A DNA stretch of 64,000 bases from Moniliella sp. 'wahieum' (Eukaryota). Where the stretch lies: contig RSEE01000038.1 in NCBI GenBank assembly GCA_003971905.1, positions 124,001-188,000 of the forward strand, read 5' to 3'. Below, one piece after another: positions 1 to 64,000 of the stretch (positions are counted from its first letter, which is position 1; each line of letters begins with the position of its first letter). A program made the position numbers and the translations under genes. The notes beneath the pieces were generated by a model. It worked only from the letters and a program-made list of their open reading frames with translations, did not search any database and was not told the DNA's origin.

Positions 1-1528
1 ATCAGATGAAGCAGGTCCATGTTCTGTACCAGGGATGTAGGAGAAGGGGGGAAGGTTGTGCTCCTTCAGCAGCTGCGGGAGCCGATTTTTCCGAGGGATC
101 GGCACGCATCGACGCCCCAGAGAGTTCAGGTGGCAAGTCCATGTGGGACGCCTGGGACGGATATACGACTTCGGGCGTGGCAATACGACTTCCCTCGAAG
201 GAGTGCGAGCAGGCGTAGAGGTAGCGGTAGAGTTATCGCCACCACGTTTGCGCCTCTCCCTTTCCTTTTCTCGCTTCATTTCCTGCCGGGCATGGCGAGC
301 GGCACCCTCACGGAGGCAGTCAGGAATGACTCCTGCTCTTTCCTCTCCCTTGAGGCGGACGGGGAACGCCGCATACGCCGTTCCTCTGGCGTACTCGCCC
401 TTGATTCGCGGTTGAGAATGCCCCGGCGAGAATGGGAATGGGGCTGGGAACTCGTTGCAGGGGTCGCCCGCGGCCACGACCCCGATCAGGCTCGTCCTCA
501 TCTGCCCTGAGGGCAGCTAACTGCAAGTCCCGCGCACGGATTTCCGCGGGGATGTTGGCTAGTTCGCTCTCGGGCGGGGGCGCAAACCGTGGGCGTGTAG
601 GGTCCCGATTGAGACGCTCAGCATGGGACCCACGAGTGTGCTGGCCCTCTTTGGTTTGATCTACAGAGGAGCCATGGTGGGAGATGATGCGCGCAGAAAG
701 CCATCGTTCTCCGGGATCACATGACTGTCCAGTTTGACAGCCGGTTGTTCAACGCGTTTGACCATCTGTCGTGAGAGCAGGTTTGCGGCCCCACTTTTTT
801 TGGTTGCCGGCGGAGGACGCGGGGTGTTTACCGTCAGGTGGGCCGCTGTGCCACTTGATTCTGGGACGGAGAATGCGGATAGCCGTCTGGTCTGAAGGAG
901 AAGGGTGCGTCTCGTTACCCAGGTGCGGAAGGGCTGGAAGAACTCTTTCTAAGTATGTCGCCCGGCGCAGGATGTGATGAGTCGAGATTAGACGATGACT
1001 GGTCACTGGGTTCATGCTCGTTTTCGCCCTTGCGTGCTGGGTTGGCGCGATTGTGATGCTTGTGCCGCCGAGGAAGCGCTGGACTCGAGCTACCTGAGCC
1101 TGCTGCTGCTTGTACACCTCGCTGGATGCGGCGAGCGCGACGGCGAATCTTGGGGTCGTGGCGTACAAGGTGCTCAAAACGCTTGCGGAAAAAATAGCGG
1201 CGGACAAAGATCATGATACAGCCTACAGTGGAGATGTTACCACACCACATGAGAACATAAAGAATGCTCTGCTGGAAGCCACTAGCCTGGGACACGTTGA
1301 TGGTGGTCAGGCCGGTCACTGTCATGGCCGATACGCATTGGAAGAGGCAGTCGATGTAGGGAATGAAGACCTGGCCGTTGGCAGCATAGAAATGCCGCTG
1401 GCGACGAGGGGCGCAAAGACAACACAATTACGTGGATGCGAAAGAAATTCAGATAGCGAATAGCGCCGTACAGCATGCGCAGCTTCAAACGACGCAACAA
1501 GCTGAGGCGGTGCTGGGTTGTCCGTCAT
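1..1528 (-). CDS. TRK1: TRK-family potassium transporter, N-terminal part (runs off the window start; frameshifted)
   Basis: Joined frames read ...YLNFFRIHVIV..APLVASG..YAANGQVFIPYIDCLFQCVSAMTVTGLTTINVSQASGFQQSILYVLMWCGNISTVGCIMIFVRRYFFRKRF. This is the first M-P-M unit of fungal Trk (TVTGL filter motif), followed by a long hydrophilic loop. ATG at 1528. Confidence 0.9.
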
Positions 1529-1969
1529 GGTCGGGGGCTAGGGGGGCTCGTCCTCGGTCTTGTGCTGGTATTCGGGCGGCTCGGGGGGAGAGCCGGGGAG
1601 GCGGCAGGCCCGCCATCAAGAAAGGGAGGGGAGACATGAGCCTGGGGGGGCAGAAGCGGCGGGGGGGGGGGGGGGATGAGGGCGGGGCGCTGCGCTGCGA
1701 GGGCTCGGCTGGGCGTGGATGGGCACTGGGGAGCAGAGTCGCTAGTCACTGCACGCCCATCGTGGGCGCGGCGCAGACGGAGGGGAGGAGTGGAGGGAGG
1801 TGGAGTGGCGGTTCGTGACGGGTGACAGTGACACGAAGAGCGACGGCAGCAGCTGCGTTGCTCACTAGCTATCACTACTCGTTTTGATTGCTAATTCAAC
1901 ATTGCAGTGCGAGTGGCTCGCTGCCATGCCGGGGTGCGCCGGCGCCTCCAGCTCCATGGCGCTCGGCAA

Positions 1970-2540
1970 GGCTGAGCGCCTGAGCGCTGATCCTCTGAGA
2001 TCTGGGCATGCGCTGAGTACTGCGTGACCGCCACCGCGTCACGTGTCAGGAACTATGGCATCGTGCATCGGCATCGCCCCGATCAGCGGTGACATTGACA
2101 TGTGACGCGTGACACAGGTGATGCACGGGGCAGCTGTGGGCAGGATGCGCCCGCTGAGCTGGGCTGAGGCACTGGGGCACTGGGGCTGAAAACGCCCGAA
2201 CAGCCGAGCGCGAAAGCGGCGTGCGTCCTCCGATTCGATTTGCCCCAGCAGTGCTGCACTGCATGCATCCGCTTACCTAACCCAGCGCTCAGCCTCAGCA
2301 ACCCATTTCAACGCGATTGCTTCATCGTGTGGGTCACATGGTCACATGCACATGTCACGTGTCACTGCGGGTCACTAGTCACTTGGTCACTCTGACCTGA
2401 CCCAGTCACCTGTTGCGCCGCGACCACCTACCGCAATGACTTGACCCCTGTACTGACTGAACGAACTAGGGAGCTGATCGATCACGAGCACGGAGGGTGA
2501 ACGAACCGCCTGTTAGGGCTTGAGCGATTATCGATTACCT
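1970..2540. repeat. Field of A-NNNN-T palindrome / 7-bp-register micro-arrays in the TRK-tubulin divergent intergenic region
   Basis: ctgagcgcctgagcgctga (about 1972-1990); ACATGT-G-ACGCGT (2098-2110); gtcacatgcacatgtcacgtgtcac..gtcactagtcac (2341-2382); cgattatcgatta (about 2525-2537). Confidence 0.7.
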
Positions 2541-3664
2541 CGGGCGCTCCATCCCGGACGCCATATGCTCAACGAGCTGTGACTGTTGTGAGTGGAGGAG
2601 AGTAAGAGAGGCCGAGACGGGGTGGGAGGAAAAATGCTATAATAGACGTACGGACTATACCGACCGATGGAACCGGAGCACTCGGAAGATCAGGAATGGA
2701 TGTGTTGAACCACATTTTGCTTTGGTCTTGGCGACGCTCGGATTGGCAGCTTCAAGAGCCACCCCTCTCACCAACAAAATCTGCAGTTTGACGATGAGAG
2801 GATGAAACAAACGCTATATACCCCACCCACCCCCCCACCCATCACAGCATACCATTCTCGGACTTCTTTGAATGATAGTACGGGACAGCCAAACAGTGAA
2901 ATACGATACAATTGCCAAGATACTTGATGAGGATTTGGAATGTAGATTGCTGGTAAAAGCATCAAGAGAGAGAGCGGGTAGTACTCTAGACGTGGAGAAG
3001 TGAGATCATTTCGAGGACGGACGAGGCCAATGAGGCATATATTCACGGCGGTTAATGTTTTGGTCTTCCACAGCATATGGGAAATCCGTACCCTTCATTC
3101 TCTCTGGGTCCCCCTCCCTCCTTGAGCACAGCATAGCCTGTAGCATGAAAACACACATCTCGCCAATCCCATTTCCTTCCACGATAGCCCCCACCTTTTC
3201 TTTGTTGGAAAGAGCTTCTCATGATAGAGAGGGGACTGTGCATGTCGACATTACGCATTTTTCATCCAAGTACCGACCAACAACCATGAATACGTGAGGA
3301 CATGAGGCGTGAAAACTGCCAAGGTGTCAACTGTGTAGTGATCAGAGACATCAAGCTGTGGGCGGTGACGCGCCGACGCACCTTTTGAGCTTGAAGCTTG
3401 ACATTGGCCTGACCTGCTAGTGACAGGTGTAACACCTTGACATGTGACATGCGGCGTCCGACCGGCGGCACAGCGGCAGTGTTTCCCGCTTTGACAGATA
3501 CTTTGCCCCGCCAAGTGGCGCAGTGCCAGGCCTACCGCCGCGCCACATACACGCCCTCGTGCTAGCCAATTTGTGTGCACTCACGTACTGTGCCCCTGTG
3601 CTCTGTGGCCACCGCTGTTGGCCACAGCCCCATATGCGCGAGCGAGCATAGTGCGTATTTGGTC

Positions 3665-3670
3665 TATAAA
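3665..3670 (+). promoter_or_regulatory. TATA box upstream of alpha-tubulin
   Basis: TATAAA about 120 bp upstream of the ATG at 3790, followed by a pyrimidine-rich leader. Confidence 0.5.
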
Positions 3671-3789
3671 GCCGAATCGGGAACCACGCCTGACTTCCTC
3701 CATCTTTACAGCTTCTTTCTTTCCCACCACCTCACAGACCCCATCCACTTTTATACCGGACGACCACTTCACTCTTCAGTTGACCCACC

Positions 3790-5130
3790 ATGCGCGAAGT
3801 CCTCTCTCTCCATGTCGGCCAAGCTGGCATCCAGATTGGCAATGCCTGTTGGGAGCTTTATCTCCAGGAACATGGCCTTTCTCCGGATGGGCACCTTCTC
3901 GAGGGCTCCACGTCTTCCAACCACGATGGATTCAGCACCTTCTTTCCGAGACCGGGTCAGGCAAATATGTGCCCCGCTCGATCTACGTTGATCTCGAGCC
4001 GAATGTGGTGGACGAGGTCCGCACCGGCACGTACCGCTCCCTTTTCCACCCCGAGACTCTTGTCACAGGGAAAGAGGATGCAGCCAACAACTATGCCCGT
4101 GGCCACTACACGGTGGGAAAAGAAAGATTGACGACACACTAGAGCGTGTTCGCAAGCTAGCTGATGCCGCAGGAGGCCTGCAAGGGTTCTTTGTGTTCCA
4201 CTCCTTTGGCGGCGGCACAGGTTCAGGATTTGGATCGCTCTTGCTCGAGCATCTGGCGCATGATTATGGCAAAAGGCCAAGCTCGAGTTTTCAGTCTACC
4301 CAGCGCCGATGATGTCTTCATCGGTTTGGAGCCGTACAATTCGGTCCTCACCACCCACACAACGCTGGAAAACTCAGACTGCTCCTTCATGGTGGACAAC
4401 GAAGCACTGTACGACATCTGCAAGTCCAAACTAGGGATTACGTCGCCTTCGTACTCCAATCTGAACCGCTTGATCGCTCAGGTTGTCTCTGTCACCGCCT
4501 CGCTCCGCTTTGAGGGCTCTTTGAATGTGGATCTCACCGAATTTCAGACCAACCTCGTGCCCTTCCCGCGCATCCATTTCCCACTTGCCGCTCTCCTCTC
4601 ACCCATCATCTCGGCCGACAAAGTGTCGCATGAGCAGAACAGTGTTGCAGAGATGACGTCTTCCGCATTCGAGCGCGGTAACCAGATGGTCAAGTGTGAT
4701 CCACGCGAGGGCAAGTTTATGGCTTCCTGCCTTTTGTACCGGGGCGATGTAGTGCCAAAGGATGTCAACACGGCCACTGCCGCGATCAAGACCAAGCGCA
4801 CCATCCAGTTCGTCGACTGGTGCCCGACTGGTTCAAGGTCGGCATTTGCAATCAAGCGCCGGCACAGGTGCCGGGGGACCTGGCTCACCTCAGTCGCTCG
4901 CTCTGTATGTTGTCCAACACGACTGCGATCGCATCGGCTTGGACGCGCCTTGACCGCAAGTTCGACTTACTGTATTCGAAGCGGCTTTTGTGCACTGGTA
5001 CGTCGGGGAGGGGATGGAGGAAGGCGAGTTCTCCGAGGCCCGCGAGGACTTGGCTGCCCTCGAGAAGGATTACGAGGAGGTTGCTGCCGATACGGAGGTG
5101 CAGGAAGACGAGCTGGAGGAGGAATATTGA
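3790..5130 (+). CDS. TUB1: Alpha-tubulin (apparently intronless; several sequencing-type frameshifts)
   Basis: [106 protein letters not shown]; acidic tail ending ...ELEEEY* (TGA 5128-5130). Confidence 0.97.
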
Positions 5131-5904
5131 AAGCATGGCTGGCTAGTTGGAAGTGCCTGTGGGCACCTTTTGAGTATTGTACCAGTTCTTCGTTCTTTCT
5201 CCTTTTACCTTTTTTTCTTTGACGATCTCGAGGGTGGTAGTAGTGTTTCGTTTCGCATGTCTTCTTACATCCATTTTATCGTTGCACGAGAAGGATGAAC
5301 TTGTGGGACGGCATGCTACCTCCCTTATAACGTTTTCCCACATTTACGCCCCTGTGTAAGACGAATCCAGAGCGACTGCTGTGGCGGGCTATCTAGATAG
5401 GCGCCGTGGAGTGTGCGATTCAGTGGGAGCTAATAACTGAATGATTAAACGCGGAAGGATGAATAATTGTGGGCGATTATGATGGACTTATGTTGGTCTC
5501 TGCAATACACACATTTTATGCGAAGCTTGAAGCATGACATGTATGATGCACGACAGAGAGTGCAGGAGCCTATGTAGTTCTCGCGCTACTGGTGCAAAAC
5601 ACCTGTATGCGGTTGCACCAGGCTGCAGTCCCGACCGGAGTGTGGCGGTGAAAACCGATGAGAATAAGAAAAGAAAGAGAGGAACCCGGCGGCCTATAAT
5701 AGTAGGGCGAGGACTCTGCGGTGGAACAGGGTGGCGCCCAGGGTGGCCACATGACTCCGCCCGACTCCTCCCGACTCCGCCCGCACAGAACAGGGAAGCT
5801 GTAGATTGACACGTTGGGGCTGGGAGGCAGGCACAGCAAGGACAACGCACATCGCCCGTGCCGGTTAAACGTCGGTTAGGCTTCCACTGTCGATAATCTC
5901 GATG

Positions 5905-5929
5905 ATCGATTATCGATTATCGATTATCG
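5905..5929. repeat. (ATCGAT-T)x3 palindromic heptamer array
   Basis: ATCGAT at 5905-5910, 5912-5917 and 5919-5924, each separated by one T; further tcgat copies flank it (5889-5946). Confidence 0.9.
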
Positions 5930-6775
5930 CTTCGCTTATCGATGATCAATTTAATATCAAGTCAGGGTCCACACTGTGCTGGCGCCATGGCGCCCGACAG
6001 AGAAAGCCGGCGCGAGCACCTGACGTGGGACCTGCAGGGTGCGGACTTGTGCCTGCAGATGTGCCAGGGTGCACCGTGCGCGACGCTTGGGCCGCAGCGT
6101 GGGCCCAGTGTGCATGCTGGCCAGGCGGGGTAGCCGGCAGCAGCCAGCCAGTGTGTGACAGGTGAAGTGGTGGCGCGTGACATGCATGACAGCGGTGGGA
6201 AGCAAAGCATCCCACAGGCGGGAGGGCGCGGGCGGCGCGGGGTCTGCGGGGAGGCGCAGGGGGCGCTCTGCACTCGTCTAATCTCCCGCTAGTCTGGGGA
6301 ACACAGTGGTGCGGTGGGGGGACTACGGCGCAGGGGCGAGACCACCGACAGCGTTAGGCTGCCCTTGGGCCGGGTAGGCCGACAGGCGCCGCATGTCGCT
6401 GGCCGATAGCCCGTTGCGGCTATATACGCACACCCCCCTCTCCTGTCCTCGAGTCGCCCAACGCCCCCCAGCACAGTACCTGCGCCCCCCTGCCCCCACC
6501 CCATCGCGTTGCCGCTGCGGAGTTTGCGTAACACTATCCCCATGCCTGCCCCCATGGCTGTCGCGCCATCCGCCCGCCTACGCTGCACCCATGTGGGGGC
6601 TACATGGGCCGGTGCGGGCATGTGGGCTGGCAGACCCTCCCCATCCAGCATCCGCTGCCGGCCGAGCAACCAAACGGGAGTGCGCGTTGAGGCCGCCACT
6701 CTTTTAACTCCCCCACACCGCCTCTTCCCTGCGCGACCGCCACCTTCCTCCCTCTCTCTCACCCCTTCCCTCGCC

Positions 6776-9050
6776 ATGGCACATCTGCTACGCAGCTTTG
6801 TCGATGGCTTCAAGCCTATGGAGACTTCCAGCAGCCAGCCTGGAGCAATGTTGACCACGAGATCTCCCCGAGGAGCGACGTCGAGAAGACGTCGGTGCAC
6901 AAGTACGAACTCGAGGGGAAGCTGGCCAAGCCTACGACTTTCCCAGCTCGGGCGACCCAGAGCATAGCGGCGACGCGCCGCATCTGCAACGCCACCTCAA
7001 CCAGCGCCACATGCAGATGATTGCCTTTGGTGGAAGGTCAGTTCGCCCCCCCCCCCCCCTTCCCTCCTGTTTTTGATGAGCGTGCAGCTGACCCTTTCGA
7101 CACTTGCATTGGCACAGCATCGGCACAGGCCTGTTTATTGGCTCGGGCGGATATACCAGACGGGTGGGCCCGGGTTCTTGATGCTTGACTACCTTCTGAT
7201 TGCGAGTATGCTTCTCTGTGTCGTGCTCGATTTGGAAAATGGGAACTCTTTTCCCCATCTCGGGCTCCTTCGCTGCCTACTCGACCCGCTTCGTTCGCCT
7301 GCATGGGGATTCGCGATGGGGTGGAACTATTGGATGCAGTGGTTTTATTGTCCTCCCACTTGAACTCACCGCCGCCTCGATCGTCATCCGCTTTGGGATC
7401 CAAAGGACACATTAGCCCAGGCGTGTGGCTCGTCATCTTTATTGTGATCATCGCTTCATCAACTTTTTTGGTGTGCGTGGCTACGGGGAGTTTGAGAGCT
7501 TTGCTTCCATCATCAAAATCATGTACGTCTCCTTTTGTCCTCTCGTCAACCTTTCTCCTCCTTGTGCAAATGTGTACTGTCGTAATAAACTGACTTTCGT
7601 TTTTTTCTTTCTTTCTCAGCACCGTTCTCGGCTTCATCAGTATGGCTTCCCCTCGTTGCGTTAACACGTTTATTGCGGGACACTATAACCTAACATTTTT
7701 TTAGTTTGCGGCAGTGTCATTTCGGCTGGTGGTGCTCCCTCTCACCAGAACATTGGCAATAAATACTGGAACCCTCCTTCGGATGCGTTCAAGAACGGCT
7801 TCCGCGGCTTCTGCTCTGTATTTACATCGGCTGCCTTTGCCTTTGCCGGTATGTATGCACATGCTCATTGATGTCAAGAAACGCGAGAGAGAAAATAACA
7901 GTAACGGCTCACAGGTACTGAGCTGATCGGTCTCGCTGCCGCCGAATCGCACAACCCTCGCAAGGATATGCCCAAGGCAGCGAAGCAAGTCTTTTTCCGT
8001 ATTATGCTTTTTTATGTCGTTTCGCTTCTGGTCATCACTCTCATTGTCAATCCCGATGACCCGCGGCTGACAGGCACTTCCTCGTATGATGCGCGCGCCA
8101 GCCTTTCGTCATTGCCATTCAAATTGGTAAAATCCACGCTTTGCCGTCCATTTTCAATGCAGTGATTCTCATCTCGGTTCTGTCCGTGGGCAACTCAGCC
8201 GTGTACGGTGCCTCACGGACACTCACTGCCCTGGCGCAGATGGGCCAGGCTCCATCTCTGTTCAAGTACATCGATCGCAAGGGCCGCCTTTGCCGGCAGT
8301 GATCCTCAGTTGGCCATGGGCTTCCTCTCTTTCCTCATTTACTCCTCGTCCGAGTCAGACGTGTTCAACTGGCTACGGCACTCAGTGGGGCTGTCAACAA
8401 TCTTTTCTTGTACGTTCGAACCTCTGTGCGACAAGTAGGCCTGAGCCCAGCTAACTCTCCCAACTCCTCTCTCTCTGCCATTGTCGAAGGGGCTCTGTCA
8501 CCTTCTGTCACTTCCGCTTCCGCCAAGCCTGGTCCTATCACGGACATACACTTGAGGAGATTCCGTGGAAGGCTCCCACAGGCATGATTGGCTCGATTTG
8601 GGGCACTTCGTTCTGTTTGCTGGTGGTACGTCACTTTCACCTCGCAGAACAGTCTCGTCAGTACATGCACTCACCCCACGTATCGTTTGCACACAGGTAC
8701 TCTTTGAGATCATATTGGTTCTTGGCCGATCCATTCATCAGACAATGCTACTGCCTCGGGCCGCGCCGTCACTTTCTTCCAGGACTGCCTGGCCATCCCC
8801 GTTGTCGGTCTCTTCTTCTTCGTTGGCCTTGGACTGGAACAGTGTCTTCTGTACACGCTGGAATGTGACGTGCGTGGGACCGCCGGTATGGGCATGGCCA
8901 ACCAAGGTCTGGCCGACAACAAGTTCCGTCGGATTGAAGACATTGACATTGTCACCGGCCGACGCCTGGTGCCTCTCGATTCTCCGGCAAGAACGCGAGG
9001 AGGCACGCCAACAGCCGTTGATGAAACGGATTTGGAGTTTCTTCTTCTAA
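6776..9050 (+). CDS. Amino-acid permease, APC/YAT family (Gap1-like), 6 introns
   Basis: [81 protein letters not shown]. Introns 7037-7117, 7523-7619, 7640-7704, about 7848-7914, about 8410-8488 and about 8625-8696, with GT donors, AG acceptors and CTRAC-like branch sites in most. Ends ...KRIWSFFF*. Confidence 0.92.
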
Positions 9051-9486
9051 CCCTCCTCTCAGATCTACGAGGAGCGTGCCCTTCTTGGAGGCAGGCCTTG
9101 TCCCTCCATTTTTTATGTTGATTATGCACAGTGGTATAAACAAGCCCATTTTGTGTGAATTCATCCCCTCTCTTGATCTCACACTTTCCTGCTCGTCCCC
9201 CTTGGAGATTCCAGGGGCCGGGTAAAGGAGGTGCAGGCGATCGGAACCCTGGGCTGGAAGTCCCTCGAAATTCTTGTGACGGCAAGTATTCCCGCTTTGG
9301 CAAGATACTCCTACGCTAGGGACCTGATGCGAATCCTTCATTTTCCCCACGCCCCTCCCGTCTATAGTTAAGCAGCTAGCAACTTGTATAGACTGACCCC
9401 AGGCCAGAGGCACCACGTCGATGCCCACAGACAATTGGCATGGTCAATATGGTCAATATGCGTAGTCAAAACATAGATTTGGTGTT

Positions 9487-10595
9487 CTACTCGAGCTTGG
9501 GGAGCTTGGCCTGCTTGCGCTGCTTCAGCAGCGCCTTGCGTTGCTCCTCGCGGGCCATCAAAAGCGACTCGCCGGGGAGCGCACCACCCAATTGTGCCAA
9601 AAGGCGTCGCGCACCCTAGCTTCGCGCCGGTCCACGAGGGAAGAGAGGGTACGCGACTTGCCCACCTTGGGTCGCTGGTCGGGGGGGTGACAGAGTCACG
9701 GAAGTGGGCACGTTGGAGGTATGTCTGACATCCTTGTCCAGCGCATCGGCGGGCGCAGCGCCTTGCAAAATGGCCCCCATCACTTCTTGGCTCACCTCGT
9801 CGTTGCTCCCACGCCTGGCCCCGATCCGCCTTGTGAACACGGTCCGTCCGACGTTGCTCCAGGCGCATCAGTTGGCCCGACTGTGAACTTGGGCGGGCCA
9901 TGGCCTGCACGTAGGCTGGAGCAGCGGGGTTGCGAGTCGAAGTAACGACAGCGCCCTTGAAGTCCACACCTCCACTGGGGGTCTGGACAGCCAGAGCGTC
10001 CATGATCCGCCGCTCCAGGTCGGCCTGTAGCGCCACCTGGTGCTTCTCGTCGGCCGAAGTGAACTCCTGACCCTGAACCGCGTCGGAAGAGTCGACGACG
10101 TGAGCAGGAAGCTTGGTGGGGTGGAAGTTGGCCGTCATGTGGTGTAGAGCTCAATGGCCTTTTGACGGCGCGGTGCGGTGGTAGGTGTGCAGCGTGTGGC
10201 TCTGTGCGGATACGTTTGCGATTGATGGCCAGGAGACGAGCCCTCCTCTGCCGTCCGCTCGCCAGCGACTTGCACCTCGGCCGGGCTGCCCCTGCCTCCT
10301 GGGCCGCCACAGCCGCCCCTTTATGCAGCTGCGGTAGCCGTGGTGGCGTACGCAGCGTGTTCGGAGCTTGGCTTGGCTCCTGGGCCAAGTTCTGCGCAGG
10401 GGATGCGGCAGTGGCCTCGGCCGCCTGCGCTGCGTTCGCCGCAGCCTCAGGAGCGGCCTGCGCGGCAGCCTCCCGGGCGGCCTCCTTGCCCACCTCAGTG
10501 GGGGACTGGTTCCAGGCGGCCGCAGACGATGAGAAGGCTCTTGGCGCGCCGACGCGCACTGCGAAGGAGCGCAGGCTCGACAATGCTAGCGACAT
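9487..10595 (-). CDS. Nuclear-encoded mitochondrial protein of uncertain function (possibly mitoribosomal, mS26-like)
   Basis: Typical presequence MSLALSSLRSFAVRVGAPRAFSSSAAAW, then an Ala-rich segment and ...ELYHMTANFHPT.... The C-terminal frame reads AQLGGALPGESLLMAREEQRKALLKQRKQAKLPKLE*. The mS26 resemblance is a weak recollection only. Confidence 0.6.
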
Positions 10596-11360
10596 AGCCG
10601 AGGAGTTCGCGGTACTGGTAGCTCTGATCAGCCCGGCAATGTCGGATTCTGGGCAGGAGGGGCGGCAAGAAGAACACCTGGCGGAATGAAGGTGGCACCG
10701 GATGGATGGCGGAATACACGTATGAAACAATGAAACATCCGGCGCAGTCGGATGTGGTGCGCATGGCACTGATTTATTTGCGTGCGCCGGCCCCCCACGC
10801 CATTGGACGGTTTTATGAGGAACTGGGGGGGAGGCTCACACTGCTCTCGTATGCGGCTACCAATCTCCTCCATGCGACGAACAGGATACATCATCTCTTG
10901 CTCTGTGTGCCAACTTACTGCTTTCCCGAAGGAGGTGGTATCGGGGCCGGGGGAGGCATGAGAGACCTTTTCGGCCCAGCTGGATGGAGGTTTTCATTGC
11001 TTTTTTGTCTTCCCCCATGCAGTACTTTTCTTTTGGCATCACCCAATCCAAACATTTCGGGCCAATTGTTGGGGATTGGTACTGTCTCGGTTGTTGAACT
11101 TCCACAACCCTTCTTATACGAGGAGAACGAGTATGGATGATCGCTTTCCTACACCGGAACTGTCAAAGCTGTGGTGATCGGAATGCCCACGCATTTTGTT
11201 CTCCATACGCCTTCGATAGCGGTCTTTCTCTGTTTGATAAGACGGGTCCAGAGGAAAATCAATCAAACAAATCATGCACATGGCCTCTTGCAGTTACTGA
11301 GGATATGTTGCTCCCGGGGGTGTATCAGAGAGCCTCATAAATTCGTTGAGAGAGAGAGGT

Positions 11361-12054
11361 CTACACAACAGCATTCTTGCGTCTCCGTGGGAGATGGAGG
11401 AGGCTCGACCCGCTGCCCACCAATCGACTTAAGACGTTGGCCCACACTGTGGGATCAGGAGAAAAAAGGGCAGGTGCGGAGAGATGGGGCCCACCTTGAC
11501 GTCCTCCCAGTAATCCATGGGCGAACAGTCGCATTGGCATGCTTGGGTCCCTAGCCCACACTCCCTCGAATCTGCCTCGCCGATATTTTCGATTTTTCTC
11601 GTCTATCTCCCCATATGGGGACAGAGGAATCGCAGTCCACTGGTTGTATCGTGGTTCAGCCCTGGTCCCGGTGCGCGGCACTCACCTTCGGCGCCGAGCT
11701 TGACCACTGCAAGCTTAGGTCATGCAAGCAGATCCTCCACCCAGCCCAAGAGGTTGTATACATAATCTGAAGCATGGTTAAGGACCTGCTCGGCACTACC
11801 TTGTCCGCGACTTGAAACCCTTCGACACTATATCCATGATGATGGCACGCTTGATACGCAAGCACATCAGGCGACACAAAAAAGTTCAATTGGGTGCGAT
11901 TGTACGCGTGCAGTAAGGGCAATTGTCGCTCTCTGGGATGGAGATGACATCTCCCAAGGGCAACTGAACCGTTCACACTTTGACAGATGGCGAGAAAAGA
12001 GAAGGTTGTGGCCATGGCATTTCCTCGCTCTCTGCTATTAGCCCGACCCAACAC
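11361..12054 (-). CDS. Putative multi-exon orphan gene with very short introns (true extent may be about 10.9-12.4 kb)
   Basis: Candidate introns 11767-11799 (33 nt), 11640-11685 (46 nt, GTGAGT..CAG) and 11447-11494 (48 nt). Removing 11640-11685 joins ORF 11656-12054 in frame to ORF 11361-11681. No recognisable domain. Confidence 0.35.
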
Positions 12055-12547
12055 TTTCCTTCAAATAAGTAGCTTTATTCCCTTGGTCCAGTCTGGATTG
12101 TGGCCAAGCATCTGCGGGAGAAGGAATGGCCGAGTTGGTCCAGGGCCTTGTTGAATTCTACCACCGCATCTCTGAAATCAAAAAGCAGGGTTGGATCCTT
12201 ACCTCCTCAGCGCCTCAGCCCCGTCCTATGTGTGCTGATGGATGGAAGCCAATATAGCCCAGCACGCAAAGAGAACGATTCGGCATCAGTGTCCGAAGCA
12301 ATGCACATGAACTGAATGTGGCTTGCGATCTCGTGCTCCTCTCGAAGCTAACTAATTTGCTTGTTTACGCATCCTCTTCTTCGCTGCCTCCTTCCTTTAC
12401 ATGTAGCCGTCACTACGGTACTTCACCGTCTGCAACATGAACCCAGTTGAACAAAACTTGCCGGATTGCAATCCACATTGCTCGGAAGGTTGCAAATTGA
12501 AAAGAGCCGCAGGAAGCACAGGGCCCCTGAGGCAAAACCCCATATTA

Positions 12548-12590
12548 TAGGGTTACTGCAAAGATTGCCGCAGCACCAACACCAACCCTA
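12548..12590. promoter_or_regulatory. Telobox/Homol-E/Tbf1-like elements upstream of the ribosomal protein gene
   Basis: TAGGGTT (12548-12554) and AACCCTA (12584-12590) in opposite orientations, just upstream of the RPS1 leader exon. Confidence 0.35.
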
Positions 12591-12678
12591 GCGCTCCCTG
12601 CGCCAACGCCCTTCTAGCAACATCAGCCGCTCAGGTCGTCTCTGTTACCGCCGACACATTAGGACCGCCACCCTTAAG

Positions 12679-12825
12679 GTAAGCAGCATGCACCCGAAGT
12701 GGTCATCTCGTCCGGGCGGGCGCACGAATATTTAGTCCTCCTTGCCCCGCAGCCTCATGGCATACACCCTCCCGCTGATGGCCCCATCCAACGAGACGGA
12801 CTAGTGCTAACCTCCCCTCGCGCAG
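12679..12825 (+). other. 5'-UTR intron of RPS1
   Basis: AAG|GTAAGC donor at 12679, GCTAAC branch at 12806-12811 and CAG acceptor ending at 12825, about 22 nt before the ATG at 12848. Confidence 0.75.
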
Positions 12826-12847
12826 TGTTCCCGGACAGTCTTTCAAG

Positions 12848-13628
12848 ATGGCGATCGGCAAGAACAAGAAGCTCGGCAAGAAGGGCATGAAGAAGAAGAC
12901 GGTCGACCCCATGTCGCGCAAGGTGTGGCACGACATCCGGGCGCCTACTTTCTTCGACAACCGCACTGTTGGCAAGACTATCGTGAACAAATCCCAGGGT
13001 CTGGTGAACGCCAATGACTCGCTCAAGGGCCGCATTGTCGAGGCCTCGCTCGCTGACCTGAACAAGGACGAGGAGCAATCCTTCCGCAAGTTCTCCTGCG
13101 TGTCGACGAGGTTCAGGGCCGCTCGTGCCTGACCAACTTCCACTCGATGAACTTCACGACGGACAAGATCCGCTCGCTCGTTCGCAAGTGGCAGACGACG
13201 ATTGAGGCGCACCAGGACGTGAAGCTGACGGATGGTTACGTTGTTCGTCTGTTTGTCATTGCCTTCACCAAGCGCCGCTCCAACAGCGTGTCCAAGACGA
13301 CCTACGCCCAGTCGGCCCAGGTGCGCGCCATCCGGCAAAAGATGTTCCAGATCATCAAGCGCGAGATTGAGACCTGCGACATCAAGGAGCTGGTCCAGAA
13401 GCTCATTCCGGAGGTCATTGGCCGCGAGATTGAGAAGTCGACCCGTGGCATACCCTCTGAAGGATGTGTTCGTGCACAAGGTCAAGATCATCAAGAAGCC
13501 CAAGTTTGACGTTTCGCGCCTTGTTGAGCTCCACGGCGGTGCAGCCAACGTTGTGGGCGCTGAGGACCTCGGTGCCAAGGTCAAGAGTGCTGAGTTCGTT
13601 GAGCCCCACCCCTCTGGCCAGCGTCTAA
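12848..13628 (+). CDS. RPS1: 40S ribosomal protein S1 (eS1/S3Ae)
   Basis: [110 protein letters not shown] at 13626-13628. Confidence 0.97.
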
Positions 13629-13840
13629 GCGTCTTGCTTGCGCCCCCAAAACGAGCTGGCTTGCTCGCCGCGAACGGATGGGCCAGCCGATGGCATTGGT
13701 CTGCCTTTTTGTCTGCTCCCGTAGCGGGCTTTCTATGCATGCATGCTGTACCACAGATAATCTGAATCTGTAGGGCTATGTAGATGGACAAGGGCACGCC
13801 TGCAGGATAAGCTAGGCGGATCAATCGATGCAATAATTCT

Positions 13841-15542
13841 TCACCTGGCCAAATGGTAGTCATCGATCCGGAGTAGGAGTGACACCGTCTCAGTGGCCAA
13901 CTCAATGGCTGACGTGTTGACCAACAGGCTGCAACACATTTTCCTCGAGAATGTTGGTGATCGTTCCCTTACGCACGTTAATACCGGCGGTCGTCTCCCC
14001 CTGAGCATGCCGGTTACGCAGCTCTGTCACAATGGCGATTGGGTTGAGCCCGGCATTTTCGGCCAGCGTCGTGGGGATGATCTCCAAAGCGTCGGCGAAT
14101 GCCTGGAAGCAGAATGACTCCATGCCCTGCAGTTGTTGTGCGTACTGAGCCAGCCGACGCGAAACATGCACTTCAGGTGCACCGCCACCAGCGATTAAGG
14201 CGCGCTCTTCTCCAGCGAGCGCACCACACCAACGCATCGTGCAGCGACCGCTCGCTCTCCTCAAGCACCAGGCTGTTGGCACCCGTGCACAAGACGCTCA
14301 CAGTATTACCCATGTCCTTGATGCCAGAAACCTTGACCACACGGGCACCCAGTTGCACCTCCTCACTAGGTCGGCGTATGCCAGCTGTCCTCAGTGAAAG
14401 CATCAATATCGGCGATTGGGGTCGTGTGAAGGGTCTTGCAAACAAATTCCATCTCATCACGCTCGATGTCCTTGATGACAAGGATCTTAAGCTTGGCAAG
14501 GAAATGAAGCGCTAGGTCGTTGACAGCATCGCGCAAAATGGACTTTGGAGCAGCAAGACATTGCACCCCGCCTTCTTAATCTTCTTGCACATGTTCAGCA
14601 GATACTGTCTCTCCTCCTTCAGGATCTTGTCCATCTGGCGTAGTCATTCACCACAATCTGGTTATCCATATCGGGCTTGGGGCTGGAGAGTTGGAACTGG
14701 CACACACCAATCTTGGCCTTCTCCATGCGCGTTGGCCCGCCCGAGTTGGCCACCGCGGTCTGCTCCAGTACCATGCCATCATCTCTGTGCCTCAATCGTA
14801 CCTCCGACCTTCTTGACCAACCGGATGTCACGCAGGTCTACGACGGCTCATCGCTTGGTCGCCGTCCCCGCCGGCTCGACCGTGCCTCGTGCGCTTTCTT
14901 GAGCTGCACCGTGGAGGTGATGGGCAGTGCCGACACAGGCCCCGAGCGGTAGGGGACTTGTTGTGCAGCAGACGGAGCACGCATTGACCGCAATCGGAGC
15001 AAGCGTGGAGAGTATGCGACACAATTTTGGAGTTGAGACTGGTGTGTGCAGCTCGGAGGAGCGCCTCCCTGTCGCTCAAGTCAATAGGGGTGCTGATCTC
15101 GGTCAGGTACTCGACCGCCTTACTCGACGCCTTGACAAAGGACTCGGCAATGATTGTAGGGTGGATCCCCTTGGCCAGCATCTTCTCAGCTGCACCCAGC
15201 AGCCCCGGCCACAACCACGACCGAAGTGGTGCCATCGCCAGTCTCGATGTCCTGAGCCTGGGAGAGTTCCACAAGCATGCGAGCGGCCGGGTGCATGACA
15301 GCCATGTGCTTGAGGATGGTGGCACCGTCGTTGGTAATCACCACCTCGCCTTGCGCAGTCTGGATCATTTTATCCATGCCCTTGGGCCAAGGGAGGTGCG
15401 CACCGCATCGCTCACAGCCTTGGCAGCGGGCCAGGTTGGAGCGGCGCACCTCATCGGGTTTGTCGGCGTTCTTGAAAGCCTTGTTTCCGGGCCCTCCAGC
15501 AGCGCCAGAGGTGCTGGCAGGCATGGGTGCCACAGTAGCCAT
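13841..15542 (-). CDS. CCT4: T-complex protein 1 subunit delta (chaperonin CCT4)
   Basis: [155 protein letters not shown]. Confidence 0.95.
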
Positions 15543-15721
15543 GGGTGTAGAGGGGAGTACGGTGGAGGTATCGTAAAAGAAGGGCTGGATAAACCAGATC
15601 GACACATATGCGCGACACGTGAGCGCCCCACCCCACCCGTCTTCGCCGCCCGTCTTCGCTGACTTCGACCACCACTGAAGCTGAAGCCGCAGATCGCTGC
15701 CCACTGGCGGCGGAATTTCAC

Positions 15722-15762
15722 ATTTAACGTTTAACGTTCAACTTGAACATTTAACGTTTAAC
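15722..15762. repeat. AACGTT heptamer-register array upstream of CCT4
   Basis: AACGTT at 15726-15731 and 15733-15738 (1-nt spacer), then ttcaacttgaa and tttaacgtttaa. Confidence 0.8.
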
Positions 15763-16923
15763 CTCGAGTTTTTCATCCACCCACCTTGCCCGACACAACA
15801 CTGCCCCTCTGCGCTCTTCCTCATGCCCCGCTGCTGCGTGCCCACAAGCCACTCCCGATATGGGGGTTGCTGCCCATCTTACCTTTGCCTCGTTTTCGCC
15901 GCTCCTCACCTCCACCTCTCCCCTCCTCTTGAGAACCCACAGATACGCACCTCACGCTGACTTCATTTGTCGGCAGGCCTCCCCGGCAGGGCGAGGGGCT
16001 CAATTAAAGAGCATCAACGTCCCCTCCCCCCACACAAAGCGGCCTACACAGCCATATCTTCTTCAACTCGCTGCGAGTGTAATGCGGTCTACCTGCATAC
16101 CTTTTCCTTGTCTCTATTGAAACCATGGACAGCAATATGATCAAAAGCAGTACGTGATCCATCCATCGATTCCTTATTGCCCCCCTTTTGATATAGAAAT
16201 GCGGTGCTGTTTTACGAGTGCTATTACGAACGAACGCTGCTGGCGAGCGGGCGGAGGGTGCCCATCCTCTTCCAAATCCTGTGGACCCTTACAGTAGTCC
16301 GGAAGAACGTCGAAAGCCGGCTGGCCGAGCCCATCTCTCTTCAAGCCCCAGAAGAGGCGAGCATTGGCGGTGGGCCAACAGAGCTTCCCCTTCTCCGTTT
16401 TCCTGCTCCCAAAGGCTTCTTTGTCTCTGTGAATCCAATCCTATCTATGGGCCGATGCTTTATCCAGTATAGCAGGGCTCGCTCCCAACCCCAACCGAGT
16501 CAAGACCGCGGAGCGGTCGTACCCTCATGCACGTGGTCACTTTCTGATAGTTGAGAATTGTCTTCAACACAATCATTTCAGTTTGTCAGAACCAAAGGGA
16601 ATCACTTCTGTTGTGTTGGTTTTGGATGCGAGATGTGGGCGCTCCTTGTCCGCTAAGGTCGACCCATCTCAGTCACCAAGGAAAGGGGTCTTCTGGTGTC
16701 GGCATCACGTCTTCATCAGAGCCATGAAGACGACAATAAACGAGAGCCAAAAGTTAGCTAAAACATGATGCTTTTGCTGATCAGAAGCCAGCACGACGAG
16801 GAAAGCACCGGCCCGTACCAGTAAGTGTCACATGGGGTTGGAACGGGATGTCTCCGTGGGCAATAACGATGTGCGGCTGAGCGTGAACACAGACGGCTGC
16901 GGAGGATTGAGGGAGTGAACAAT

Positions 16924-16947
16924 ATCGATATCATCGATCATCGATCA
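16924..16947. repeat. ATCGAT palindrome array
   Basis: ATCGAT at 16924-16929, 16933-16938 and 16940-16945 (the last two on the 7-bp register, C spacer). Confidence 0.8.
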
Positions 16948-17797
16948 TCCCATCTTGATCTAAAACAGCTCCACAAGTGGGACCAATTCCGCTCTGGGCG
17001 GAAGTGGAATGTGATCTGATTGTTCGTTATTTAGCCTGCATTTTTTTCCGTACCACTTTTGTCTGCCACCACCACCTCACCACCACACACCGCTCAATCT
17101 TCGACAGTCTGCGTTCTATGTTGACTAGTGAGTTCTACCTTCCAATCACTTCACAAGATGAGCAAAATACCTTTTTACTGTGAACAATCCAACACAGAGC
17201 GGGTAGGACCGCTATGAAGAGACCGTGTATTCGTCTCTGACATTTTCAATGAGTCGGCCCTTGGTGATGATTACTGACATGTGCCTTTTGTGCTGCTTCA
17301 GACTCACAGTAAAAAAGTTCAAGTTTAGTATGGTTAAGTATCGTGTCAATATCATGTTTCCTTGCAGCTTTCGTTTGTGTTATTTACATGGCCATACCTC
17401 TCAACTCTCGACTGAAGAAAGCAAACCAAGTGGAACTTGAACCATGATGGAAAGAAGTAGGCTGACTGTCATTCGCTTCAAGCACCGGTGGAAGAGGGCG
17501 GTGACCGACGATAAGAGCAGAACATCCCAATGCAGAGGGGAAAGGCCTACTAGTGATGGAGAGCTATCCGAGTCATGTAATGCAAAAAGCCCTGCTTCTC
17601 ATTAGCTGCTTCCATCGGATCATTCAGATGATCCTATTCTTGGACCCTTACACTTACACTTACCCACATAACATTCAACGCTAGCCCTAGGTTTTTCACT
17701 CTACCCGCACCATTTATGGTTTCCCCGCCGCGGCGCCATCAGCAGAACATGGTAAATTCAGAATGCTGCAAGAGTACGAAGCTGTATCTTGTGCAAT

Positions 17798-19252
17798 TTA
17801 GACCGACAGCTCAGCCTTTACCGATTTGTTGATCGCGTCTAGGTAGGGCTTAAGCGCGGGCGTCACCCACTTGGCCACAAAGCGCTCCACCTGCTGCTCA
17901 GCGCGGCCAGTAAACGTGCTGGGGTCAAGCAATTGAGGAAGACGGGGCACGATGGGGGCGAAGTAAGGGTCCTTTTTGATGCGCTCAATGAGGTCATTGT
18001 CACCACCCTCTGTTTCACCACCGCAGCAGCTGGTGAGAGAGCACCCGAATGTGCTCATGGCACTCCTGCCGGTCTCCGCCGCCGTCCTTGACCATAGCCA
18101 TAATCACATTCTCTGTTGCCATGAACGGCAGCTCAGCCTCAATGTGCTTCTTGATCACTGCCGGGTAAACTACCAGGCCTTCCGAGATGTTCTGGAGCGT
18201 GGTGAGAACCACGTCAGCCGTCAAGAAGGCCTCGGGAATGGACAGGCGCCGGTTGGCGCTATCGTCCAAAGTGCGCTCCATCCATTGACCACCAGCCGTC
18301 TCGCGGGTGTTGTTAAGAACATTGCCAAGCCAGCGCGAGAGGGCGCAGACGCGTCGCTACGCATGGGATTCCGCTTGTACGCCATGGCACTGCTTCCAAT
18401 CTGATCCTTCTCAAAAGGCTCCTCCAGCTCCTTGAGGTGGCACAGCAGACGAATGTCGGTCGCCAATTTGAGAGAGGAAGCGCTGAAGCTAGCCAAGGCC
18501 GCCAGCGCGTCAAAGTCCACCTTGCGGCTGTACGTCTGCCCCGTGACGGGCATGGCGTAGGGGAAGCCAAACTTGGCGGTCACCATCTCATCCAACTCTT
18601 CGACCTTATCGTGGTCACCCTCAAAGAGGGCAAGGAACGAGGCCTGAGTACCTGTCGTGCCCTTCACACCGCGGAAGCCAATATCATTGCGGGCCCGCTC
18701 AAAATTGCGAAGGTCCCACAGCAACTCCTGGATCCAAAGCGTCGCGCGCTTGCCCACTGTAGTCAGCTGGGCGGGCTGCATGTGGGTGAAACCGAGCGTG
18801 GGCAACGCCTTGTACTCTTCAGCAAAAGCCGACAGACGGGCAATAACTGTAGCAAGCTTGGGGAGAAGCAAGTCGAAGCCCTTGCGTAGAAAGATGAGGT
18901 CTGCGTTGTCCGTCACATAGCAGCTGGTCGCACCCAGGTGAATGTAAGGCGCAGGCCGGGGCAACATGGCCAAAAGTGTGCACATGCGCCATAACGTCAT
19001 GGCGGCGTTTTTTCTCCTCCTGTGCAGCAAGCGCCATCTGCTCATCGTCCAGCGTCAGTGGGCCTTCATCTGGGAAATGGCCTCGTCAGGAATGTCAAGG
19101 CCGAGGGCTTTCTCGGACTCAGCGAGAGCGAGCCAGAGTTGGCGCCAGGTGCCGAAACGGGTTGCGTTGGAGAAGAGATTGGACATCTCCTTGGACGCAT
19201 AGCGGCCCGCCAGAGGCGAAGCCCATTGTTCGTACGACGGCGAGAGGCTCAT
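17798..19252 (-). CDS. ADE13: Adenylosuccinate lyase
   Basis: [68 protein letters not shown]; fumarate-lyase signature [34 protein letters not shown]; ends ..KAELSV*. Confidence 0.97.
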
Positions 19253-19349
19253 AAGGAAAAGGTGGATGGTGGCAGTGGGGGGGAAAGTGTGGGCAGCCAA
19301 TATGACTGGCCTGGCTTTCAAAGGCTAGGGCACTGCGGCATAGGCTCCT

Positions 19350-19440
19350 GAATTTGAGCGCCTGAGCCGCACCTCCCGAGGGGAGGGGCCTCGCCAGAGG
19401 CTCAGGCTCAGGCCTAAGGCCGTGAGGCCTGAGGCCGCCG
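19350..19440. repeat. AGGCCT/AGCGCT-type micro-array upstream of ADE13
   Basis: tgagcgcctgagcc and ggctcaggctcaggcctaaggccgtgaggcctgaggcc. Confidence 0.65.
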
Positions 19441-20969
19441 CAGTCCAGCGACTGTCACTAGGCGCTACACGAGGCGAGTGGGGCCAGGAGCCGCCAGGAG
19501 CCAGCGGGACAGGCGGTAGGAAGGGCAGGGGAGCACGAGCCACGCCGGCAATTACCGGAAGCGGTTTTTTTCCAACTTTGTTCCTCCCACGGTCCAAGCG
19601 CCCAACGTCACCTCAAGCTTAAAATTTGAAAGCCTCGAGTCAGCGCTGAGCCGCTGACTGCAAGTAGCCAGACTCTCTCGCTATATATACCCCTACCAGC
19701 TTACCTCCACCAGGATATGCTGCCCCCCCAGTGCCAGAGCACTCGGCCATCCTATAAGATCAACTGCAAAGCAGCCTTCAGACAATGCGTGCCAGTTAAG
19801 CGTTGAGCCACAAGTCTTCAAGCAAAAACGCCTGAAGGGAAGAGGAGACAGGAGACAGAGGAGGGAGAAATGGAGCACAATTAGGGGGCGCGTAACTTGC
19901 CGGCAGAACTCTTCCGTCCAGCTGGGCGCGCTCGGCTAGGTGGGCGAGGACCGCCGACACCACCCACTGCTAACAGCATTCAGTACTTTTTCATCCGCCC
20001 TTACAGGGGCAAACGAAAGGGACGACCAAATTTTGGTCGATTTTCGCCCAAAGGCACCTTTGAACGGGATATGAACTGTTGGTTATTAACAGCAGGGTTG
20101 GTACAACACTCTTCACCGGGTTCCGGAGGTGCTTACTTGTATATCCGACTCATTCGGGTTCCGCCAGCTTCGCGTCGCGTCCATGTCGTGGTGCTGACTG
20201 CTGACTTCAGCCTTTGAGTGCGACTCGGTCGCAACCATGTCTGCCTCTTCCCCCCGACGCGCGGACCTCGAGGGCAATTCAAACGCGTTAAACATTCTTC
20301 ACCCGTGAATCAGCGCAAGCGCTTTACTTGCCTCCGAAGGCGCCACCATCCCTGGCACGCGTGTAGTGTTGACGACGATACGTGCTATACGTTTACCACA
20401 GGCGAGATGAGTATGATGTCCTTCTCAGTACGGCACACAAGAGCGAGGAGAAAATAATCATTACAGTATACGTAATACAGCTCCCGAGACACCCGCGATG
20501 CTCTCCAAGCTGGAGGAGGGGCACATTCTCACTCACCTTCTGGTCGGGAAGGAGTCGAGGAGAAAGACCATTTGCCTTTTACAATGTGCTGTTCCACCTG
20601 CTATATATAGAAGCACTTGTCGCGTATCAATGAGAGTAGGACCTTGGGGAGTCCCAGGTCCCGGCGAGCGTCACACTGTTCATCAACTTGAGGACCGTGC
20701 AGGGGAACACTAGCACTACCCTCTAACAGAGCATGATGCATGCGACATGTGCTTCCCGATGAGCTTGATGAGCACTTGAGAGCCTAGAGCGCTGAACCTG
20801 TTTCTGGAGCTTGGTGGGGATGCAAACAACCTTTAAAGACGCAGACGAGAAGTAACGCATAACGCGTAGGGCGTATAGCGGTTGTTCAACCGAACTATTG
20901 GCGACGATCTGCGTGTCATAGCGGTGTGTATGGTCGCGCTGGCAGACCACAAACAGGACTGTTGGTACT

Positions 20970-22235
20970 GGTAACGCGTAACGCGTAATCCGTAACATCT
21001 CCTGTTTTCGATATTTGCTCGGTAACCGGTAATGCGAACCGGCGCGACATACAAAGAGCGAAGCTAGCATACGCATGATGCATAACTGGAAGCTTTAAGT
21101 TAAAGTGCAGCGAGCTTCAAGCTTCAAGGCATGCTTCAAGCGAGTCACTAAAAGTCACGCCAGTCTGACTAGTCACTAGCGTGACTGTCATCGATCACCG
21201 ATCACTGGCTAACTAGTCACCGGTATCATGCATGTGAATAAGCGCGCGAGCATCACTAGTCACTAGTCACTAGTCACTTGCATCGCTAGATCGGCGGGGG
21301 ATCTAAGACACTGATCATCCCGAGAGAGTCGCTGGCGCCGCATATGAAACACCAACGACCGCCGCGCCGGAAGATGCGGGCAAATACCGCTCCTGCCTCT
21401 GGGGACCGCGCTCTCCTCTCGATTCCATGTCGAACGCAAATACTTAATCAGTAATAGTCTTGTAGGAGTCAGCTCTACTGGGAAGGCTAGCAGGGCAGAG
21501 AAGTACTCAAGGAGGCAGAAGGAGGCATGTTGCCAGGAAGGGAACAGCTGAGAGGGTCACCAGTGTGCCTATAAGAATTGACCATGAGGGCATGAGCTCG
21601 AATTAATCATTGATCACTCTCTCTTCGGGCTCTCCTCGGACCTTCCACACAGCGACCAATCCGCCCGCCTCTCCGGATCGTCATGCACGTCATGCGTGCA
21701 TCCATGCACCATGGTAGTAACTGCTGTTGAACGGTGCGGCTGAGCTCAGCCTGAGCATTGAGCGGCTGAGCGTGTTGAACGTTGAACCGTTGAACACGTT
21801 GAACACGTTGAGCGTTGAGGTTGAGCCTCAACGTTCAAGTTGAACGTTGAACGTTGACGCGTGACGCGTTACACCCTCTGCAAGTTTACATGTTGACACA
21901 GAACTACAAGCTTAGTTGGGTCAAAAGAAACGCTACTAAAATGCCTATATCAGGCTCTCGCAGCGGTGAGGCTCACCACGCTCAGCCTGAGCGCTGAGGC
22001 TCAGCGCTCATCGCTTATAGATGAGCCTCATCCGTATGCTTGAAGCTTGACTAAAGGATCAGCATGATGTGATGACTCCCAGGGACTAAGAATTATCAAT
22101 TACCAGTTACTAGTTACCGGCCTGGCTTTACCGGTTACCATCAGTTAACCGTTACGCGTTAACCGTTATATGCAACCGTTACGCGCGTTTTTAACGTATA
22201 ACAAAACGTTTAACCATTGAAGCTTGAAGCTGAAA
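20970..22235. repeat. Dense field of palindromic heptamer-register arrays (ADE13-MFS intergenic, left part)
   Basis: ACGCGT-A-ACGCGT (20974-20986); ACTAGT-C-ACCGGT (21212-21224); (ACTAGT-C)x3 (21255-21274); AACGTT-G-AACGTT-G-ACGCGT-G-ACGCGT (21843-21869); AGCGCT cluster about 21985-22010; ACTAGT/ACCGGT/ACGCGT with T spacers 22100-22190; AAGCTT-G-AAGCT (22220-22231). Confidence 0.9.
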
Positions 22236-23039
22236 GACCGAGTAGTACTGTTGCATCTAATATCATCGCCTGATGCTAGGTATGACCCTGTTGGGTATGC
22301 ATGGGCGTGTTTTTGCAGCAAACATACTCAGAGATCTTCTCGCAGAAGCTGATGTTGCACCGTGGCTTTGTGAGGGGCACTGCCCTATTAGTTAGATGTT
22401 TGTTTGAGGTTTAGCCTGCGCCGCGCGTCCTATCCGTGGCGCCTCCACCTTGTTCCGATTGTAAGCCGCACATGTCAGTACTCAGTAGACACCGCTGGCT
22501 CATTCCTACCGCGCCGTCCGCCGTTCCACTCTGAGCTGCATTTTTAGGGTAATCAAGGTCAATGTTGTGGCTGTTGACTGTGTGTGGCTTTTCCGCGAAG
22601 AGACGGGTAATCTTCATGAGAAGCTATATATACGAGCCACAACCAATAATAGCACTACTAGTTAACCCTTATACCGGCTTTTCTTTATAGGCCCTTTCTC
22701 TAATAAGGCCTTTGGCCTTTGCCTAGTGTGACCGGCAGGTTCAACACGGTCGGAGAAGCAGGCCACAGTGTCATGGCCCTCCCACTCCTGACCTCGTTGG
22801 AACTGTTGTGCACGTTGCACTACAGATTGATATAGCCATTATGGTGACAGGCACAGCCACTGTCCAAACCACCACACTGCCTTTTGTGGCGTATGAGCGC
22901 TCTGAGCCCCTGATGGCTGAGAGTGCTCAGATCTTAGATCAGGAGGGTGGGGGGGGTTAGGGGTTAGTTAGGCCTTGGGCCTTAGTGGAGAATGCGGGAC
23001 TGGAGCTGCGTTCGAGCGAAACAGTGGCGGCAGATCTTA

Positions 23040-24220
23040 CAGTCCGGCCTGAGGCCTGAGGCCTGAAGGCCAAAAGAGAAAAGACACTGCCAGGGCTAAC
23101 CCACTACTGCCCCTAAAGGGCACCATTTCCCTCCTTGCCATTTGCGCGGGCCCATACACTTGGCAGTGGCTTCGACTTTCCGCGTGCGATGCCTCGCTCT
23201 TCGGCCCAATTAACCGAAAGAGTGGCGACATGCACGATTCGTGAAGCTTGAAGCTCCTGAAGCTGGAGGCCTGAGGCCCTCAGCCTGAGGGTGAGATATG
23301 AGATGATCGATTTAAGTATGTACCGGTGACGACCCCCAGTCACCTAGTCACCGGTCACCTTCGAGCTTCGATGTTAAGGCGTGAGCGCGTGAGCTGTTAG
23401 CCCTCAGGCTTATTCAGGGCCTCAGCCTCTGCCTCAGCTCAGCGCGCTCAGGCCGCTCAGCCACCGCAGCCTAAGGATTGGCAGACTTGCCACCGAAAAG
23501 CAAAGGCGCTGAGGCGCACAGGTTCACCTCTTCTTAGACCTTGGGTCTTGGGGCTTAGCCGAAAACTCGGTCGCCCAAACACATCAGGGAAGTGTGGTGT
23601 TTTTGTTCTGCTGCGTAGTATGCAGCGCCCATAGCTGATTGAAGGGATGGGGATGGCGACTGGAGCTGACGGTCACGCCATGTAGGATTCCAACTTGTAC
23701 TGGCCGTTCCCAGCACCTGGGTCGAAAGGGCCACAATGAATAGCTGTTGCGCTTTCGGCTCGGCTGGGTCCGGTCAGGCTTGGTGACGCGTCACGCGTCA
23801 CGCTTCAAGCCCTCGTCGATAGCCGCCGGCCTTCAGCTCTCGATCATCCAACTCATACACCACCCGCGACGATGACGACGTCACCATCGGATCCTCCAGA
23901 TCGGAGGCCATGATGCATGACATGCATGACATGTGACGTGTGGCACTGCTTCGGCTCGGGCTCTAGGCACTAGGCTGCCTAGGTCTGACTACCTAGGCGA
24001 CCGGTGACTGGTGACCAGCGAACCAGTGACTAGTGTGACCTGATTGATGAAAACAGTCGGAGCTGCCAGGTGTCCGGTGTATCCATATCCATCACCTCTG
24101 TTGTAACATGCAAAGGGGGAGGCACGGGGGGTCAACAGTGCCCTCGTGCTATGCAGGGTGTGTGACGCGTGACGTGTCGGACGCGTGACGGTTCAATGCG
24201 ATCGATCAATCGATCGAACT
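23040..24220. repeat. Second field of palindromic heptamer-register arrays upstream of the MFS gene
   Basis: AGGCCT-G-AGGCCT (23052-23064); AAGCTT/AGGCCT about 23244-23280; ACGCGT-C-ACGCGT (23786-23798); ATGCAT-G-ACATGT (23922-23934); ACCGGT and ACTAGT about 24000-24035; ACGCGT and ATCGAT 24165-24215. Confidence 0.85.
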
Positions 24221-24434
24221 TTTTGCACGAGCCTGCTTCTGTTGTAAATGCAGGCGGGTCGGTTCACGTCACGCGTTATAGGACCACACTCTCCCCCTAC
24301 GTGGTCACACTCCTTGTGTATGCAGATTGGCACTCTTGTTCTCCTTCCTTCCTTCAGCGCTGAGGCTTGGTGGTTCCCCTCTCTCATCACCACCATCACC
24401 ACCCATCCACCTACCCAACTTACCAGCCACAATC

Positions 24435-26653
24435 ATGACAAGCACCGAGCACACCACACTGCTGGTGAGGCGTCGACGCCTTCCCAGAATGCCGCAGCTG
24501 ACGCGCGTGCGGCATTGGCCAATGCTCAGCCGGGCACCACGGCTGACGAGACAGCCGTCTCGGACGACGCGGGCCCTGAGCTCGACAAGGCGCACTCGCG
24601 GACCAAGAGCCGCACTCGTAGCATTCTGCCGCTGCCATTCATGCTCTGCTCCGTCCCCGGTGACATGAGTAGTCGGGGTGCGCCTCCTGACTCGAAAATG
24701 GACATGGGGCGGGTTCCCACACCGTCCATGCCAGCTTCGACGCACGACGTCAGCACACCTGCGCCCGCATCCAACGAGGATGGCTCTCAGACCTCGGTCG
24801 CCAGCCGGGACGAGAAGGCCAACGAGGAGCCACAGGCGCCGCAGGAAAACACGGAAGACCCTGGTCTAACCGCCTTCCAGTACCCGAGGGCGAGTCAAGA
24901 TCCGTCATCCCGGCATCGGTTGAACGACTGCGGACTTACTACCCACACGAAATCAAGCGAATTGAGCACAAGAATGATCTGCTCAAGTCCAATACTGAAA
25001 AGGCAATTGAGGGCGAGGCACAGCTGCGGCCCAATGAAGAGGGAAAGATCGTGCTTACAGAGCGTGCTGGATACCTTGCCACGGGTTATTCCTTCCCCAC
25101 TTGGAAGAAGTGGATGACCCTTGCCTTTACCGCCTGATTCAAGTATCGATGAACTACAACACGTCGTGCTACTCCAATGCTGTCCCGGGGATTGTGGAAA
25201 AGTTCCATGTGAGCGCGCAGGCGGCCCGCGTGGGGCAAAATGATTTACTGGTTGCTTACAGTTCGGTGTGTGAATTGTGGGCCCCGTGGTCTGAGGATTC
25301 GGGAGGAAGCCATCTGCAATTGTCTTTGACCCTCGTCAACTGTGCGTACCAGTTCTCGTCTCCATTTTTCTGTATACGGTGAGCTGACACACGTCGCCGG
25401 CGATCAGGCTTTACCATCTTCGGCCGCCTTGGCACCTAATTCGGCTCGATTGTCGTGTCAGTGCGGTTTCTGCGGTCTCTCAGCTAATGGTGGTGTTACT
25501 CTCGCTGTTGTGGCCGACCTGTTTGAACCGGACGAGCAGCAGTATGCCCTGGCGTTATGGTGCTCCTTTCATGTTTCGTGTGTCGGAGGCGCCTTCATTG
25601 GTGGGTTCCTTGGCATCCCTGGTGTGCCGTTGATTTGGAACTTCTGGAGTCAGCTGTGCTTCAACGGCCTTACGAAACTCATGCACTTCTTTATTGTGCC
25701 GGAGACGCGTTCAACCATCCTCCTTGACCGTGAAGCGCGTCGCCGTCGCCGCCTGGGCGAGACCAACATCTGGGGGCCTGCTGAGGCCAAGGGAAGCATC
25801 AACTCAAGTCATGGCTACCCATTGGATCCGTCCTTTCGAGATGTTGGCGCGGGAGCCAATTGTGCTATTCTGCTCTCTGCTTTCTGGTTTAGCGACATGC
25901 TCATCTTCATTTCCAAGAAAGTTCGAGCTTGTCTTTGGCCAGTGGAATTTCACCACCGTCGAAGTCGGTCTCGCCTTCCTCTCAGTCATCGTTGCTACCT
26001 TCTTGCGTGGGCACTCTATCTCTCCTCGTTTTGATGGGAGCTCAAGCAGAGGAAATGGATCGCCATTCGCTCACACCCGAAGCTCGATTGAACTACTTAC
26101 TCTTCCTTTGTCCGTGGGAGACATTGGGCCTGTTTGGTTTTGCCTGGACCTCGCTGGGGCCCCCTAAGTCACACTGGATTGCACCGTTGATTTTTAGTGC
26201 GCTCATCCTCGATGGCCAACTACGCCATCTACTTTGCTACTGTTGACTACATGATTGCTGCCTATGGCCCTTACAGGTACGCTTCTATCTCTTTTCTGTT
26301 CATGAAAGGGGTTGACTGCACAATGACGACAGTGCGAGTGCTTGCGGTGGCAATGCGCTTGCGCGTGATTCCTCGCTGGGATTCTGCCATGTTCTCTGTG
26401 CCGATGTACGAAAAGATGGGTTACGAGTGGGCGACTACTTTGCTTGCCTTTGCTTCGATCCTCATCATCTTCCCCATTTACATTCTGTGGTGGAAAGGCG
26501 AGCATGTGCGCGAACGCTCCATCTTTGCCCAGATTTGGCTGCCGGGGGAGGGAGCGCAACGATGGTAAGAACGTTGACTTGGACGATGACGTCGAAGCGG
26601 GTACGGTCTACACGCGTAGGAGGGTGATTACGCCCACCGTGTCGGTGGCCTAG
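24435..26653 (+). CDS. MFS transporter, DHA1 drug/polyamine:H+ antiporter family (frameshifted; introns near 25345-25407 and 26277-26331)
   Basis: Long hydrophilic N-terminus, then WKKWM; IQVSMNYNTSCYSNAVPGIVEKFHVSAQAARVGQ; CELWAPWSED; GGVTLAVVADLFEPDEQQYA; VPETRSTILLDREARRRR; WIRPFEMLAREPIV; ANYAIYFATVDYMIAAYGPY; PMYEKMGYEWATTLLA. Confidence 0.9.
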
Positions 26654-27029
26654 TGTCCCATTCTTTTCCCTCAGCCATCCTTGGGTCCATTCAAATTTCA
26701 GGCTCAAGGGTTTCTTTGTAGCCTTGCGTTGCATTTGTTCTTCTTTCTGCTATGTATATCCGGCCTGCACATGGGCAGGCTGCTCGCCGTTGGACGTTGC
26801 ACACCATATCGATATCATATCGATTGTCTTCCAACCTATAATCGATGCTACGGAGTATTTCATTGATAAGCGTCGAGATAGAAGAGAAGGTCGAAACCCT
26901 GATGCTTGCCCACCAAATGTTTTTGTGCTCCAAATTCAGGCTGGGGTTTTGACAACCAAGGAAAATCACCAGCTGTTTCCAGCCTCCGCGCGAAGTTCGC
27001 GGTGGGCAGGTTCCAGTCAGCAGGTCAGC

Positions 27030-27585
27030 CTGGCTGAGAGGCTGAAGAGTGCTGAGACGCTGACGAATAGCTGAGTTACTGAGTAACTGACGACACTGAG
27101 TACGATTGACCGTACTGACCTGAGTGAGTGCAGTGGGAGTACTCAAATAGCGAGTATACGCTCAGCCGAGCTGAGTACTCAGACTGAGTTGAATGTTGAG
27201 CGTGGGTGTGATTCCACCGCGATGACTAACTCTCTAGTACAGAAACGCTTCGCCTTTCATCATCTAATGTGGCGTACTGGACCTTAGGCCTCTGAGATAT
27301 GAACTACAACGAGCGGAGCGAAGAGGTGGGGGTGGTGAAGGAAGAACAAACAAAAACGCTGTAGTAACGAGCGTTTGAGATGAGAGAGATTTGAAAAACT
27401 GCAATCGCTTTTTTTCATTTTGTGTTCAAGCATGCTTTCACTTGGTGCAGCTGGGTTAGTGCGCTGAGATGAGGATCCCTCGGCCTAAGCTGCCCCTGGC
27501 GGCCGCAGCGCGCATTAGGCACGGCCAACGTCCAACGCTGGTGGGGAGCGAGTTGAAGTTCAACGTTCAACGTTCACGTTCATTC
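27030..27585. repeat. Decayed TGA-periodic tract and AACGTT array between the MFS and GRR1-like genes
   Basis: Many ctgag/ctgac units at roughly 7-10 bp spacing (27030-27200), including ctgagtactcag; AACGTT-C-AACGTT at 27562-27574. Confidence 0.65.
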
Positions 27586-28111
27586 AGCAACCTAAAACTT
27601 GTGATGTGTTGCGCGTTACTTTGGTGTGGCATGTGGTGTTGGCATTGTTGCGCGTGGGGGGTGGATAGGTAGACAACAAGGGACTGGAGGGTGAAATGTG
27701 AAATGTGATGTGTGGATGTGCGATCTGCGATGGGTCAGCAGGTTTGCCGCTGCGGTGGCAGCTGCCCAGTGCGAGCAGGCACCAACGCAGCCCCACGCAT
27801 CCACTCCGTCAGGGGGTTGATGCCATGGCACGTGACCAGTGACCAGGGGCCGGTGACTGGGGCAGTGGGTGGGCGGGGCCCGGCGCAGGAGCAGTGTGCT
27901 GCTGGGTGGCACTGGTGGTGGCGGCGGCCTGCGTGGGGCGGCGCTGGCTGGGCAAGGCCCGGCAGACGCCGTCATGCATGCACATGCATGCCCATCACGC
28001 GTCAGTGACGCAGGTACGATGCATGTTACGCAGCCGCCGCTGCTCTCCGCCGCCCGACCTGCTCTGCCCCTCTCGCCACCCCCGGACTCCACCTCCCTCC
28101 ATCCCCTCGCC

Positions 28112-31100
28112 ATGGACGCCCCGCCGCTCCGCTCGCCCTTCCACCCACTGCGAACGCCTCCCCTTTCGGCATCTCTCTCACGGCCTGCCCGCCCCCACGA
28201 CCTTGCCACCACCGCTTTCGATTCGCCCGATGCTCAAGACCCGGATGCCTTGCGTACCCCGCTCCTCACGCGCAGAGACACCCTCGTCCCCTCGTCTTCC
28301 TCGCGTCCAGGGCCCTGGGCCCATGCCACCTCCTCCACCGAGCCTCAGAGTATCGTAGATACCAGTACCTTTCCCGCCCTGTTGTCGCTGCCGAGCTCAT
28401 CCGCAACTCCCCTATCGGCCGACTGGGGCCCCAGTGGTGCCAGCTCGATCGGCACACCTCGACCTCGTCAGTCGCGACCTCAGAACCAGGGTCTCTCTGT
28501 CATTGGCACTCTGTCCCGCTCGTCTTCTCTGTCCCGTTCCCGTTCAACCTCGCCTCCTCCTTCAGCCTCTTCCGCTTTTGCCTCCGCCCAATCCACGTCT
28601 GCCTCTTGGCGCGATGACGAGGACCAGATATCTGCCGACGAGAGCGAAGAGGGAGATGAGCATCAGCTTAAGATACCCCACTGTTCGCTTCCGTCGGAGA
28701 ATGAAACTGCGCCCAAGACAACCTTCGCCACACTCCCTCACGAGATCTTGCTTCAGGTTCTCCGGTATGTCCAGGCCAACGGTCCAGCCGACCTGACAGA
28801 GTGTTTGGTCGTCAACCATCGATGGTGCTATGCTGGGCTCGAGCTTCTCTGGTACAAACAAACCATTTCACTCTCCACGTGTGTTTGACCGTATGGTTGC
28901 GACCTTGGCTCGCTCCACCGGGCAGGCTTTGTCCCCGTCTTTCCAGTCATCCCTCGCGATCCTTCAACTCTCGGATCACTCCACTGGCGGCGTACCTGCC
29001 GCCGAAAATCCTGTGTCGGACAGTATGGCGGATACACCGACGGCTTGTCTGTGTCTATAGAACCAGCTGCCGCGGAACCAGCAGTTTCTGATGCCAACAC
29101 CCTACTTCCGCCACCACCATCGTTGGACTTCATTTCGTCCTCCTCCACCTCATCGCTCACCTCTGCCTTTGCTTCCGTCGCTTCTCGCAGAGCAAGATGG
29201 GGAGTCTGGACAACCTGGTACCATGTTCCCCTACCACGAATATGTGCGAAGGATCAATTGCTGTCTGATTAGCAAGGACCTAGTGGGTCCTCGGGCCGAG
29301 GTGTTGCGCGCACTCGCGCATTGCAGCCAATTGGAAAGGCTGACCTTGGCAGGGGCCAAACACCTGCCCGACGATGTCTTGCGCGATGTGCTTCCTCGTT
29401 GCACTTCCATGGTCGCCATCGACCTGACGGACGTGGCTGAGCTGAAGGACGAAACGCTCGAGGCGATCGCCAAGGCTTGTCCCCACCTCCAGGGCATCAA
29501 CCTCACCAACTGTACCGATATTTCAAGCAACGGTGTCGTTTCCCTTGCTCTACATTGCTCCCTTCTCCGTCGCGTTAAACTTGGCAACTGTACTTTGGTC
29601 GATAATCGTGCTGTTGTTGCCCTTGCGCGACACTGTCGCCATCTTTTGGAGATTGATCTTACGGGGTGTATCGAAGTCTCAGACGAGGGGTTGGCGGCCA
29701 TCTGGCGACACACTCACATCCTTCGCGAGCTCAAGCTCACAGGCTGTGTGCAACTCACTTCTTTTGGCTTTCCGGCCCACAACGCTGGCCTCATGCGCCG
29801 CACTAACATTCTTCCCAACGGCATCATCCTCGACAATGAACGGGAGGATGACGCTGCCCAAGCCGGGATAGGTGATATGTCCCAGGTGGCACTCCTTGAT
29901 GTGGATGACGTGACACACGAGGAGGATATGTACAACTCGCCACTATCATCTCTGCCAGCTTCACACTCTCCCGCTCCAACCGCGCCCGAGGTTTCGACTC
30001 AGATGGCGGTGCGCCTCCCACCACCTGCTCACATGGTGCTCCCTCCCAGGCCACCACGTATCTTTGAGCAGCTCCGGATCCTCGACTTGGGCAACTGCAA
30101 CCAGATCACAGACTCTGCCATTGAGGGGATCGTTAACCACTCTCCCAAATTGCGGAATCTGGTCCTGTCGAAATGTTCGCTCCTGACCGACGATGCCATC
30201 TACGCCATATCTCGCTTGGGAAAAACCTTCACTACCTCCATTTGGGCCGGTGTGAAAAGTACGTTTCTGTGTCGCCACCGAGTTGCCCGTTGTCCTACGA
30301 TGCTGACTATGCATGACTCTTACTCTTACTCTTAGGATCACGGACCGGGGTGTCAAGTTCCTGGTGCGCAGTTGCACTCGATTGCGATACATCGACCTGG
30401 CCTATTGTCCTGGCCTGACAGATGCTGCGATTCGGGAGATTGGCTTGAGTCTACCCAAGCTACGTCGGATTGGACTTGTCAAGGTGCAAGGACTGACTGA
30501 CGCTTCGCTCATCTCGCTTGTCGAACGACACACTTCACTAGAACGGATTCACTTGTCGTATTGCGAGCGCCTTACTGTCCCAGGGGTGTATTATGCTGTG
30601 CTCAAGCTCAACAAGCTCACTCACTTGTCGCTTACAGGCGTGCCGGCGTTCCGCAAAAAGGAATTGCAGCGTATGTGCCGTGCTCCCCCACCCGAGTTCA
30701 ATGAGCATCAGCGTTCCACACGTTCTGTGTCTATTCTGGCCGTGGGGTGCACGCCCTGAGAGATTACCTCTCGGTTCTTTACCTCATTTGGCGGCGAATG
30801 CTCCACCCCACCGAGCCGGCGGGGCTGCGCCCCCGTCTACCAGTTCACAACATCTGTACGTCGAGGCAGCAGCTGCATGCCATGCGGTCAACGTAATGCT
30901 ACCCCAAGATGGGGAGCGAGCTGAAGACGCATATGCCCGTGCGGCAACCCAGGCGGCCGTGACGCTCGGAGTGGGACACATGCCCATTCCCTCTTCGCAG
31001 GGCATGCAGGCCCTCCCGGCCTCCCAGGCGCGTACGCCCGAAATGGCCGACCCGAGCACGATGGAACTCGTGATGGAAACTCTCCATCCGTCCGACCCGC

Positions 31101-31458
31101 AATCCCGCTCGCTCAATGGCTTTCGTCGTCTAACTGTATCTATGGAAGCTTTGTCCGACTGAGTATGAGTCTCGAGCAGGGAGGCTTATTTACCCGCCGC
31201 GGGCCGAGCCACACCTGGATCGGGGAAGAAGACGGACCAGCGTGGGGTCCATTGGACTACACCCAAGCACAGGCACGCGAACCTGCGGACGCGATCCCCT
31301 TGCCCGGACAGCTGCTCGACCCGTCCTTGACACATGTCGAGCGGCGGATGGACCGGCTAGATCTGGACGAGTGGGAAACTGTGCCGATTGTCGAGAGGAC
31401 CAACTTGCGTCCCACTTTCCTTCCTGGCTTAACCGCAAGACAGGCCCAACAGCTCTGA
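28112..31458 (+). CDS. GRR1: F-box / leucine-rich-repeat SCF substrate adaptor, Grr1-like
   Basis: F-box FATLPHEILLQVLRYV..DLTECLVVNHRWCYAGLELLWYK; FPYHEYVRRIN; cysteine-containing LRRs (CSQLERLTLAG, CPHLQGINLTNC, FEQLRILDLGNCNQITDSAIEGIV, PKLRNLVLSKCSLLTD, CTRLRYIDLAYC, LERIHLSYCE, LTHLSLTGVPAF); CRAPPPEFNEHQR; intron 30259-30335. Start and end approximate. Confidence 0.92.
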
Positions 31459-32479
31459 CCCACTTAGGCTGCGACCCACCGCGTCGCCTATCCAGTCGCG
31501 CGCAGCGCAGTGGGCGCTCGACCCCGATTTGATCGCACGGCTCGACCGTGTGTTGCAGGGAGAACGCCCACTCCCGCACCCTCGCTAGCTAACCCGCCTT
31601 CCGCATTCAGCATTCCCACCATCTTGTCCTCCTTTTTGTTCGGCATTCCCTCTCTGTCCCCGTACCCATGTCACGGGCGCCACATCTCTGGCAACGATTC
31701 TTCATCTTCCCCCCACATACTTTTTGTCAACCGCTCATTCCCTCCTCTCAGCCCTGTGTCCCATGTTTCGCGCCTCCCATGCTGTCGCTACCCGGTTTTG
31801 CTAGGTGCCTATTCGACGTTCGTTGGACTTTGGCCTGCCAGCAGGATCCTCGCAACCATCCTACCTGATTTGTATGCCGCAGTTTTAGCGATGCATGCCA
31901 TCCTCTCTTTGGTTTAGAAGGGCCGTACGGCATCCATTCTTGAAGCAGCTTGGCTCGGGTATGCTCCCTGGTCCCGTAGATGGTGCATGTATGTATCGTA
32001 GGCGCTATCCTCTGTACTATACACGCGCAGGCTTGGCTCAGACGTACCGATAAGCACTGGGTTACATTGCTTGCCACCCCACTTGACGTGGGAAGCGTTC
32101 TATATCATGAGGCTCGGGCGTGCGGCATGATGCGGGTGCTGGACCGCTTGCGTCAGAAGGACAAGCAGCGATGTGGGTACAGCACCACGGGTGGTGCCCA
32201 GGCCTGCCGAGCACAGCGAAATGGTTGTTGTATAGACCGCATGGAAGAAGAATTGGGGCATATGGCGGCCATTTCGGCCATACCTGTAGTCCATGTCACC
32301 GTTTGGCACGTGCACTCGGGCACACATGCTCAGCTGAGCATGCCTCGGTGAGGCAGACGGGCGAGGCCACCGACCCGCCGTCGACGCCAAGTCTGGTTCC
32401 GCGGTGGGTCTTCGTCCGTAGGGCCAGTGGGGGGCAGCCGCAGGTAGCAAGCAGTTGGAAACAGCTGATTACGTACCAT

Positions 32480-33160
32480 GGTGACGCGCTGAGCGGCTGA
32501 GCGGCTGAGCGCGCTGACGCGTGACGGCAGGCAGCCCAAGGCAGCGCGGTGCGTGGCGGGGTGCAGGAGGTGCCGGTGCTGGGCAGCGCTGGGCGCTGGG
32601 CAGCATGTGTGGCTTGTTTGGATGCAGAAGCGCACAGTCGGAGCCAGGCGCTTGCTGTGCTCGGAGCAGCCAGTGATCGATCGGATCGATGTCGGTGATC
32701 GCCAACCTGGCTTGTTTGGTACGTTTGCCACACCTTCCTTCGCCCCTGGACAGGTGGAGCCAACCCTAGGGCCCCCTTTTTTTCTTAGGAGAGAGCGGGT
32801 ACGGGGGCAGTGGTTCGGAGTGCGACTGCGTTGCCGCGCTGCCGCAGCTGAAGTAGTGCCTTGTCAGCGCATGTCAGCCATGTCAGCAGCGCTCTGCTTG
32901 ACATTAGGTGCAGGTCACTGATGCGTGACGAGGTCACAGGATCACTGATCATCGATCATTTGATCATAGAACACGGCACACGTCACCGGGTCACCAACAC
33001 ACCACTAGCACTAGTCACTATATCACTATTGGACAAGGTCACCGGTCATCGATCATCCGGTAACCCGGTCGCATGTCTGTCACATACAACAGCGCTTAGG
33101 CTGAGCTGTTCAATGAACCTGGGCGCCTCAGCGCCTGAGCGCCTGAACGCTGATACTCGG
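32480..33160. repeat. Palindromic heptamer-register field upstream of the RRM gene
   Basis: gctgagcggctgagcggctgagcgcgctgacgcgtgac (32488-32525); tgatcatcgatca (about 32946-32958); cactagcactagtcac; ACCGGT-C-ATCGAT (33041-33053); cagcgcctgagcgcctgaac. Confidence 0.8.
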
Positions 33161-33464
33161 TACCGGAGGATGGCGGCAAGCACCCCAAAGGGCGCCCCCC
33201 CCCCCCCCAGCGCGCCAGTGTGTATGTGCGGTGGCAGGGCAAGCGCCAGGCCAGGGCGCTGTGTGGCGAGGGGCAAATGGCCAGTGACGCGCACGGGTGG
33301 CTGGCCTGCGCTCGCTTCGCCGTCCATGTCAACGGCGATCTGCGCTTCCCCTTGGGCCATCGCATCCCCACCACCACCACCACCTCCCCCTCCTCCTCCC
33401 CCTCTCTCCCCCCCTCTCTCCGCTGCCTCGGTTTCTGCCACGACTGCACGCATGAACATGAGCA

Positions 33465-35867
33465 ATGCCCACTGCCCTGCCTCCGCCCTCACCCACGCCC
33501 ACGCCCCTACCCCCTTCCTCACTCGCCTCGGCTGCGAGCTCTGTCGCCAGCGTGAGTGTGACAGAGGCAACACCCACTGCCACGTGTGCCCCACTCCCCC
33601 TCAGTGCTGCGAGCAGCGCTACCAACCTCGGCCTCGCCAGCCCCCACTTTGCTACTGCCATGTCCTCCACGAACCCCTCCTCCACCTCCTTCGCCCATTT
33701 CGCTCATCCGCTCAGCATTCATCCGCCCGCTCCCCTCACCCCGCAGGCCTCGGCAGCTGTGTCGGCGGCAACTGCTGCCGCCGCTGTCCTTCCCCTCCTG
33801 AATCCCGCTATCCTTACGATAATGAGTACAGCATCTTTGTTGGCGACTTGGCGCCTACGCTCCGTGAAGAAGACCTTGTTGCTCAGTTCATCCACCCGCC
33901 GCCTTGGCCTCCGCGCCACCCTCTTGCCCTTACTGCCCAGCAGCACCGCCTTGATGGCCATGCTCGCTGCGGCCCCGCCCCGTTTCACTCTACCAAGGGC
34001 GCTAAGGTATGTCCCCACCACCAAACACCCTTCTTTCATGAAAAAACTCCAGTGTGCAGAACTGACCATTCCCAGATCATGACCGACCCTTTGACGCAAC
34101 AATCGCGTGGCTTCGGCTTTGTCCGTTTTTACGACCAACGTGACGCCCAACGCGCGCTCATTGAAATGCAAGGCGTCTACATCCAACCCCTCGACGGCTC
34201 TACCGCCGCACGCCCCCTTCGCGTATCCCCTGCCACTCCTAAGAAGCATCATCACATCCCTTTCACCCCGCTGCCTACCCCTTACCCTCCCCCGCAGTCT
34301 GACGCCTACGGACAGGATCCTCGTCTTCTTCCCAATGAACTGGCCGGGTCGGGTACGGTCTCACCGCCGACCATGGCAGCACAGTCTTCTCTTGCTTCCG
34401 TTTTGGATCGGGTGGAACAAGAGCGTCCAACCCTTGAACGTTTGGTTTCCCATGCCGATACCGCAAGCGCACTTGACCCCAACAACGCTACTGTTTTTGT
34501 CGGCGGTTTGAGCGCCGCCGTGAGCGAAGAGACGTTGCATACACTCTTCTCTCCATTCGGTGAGATTGTCTATGTCAAGATTCCGCGAGGCAAGGGATGT
34601 GGCTTTGTGCTTTCGCGCGCAAGAAAGATGCTCAGCAGGCCATCGATCGTATGGCTGGTTTCCCTCTCCAGGGATCCTATATCCGCCTGTCCTGGGGCCG
34701 GTCCCAATCGGACAAGGCAGCAGCCGGTGCGGCCGCGGTCAAGGCAGCTCAGTTGCATGCCCAGACTCAGACTCGTCTTTTGCACCATCGCTTGGCCCTC
34801 GCCCAGACCCAGGCGCAAGGGGGAGGCGAAGCGCAGATGCAGATGCCTGGCCTGCCCGGCTTAGCCACCCCCCTCTCTCAACCAGATCGCACAGCATGAA
34901 CAGCTCCAGGCTCAGGCTAACCAGGTGAGCCAAGTTGTCCCGCTGGAGCGAGACCATGCGCCCTGGCCCACGCACATATCACACGACAGCGATGGTTGGT
35001 ACGCCCGCGTTCCCAGCCCTTCCCCTCCTCGCAGTTCGGGCCCGGAGCCACCCTCGACGAGCCTGTCTGGTTTGTCGACACAGCAGGAACAAGCACTGCG
35101 TGAGGCCTTAAGCGATCCCACCCTTCGCGAGCAAATCCTGCGGAACCCTACCCTTGTCCCACGCTTGATGGGCTTGGGGTCTGCTGCGGAGAAGCGCGGC
35201 AGCAGCCCGCCCCACCAGATACCCAATCCGCCTCTGAATGGGCCCGATGGACTCAACTCGTCCCACCTCGGTGCACTGCCAGAGTACCTGCGGGATGCAT
35301 ACATGGACGACGGCCGGATGCCGCCGCGCGAACGTATGCTGGGCCCAACTAGTCTCGCTTTCTTTGGCTACACGGACCCCCGCGCTCGCATACATCGACA
35401 GCATCGGGGGTTTCCTTGGCCCCCAGTTTATCGCAATTGTCGCATCACTCGTCCCTTTCGCATTCCCTTTCCACCACTCTTTCTCGCCCACATTGGATTT
35501 CGAGGTTGATCTTACCTCGCTTCCTGGGAAAGAGTACGACAGCCATGAATGGGAGCGGGAGCGGGAGCAACGTTGGGCCCGTGACCGCGCCACGAGCGTC
35601 GCATCGATTCACAGTTACCCTCGTCCTGCCGAGGACTATCGCGACCACAGAGACTTTGGTCGTGACGATCAACGCTTGAGTGCGGTACCCGGTGCACCCA
35701 GTGCTTCGGCACTGCGCACGATGCAGCTGGAACACTATGCCCGCCTTGTCCATGGGCGTGCAGAAGCACCCTTTATTCGCTCGGACGCGCCGGGCCATCG
35801 TGCCTCGGCATCTTTGACGAGCCCCCATCCGACGCGAAGCGCGGGTACTTCCTTGATTCGCCCGTGA
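33465..35867 (+). CDS. RNA-binding protein, Nam8/Ngr1/Csx1 (TIA-1-related) family
   Basis: EYSIFVGDL..AK|IMTDPLTQQSRGFGFVRF...QRALIEMQG..RPLRVSPATPK (family RRM2), and DPNNATVFVGGL..FGEIVYVKIPRGKGCGFV..AIDRMAGFPLQGSYIRLSWGRSQ (family RRM3). Intron 34007-34075. Long low-complexity tails; ends approximate. Confidence 0.88.
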
Positions 35868-38800
35868 GCGAGTACGCATTCACTGAAGATGCGAACCAGC
35901 TCTCGGGCTGCTTGCTCGCCTTGACGTTCGCCCGACTCCCACTGCTCCCTCAATCTCTTCCCCGACTGCATCCCCGAGCGTAGCTGCCTCGTCTGCTGTC
36001 CCACCTGCTTGGTCCTCCGGCACGTCTCCCGATGGTTCGCATCCCTCATCCCACGCGCCGGCCAGTCCTTCCTTGAAGGGAGACATGACGGGCCTGTGAA
36101 GGGATACATGCGCGGCGTAATGCTTATGCAAACTTCGTTTCTGGTTCTTGTTTTGTGGGTGTCTCGCTTCCCCTTTTCTTGTTGTGTTGGTTATACCTCG
36201 ATACCGTTGTCGGTTGTTGGTTGTCGGCATTGGGACCCGTTGTCTTTTCGCGCGAGGCACGTCTGATGCGTTTTCTGGGTCTCTTGCCCTCTTGCCCTCT
36301 TTCCTTTGCTTGACCTCGTTTCACCCTCCCGCCCATCTACTACGTTTCCCCCGTTTCCCCTATCTTCCCCGTTCCTCTGTCCCTCTGTCACTCTGCCCCC
36401 ATCCGATGGGCTTCGTTCGAACGGCTCATTCCGCAAGGTTGGCACGTCCCTCCTCTCCTTTCCCTTTCGTTTCCCTTGTTTTCTTCTCCTTTTTTTCCGT
36501 CCCGCATCGTCTCGTGTCTTTTTTTCGCACCTTCCTCCGGTCCTATATCCCTCCAGCGGGGCCCGCTTCATTCGGGATTTCCACGCTCTCGCGCTCCCAG
36601 GCATGCGCGCAGGCTCACAGGCTCACACGCTCTCACCGGTATACTGCCCCCTTTTCCTCACCTTTCCTTTGCCGTTTATAATTCCATTGGCATGTTTCCC
36701 GTCATGTTTCTTCCCCCTCTTCTGGGTTTGGTAGTAGTACTGTCTCCCCTGCCGATCCTCTACTATTCCTACTGTGTTTACTGTTCCTACTGTTTGGTCG
36801 GGCTGTGCCCCCGCTTTATAGTGGGGCAAAAGCGCCCCCTTTGACCGCAATTCATTCCCCTTTTACCCCACCCCCCCCCCCCCAGAACCTAGGGGAGGTA
36901 TATTTTGTATGGCCCACTTTGGCCAAGAAATGAGCCCTAGTCTGATACGTTTCCGAGGGAGCATATAGTACGTGCGATAATTGCTCGGAGCCCATCACTG
37001 AGTGCAGACAATGCCGATGGTGCCGACAGTGTCCGGTACGGTACTACCCATATTGCCCTCTCACGCCAGGTCCCAGTGGTCCCCGTAGCAGCTGCTGTTC
37101 AGTCACCTGACGGTACCCTAGCCCCTGTATCGCGGAAGAGTTGCCCCATGCTGTGCGGTTCACCTTGATGGCCAGTGTGCGTCTATCTTCCCTATCCCTG
37201 TGTTTTTCTTGTGTTGCAACACACGGCTAACCTTTTTGGACGCGATACAGAGGCTCAACAACGTTGGCAGGGGGGGGTGAAGCTGAAACACTGCTGTTGG
37301 AGCAAGTGCAAGAATCTAATCATCCAACGAGCAAACGGATCAAGGTTGCGCCGCGCTGCTATGGCAAAAACCGTTAAGGCACAAGCACCTATATTCCGAT
37401 AGGAACGCGACGGGCAAATTGCTAGACAAAAGCTCCGCACAGCCGTGCAGCCATAAGCTGCATAACCTGCATAACCCGTCTGGTTTTGCTCCACTTTTCC
37501 ATCTCAGCGTCAGCAACAGCGAGTGGTGTGGGTGTTGGATGGAGCGAAAAGGGTCACGCTGAACCTTAATTCACTTATCGATTATCTTTTGTGTGTGGGC
37601 AGAGGGTGGTGGTCACTGTCGTACGTACTGACTAGTGATAGTAGTGATTGGTGGAGTTGTTGGAAGTAAAGCTAGTAAAGTATTTGAGGTACTGGAAGTG
37701 AAGTCAGTGATCCGTGACTACGCACTATGGTGACCGGAGTGATCCGGTGTCGGGTTCGGATATTAGAGGGCGACTACCCTCCGTGCGCCCTTGACGTTTC
37801 CCTCCCATCTCGCAACTCTTTCGTTGAGCTTTCGTACAGACTTGAGTGACCTAGTGACCAAGAGATTTGCCATGATAAATGTCTTAATGACAGATGGCCC
37901 GATGCATGGCCGGTGAAAGGGGGTGTGAAAGGATGGAAGAGAGGGAAGAGGGGGGGGGGTGAATGGGGTGAATAAAGGCGGAGCCGGTTTGGGTGGAGCT
38001 CCAGCGTCCACAGCGTCCAGTTTTTCCAGGGCACACGGGACAGTGCATATATGGTTAGCGCTTGTAGTACGTCAAGCCTACTAAGAATAGTACTTTCTGT
38101 TCACAAATAGAAACCCCAATCATAATACATGCATCCAACCTCTCTACTCTGCTGTTGCTTCACGTATGTTTTCTGAGAGCGCAAGGCGCAGGGAGGGCCA
38201 GGCGATGGAACAGAACGAGCGAGAGGCCGGAAGGGAACAGAGTGGAAAAATCAGCGCTCCGCGCTCCTCTTACCATGCAAATGAGGTGTCGGTGTGGGTC
38301 CTCAAATATCCCCTCCTCATGTACCTCATGGCCTACTGATACTGATGTACGAATGGAGTAATCGCTTCCTGTCGCAACAAATAGTAACTAGTAAGCTGAA
38401 GCTTGTGGAACAGGATTCCAGCTTCCAGATACTATGTTTGCATTGCAGGGCATCAGCGCAAGAGCAACGGAGAGGCTAGAGAATATTCCTGCCTTCCAGA
38501 AAGGAACATAGAAAGACATTAATCACCGAAGGGAACCACCAGGCTCGGGGGACACACTTTTTCTCCCTTGCTGTTCCGGGGAATAGTTTGTTCGGTGGGT
38601 GGGTGGTGGTGGCTGCGGTGGTGGAGGTGGTGGGTGGTGTGAGGAACGAGTGCGCAGATCTGAGTCTCAGATCTTTTAGGTCAGACTGCAAATGCTTACT
38701 GCGTACCGGACGTACCGAGTAAGGAACTTGCCAAGAGTGTTTGGGCTGCGGCGTGGTTCGGTTTCTGTGGCGGTGGGGGCGGGGGCGGGACCCATAGAAG

Positions 38801-39169
38801 GCTGTATAGACGGGGGGCATCATATAAGTTCGGGGTTGGTGTAGTAATTACTGGTTCCTCCTGGACGCCAAAAAACGGCGGGCTGGCTGACCACCACAGG
38901 CTACCACCCGCGTACCCAGGCGAGCGGTAGGCGATGCTAGCTATACGCTGAGACCTTCCTACTCCCACTGGGTGTGAAAACATTGTCTTGGGATAAATCG
39001 ATGAAGCTTAAAGAGCTTAAAGGTTAAAGAAGCTTCCGCGACGGAATCGTCCAGAGAATAAACTGAGGCTAGGCAAGAGGGGAAAATGGGCCGAATCACG
39101 TGACTCGCAGTCGGCTGTGCTATATATGCGGATGGCAACAAGCTGCCAACTGGGGATGTCTTGGCCACC

Positions 39170-40380
39170 GTCACGTGATGGTTGTGGGTGTGGCATGTGC
39201 ATGATGCATGAGGCCGTGAAGCTAGCGTGAAGCGTGACGCGTGAGGCATGTATGAGGTCCATGGCTGTGTGTGTGCTGACTTGGTGGGTTGGACGTTGGA
39301 GGCTGGGTCCAGCAAGAGTCGCTCAGGCTGAGCAACGCTCACCACCAGGGCGAAACACGAGGAAGAATGGAGAGGGTACCTAAATGTTGAACATGGTCTT
39401 GTGTACAGAGGCGCTGCATTTGCAATTGCCCTCTGCGGTCGGTCGCTCCTCGGGCTCGTACTTGAGGTGGTGAAACGCCCACCAAAGAAACCCGAACTGA
39501 GCCGTGTGCGGGCGGGCAGGCTGCAATTTCTTGATGGTTAGGCGGCCAGGGTCACGCGTACCTGGAGGAGGTGGTGGGGATGGTGTTACGTAAGTGTCGA
39601 AGCGGACGCTCCACGCGGTGGTGCCGGTGGCTGGGCGGGCGGCAGTGGAGGAGCCAGCGGGGCCTCGGCCGTGCCCTGCCCTGCCGGTGACCGGTGAGAT
39701 GGACGATATCGGAGACAAGTCACCCATGTGGCCTGTGGCCCGGGGCATGTGCCGTGTGACATGATGCATGATGGGACGCGTGGTGCGAGGCTGAAGAGGG
39801 CGGAGTTTGTTGGTCCTTACTTAGTACTTGGCCTGCGCGCCTAAGCCTAAGCGCTCAGACGGAGTACTCAGACTGTGAGTACTCAGATAGATCAGACTGA
39901 GTACCACGGAGTACAGGTGTTTGGACGTTTAGACGTTACATTTTAACGTACCAACGTTTATTAGTGCGTGTTAGTAGGTTTAACGTTTAGCAAACGCTTA
40001 GCTATGAATGGGAGATGGGATGCATTTGAAAGCGTGAGCGTGAGCGCTGAGCCACTCAGCGCTGAATCACACATTTGAGCCGGTGGGCGGGTGTGGCCTG
40101 GTGTGGCGCCCGTGGGCGGTGGACTGCAGTGGAGCGCATGTTGCCCGCACTGCCTGCGCTTGGTTGGCGTGTGATGCTTGTGCGCAATGGGTGATATCGG
40201 GATGTGGATGCTGCATGGCGATGCATGACTTGGGCCTGGGGACCGGTGATTAAATCACGGCAGCAGCCGGGCGCTTTGTGGAAGCGACCGGAGTGGGTGG
40301 GTGTTGGCTTACGTGACGCGTGACGCGTGATATGTGACGTCAGTAGGACCACCCATCCCGCGTCACGCGTCACGCGTCTG
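39170..40380. repeat. Palindromic heptamer-register field upstream of the 40.7-kb gene
   Basis: gcatgatgcatga and gtgacgcgtga (about 39200-39245); AGTACT at 39863 and 39878; AACGTT cluster 39945-39990; tgagcgctgag..tcagcgctga; ACGCGT-G-ACGCGT (40316-40328) and its mirror ACGCGT-C-ACGCGT (40365-40377). Confidence 0.85.
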
Positions 40381-40673
40381 GCGCCATGCGGACACCGCCG
40401 CTGCGGCAGGGAATCAGCGCTGAGGCAGCGCTGTGCGTATTATTCAGTGCCTGGCAGGCTGCGGATGCACCTGTCGATATCCCCGTCCTATTTTAGGTTT
40501 AGGGGGCCAGCAAAAAGATTATCGACGGCTGGTCGGCTGTCTCCCCCCGCCCATTCCACGCCCAGCCGGTTGCCCCCAGGCTGCCTCTGCTGTGCGTGGT
40601 GTTGCATGCTCTGCCTGCCGTGATCGTCTCGCTCCTCGCCTCTCCTCGCCTCCACGCTCCTTCTTGCCCCCCC

Positions 40674-43334
40674 ATGCTCTCCCCGCGCCCCACCCGGCGC
40701 GACAGCCCCGCCTCCTTCCCCTCCTCCATCCCCCGCCGCGTACCCTCCCTCGGCGCCGATGCCTGGCGCCGTCTGCGCGCCTCCCGCAAACCACCCGCCC
40801 GTCCCGACACACGCTCCGTCTCGCTCCCTCTCCGCCCCCACCCCCTCCCCGCCCCGGCGCCTCCACCATCCCCCCCGCCCCCATCCGCTCATGCTCCTCA
40901 ATCCCTGCCGCGCCCATCACCGTCCCCACCACCCGGTCGGGCCACGAAACCAAGCAGCCGACAATCCTCGGCCTCGCTCAGCACCCAGTCCAGCTTGCTT
41001 TCCCGCTCCCCTGCCTCTCACAAGCACCAGCGCCTCCGAAGCGCTTCCGCCCAGCCACAGTGGCAACAGCTCTCATAGTACCCAGAGCGCGCTCAGTAGC
41101 AAAACCAGTGTCCCACAACACCCCTGGCATTTGCAGCCCCCCGCATACCCAGTACCCCCGCCCCCCCCCGCCCGATGAGGTACGCGTGCTTCGCGCACAG
41201 CTCGACACCCTCAAGCAAGAACATGTTCGTCTGCAAACTACTTGTGCCCAGGCCGCCACCACCATCGCCCTCCTCAATGGAGAACTGCAGGAGTCCAACG
41301 CCAACTTGGCAGCTGCAAAGGCCAATGCCGACATGTGGGCCTCCATGGCCCGTGCGGCCCAACAGGTATGTGCCAACTTTTTTGTCTTGTTGCGGAGTTC
41401 CTGACCAATTGTTCGGCTCTCATATAGATGGCGTTGGAGCAAACGCTTCAGCAGGTCCCTAATCAGCTCGCCGATCTTCTGGCTGGCATCCAGCTCAGCA
41501 CTACCAACGCACACTTACCTTCCTCTGAAAATCACAGAAGGCCGAGTGGAGACAGCGCCATAAGCGAAACTACCGCCTTTGGCCGCGGCCTTGCGCCACG
41601 CCTCGTGCTACCGCCCCACCGGCCCCGGCTCCAATTCCGGCTGTTGCCAAACCAGGAGTTCCTGGGCTAGACACCCTGCTGGAGTCCACCACACCTCCCT
41701 TGCCATCTTCTCCCGCCCTTCGGGTTGACGCTCCTCGCCGCACATCGGTCGTGGTAGCCTCTCATCGCCCTGCGGGCACTTATTCCACCTCCTCTGCATC
41801 GCCCCCTCAACCCCTTCAACCTCGTTCGCGACGGATCTACCGTTCTCACCATCGGGCCAACACAATGGCCGATGTGCTGGCCCAAGATGAAGACATGCGC
41901 CAAATGGCCGATGCCTTGGGTGGGCCCTCCCGCTCCTCCGTCTCTTCAGATAGCCGAGAGAAGGTGGACCCGACGATGTCCTCTACTTTCGTTTCAGCAC
42001 CGCCCGTCTCTCGTTGGGTCCCGGATTCTCTCTCTGACCCTAATACAGACGTCTCCTACTTGCCAGAGCAGGAGACCGAGACCCAGCCTGCCATGGAAGG
42101 TGAGGCTGTGCCCCCGGGCTTGGGTTTGCTGGAGGATCACCTTCCCAGGGAGTCTACGCCCCTCTCACCGCCTCTGGAGCATACAGATTCTTCCGCCTTC
42201 GTGAACGAGAATTTCCACCAGATCTCAACGTCGCTTCCCACCTCACCAGAGGATCGTTACCCTTTGGAAGAACCCCCTTACACTTCGACCCCTGGAGGGG
42301 ATATGGCGAGCGCGATGCCAGTGTCGGAGCCTACCGTTATGCCCGTTTCTGGGCTTGGTTTGCCCTCCACGACTTCGGATCTGTCCCAGATCTTGGAACG
42401 GTACCGTTCCCAGCACAATGCCCAAGTTCCGTCGTCTTCAACCCCAATTTCTTTCTCCCCGCCTGGATCCCATGCAACCTCGCACGCGAAGAATTCACCT
42501 GCGCCTCTTCATCTAACCCGTCATGTCAAGCAGAACTCAGCTCCAGCGTGCCCCCCTGGGCCAGGCTTTTCTCCTAGCCTAGCCGAATCGAGTACGAGTA
42601 CCAGTACGAGAACGGGCAAAGAGAATGTCCCGGCACAGGTGCGACCACGGAGCAGTTTGCACTCTGTGCGCTCTCACATGTCCAATGGATCGGGACGCAG
42701 TACGCGCAAACGTACTTTCACTCGTCCCTCCAGTGCCGCCTCCAGTTGCAGTGTCCACGACTCGATCCCCACCAACGCAGGCGACTTGTTTGCACCGTCG
42801 GCCCTGTCGCACGAAAGTGTTCCGACGAGCCCGGTGCATGACCCTGTCCCACAGGAACGGCACGTACGGAACCGGCATCTTGATGAGGAAGAAGTGGAGG
42901 TCTTGTTGCACGATCCTTTCTCTGCCCCGCTCAGCGCCAGCTCGAGCCCCAGCGCTCCCAGCTCGGCGTACGGCTCTGCCGCGTCGGTTCCGGCGACTCC
43001 TGTGTCCAATGCGGTAGCGGCGGAGCCAGTACCCGGGGTGTCTGAGGAGGACTTATTGGCGCACAGGTCAATGTACCGGTGCTTGGCCAAGGAACTGTCG
43101 CGGGAAGATTTGCGCTCGTTTGAGGCACTGATCTATGGCTTTGATCGCGGGTTCCTCCCCCTCGAGGGCGGGGAGGGGTTGATTGAACGCGTCAAGTTCC
43201 TTTGCTCGACGACCCGATGCTCTCCCACGATCCGCACAAGCATGCCCTTCGTCTCTCCCTGGCATCTCAATTTGAAACGGCTTGTCGGAGCGTGCAGCAA
43301 TGATGCGGATGCTCGATGTTCGATGATGCGATGA
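40674..43334 (+). CDS. Hypothetical protein: Pro-rich N-terminus, coiled coil, long Ser/Pro-rich region and a small helical C-terminal domain
   Basis: Coiled-coil-like DEVRVLRAQLDTLKQEHVRLQ..LNGELQESNANLAAAK; intron about 41366-41428 (GTATGT..CTGAC..TAG); 544-aa ORF 41700-43334 ending with HRSMYRCLAKELSREDLRSFEALIYGFDRGFLPLEGGEGLIERVK. Start uncertain. Confidence 0.65.
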
Positions 43335-45712
43335 TCCTTTCTCCCTCTTTGTTTTTCTCTTTCTTTGCACGACCCTCCTGCCCCCCCCACCCTTGTCTCA
43401 CTGCCACTGCCACCGGTACCCACATTCCTTTCGTCTCTCCCCTGGGCCTTGCGCCGCTTCAACCCTCTTTCCTCTGCGGAGGTTCACTCTTCGACCTTGC
43501 TCCGCCCCGCTCCACTGGGACGCTGAGCAGCACGTGATTCTCCGCTGCATGCATGTCCGACCCTTGACGAGCGCCGAATCGGCGAACCTTCTTTTTTTTC
43601 TATTTTTTTCTGTTTCGTCGCGCTTTTTCCCCGTCCCAACCAAGTGCAACGTCTTGCGTACTGACGGGGCCCTTGATTTTCCCTCCCCCCCCCACATCAC
43701 CCCATCCAGCCCCACCAGCCCCATCCTGTCCCCTTTTTCGTCATCCTATACCTCCCCCCTTCAAGCTTCATTTGCCTTTTTCATCCTACGACCCTGGCTT
43801 TTGTAGTAGATGCTTCCAGCTTGATCGTGTCTCCACTTCGGTAATCATTATAACCATGAACCATGACTCTTCTACCCTCCGGTAAGGGCAAATGGCTAAG
43901 GATTGATTTGACCCTCCCATGTCCCATGTCGCAGGGCATGCCAACACTGTTAGTCTACTGATGAAATGACTGGAGGAGTGGTGGGGCCTGACACTAGTGG
44001 CCATGCCAGCAAGCCCGAAGCGTTCCAACCTATTCCAACGCGAAAGGTGCTTGGTACCGCGTATACCGCGGAGAGGTTTTACACGTGAAGCTATAGCTTC
44101 ATCCTTTTGAAGCGTGCAGCTTGAAGATCGAAGTACATTCAACGTATTCAACGTCCAATGTGGGAAACGTGGGAGCCAGGAACCAGCCGGTCCGGTGCAC
44201 TCGCGCAGGTATTTCTACTAGGCAACTGGGGGTTACAGCCCGCGGTTCTCGATCGGTTACTTTTTGAGTTGTCGGAGTTATCCATGGTGTAATAGACGTT
44301 ACGCCAGCTGCTCAGAGTTGCGGGACGACTTGTGGGAGGGATCTTGCACTGCGCAAGGCTGCGGAGTAGAAAGAAGCTTTTACGGTAGTACCTGTTTCCG
44401 TGCCTGCACTTTTGCCGTACCGGCTTACCGCCTGCCGCACCCAGCATGTGATGCATGTTGGTCCGTCACTTGGAATAATCGGCACGCGCTCATTCGGACT
44501 CCTGTACCTGCGCCCAATGGGTACTAGCACACGTTCCTAGTTAGTACAGGAACTTCGCATACCGTCTACTACACACGAACTAATCGCGCCTCGCTGGCTA
44601 TGTTTTGTGGGCAGATTGCACCGTCGTCGTCCCGTGCCACAGCGGACCGCGAACTTCTTAGTTTACCCTTACACACACACATCCTGGATTCTTATCCTCA
44701 TTTTGCCAGTGTAGTTCTGAGAAGAGTAGTCACATGCAAAGGCACCTGCCCGCCTGAAGGTGTCGATCCGACGACACCGCATGCGCTGGCGTGCCGTTGT
44801 ATGGGGGGGGCAGGGTTATACTGGGTGATGCACCCGGTCGGCGGTACTCTGGCATATATATAGTGTAACGGGGAAACTGAACTCTGATTTTTGCATCCAC
44901 CCCACAGAGAGGCGAAAATATTTCTATGTCCATCAGATCCATCAGATATGCAGCCTCAGTCGCACGGACCGTGTCTACATTCACACGTGTTATGTGCATT
45001 CTGCGTGGAGCGAAGGGGTGCGGTCGGGGCCGTGCCTAGCCGGCAGCTCAAGCTGCTCTTGGAAGGGGGGGTGCACGCGCGCGGATCCCTATGGACCAGA
45101 AGAGGTACTAAGGGACGGCCAGGCAGTGGTGTTCAGGTGGTCAGGGGGACAGGCAAGCAAGTTTTGGCGCTCGTGCGCTGTCTTCTTGGCCCGGCGGCAC
45201 GCTGTTGGAAGCACGGCATGGTGGCCGGCCCCTCAGTCACGGTGGCCATGGTCGGCGCCGCAGCTACGACGGCCTGGGGCATATGCTTGCGATTGGGTAC
45301 GTGCGCTGGCTTTTGTATTATTCGGCTGATCGACCATGTTGGTGCCCACCGACCCACACCCCACGGATAGTCACTGGACGAGTGAAGTCATCGGTCGCCT
45401 GGGCGCTGCGAGGGTGTGACTGATGGGCCACTGCCCCCGTCCCGCCCGAACCCGGGCGGCTGGACGGCAACGCTGGGACGGTGCCCACGAGTGCACACCA
45501 CGCTGCTTGCAGCATGCCTGCCGTACGTACGGATCAATATTCCAGTCGGCAAAGCAGGCGATCCAGCGCCTCTGCTCGTTTCCTACTCAGTCCGCTAACC
45601 AGCGTCTCTGCTCCGCTCCTCGTGCGCGCTGCGTTACTGGCAGCTTTAAAAGCCAGCCTGATCGACCGATCGACATTCGCCTCCCCAGCAGACCCTCGTC
45701 TCCCCCTCCGCC

Positions 45713-47432
45713 ATGCGTCTCACCGCCCTGCTCGCCACGCTCGCTACGCTTGCTGCCACTGGCACCGTCCACGCCGCCTTCGACCACAACGACTGGCTTG
45801 ACGGCTACGGCCCGCTGGACCAGGACGTGGGCCTGACCTACCCCTTCCACCATCTTGGCTCCTACAGCGCCCGCTGGGTCGACCCGCACCTCCTCGCGCC
45901 CTACATCCGTCGCCATGCACGCGACCTCGTTGCCAAGCGCGCCGCCGACGAGCACCTCTACCCCCCCGAAGGATGCACCGTCACTCTCGTCAACACGGTG
46001 CAGCGCCACGGCGCACGGTACCCTACCCCAAGTGCGTTGAAAAGCATGACCAAGGTCGCTGCTCGCCTGGCCGAGGCGCTCAAGGACATCCCAGACCATG
46101 AGCTGGCCGATCCGTCGCTCGGCTTCCTCCGTAACCTCCTGCTCCGGCCGGGTTCGGTGACCTGGTGCCGTACGGCGCGTTGCAGTACGTTTCTATCCCC
46201 TCACTTGTTCCGTGGTGAAACGAGACTGACGAAAGAGGAAAACAGGGGCTACTACTCGGGTCTCTTTGACCGCCACGTCTACCGTCATTTGGCCGACAAG
46301 AAGCCCTATGTCCGTGCCTCGGGCAATTACGGCAACCAGTCTGTAGTGCCGAGCGACCGCGTGCTGTACACGGGACGCTGGTGGCAACAAGCGTTTGCCA
46401 ACAAGGAGTGGGCCCGCTGGCAACATGGACAACACCAACGCAGTCCGTTACCTCACCAACCTGCCCGAGTTGGATCTGGCGCTGAGCGAGCAGCCAGGGG
46501 CGAACAACACCCTTGACCCGTCCACCTGCGCGGCGTACGACAACTTCACCACCGTCGCCACCGACACGTATGGCAACAACACGCTTCAAGCGGTTGTGGG
46601 CAAGCGACTGGCCAAGCGCCTTCACCCGGCTAAGCTCAGTTTCTCGGCTGATGAGGTGAACTCCATCATGTCCTACTGCTCCTTCACCAGCTTGGGCTCT
46701 GCCAACGTGACCGACGGTAAGTTGGACTTGACTGTTTCCCCCGTCTGCGGTGCGTTTGAACCGCACGAATGGCGCATCTTGGATTACTATTACACGCTCG
46801 GCTTTTACTACCCGGACGGCTCTGGCAACCCGTTCTACCGCGCCGCGTACCAGGGCTACATGCGGGAGCTGTATGCCCGCCTCAACGGCTCTGCGCCCGT
46901 CACCACTCCCATCACCCTCAACACCACCACCCTCACCCCCTACACGGGCCACACGATCTACGCTGACTTTACCCACGATTCCAACATTGTGCCCTTGGCC
47001 CAGACGTTTGGTCTGTTCGCCACCGACTCGCTGCCGTTTACCCCCCATGAGAAGAAGTACCGGGGCCCCGTGGCTGCCTCTAAGATCGTGCCGTACCAAA
47101 CCAAACATGCTTGGGAGAAAGTGTCTTGCGGCAGCAAGGGCGAATACCTGCGGGTACGCGTCAACGAAGCTGTCCACCCGGTCCGCAAAGAATGGTGCCC
47201 GGTCCAGGCTGGCGACAAGGGGTACGACGAGGAGTTGGTGCACAAAGGGCTCTGCCCTTGGGCGTCGCGTTGCGTAACTTGGAATGGGCCAATGGCCCGG
47301 GCGAATGGGACAAGTGCTTACCAACGCTACCCAAACTCCCTCTGCGTAACAGGAAGCGCTGTGATTCCCCAGTGCATCCTCCAAAATGACCTCTTCTTTT
47401 GGACAACGCACCCTGAGACGGAGGGGTGTTGA
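45713..47432 (+). CDS. Secreted histidine acid phosphatase / 3-phytase
   Basis: Signal peptide MRLTALLATLATLAATG; HLGSYS; PPEGCTVTLVNTVQRHGARYP (RHGxRxP active site); YVRASG..DRV; distal DFTHD motif; LRVRVNEAV; intron about 46185-46244. The stop is at 47389 or 47432 depending on an indel. Confidence 0.92.
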
Positions 47433-48559
47433 GAGACGGACCCATGTGGTCTGACCATCTTGGTCCGTCGGCAGTCCAACATGATTTTTCTTATTTCTTT
47501 CGTTCCTCCCGTCAAATACATGTTTTTAGTATGGACGGCACCTACTGCTCCCCGTCCTCTTTTCGTCTGAGAATCGATGAATCCAAAGAACGCTTGTGCT
47601 GCTATTGCCAGGGAATTTGCCGGGTATACTTAGAGTCAAGCCCAGTGTGAGTTACTGGGATGAGAAAACGATGGATCGAGAGCGGCGGGGCCGGGATGGG
47701 CGGTAAGATAGAAGAGGAGAAGATTGTGTCCTGTCATTGCCCTCATCCTCCTTCGCGCGAAAGAGGCGAATACACCATAGGCTGTGGAGCTGGCATCGTG
47801 GAGTGGGCTTTTCGTGGTGATAACGATGCTTTGAGGCCGGATCAACTTGGAAAGGTCTACCCAAGCATACTAAGCTGACGAGATTGATGGGTCAGACGGA
47901 GCGGAGTCTGTCTTGCTTCCACTTCTGTCGTAGGGTTACGTAGAGTGGCATAGAGAGGGATTGTTTAGGGATCGTGGTGGGTTGGAGTTGGAGGGAAGAT
48001 GGGCTTAACAGAGAGGTTAATGCAATAGGGGAGCACCCTACTATATATGCACTCTGTTCAAACTTAGGGCGCCTTATCACACCTCTCCACACCACGCTCG
48101 ACAACCTCAAACCCAACACTTCACCTTCGTCTCGCGCGGGGAGGCACATCATTCTCAGCTTGAGCCGACTATAGACTCCGGTGTTACACTGCATTGAAGG
48201 CCAGGCCACAGCCAACTAGGAAACCACCGAACCAGCAGATCGTGATTGTCCAAGGCCTTTGTTGCGTATAGTTCGGCTTCGAGTCGGAATTCTAGCTTCA
48301 AGCTTCAGGTCCAGGAGCCAATTCAAGCGAGGGAAGGATCATCAACACCAAAGAATAATAACAAAATATACATCACCAGAACGCGAACAACAGCGACTAG
48401 CACGCTTCTTGTCTTCGGGCAGCATCAGGGCAACGAGAGTAAACGAAAAATAGGTCGGAACATGTGTTGGTCAGGGTCAAGGGTCAAGGCCGGACAAAGC
48501 GAAATGGCCATCTGCAGGAAGGAAAGGGTACACCGGTCGCACAGCACAGGCCTCGGTCC

Positions 48560-50001
48560 TCACGCTGACCCTGCACACACGTGAAGATTTTCAGGAGCGG
48601 ATTGCCCTTCTTTGGAGCTGGCGCTTCCTGTTGCTCAGTGCTGGTTTGTGGTACCGTTGTGGCGGGGACGAAGTGTGACGTTGGCGTGCCTCTCCGGTGG
48701 TGGGATTGATGGCCGTCACAGCCGCCTCCTCTTCTACCTCGGGGGCACGGCCACCTGCAGGCGCAGATTCGCGCGGGGTCAGGTTCCTCCCGAAGGAGGC
48801 ATCGGTCCATTCAAAGCCAATGTGGCCGGGGGAGTACGCGACCGTTCGTTCCGCGCGGGCGAGAGGGGTTTGTTTGGGTCCTGCGGAGATTGGGGTGGGT
48901 GGGAAGGCCCAGCCGGGGGCCGGCAGCCAATGGAGCGGCTGCTTCCCTGTTCCGCCGTTCTCGCTCTTCCTCCCGCCGTTGCCGTTCGCGCTCGCGGTGG
49001 TTCATCACGCTCACCTCCCATCCCTTGCCCCCATTGAGCAAATTCCAGTCGTACACTCCATCCTCCACCTCGCCCATGGACTTGAGCACCTTGGTAAACA
49101 GTTCCCGCAAAAAGTCGTAATCGGGCGTCTCTTCAAACCCGAGCTTACGAACATAGTTGAGATAGATACCAAACTCCTCTGTCAGGAAATCAGTCAGAGG
49201 GTGATTAAATCACACAACCCACACCAACTTGGGAGTCGAAGTAAGGGCGAACGTACCAGGGAATCCTTGTGCCAGCTCGGCAATGGGCGTCGTTTGCTTT
49301 TCCCCAATCTTTTCGTATTTTTGTTTGTTGGTTGCGGCCTTGAGACCCTGCCAGGGCAATGAGCCGCGGAGAAAGTACATGAACACGTGCCCGAGCGACT
49401 CGAGGTCGTCCCTGCGCGACTGCTCCCGACCCAAATGAGTGTTGATCGACATGTATCGCGCCGTGCCAGAGAGAGATTTGCGTTCGCGATAAGGAATGTG
49501 CTGTTTGGTCTTCGGGTCGCGGTACAGCTTGGCCATGCCAAAGTCAACGAGATGAACCACGTTGGCCCCCTTGGTGTGGGGCCGACCAATGAGGAAGTTG
49601 TCAGGCTTGATGTCACGGTAAATGAGGTTCTTTTCGTGCACAGTCTGGATCCGAGTAATCATCTGCTTGGCAGTCATGACCACAGTCTTGATTGTGAACC
49701 GGCGGCCACACATATCGAACAAGTCCTCCAACGATGGACCCAGGAGATCAATGATGAGGATGTTGTGCAGACCCTCTTGGCCAAAATAGTAGACCTGGGG
49801 AATGCCAAAACATCCACTTAGGATCTTGTACGACCGGTACTCGTCCCGCAGCTGCGGCGCATCGCTCTTGCGCGGCTCGAACTTGATTGCGACAGTCTGA
49901 CTGTTGAGCAGGTTGGTGCCCTCGAAAATCACGCCAAACGAGCCCTCGCCGATCTTGCCGACCTTGTAGTGGACACCGACGACGCTGCTCGACGAGGACA
50001 T
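48560..50001 (-). CDS. Casein kinase I, Yck1/2-Cki (membrane-type) subfamily
   Basis: [102 protein letters not shown]; intron 49179-49256; [22 protein letters not shown]. The end assumes a 1-nt correction (see findings); the uncorrected frame runs to 48484. Confidence 0.95.
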
Positions 50002-51039
50002 AGGGTGTGGCTCCGAGAGGGGGTGACGAGGCGGTGAAGGCAGTGGCGGTGGCGGGCAGCGGCGGCAGCGCGGCGTTGGTGGGGGTGGGGTGTGGTGGTG
50101 GGTGGGGGGTGGAGGTCACACGTGGTCGCAGTGCCGTCGGATTGCCCGCAATGCATAATGCCACTCGCAGCGCCAGCTCCTTGCGTCGCCCGCGTGCCTA
50201 GAACCCATCGCCCTCCCACGGCGCCGCTCTTCCAGCTGCAAGCCTCACACCGCGCAAAGCCGTTGCGCACTGCCCGTGCTCCCTCGGCATCACCGGACAG
50301 GACGTGCCTGAAGAGTGACGAATCACCCTAGGTGACCGCTGACACGTGACATTGCTGGGTAAAATTGAAAAAAACAGGGTCTGATTACTGGCACTAGTTG
50401 GGCTTTCCCGCTGCCTGCCCAGACTGAAATTCTACAGCAACAACCTCGGCCTTGGCAGAGATCGGATCTACGCTGCAGCCAATACTCAGTGCTCACCCCT
50501 CCCCAACCGCCTTTTGCACCCCAACCACCGCACCCCTTGCCTTACAAGCGGACCGCTTGCTGCTGCCCGGTGTGCGCGTACGTGCTCACTTGGCAAAGAA
50601 CGGATGGGGATGGGGGCTTGGTGGTGCCCGCGTCGCACGAGAGAACGACCTCTGCTGACCGTCCAGGCGCGTAGGACAGGACCACACGGCGCATTACATT
50701 CCCCTGTCCCAGCCTTAAGCCCTGTCAATGATATGGATTCAAAAAGAAGTCATAAATGTACCAAGTATTTTGTACCTTCAAGAACGTCCGAGCAGTGTCT
50801 ATACTACCTGCGGGCTCTGAAGATCAGAAACGTCGTCGACGTGTCCATGGGCGAGACAATATCCGACAATCTGTGGTCCTCATATGCGCTCTCTCTGGGT
50901 CACTATAGCTACTACATACTACTACTCTTATTCTAGCACCATCGAATATTGTGCAAACGTCTTCGAGGGTACTTTTTTGCATTGCGATGAACTTGTGGGC
51001 TCGCCATTGAGAGGTCTTTATTGGAATGTAGGCACCGAA

Positions 51040-51985
51040 TCACTCAGCCTCAGAGTCTTCTGTGCGGTCGTCGTCCTCGCCATCAGCACCCTCTGGGCCA
51101 AAGAGGTTGACTGCAGAGCCTTCATTGTCCAGCGCATCCTCCTCGTGGGTTTGTTCCCGGGTTACTGCGGGGTGACGGTTAGGGTGACTTGTGCACGGGT
51201 CACACGCCAAGCGGTCCAAATTTGAGGGATTTACCTCGCGGAAGATGCGTGTCCACAATGCCCTCGAAATTTTCCCGTGCACTCAGTGGTATAGGTAGGT
51301 TGGGGCGATGAGTGAGAAAAGTCAGATGACCCGCTGGACGACAATGGGGTGGGGTTAGCTGAGAAAGTAGACCAGAAACTTATGAGGTTTGGGTCAACGC
51401 ACCTCGTTACCCACCTCTGGATGATGTTGGCTACGGCCCTGTTGATGATGGGTATAGTGTTTGGGGGATGCGTCGAGAGCGGTGGACGCTAGACCACCGT
51501 CAGCAATGTGGTCTGGCGAACATGCGACAGAATTCGACAATTCTTACCCACAGTGGCACGGCCGTGACCTTGGGCGTTGTCTGCGTTTTATCTGATCTGA
51601 TGAGACCTGCAGTCAAGATGTTCCTCGAGGGTGCATGATGCAATCGCACTGGTGGTGGTGGTGGTCTAAGCCAACCAGCAAACGCCTACAGAGATGAACA
51701 TCAAGCAGCGATGAATCGCCACCAGGGGCTAAGCTGCGGAACAAAAGGAAAAACAGGAGAGAGAAAACAACGGAACTCCCAGGCCTGAGGAGGATCTGGA
51801 GGGACATTGGCCAAAGCACCATGAGCCACCCGGTTGTGGCTCAACATCATCGACATCTTCCGGATCAGTTGCCTATATGCGCCTTCATCGATCATCGTCA
51901 TCTGTCACTGTTTCACGGACCGTCCGGATGCGGGCGAGGAGGCGAAACCGGATGGAGGGGGATCGTCCACGTCCGATTCATTCAT
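51040..51985 (-). CDS. Orphan multi-exon gene or pseudogene (copy A of the inverted pair)
   Basis: ATG at 51985 (MNESDVDDPP..IRFRLLARIRTVRETVTDDD). Canonical introns at 51489-51547 (GTAAGA/GCTGAC/TAG), 51334-51402 (GTGCGT/GCTAAC/CAG) and 51165-51234 (GTAAAT/CCTAAC/CAG). Acidic last exon ..EEDALDNEG..DDDRTEDSEAE*. Confidence 0.5.
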
Positions 51986-53050
51986 TTGAGCGATACCTGA
52001 CGGCCTGCTCGCTTGCTGTTGGCGGCGCACAAGTGTGTGGGCTGTGCACCGGCGATTATATTGCTGCGTCGGCGAAAAGTGCTCGCACGAGCATTACTCG
52101 TACGGGCTTTTGCGCTTACTATGTTGGAACACGGCGAGACACGCTGGTGGGGAGTGTGTGTGGAAAGAGGCAGGACCAGGGGAGTTGGCTGCCTCTGAGA
52201 CAAGTGTGGGCTACAGTGTGGGGGTGGAGCAGATTGCGCCACTCGCATGCGGGGGGATCCATGCAACGCACTAGGCAAGTTTTTTTTGCAGCTGGCTGGA
52301 TTGGGCTAGCCAGGGGCGTAACCGAAGGAGCATTTTGGTGGGGTGGCTTGGTAGTGCAGGGAAAAATCGAGTCGCACATAAAACTAGCAATGTATCGACA
52401 CTGAGGTGCTGGAGTCCCTGCTCCTCCAACTCCTGCTTCAGCTATATCGACTGCAAAAATGCCTCGCGAGAATCCCACCCCCTATTGGATGTGCACCGGA
52501 TGTGGATACCCACAGTACTCGGCTTTTCGACACAGGGACATCCGACGTCACCAGTGTACAACGGGGCACAGCGGGTCGCGTGCAATAGACACGTTGGAAT
52601 ACTTCACACTGCAGCAGGCATGGTCCGAGGACTCTGCGCGCCAGCAACACGCCAGCACGACCTCAGCTGGTTCCAACCGGCGAGCGGACCACCATCTCTA
52701 CTGACCCGCCTGACAATATGTCAGACATGGCCTCCCCTGAGTTGCCCGTTGGGCCCCCTCTGGATCGCCCCCTGGGTCTCCCACGCAGAATGCGTCCAAC
52801 AAAGAAAGTGCAACGCTCGTGCAGGCAATGCTGGTGCAAACACCTCTCGCCGACGTAGCAATATCGCCGGTGCAGCCCACACCGCACCACCAAGATAAAG
52901 CGAGGTCGTCAGGCAGCCCAAATGGACCAGTCGGACGCGGACGAGCCCCCCGCCATCCGGCCTCGGCCCCCCGCCCGCATCCAGACGGTCCCTGAAACAG
53001 CGGCAGATAACGATGAAGGCGCAGAGGCAACTGATCCAAAAGATGTTGAT
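51849..53050. repeat. Diverged inverted repeat: arms about 51849-52128 and about 52795-53050, spacer about 670 bp
   Basis: Reverse complement of the left arm: atgaatgaatcggacgtggacgatccccctccatccgg...cccgcatccggacggtccgtgaaacagtgacagatgacg...gatgaaggcgca..aggcaactgatccggaagatgtcgat. Right arm: atggaccagtcggacgcggacgagccccccgccatccgg...cccgcatccagacggtccctgaaacagcggcagataacgatgaaggcgcagaggcaactgatccaaaagatgttgat. About 130 bp upstream of each ATG also align. Confidence 0.9.
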
Positions 53051-53398
53051 CAAGATAACGCAGGCAACGCACAAGGTCACGCCCGTCGTGCCACTGGCGT
53101 CATGCGGAATTCCATGGATCAACGTGAGCTCGAAGCCGCGGAAGCCTTGGTGCAAGAGATTGAAAGTCTGCGTGATGAATGTCGGAACTCCCTACGCATC
53201 CTCAGGAGTGAATTCCACGCCGGCCTCCAACAGAACGAGAGGTTAATGCGTGTACTATTGGAAACGTTTTCCGATCAGGCCCTGCGTCGCGAGCATGCCC
53301 TGATGGACCGCATCACAGAATTAATGGACATTGGGGCGATCGGAACACTCATCAATGACCTTATGGAGCGGTTCCGCATCCTGGACACTAGGGCATAA
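52922..53398 (+). CDS. Orphan 158-aa protein with acidic N-terminus and helical/coiled-coil C-terminus (copy B of the inverted pair)
   Basis: Uninterrupted ORF MDQSDADEPPAIRPRPPARIQTVPET...ELEAAEALVQEIESLRDECRNSLRILRSEF; the N-terminus is homologous to copy A. Confidence 0.55.
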   Translation: MDQSDADEPPAIRPRPPARIQTVPETAADNDEGAEATDPKDVDQDNAGNAQGHARRATGVMRNSMDQRELEAAEALVQEIESLRDECRNSLRILRSEFHAGLQQNERLMRVLLETFSDQALRREHALMDRITELMDIGAIGTLINDLMERFRILDTRA

Positions 53399-54306
53399 TA
53401 AGAGCAAGACCACAGTTGATCTGGTTAATATCACGACGATGAGGTATCATACATCACAGTATGGCGCTGCTTCTCTCGCAGAGGAAAAATCCTTTTCATA
53501 TCAGAAACTGCAGTTCCGTCTCGCCAGCCTATCCGGATCGGCACCCATGAGTTAACACCACCTTGGATTCGTTCCCCTCGTTGTCCGGCTTCACGTCGAA
53601 ATGTGCGCGGAGCTGCTACGGATCCGGATGTGGTTTACCTGTTTTTCTACTGAAGATCCTGGTGGGGAGAAGCGCTTATATGGGCGGTTTATTGGTGCGA
53701 GGATATCTGTCTGCCCAGGCGTTACTCCATGCGATGGAACCAACTATACAACGGGGGAGAGGCTCGCTGGTCCTTCTTCCACTGATCCTGTCCCTGTCTC
53801 TTTTCGTCACTCTCAAACAAAGAATAAATGGTGGGATTTGGAACGTGATGTACCACTAGTACTAGGACATACCGAGTATATATGGACAAACGAATGTACC
53901 GCACAAAAGCAGTGCCTGAGAACCGGATCGACATGTTCGAAAAACAAATCCTCCATCCAGGTTCTTCCCCGAGCTCGACGAGAGCGAAAACAAAACTAGC
54001 AACTCGCACACAGAAGGTAAGTGACAGCGAAATGGGGTATGCCAATGGGGGAACGGGGGACCCGCACATGTAGAGTGGAACATGTGTTTACAGATGAACT
54101 TCCATCTTCACTGGGCAGGCGCTATAACATGGTGGGTCAGGCATATGATGAAGATGAGGAAGGTGGCATGGCCATAAAAAAGGGTGCGAAGTGAATGCAG
54201 AGGAGGGGGGGAGGGAGGTAGGGGCGATATGGGTCCGAAATCGACAATACAGAGATGAGATCCTATAGATCTGGGATCCAAGTTGAGGGAGGAGGCAACA
54301 CGGAGA

Positions 54307-56035
54307 TTAAAAACCTCCCAGCGGGAGAAACCTGAAGGCAGCGAGACAAAAGCGCAGCAGAGCACAAATGAGTGTGGGGGTAGAGAAGCAAGGAAACGTG
54401 CGTTGGTCAAACTTCACGACCGGAACCAATTCAGCTTTCCCACGGGGCTGTGGGAGCGCGCGCGAGCTGCCAGGGGGAAGAGGAGACGAAGCGCGGGGGG
54501 GCGGCGCAGTGTGGACAGTGTACGTTGTTCCCCTTGGGAAGCGGTGTGAACGGCATGAGGCAGGAGGAGAGAGTGGGGCGGCGGCAACGTGGCCAAGATT
54601 GTGCAGCCGGCTACTAGCCCGTTTGTCACCATGCTGCAACGCGCGCGCGTACCATGCTTTTGCATGCGCCGCATCCTTCTGCACCCCGACCCCAGTCTCG
54701 GAAAAGTAGCCTACGGCATACTCGGCCTTGGTCAGCCCCTGCTCCGCTGCCTTCTTGGCCCAGAGGTAAGCCTCTGATCGGACTGGGGCAGAATACCAGG
54801 GACTCCCACGAGGTACCACCCACACAGGGCAAAGCATGCTTCCGCGTGATCCTTTTGCGCGGCAATGTTGTACATATGAATCGACAAGCCGGGTTCAGGC
54901 GTGCATCCCATCCGGCCGTACTAGTAGTTCAAGCCCATCTTGTACGCACTTGGTGCGTAGCCCAATTGCGGCCCGGGTCAGGATTGGCATGCGTATCCAT
55001 GATCCAAAAACACCACATTATCAATCCCGCGTTGGTGAAGCATAGCCAGTTCGTGACCGCCTCGGGGTACTCCTCTGTAGCCAGTCGGCCGCCAACTTGA
55101 TCCACTTGACGCCACCTTTGGCGTTCTTGCTGAGCCCCAGGTCGCCATTGAGTTCGGCAGTGCCGAGGCGGAACATGGCGCCAGGGTGACCCTCGGCGGC
55201 GGCCTTGCGAAAGAGCCGGAGGGCTTTGTGGTTGCTTTGCATCACGCCTTGCCCCTTTCGGTAAGTTGAGCAGCACATAGGCCGCATGAGCGTGGCCATG
55301 TTTGGAGGCCAACACATAAAGGGGATATGCCTTGTCGTACTGCGCCTTGCCATTGCCCAGGCCGCGAACATAACAATCGGCAAGGAAATACTGCGCTTCG
55401 GCATGACCGCGGTCCGAGATCTTGCGCAACAGCGCCATTGCCTCTTTGAGCAGCTCTGGCTGCTCACTCGGTTCGCAGGTAGCCGCAGTCTCGACCATGA
55501 GGACCGCCAGGTCGTACATCAGATTGGGATCTTGCACTTTGGCTGCGTTTTGACGGTAGAGCGCCAACGTCTTGTCGTGGCTCAAGCGCGCGGCCTGGTC
55601 GCCCGGCTGGAGAAGCAGACTACTTTGATGGAACATCAGGCTAGGCGAGACGGGGAGAGAAGTCGTTGAGGGTAGACTGCCGACCGTGCTGCTCGTCCTC
55701 GAGCGTGCTTGGGAAGGGAGGGAGACAAGACAGGAGCAGACGGAGGGGAGAGCGTAGCGCCACGGACTGGGATGGTCAATGCGGGGCGCGGGGCACGGCC
55801 GCGCTGCTGCTTGGGGGCGAGGGGGAGGTTGGGCTAGGCTCCTGGTCCCTCGCGCCGGAAAGAGACGGGGTAGCGGTGCTGGCAGGTGACCGGTGCTGGG
55901 GCGACACGGGGGGATGGGGCACGGAAGTTGGGCCAGGCGACGGTTGGACATAGAAGCTATTGGGCCGGGGGTGCGGACGAGGCGATGGGGGGAGTTGGCC
56001 ATGGGCATGGCAGAGGCAACGGCGGGGGCGGCCAT
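54307..56035 (-). CDS. Sel1-repeat protein, chitin synthase activator (Skt5/Chs4-like)
   Basis: LSHDKTLALYRQNAAKVQDP; LLKEAMALLRKISDRGHAEAQYFLADCY; ASKHGHAHAAY; GHPGAMFRLGTAELNGDLGL; AAQKDHAEACFALCGWYLVG..ILPQSDQEAYLWAKKAAEQGLTKAEYAVGYFSETGVG; GDKRA. The 3' end is uncertain. Confidence 0.9.
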
Positions 56036-56259
56036 GGTGGTGGGGGGCAGGACAAAAGAGCGTGGTGGGGATGGGGAGAAGAGAGCGGCGGGTGGTGGAG
56101 GCGGTTGGAGGGAAGAAGCGCTGGCTGCTGCAAAATAGAAGGTGTGGCGCGGTGGCTTCCCAAGGAATGGACAACGCAGCGTCTTGGATGAATGAAAAAT
56201 GCTGATGATCGGTGTTTGCAGACCGCCGTGCGGTGCCGAGGAGGATCTGAGTCTAGGCT

Positions 56260-57845
56260 AACGGCCTGAGCGTAAGGCGTAAGGCGTAAGGCGCAACGCC
56301 TGGTGCCTAACGCCCAAAATAGTTAACGTTAAACACCAGGTGGGGGAGTTCTCCCCACCAGCCGCAGCCTGCCGCAGCAGCCGAGGCAGGCACACTCTGG
56401 CGCCATGCCCCCGCACATCCGACTGGCGAGCACTGCTCTGGCCACCGGTTGGCCCCGGTGGCTGCCAGTGGGCCCCGTGCATCTTCCATCGACACGCCCA
56501 GCACCCGTCCTGCGCCGGGCCCGAGCAGTGCTTAAAGCGATTCACCATTCACCACTCAACGCATTCACCCACCATCACATGTCACAGATCGCGCGCCGCA
56601 TTGTCACACTTCCCATCGACACTGGCCCCATGCTTCCCCTCCCACGGCGGAGAGTGCCAATCGATCGGCTTTCCCAGCCAACGCCCTGCTGCTGCCGTCC
56701 CGTGCTTGTCTTCCCCTTGGCGCAGGCTGCATGGCACGGGCAGGGTTACGCGGTTACGGCAGTGCACGGCAGGAGGCAGGACACGGCACGATGCAGTGAT
56801 GCATGATGCTAAGATGCATGATGCCGATGATGCACGGGACGGATGTCGATGGTCGATGCCGGTGGTCGATGATGCATGATGTATGGGACAGCTGCAACGC
56901 CAGGCACGCGTGCGCGTTGGGGCTGCAGCTGGGCAAACCGAATGCCGATCCTTCCTCGGGTCACAATGTGGCGGGGGGCAGCTACTTCAACCACCACACG
57001 GCGCCTGTGTCCTCGTGCTGCCGATCGTCCTGCGGAGTTCGTGCAACACCGCAGCAACCGCAGTACTAGTAGGCAACCGGCGGGGGGGGCATCTGCCTCC
57101 AAACCTCTGAGATCTGAATCTGATTAGCTGGCCAGCGTCGCTCGTCCACTCGCCCTACCCCATTAATCCACCGCTTCAACCATTCCATCGTTGTAGAAGA
57201 CCAGAGAGCAGGCAGTTGGTGGTGGATTGCATTGCCCCTCAGCGCAGGAACTATTACAGAGAGGCTAGAGAGCATTCCTGCCTCTTGCCCTCCAGGGAGG
57301 AATCCTGGAAGGCATACCGCAAGGATCCGGGCTTGCGCTACCAGCGCCACTCCACCAGTGTCTAGTGTGGCGCCACGATAGCCCCTAGCCTTCCCTAGCT
57401 CTCTGGCCTGTGGGCGCCACGACTGTGCGGACGGCGTCGGCGCTTTTTAGGCCTGTTTAGCTATGGCATTTCAGGCCTTATTATGGGTTTGCCGGTTACC
57501 GCTTACCGGCTACCGGCCATTAAGCTCATTAAGTTCCTTCACTCATTTTGCGGGAGAAGAGATTGGGCAATGACCTTAATGACCCTGAGGCCCTGAGGCC
57601 TCAGACTGAGGCTCAATCATGCTATTCTTTGTCCACTGGGCCACCACAGTGAGTGGATCGGATGGTTGATCCCCTCACGCCGCTTTCACATCTCGGTCCC
57701 TTCCTTGCGACGACGACGACCGAGGACAGGAGTTGCGGTGCGGGGACGCCAGGGGACGCCACGTACCATGCGATAGAAAACAAGCCCATTCCAAGTAAAG
57801 CAACAAGCTTCAAGGCTTGAAGCTTGACGCATGAAGCTTTATTGC
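56260..57845. repeat. Heptamer-register micro-arrays upstream of the Sel1 gene
   Basis: (gcgtaag)x3 about 56270-56291; gttaacgttaa; tgatgcatgatgc..gatgcatgatg (56797-56880); ccggttaccgcttaccgg; ctgaggccctgaggcctcag; aagcttcaaggcttgaagcttga (57805-57828). Confidence 0.7.
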
Positions 57846-58124
57846 GCCACGCAGCCATGTGACGCCTGTATGCAAACGCCTTGGCGGCTTTCTTTGGCAA
57901 TTCCTCTTCGTTTCTCTTCACCATTTCTTCCTCCTCTCTTTCTTGCGTTCTCAATAACTGAGTGTTTGAATCAATATTCGCGGGTTGCTTCAACCTTTTC
58001 GAGGCGAGGAGCCCCAGCCACAAAGGTCAAGCCCTGCGGCCTTGCTCTAGGGACGCTTATCCATCCAATTCAATCAATTCAACAAGGTTGAAGTGAAAAC
58101 GGATGGCATTCATTGCCATCGAAC

Positions 58125-59498
58125 CTACTCCCAGATCAAGTTCCCCCGCGAATCGACCTGAGCGCGCTGGCCATTGGATGGCTGCTTCCTCGAACCTTGA
58201 GCAAGACGGAGCAAGGTGGCTTGATCCAGCGGCTTATTGGCCGCGGATGCAAACCCCGTTTTCTTGGGGGGTACTGGTGCCGCCCGAGCCCTTCGATGCG
58301 CCGCCAATGCCGCTACCCGCTCTTTCTCTGCCTCCTCCCGGGCCAGCTTGGCCGCTTCCCGCTTGGCCGCATTCTGTCTCTGCTTCTTGGTCGGCTCAGA
58401 GGGGGGAGGGGCTCTGGCCCGCTGCACGCTCTGGTTCGGCGAATGCGAAGCAGAGCCAATCTTGATCACCCGGGCCGGACCGCGCGGGGACCCTTGGGCA
58501 GCCTCGCCTTCCTCGGGCAACATGGCAAATGCGTTGCGGCTGGAAAACCGAGGCGCCGATCCAGAGTTGCTCGAGTTGCCAGAGGGAGCACTGGCGCGCG
58601 TTCCGCGCGTAGGCACACTTTCCCACTCGGCTGGGGCTGCCACTGGACGTACCGTCACCGGCGGCGGCGCGAAGAATTCCGAGGGATGCAGTTGCGCCGC
58701 TGGCTTGGTCTTTTTGCCCCGCCCCGTCGTCCGTCCGGCCCCACGTTTGGCTTCGCCCGCCCGCGTCGACGGGGGCTGAACTTCGTCTTGTTCCTCCTCC
58801 ACATCGCTGTCTTCCTCCTCTTCCTCTGAATCACGCCCGGAAGTGGGCTCCTGCGTCTCGACGTTGTCCCAGGCCGCGTCCGCCGTCCAGCTCGGTTGAG
58901 TATCTCTGCCCCAATCAATTGGCTCCTCTTGGACTGCGGGAACAGAGGGTGGAGCAAGGGGCGTGGCAGGTGTAGGTGTAGGTACAGGTGCAGGTGCAGG
59001 TGCAGGTGCATGCGAAGGAGCAGGAACCTCTTCCTTCTTGGTCTCGCTGGGCTTGAGGGGTGTCTTTTTGGAGCGCTTCGTCTTTCCCGAACGTGAGGTC
59101 TGCCACTCCCCTTCCGTCGCGAGGGAGGTGGGGTGCGGGACAGGGGCAGGGGGAGGCGAAGAGGAAGGCGCAAGGGCAGTAGGGAAGGCACCAGGCGCCA
59201 ACGCAGGAGTTGAAGACGTATCTGGATCCAATGTTCCCGCTATTGGCCCAGCGGCAGTCGACTTTTTCTTGTGCTTGTTCTTCTTTCCCTTTGGTTTGGG
59301 CCGTTCTTCTTCCCAGCCAGCTTCTGGCTTGTCGGGGATCGAGGGTGGCGCCACGCTGGCCCGCTTGGCCGCTAGACGCCTCTTCTTCTTTTGCGACTTG
59401 CTGAGCGTGGGCGCGGTGGCGCGCCGCTGTGCATAGAACAGTCCTAAGGGGATCGCAGCAAGGAGCAACAAGAGCGGCCAAACCGTCGAGCTGGACAT
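58125..59498 (-). CDS. Hypothetical membrane-anchored, largely disordered protein
   Basis: Uninterrupted ORF with N-terminal TM segment VWPLLLLLAAIPLGLFYA followed by basic tracts (SKSQKKKRR, KGKKNKHKKK), PA repeats and an acidic tract. C-terminal PTKKQRQNAAKREAAKLAREEAEKERVAALAAHRR; ends ..GNLIWE*. Confidence 0.75.
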   Translation of the reverse strand: MSSSTVWPLLLLLAAIPLGLFYAQRRATAPTLSKSQKKKRRLAAKRASVAPPSIPDKPEAGWEEERPKPKGKKNKHKKKSTAAGPIAGTLDPDTSSTPALAPGAFPTALAPSSSPPPAPVPHPTSLATEGEWQTSRSGKTKRSKKTPLKPSETKKEEVPAPSHAPAPAPAPVPTPTPATPLAPPSVPAVQEEPIDWGRDTQPSWTADAAWDNVETQEPTSGRDSEEEEEDSDVEEEQDEVQPPSTRAGEAKRGAGRTTGRGKKTKPAAQLHPSEFFAPPPVTVRPVAAPAEWESVPTRGTRASAPSGNSSNSGSAPRFSSRNAFAMLPEEGEAAQGSPRGPARVIKIGSASHSPNQSVQRARAPPPSEPTKKQRQNAAKREAAKLAREEAEKERVAALAAHRRARAAPVPPKKTGFASAANKPLDQATLLRLAQGSRKQPSNGQRAQVDSRGNLIWE

Positions 59499-59965
59499 GG
59501 TGAACAGATGGGCAATGCGCAACACGCTCAACCTCAACGGCTCGAGGGGGGAGAAGAGGGTGTGAGCTTGGCGTAAAGAAGCCCGCAAGCTGGGGCTCAG
59601 CTGCGGTAAAGTGAACTGAGGTGGCTTCGCGCTTCGGCCCTCCACGTGGTGGACGGACATTGCAAAAGTGAAACGTGAAATTGTGGGCTCGGAGTACGGA
59701 GTACGGAGTAGACAATACTTGCAATGTTCATCACAGAGCTCGGAGATGGTTGGTAGGCGGAGCTGCTGCTTTGGACTTTCCCCACGGCGGACAAAAGGCC
59801 GGGCGGCAGACTAATAAGCTACTGGCCAGGTTGTGAGACAAAAGGGGAGGCCAGTTACTAAGGCGTCGCTGTCGCTGATCAAGGACGCCGTCAACAGGCC
59901 CTTGCCGGCATCTCGACCACCACCCGCCTCTCCGGCTAGCTCCCTCCCCCCCCCAAACGAACAAA

Positions 59966-61850
59966 ATGAGAGCCATATCTCGTCCGTTTTTCACGTCGAA
60001 TGTGCGTGCCGCGCTGGCACACACCCGGGTTCCGGCCCAGGCCTCAATTCGCCTGCTGAGCACCTCTCTTTCCCCTTGGAGCCCGGCGCTGTTCCGACTC
60101 GAAGCACAGCCCGAGAGCTCGCTTCGTACTCCCACGGGCCAATTGGCATTCGATCCACCTGTTGAGGTTCAGGATAAGGGCGAGAAGGAAGCGTGGGCCC
60201 TGGTCGGTCCTGCGACCGAAGGCGCAGGGGAGATTCGCTCCGCACTCACCCGCCTCCTTTTGGGGCGGACAAGCACAGGCCCGTTGGGAGTGAAAGTAAC
60301 CCACCCTTTTTTGCGTGGTACGGGCCAGGAAGCGACGCAGGCGGTGCAGCTCTGCACATTTTCAACCCGCCTCAGCGGTGCGGCCCAAGGGTTTGTGGAT
60401 TACTCGGTGCGCTACGGTGCGATTCGCGACGAGGATAAGTTGACGTTGTACGAGTCGCTGATGGAAGAGTTGGGGGTGGCTGTGGGCAATGTCGCGCATT
60501 CCCTGCTTCGGCCCGACCCGCTTTCTCCCCCGGGGATAGCACAGGCATGTTCAAGTGGCCCTCGGAGGCGGCCAAGCAGGCAGCGATTGAGCAAGCGGTT
60601 GCGGCAGACGAAAAAGTACGCGAAATGGGGGCATTGTTGTTCCTTGGCAAGGAACTGCTAGAGCGACCGTTGATCGCTCTGTCCAATGGCCAAACCCGGC
60701 GAGCTCGGATCCTGGCCGCGTTGCTCAAGGGCGGCAAAGTGGTCATTTTGGAAGAACCGTTCACGGGGTTGGATCCGCCCACCCGTGCCCAGGTGTCCGA
60801 ATTGCTTCAACATCTTCATCAGAAGCGCGACCCTCGGATCTTCCTTGTGCTCCGGCCCCAGGATTCGATCCCCGAGTTTATCACCCACCTCATCCGGATC
60901 GGGGACGATGGGCAAATTGTTCATGTGGGCCCCAAGGAAAAAGACCTTGGTCCTTCCTCCGCCCCCGGAGCGGAAAAGGGCGGGTACGAGCTGGTCAAGG
61001 CGCGTGCGTCGGTGCGCACGACCGAGCAAACAGATCCCGTGGTGCGGCTGGATCAAGTGACCATATCCTATCCCACCAAACAAGTCTTGACCAACGTCTC
61101 CTTTAGCCTTGAGCCAGGAAGTCACACCATCCTGGTGGGGGACAATGGCAGTGGGAAGACGACGTTGCTGGCGCTCTTGTTGGGGGACCACCCGCAATCC
61201 TATGCTTTGCCCGCCGAGCGTCTTACGCGCTGTTTGGCAAAGCGCGGGCCGACGCGGAGAATGCTACGGTCCGTTTGCGTACACGCGTGGGACACTTTAG
61301 TCCCGAACTGTTCAATGCCTTCCCGCGCCGCGCTGTGGCCCGGGGCGGGATGACGGTCGAACAGGCGATCGGGTCAGGATGGTGGGGGATTTTCGCGGCG
61401 CGAAGCTTGACGGAGCAACAGAGGGAACGCATCGAGGGACTATTGAGCTTGTTTTACGATGTGCTGCTCCCACGAACTGGCGATGTGCCCACCTCCGTCT
61501 CTCACTTGGCCCACACTGACTTTTCTGCACTTACGCCGGGCAGCCAGGCGGTGGTGCTGTTCCTGCGTGCGGTGGTGCACCAGCCGGAACTGTTGGTGTT
61601 GGATGAACCGTTTCAAGGCATGGACGCACGCCAGGTGGCACGGGTACGGGCGTATGTGCATGCCATGCGGCTTGGGCCGGGGGCAGACCCGTTCGCGGTT
61701 GGAACGTCAGAGGAGGCAAGACGCAAGATGCGCTGTGCCGCCAACGAACGGCTGTTGTCCTCGTCTCGCATTACGAGGCAGAGTGGGTTGCCTCGGCCGA
61801 CCGGCTGGTTCGGTTGCGTGATGGAGAGGTGGTGGAGTTGCTATGAATGA
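59966..61850 (+). CDS. Soluble twin-NBD ABC ATPase, ModF/YDR061W-like
   Basis: NBD1: LSNGQTRRARI and VVILEEPFTGLD. NBD2: GDNGSGKTT, VGHFSPEL, LTPGSQAVVLFLRAVVHQPELLVLDEPFQGMD. No TM segments; Arg/Ser-rich N-terminus. Confidence 0.88.
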
Positions 61851-62270
61851 GCAGGAGCGGCTGGACGATGTGCAGCCGTGTGCATGCGCAGAAGCGTGTA
61901 GGGATGTTGGTTGATTGGATCGCAGCGGGAGAGCGTGAGATGGCTTACAGAGGGTATTGGTTGGGCTGGGCAAATGTAAGAGGCGAGTGGATAGTTGTGA
62001 TATATGGCGCGTATACCGATGTGGATGCCAATACAGGGGAGTGCTGGCCAGAGGGGGGCAGACGGGGGACGCTGACTGTAACGAACGTTGAGCGACACAC
62101 CTTCGCTCAGCGGCTCAGCTCAGCACAGCCTGAATATGGGAGGCAGTGTAGAATACCGACCAGCGCTTGAGCTAGACGCTAGAACGCAGCACCTACTGTA
62201 GCCACGCCCCACCCCGAAGGGCCACAGGGGCAGTGTGCTGGCGCAGGCGGGGGTAGGGTTTGGCTCGGTT

Positions 62271-62320
62271 CAACTTGAACGTTCAATGTTCACGCGTGCA
62301 CGCGTTCACGCGTACGCGTG
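62271..62320. promoter_or_regulatory. Cluster of four ACGCGT (MCB-like) sites plus AACGTT upstream of the ISWI gene
   Basis: AACGTT 62278-62283; ACGCGT at 62292, 62300, 62308 and 62314. Confidence 0.5.
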
Positions 62321-62909
62321 GGCTCAGGCTCAGCAGCCAGCCGGCGTGCCTAGTGCCAGCGCAGTGGATCTGGGTCTGGTCTGGGGCAGCGGCGCAGTGC
62401 ATTGACCCTGTGCTCTCTGTACGCGCCACGCGTGTTCGTACGCCGCCCGACGGGCGTCTGGGGACGCGGCCACGAGGGCTGGCGGCAGGGGCGACAGGAG
62501 GGGGCGTCGGCGGGTTGGAGGAGCGGGCGGCCTGGAGCTCTGCGGTCCCAGGCGCCAAGGGAAGCTGGAGGCTGCAGGCGGGAGGAGGTGCCAGGCAGGC
62601 ACAGGCACAGGGGCAGTGCGCAGCCTGCAGGCGGGAGGCGGCAGGCGGAAGGGCTGCTCGTGTCTTGGAGGCGGGATCTAAGACCTGCGGGTCGGCCGCT
62701 GTGCTTTCTCTTTCTTTCTCCTGGGCGCCTGCGGGCTCTGGCCGGTGATGCAGATGCATGGATGCACCCGGCCTGCGTCCTGCCCCCCCGCGGCCGATCT
62801 GCCGTGGCAGAGCCTAACCAGCTGCCCAGCCGCCCCAGCCCGCCTCGTTTGTTCTTGCCACCACCACCACCACCACCACCACCACTACCCGCGCTCCCCG
62901 CCCCCCGCC

Positions 62910-64000
62910 ATGGCGCGACGCAACCCCCCCGCACACGCTCCGCCTCCCACACCTACCGCCCCACCACGGAGCCCGACCCACCCGACCCCCACCCCGTCTC
63001 CTCCCGACCCGTGCTGCCACCCGCACCTCCGCCCATCTCCTCCACCCGCCAACAACCCTCGGCCCCCGCCTCCGCCTCCGGCCCATCCACACGCGCGTCC
63101 GCCTCAGAGACCGCGTCTGCATCTGCCTCGGGGTCCACATCCGTCCCCCCTTCCCCCCGGAACGCGAAGCGTCGCCGGACGACTCGGATTCCGCTTCCAA
63201 TTCCGGTGCCGACACCGAGGCTGGGCCCCTCATTCTCCCCCCCCGCGACGCGAAGCGGATGCAGCAGCGCAAGGCTCGTCTCGCCGACTCGGTCAAACGG
63301 TTCGCTACCTGCTCGGGCAGACGACTGTTCCAGCACTTTATCGACATGAAAAAGTCCAAGGATCCTGCTTTTGCCGCTTTGCTTGAAAATGTCGCGTCAA
63401 CCCGCGGTGGTGGCGCACGCAAGTCGGCCCGCGGCGGACGTCGTCGGAGTGGCGTGGATGACGACGAAGGGTTGTTCGAGCAGGACGAAGATGACGCGTT
63501 TGTTTTTGAGCAGTCGCCTGGGTATGTGAAAGGAGGTCAGCTGCGCGCGTACCAGATTGACGGGTTGAATTGGATGATGTGAGTCCCTGTTCAGTTGCTT
63601 TTTTTTCCTCTTGAGAGATGACCTGCTAACCATGAAGCATTGTGCAGCTCGCTCTACCACCACGGCATCAATGGCATTCTCGCTGACGAGATGGGGTTGG
63701 GCAAGACGCTGCAAACGATCTCCTTTCTCGGTTACCTCAAGTACGTGTGCAACAAACCAGGCTTCCATCTCGTGGTCGTGCCCAAGTCAACGCTGAACAA
63801 CTGGCGACGCGAGTTTGACAAGTGGGTTCCCGGTTTCCAAACTGTCGTTCTCCAAGGGGACAAGGAAGAGCGACGGCAGATTTTGCGGGAGCGGGTACTG
63901 GCCGAAAAGTTTGATGTCCTGATTACGACGTATGAGATGTGCCTTAAGGAGAAGGGTTCGCTCCTGCGCCTGTCGTGGGAGTACATTGTGATTGACGAGG
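62910..64000 (+). CDS. ISWI-family chromatin-remodelling ATPase (N-terminal part; runs off the window end)
   Basis: [117 protein letters not shown]; intron 63579-63647. Confidence 0.95.

Follow-up and report, generated by a model that had tools for sequence, protein, structure and literature searches.

The window, by which we mean the whole 64-kb stretch of DNA analyzed here, is nuclear DNA of a Ustilaginomycotina-like fungus, with a G+C content of 57%. It carries genes for alpha-tubulin, TCP-1, adenylosuccinate lyase and F-box/LRR, RRM and Sel1-repeat proteins, and its non-coding DNA holds the arrays of short repeated words collected in Table 1. All counts refer to this one window, in an assembly with base-deletion errors, and the hexamer counts were set against 200 dinucleotide-preserving shuffles.

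Table 1. Arrays and related elements in the window (window coordinates)
Position	Feature	Context
1971..2114	array cluster: CTGAGCGC, AGATCT, AGTACT, then TGACATG/TGACGCG heptads	far upstream of alpha-tubulin
2332..2391	GTCAC word array, 7- to 10-bp steps	
3388..3451	TGAAGCT and TGACATG heptad pairs	~350-400 bp before alpha-tubulin start
5892..5955	ATCGAT-T/G array, 3.6 exact units inside a longer decayed array	
15723..15762	AACGTT-T/C array	adjoins 5′ end of TCP-1 gene (minus strand)
16924..16949	ATCGAT-C array, 2.9 exact units	
19410..19436	AGGCCT-A/G array	near 5′ end of adenylosuccinate lyase gene (minus strand)
20971..21280	ACGCGT-A, AAGCTT-C and ACTAGT-C arrays (3.7 units), many GTCAC words	densest island begins
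21716..22231	GTTGAAC/AACGTT-G array into ACGCGT-G (4 hexamers in register)	
within 21716..22231	AGCGCT, GTTAC(C) and AAGCTT-G words	after the ACGCGT-G array
23032..23476	AGGCCT-G (3.0 units), AAGCTT-G, ACCGGT-C and CTCAGC arrays	
23783..24215	ACGCGT-C, ATGCAT-G/ACATGT-G, GGTGAC and GTGACGC arrays	end 33 bp before ORF starting at 24248
27558..27857	AACGTT-C array and TGA-containing heptads	upstream of F-box/LRR gene
32482..32526	period-8 GCTGAGCG array (odd palindrome AGCgGCT plus TGA) into TGACGCG	upstream of RRM gene
38997..40432	second island: ATCGAT/AAGCTT, ATGCAT-G, ACGCGT-G, ACCGGT-G, AGTACT-C, AACGTT-T, AGCGCT-G	
40312-40378	inverted pair of ACGCGT arrays	in second island, just before ORF at 40424
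51885..51894	TCA-TCGA-TCA element	at gap between two inverted paralogous copies (51.85 and 53.05 kb)
56786..56877	ATGCAT-G array	upstream of Sel1-repeat gene (minus strand)
57583..57839	CCCTGAGG (period 8) and AAGCTT-C/G arrays	
62268..62334	AACGTT-C and ACGCGT words	before ORF at 62354

Results

A 7-bp dyad unit framed by T-N-A

An earlier note on this DNA had proposed that palindromic hexamers beginning with A and ending with T are enriched here, and that neighboring hexamers are separated by a single base. Both proposals were borne out. The A..T hexamers number 327 (vs. 172.2 ± 12.7 in shuffled sequence), a count that none of the 200 shuffles reached, and the enrichment is specific to this class, with 304, 306 and 163 hexamers of the C, G and T classes, respectively, compared to 314, 319 and 185 after shuffling. 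It is confined to palindromes of length 6 with an outer A..T (z 12.8), lengths 4 and 8 showing no excess over shuffles. Pairs of A..T hexamers with a 1-nt spacer occur 22 times (vs. 0.38 shuffled; again reached in 0 of 200 shuffles), while spacers of 0 and 2-6 nt gave 2-5 pairs vs. ~0.4, and the C, G and T classes gave no pair signal in the spacer test. An A is found two positions past the hexamer in 45% of cases, compared to a background of 20%, consistent with the T-N-A junction that had been described, and the spacer base after an A..T hexamer is G or C in 69%.

The pattern is sharpest in the form TNA + 4-nt palindrome + TNA, with 100 elements vs. about 7.5 in shuffled sequence (z 33). The alternative frames ANT, CNG and GNC gave 5, 14 and 40 elements (vs. 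8.4, 28.1 and 25.6 shuffled), core lengths of 3, 5 and 6 in the T-N-A frame were far weaker than length 4, and non-palindromic TNA frames were not enriched in the window. Frames of the type TNA-N4-TNA with one mismatched core pair barely exceed chance (61 vs. 45.5); since mismatched cores are near chance and perfect ones far above it, the core is more sharply defined than simple neutral decay would leave it. Odd palindromes centered on TNA occur at 1.6, 2.1 and 3.8 times expectation at 7, 9 and 11 nt, respectively. Each unit consists of T-N-A and a self-complementary core of 4 nt; equivalently, it is a 7-bp odd palindrome centered on T-N-A, and it has two dyad centers 3.5 bp apart. These 'dyad heptad' repeats are real and non-coding. 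Full-text literature searches found no description of the pattern, which is apparently undescribed.

All 16 possible cores occur in the window, where at least 12 had been claimed. Thirteen different 4-nt palindromic cores share the one T-N-A frame among the 100 elements, with fairly even use, in agreement with the earlier view that symmetry and spacing are kept rather than sequence. The commonest unit, ACGCGT + N + A, provides the CGCG core of 16 elements (39 hexamers); the other 84 fill that frame with 12 palindromes other than CGCG. None of the 12 mixed cores is missing, and none is dominant. In array-rich non-coding blocks picked by eye, they reach 1.8-8.4 times expectation, and three of the four A/T-only cores reach 1.0-2.0 times in the same blocks. 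The fourth, ATATAT, stands at 7.4 times, an excess that we read as probably due to TATA/(TA)n sequence. Between some neighboring cores, the only difference is a single, symmetrically placed pair of changes.

Direct repetition, shared spacer bases and decayed copies

Direct 6-mer repeats at an offset of 7 number 226 vs. 5.5 expected (49, 71 and 88 at offsets 6, 8 and 9, respectively) and outnumber inverted 6-mer repeats at a spacer of 1 (44 vs. 5.7) about five to one. TRF returned many period-7 rows in the window, and 47 exact period-7 arrays are present vs. about 4.5 expected by our own estimate, their units lying head to tail as in short tandem repeats. They depart from repeats in which an unconstrained unit slips to many copies, with dyad-symmetric units in 23 of the 47 (vs. 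10.6% of random 7-mers) and a longest exact array of 3.7 units, most having 2.0-2.9. All 23 symmetric units are of the A..T class. By our own arithmetic (23 vs. 10 arrays, with a chance of 1 in 16), this means that, per site, TNA heptamers are favored ~35-fold when they are palindromic. Period-8 and period-9 arrays are seldom symmetric (3/13 and 1/13, respectively). Growth looks stepwise, not runaway.

The two spacer bases of an element are identical in 72 of 100 cases, compared to ~33 that we calculate from base frequencies, and complementary in 12. Among the 13 arrays with at least three junctions, one spacer base is used throughout in eight and mixed bases in five, with alternation in none; arrays at 2096 (GGG) and 33039 (CCC) combine different cores with one spacer base. 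The sequence flanking the elements continues the 7-bp period in 57-59% of cases at ±1 and 47-56% at ±2. Lattice-like loci number 139 vs. 27 in shuffled sequence, with 22 perfect, 45 one change off and 72 two changes off. Violations in the 45 one-off loci are spread over all positions (T/A 9, x 16, y 17 and N 3, for a core written xy-y′x′). In addition, two inverted copies at 51.85 and 53.05 kb, 75% identical, are separated in a MAFFT alignment by a gap of 9 columns exactly at a TCA-TCGA-TCA element; read as 2 + 7 bases, this gap would represent a 7-bp indel at the element.

Arrays are promoter-side and unevenly distributed

The rarity of the arrays in coding sequence, previously judged by eye, holds up in counts: A..T hexamers have a density of 2.4-2.6 per kb in ORFs with Pfam or length support, compared to 6.7 per kb elsewhere, with the other hexamer classes equal in the two compartments (11.7-12.5 vs. 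11.8 per kb). Their level in coding DNA is that of chance, and the two hexamer pairs (of 22) inside supported ORFs both lie at the ORF 5′ edge. Elements are found on the promoter side, 5′ of genes, many of them 10-500 bp upstream and often 10-120 bp from ORF starts. Spacer polarity is independent of gene direction (G 34 vs. C 25 on the sense strand), and the same composite words appear at unrelated promoters without shared flanks.

Arrays were recovered at the places listed in the earlier note, that at 44.1 kb being weak (one 9-bp repeat). Its statement that most intergenic regions hold them was too strong, however, as some regions are empty. On a rough gene map, no strict locus falls within 10.8-12.7 kb or 43.8-45.7 kb; the 1.9-kb divergent region next to a ribosomal protein gene has none. 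By comparison, 29 of the 68 strict loci (43%) lie within one 4.7-kb island at 19.5-24.25 kb. So uneven a distribution, with one island and empty promoters, is not predicted by a general promoter code.

Discussion

Saccharomyces promoters contain short unstable tandem repeats that are described as mostly A/T-rich, with no rule on the unit. The arrays described here resemble them as few head-to-tail units in nucleosome-poor DNA upstream of genes, absent from coding sequence, but half of the exact 7-bp units obey the T-N-A plus 4-nt palindrome rule, in DNA of 57% G+C and with at most 3.7 units. Arrays of the type (ACGCGT-N)n, with varying N and 3-5 units, also occur in short intergenic spacers of prokaryote-like metagenome contigs (e.g. 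L070, which carries hydrogenase, ferredoxin, PFOR and fumarase genes, L032 and L010). In contrast to the window, to which these operon-like contigs are unrelated, each genome stretch uses one core.

The main rival to the mutational process that we favor below is that the arrays are homotypic clusters of candidate sites for dimeric proteins contacting the T and the A, one dimer per 7-bp step, with different cores read by different paralogues and 7-bp duplications kept by selection. We consider this possible, if rather doubtful. The fixed geometry and twofold symmetry (100 vs. 7.5 at core length 4), the crisp palindromic core, the promoter-side position and the identical composite words at unrelated promoters all argue for it. 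Furthermore, the ACGCGT-N-A unit matches letter for letter, N-A included, the MCB consensus 5′-ACGCGTNA-3′ given in passages of PMC4333399, where MCB is bound by MBP1/Res1/Res2 and two DNA-binding domains fit one MCB duplex. The likeness concerns 16 of the 100 elements; the other 84 have other cores and lack CGCG specificity, and the arrays are far too frequent for a cell-cycle regulon. Contiguous 7-bp units with one dimer on each are an established architecture, as on plasmid pSM19035, for which passages of PMC9499535 describe 7-10 contiguous 7-bp WATCACW repeats, each with one ribbon-helix-helix dimer. For a lattice covered by protein, arrays of this type are the best guide to mechanism. Other comparable arrays of symmetric sites are the MetJ met-box and heat-shock elements (5-bp unit). 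The present arrays share with all of these the contiguous short (near-)symmetric units, the strict register and the two tiling dyad centers, and with pSM19035 the contiguous 7-bp step. However, the pSM19035 and MetJ arrays are bacterial and have one consensus, with units in both orientations, whereas the core is free in this fungus: 13 cores stand in place of one consensus unit with one cognate protein, and no ribbon-helix-helix domain is found among the Pfam matches of the 150 longest ORFs. For 13 cores to be read in a single frame, some twelve paralogues with this geometry in common would be required, and we know of no such fungal protein family. The identity of the two spacer bases in 72 of 100 elements reflects history, not binding; decayed copies are abundant, some promoters are empty while 43% of strict loci sit in one island, and there is no orientation bias.

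The same spacer identity, with TNA duplicated on both sides of a short palindrome, is what a transposon would leave through target duplication plus symmetric remnants of its ends, and the one-spacer, different-core arrays at 2096 and 33039 fit repeated hits on one site. The arrays could then be footprints (TNA-xy-y′x′-TNA) of an element that duplicates T-N-A (3 bp) and leaves two bases of each inverted end, or 7-bp target-site duplications after clean excision at palindromic targets, although we think either improbable. Palindromic staggered-cut target-site motifs are reported for DNA transposons (PMC2577343). The present elements share with such targets a twofold symmetry about the duplicated bases and a direct duplication whose length is fixed, but known motifs favor particular bases, not any palindrome. 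Remnants of element ends should yield a small set of constant cores, whereas 13 are in fairly even use here, and the flanks keep the 7-bp period more often (57-59% and 47-56%) than would follow from duplicating 3 bp. There is no enrichment of non-palindromic TNA frames, the window contains neither a terminal-inverted-repeat element flanked by such sites nor a dispersed repeat family, and the 150 longest ORFs encode no transposase domain. To our knowledge, no class with a 7-bp target duplication centered on T-N-A has been described. One origin suggested in the earlier note, iterative fold-back by template switching or P-nucleotide hairpin opening, with alternate reflection about the two dyad centers, is very hard to credit. 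It would account for the two centers 3.5 bp apart, for the rise of TNA-centered odd palindromes with length and for the symmetric paired changes between neighboring cores, as template-switch correction of near-palindromes could give. However, a spacer base reflected through the junction has to turn into its complement, and spacers are mostly identical and alternate in 0 of the 13 longer arrays, so that fold-back is largely refuted as the generator and could persist only as a way of keeping cores symmetric; the excess of direct over inverted repeats (226 vs. 44) also speaks against it. We give similarly little credence to the arrays being structural elements, i.e. hairpin or cruciform DNA or hairpin-stabilized slippage, selected or favored for their predicted fold. 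The modeled hairpins are 5-bp stems with T-N-A as a three-base loop, and four of eight arrays give clearly more stable folds than their shuffles (z -3.2 to -6.0), including the inverted pair at 40312-40378 (predicted fold -26 kcal/mol). The other four are unremarkable (z -0.4 to -1.8), a lone 6-bp palindrome cannot fold, and symmetry is rare in period-8 and period-9 arrays. In standard DNA folding parameters, the especially stable three-base loops are G-N-A, not T-N-A. Moreover, CGCG heptad arrays in viral contigs do not favor A..T (A 8, T 36, C 12 and G 77 stretches), and the T-N-A rule is therefore not a general physical property. An assembly or basecalling artefact is the least probable reading of all. 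The alpha-tubulin frame does have to be shifted five times, always in one direction, and the four junctions examined (of five) all sit at short homopolymers. A basecaller source of the arrays is nonetheless unlikely, as the observed errors are single-base deletions in runs and the arrays are not homopolymeric; at least 13 cores, a halt at coding DNA and a graded decay tail are not expected of a caller artefact.

We tentatively favor a lineage-specific mutational process as the main source of the arrays: it would add 7-bp units in open intergenic DNA, and decay would follow. Each event would add one unit, head to tail, at a palindromic heptamer centered on TNA, mostly on the promoter side of genes. 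The added copies would then decay through point changes. Coding DNA would be purged of them, as 7 bp do not make up whole codons and TGA and TAA terminate translation. The agent may be a twofold-symmetric (dimeric) enzyme or complex centered on T-N-A, which would either make 7-bp-staggered cuts, later filled in, or provoke a 7-bp slip; the 150 longest ORFs include no transposon or nuclease gene, and the 64-kb window yielded no terminal-repeat element bordered by such duplications. Direct repetition, the inherited spacer base, the stepwise growth, the decay tail, the paralogue gap, the use of all 12 mixed cores, a spacer polarity independent of gene direction, the uneven distribution and the chance level in coding DNA support this process. 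Against it stand the T-N-A requirement, the 7-bp step and the palindrome preference, which have no demonstrated cause, as well as a core crisper than decay predicts and a 5′-side position, as binding sites would have. Neither this process nor any of its rivals explains why nearly any palindromic core is accepted and non-palindromic ones are rejected. If the mutational reading is correct, the arrays need have no function.

The T-N-A palindrome lattice

All counts for the pattern refer to the 64-kb window alone, a stretch of nuclear eukaryotic DNA with 57% G+C. Palindromic hexamers of the form A-NNNN-T (the A class) occur 327 times, compared to 172 ± 13 in 200 dinucleotide-preserving shuffles of the window, and hexamers with C, G or T as the outer base (C, G and T classes) lie at or below expectation in the same shuffles. 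Among even palindromes of 4-12 nt, only those of length 6 with outer A..T stand out (z 12.8); 10-mer palindromes with outer T are about twice as frequent as expected. Pairs of A class hexamers separated by one base were found 22 times (0.38 expected), a value reached by none of the 200 shuffles, vs. 2-5 pairs at other spacers (about 0.4 expected) and nothing for pairs of the other classes. The earlier note had picked out the A-NNNN-T hexamers and their 1-nt spacing by eye, and both the enrichment and its specificity are confirmed by these counts.

The spacer following an A class hexamer is G or C in 69% of cases, and the next position is A in 45%. Frames of the type TNA-N4-TNA number 219 vs. 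127 expected, and the entire excess sits in those with a palindromic core (100 vs. 7.5, z 33). We refer to these 100 frames, in which a 4-nt self-complementary core is flanked by T-N-A on both sides and the unit step is 7 bp, as elements. TNA frames with palindromic cores of 3, 5 and 6 nt were found 56, 25 and 3 times (33, 8.6 and 1.9 expected, respectively), and frames built on ANT, CNG or GNC gave nothing comparable in the window. Thirteen different cores are used by the 100 elements (CGCG 16, TCGA 13, ACGT 12, AGCT 11, CTAG 10, GCGC 9, GGCC 7, TGCA 6, CCGG 5, CATG 4, GTAC 3, AATT 2 and GATC 2). Enrichment per core was measured in 21.5 kb of array-rich non-coding blocks, picked by eye, with the other three classes as internal controls: the A class reached 3.4 times expectation and the controls 0.9-1.0 times, while the 12 mixed cores were each enriched 1.8- to 8.4-fold. 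The commonest T class palindromic hexamer, TGGCCA, occurs 46 times in the window and 12 times in the non-coding blocks (8.9 expected).

Growth by direct repetition and decay

Within an element, both spacers carry the same base in 72 of 100 cases and complementary bases in 12; spacer base frequencies predict about 33% identity. The spacer is also inherited along longer arrays: in 13 arrays with at least three junctions, one base was kept throughout in 8 and changed in 5, mostly in an end unit, and it alternated in none. Direct 6-mers in the non-coding blocks number 226 at offset 7 (5.5 expected), vs. 49, 71, 88 and 53 at offsets 6, 8, 9 and 14, respectively, and inverted 6-mer arms peaked at a spacer of 1 (44 vs. 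5.7). Exact tandem duplications of period 7 had a dyad-symmetric unit in 23 of 47 cases, compared to 10.6% of random 7-mers, and all 23 belonged to the A..T class. Symmetric units were rarer for period 8 (3 of 13 cases) and period 9 (1 of 13). TNA-centred odd palindromes of 7, 9 and 11 nt were present at 1.6, 2.1 and 3.8 times expectation. The generator is therefore a translation by 7 bp, the two dyads being properties of the unit.

Arrays also decay. We scored every 14-mer against the ideal lattice and merged loci within two changes, which gave 139 lattice-like loci vs. 27 in shuffles, spanning 2.6 kb (22 perfect, 45 with one change and 72 with two). The single violation in the 45 one-off loci fell in the T or A in 9, the outer core pair in 16, the inner core pair in 17 and the spacer in 3. 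In the 70 isolated elements, the 7-bp period usually extends just 2-3 bases further. Frames with one mismatched core pair are barely raised (61 vs. 45.5), in contrast to perfect frames (100 vs. 7.4 in this comparison), which counts against simple neutral decay.

One comparison inside the window captures an event at first hand. The two copies of an inverted repeat (see the table), which are 75% identical over 281 nt and lie 670 bp apart, differ by a gap that falls exactly at a TCA-TCGA-TCA element and by about eight other small gaps. The gap at the element takes up 9 columns in a MAFFT alignment, which we read as 2 + 7 bases, a single anecdote from a diverged pair. No domain turned up in either copy; the two could be facing paralogous gene starts or arms of an old element.

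Gene content and distribution of the arrays

Genes in the window include those for alpha-tubulin, an amino-acid permease, ribosomal protein S3Ae, a TCP-1 chaperonin subunit and adenylosuccinate lyase, together with F-box/LRR, RRM and Sel1-repeat proteins, a histidine phosphatase, a protein kinase and an ABC ATPase. A scan for tRNAs and a search of Rfam at the gathering threshold both returned nothing in the window. The adenylosuccinate lyase fragment shares 80% identity with a Tilletiaria anomala protein and 73-76% with proteins of Parajaminaea, Microstroma and Acaromyces, and other proteins match it at up to 88-93%; by these identities the host is an Ustilaginomycotina-like basidiomycete.

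The conserved frame of alpha-tubulin requires five shifts, all in one direction, in a stretch without introns, and each of the four junctions that we read lies at a short homopolymer. Such a pattern is the mark of an unpolished long-read assembly rather than of introns. Since ORFs are broken by errors, ORF-based gene calls in the window are unreliable and the gene map is approximate. Given the deletion errors elsewhere in the assembly, the true lengths of three G or C runs of 14-15 nt are likewise uncertain.

Location counts rest on a rough, hand-made gene map. The coding set consisted of ORFs with Pfam or length support, in place of a codon-bias exon mask that was too crude because single-base deletions break frames. 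The density of A class hexamers was 2.4-2.6 per kb in supported ORFs, where the shuffle mean implies 2.7, vs. 6.7 per kb elsewhere; the other three classes were equally dense in both. The arrays are thus excluded from coding sequence, where the earlier note had judged them rare. On the rough map, the 30 kb of intergenic DNA contain 61 of the 68 loci that depart from the ideal lattice by one change or none (strict loci), and 5 of the remaining 7 lie at the 5′ edges of ORFs.

Their distribution on the promoter side of genes is uneven. Strict loci number 29 in the 4.7 kb that separate the lyase gene from the following gene, 11 in the 2.2 kb preceding the ORF at 40424 and 7 upstream of tubulin, vs. 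none in a 1.9-kb divergent region beside the ribosomal protein gene and none in 43.8-45.7 kb. An assigned gene start lies no more than 1 kb downstream of 37 of the 100 elements, and for several of them the distance is 10-120 bp. Relative to the gene strand, neither G (34) nor C (25) is preferred as the spacer base, and for want of such a bias we dropped the idea that the arrays serve to place stop codons in all frames. Arrays sharing words at different loci of the window had nothing in common beyond the words. Two unusually long stretches without recognised genes, in a region that is otherwise compact, contain 40 of the 68 strict loci; it may be that arrays lengthened them, or that they hold hidden genes or non-coding RNAs.

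Other features of the window are a telomere-like repeat, a 13-nt palindrome present twice that may be a binding site, and a tandem word that resembles the yeast pheromone response element.

Coordinates of features in the window and of arrays in metagenome contig L070
Feature	Positions	Remarks
G or C homopolymers	1661-1675, 7046-7059, 33195-33208	
Alpha-tubulin	3790-5130	
Tubulin frame-shift junctions	~4115, 4275, 4830, 4985	four read, of five
ATGAAACA	10722-10737	two tandem copies
Stretch without recognised genes	19500-24248	4.7 kb
GGGGTTA, 2.1 copies	22944-22970	after a G run, within the densest array island
Stretch without recognised genes	35506-40424	4.9 kb
Palindrome GTGATTAAATCAC, first copy	40246-40258	upstream of the ORF at 40424
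Palindrome GTGATTAAATCAC, second copy	49201-49213	beside the end of the kinase ORF
Inverted copies	51849-52128, 52795-53050	
(ACGCGT-N)n arrays of L070	2599-2618, 4564-4583, 5477-5496, 9529-9548	short spacers in an operon-like gene run

Similar arrays in other sequences

At least 134 stretches of three ACGCGT-N units were found in metagenome contigs. Among the matches listed, the contigs that we inspected have a prokaryotic look and are not relatives of the window, and none of the 77 loci of at least 1 kb that were scored shows the multi-core grammar, the core being essentially CGCG alone. In five contigs (L070, L032, L010, L023 and L048), short intergenic spacers hold (ACGCGT-N)3-5 arrays in which N varies. 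The gene run of L070 encodes a hydrogenase, an Fe-S protein (ferredoxin), PFOR and fumarase, and a gene of the 23S_rRNA_IVP family is also present; arrays of this type could be operator arrays or REP-like elements. Four high-G+C contigs (L004, L022, L056 and L064) have non-coding stretches full of several different short tandem words (TGACGCG heptads, GTCCCAT-type, CCCTCGAC-type and ATCGATCTCGATCTC), a style that recalls the window, but the host is an unrelated organism of 66-70% G+C. In viral contigs, the three-unit CGCG-core pattern was found in 8 stretches with outer A..T, 36 with T..A, 12 with C..G and 77 with G..C. Since these counts do not favour A..T, heptad palindromes in general do not follow the A..T / T-N-A rule, which belongs specifically to the host lineage.

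Origin of the lattice

We tentatively favour, at somewhat under even odds, a lineage-specific mutational process acting in open intergenic DNA, where it would add a single 7-bp unit at palindromic heptamers centred on TNA. The elements and their growth are shown by the counts, whereas what makes them is inferred. Most simply, the agent would be a twofold-symmetric enzyme or complex centred on T-N-A, which would either cut with a 7-bp stagger followed by fill-in or provoke a 7-bp slip; the duplicated products would then decay and be purged from genes. The main rival, which we think possible though somewhat less probable, is that dimeric proteins bind the arrays as a lattice of sites. The most frequent unit equals the consensus of the MluI cell-cycle box, ACGCGTNA, published in PMC4333399, and plasmid pSM19035 shows an established design in which every 7-bp unit of an array takes up one dimer (PMC9499535). 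Sites for bZIP, E-box and zinc-cluster proteins have the wrong spacing or class (TNA-N2-TNA 124 vs. 128; C class hexamers at chance). The acceptance of almost any palindromic core together with the rejection of non-palindromic ones is explained by none of the readings: base-specific protein contacts do not predict it, and hairpins this short are not strong enough to impose it.

That the arrays are scars of transposons is unlikely. No dispersed repeat family or transposon was found in the window, nor convincing terminal repeats around 2.56-3.33 kb, nor a transposase domain among its 150 longest ORFs, and self-BLAST of the window gave only the inverted pair (280 bp) and one weak 60-bp match. Helitron insertion between A and T was considered and dropped, and nTnnnnAn duplications of the hAT type would yield T....A hexamers, which are not enriched (163 vs. 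185). We give very little credence to iterative fold-back, which the earlier note had proposed: reflection through the junction would complement the spacer, contrary to the identity and lack of alternation seen. A structural role is equally improbable; folded as single-stranded DNA, the arrays form 5-bp stems with a T-N-A loop, which are more stable than shuffles in four of eight arrays (z -3.2 to -6.0), the other four giving z -0.4 to -1.8. Scarcely any weight falls on an artefact of assembly or basecalling in this error-prone contig.

A full-text literature search found no description of a T-N-A palindrome grammar. The arrays belong to a known kind, short tandem repeats in promoters, but obey a symmetry rule that is not known to have been described. 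The evidence is statistically strong and narrow in scope, coming from one 64-kb window of an error-prone assembly. There is a modest chance that the lattice is one of two things: a symmetry-defined regulatory code, in which a dimeric protein or family would recognise T-N-A pairs with a 7-bp spacing, whatever the palindromic core between them, and would polymerise along heptad arrays in promoters, or the trace of an undescribed twofold-symmetric DNA-breaking or transposase-like activity that would write 7-bp palindromic duplications into open chromatin genome-wide in this lineage. Either, if true, would establish a new class of sequence grammar in eukaryotes, and either outcome is directly testable in a small fungal genome. 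There is also a practical side: in related fungi, these arrays will mislead searches for motifs, comparisons of promoters and the masking of repeats. If the pattern is genome-wide and present in accurate reads, about a tenth of intergenic DNA would obey one simple symmetry rule, since the lattice-like loci cover 2.6 kb of about 30 kb mapped, roughly, as intergenic. Such a rule, if it holds, is explained by no described factor or mutational process, and would reveal either a novel architecture of DNA binding in eukaryotic promoters or a novel signature of break and repair or of a mobile element.
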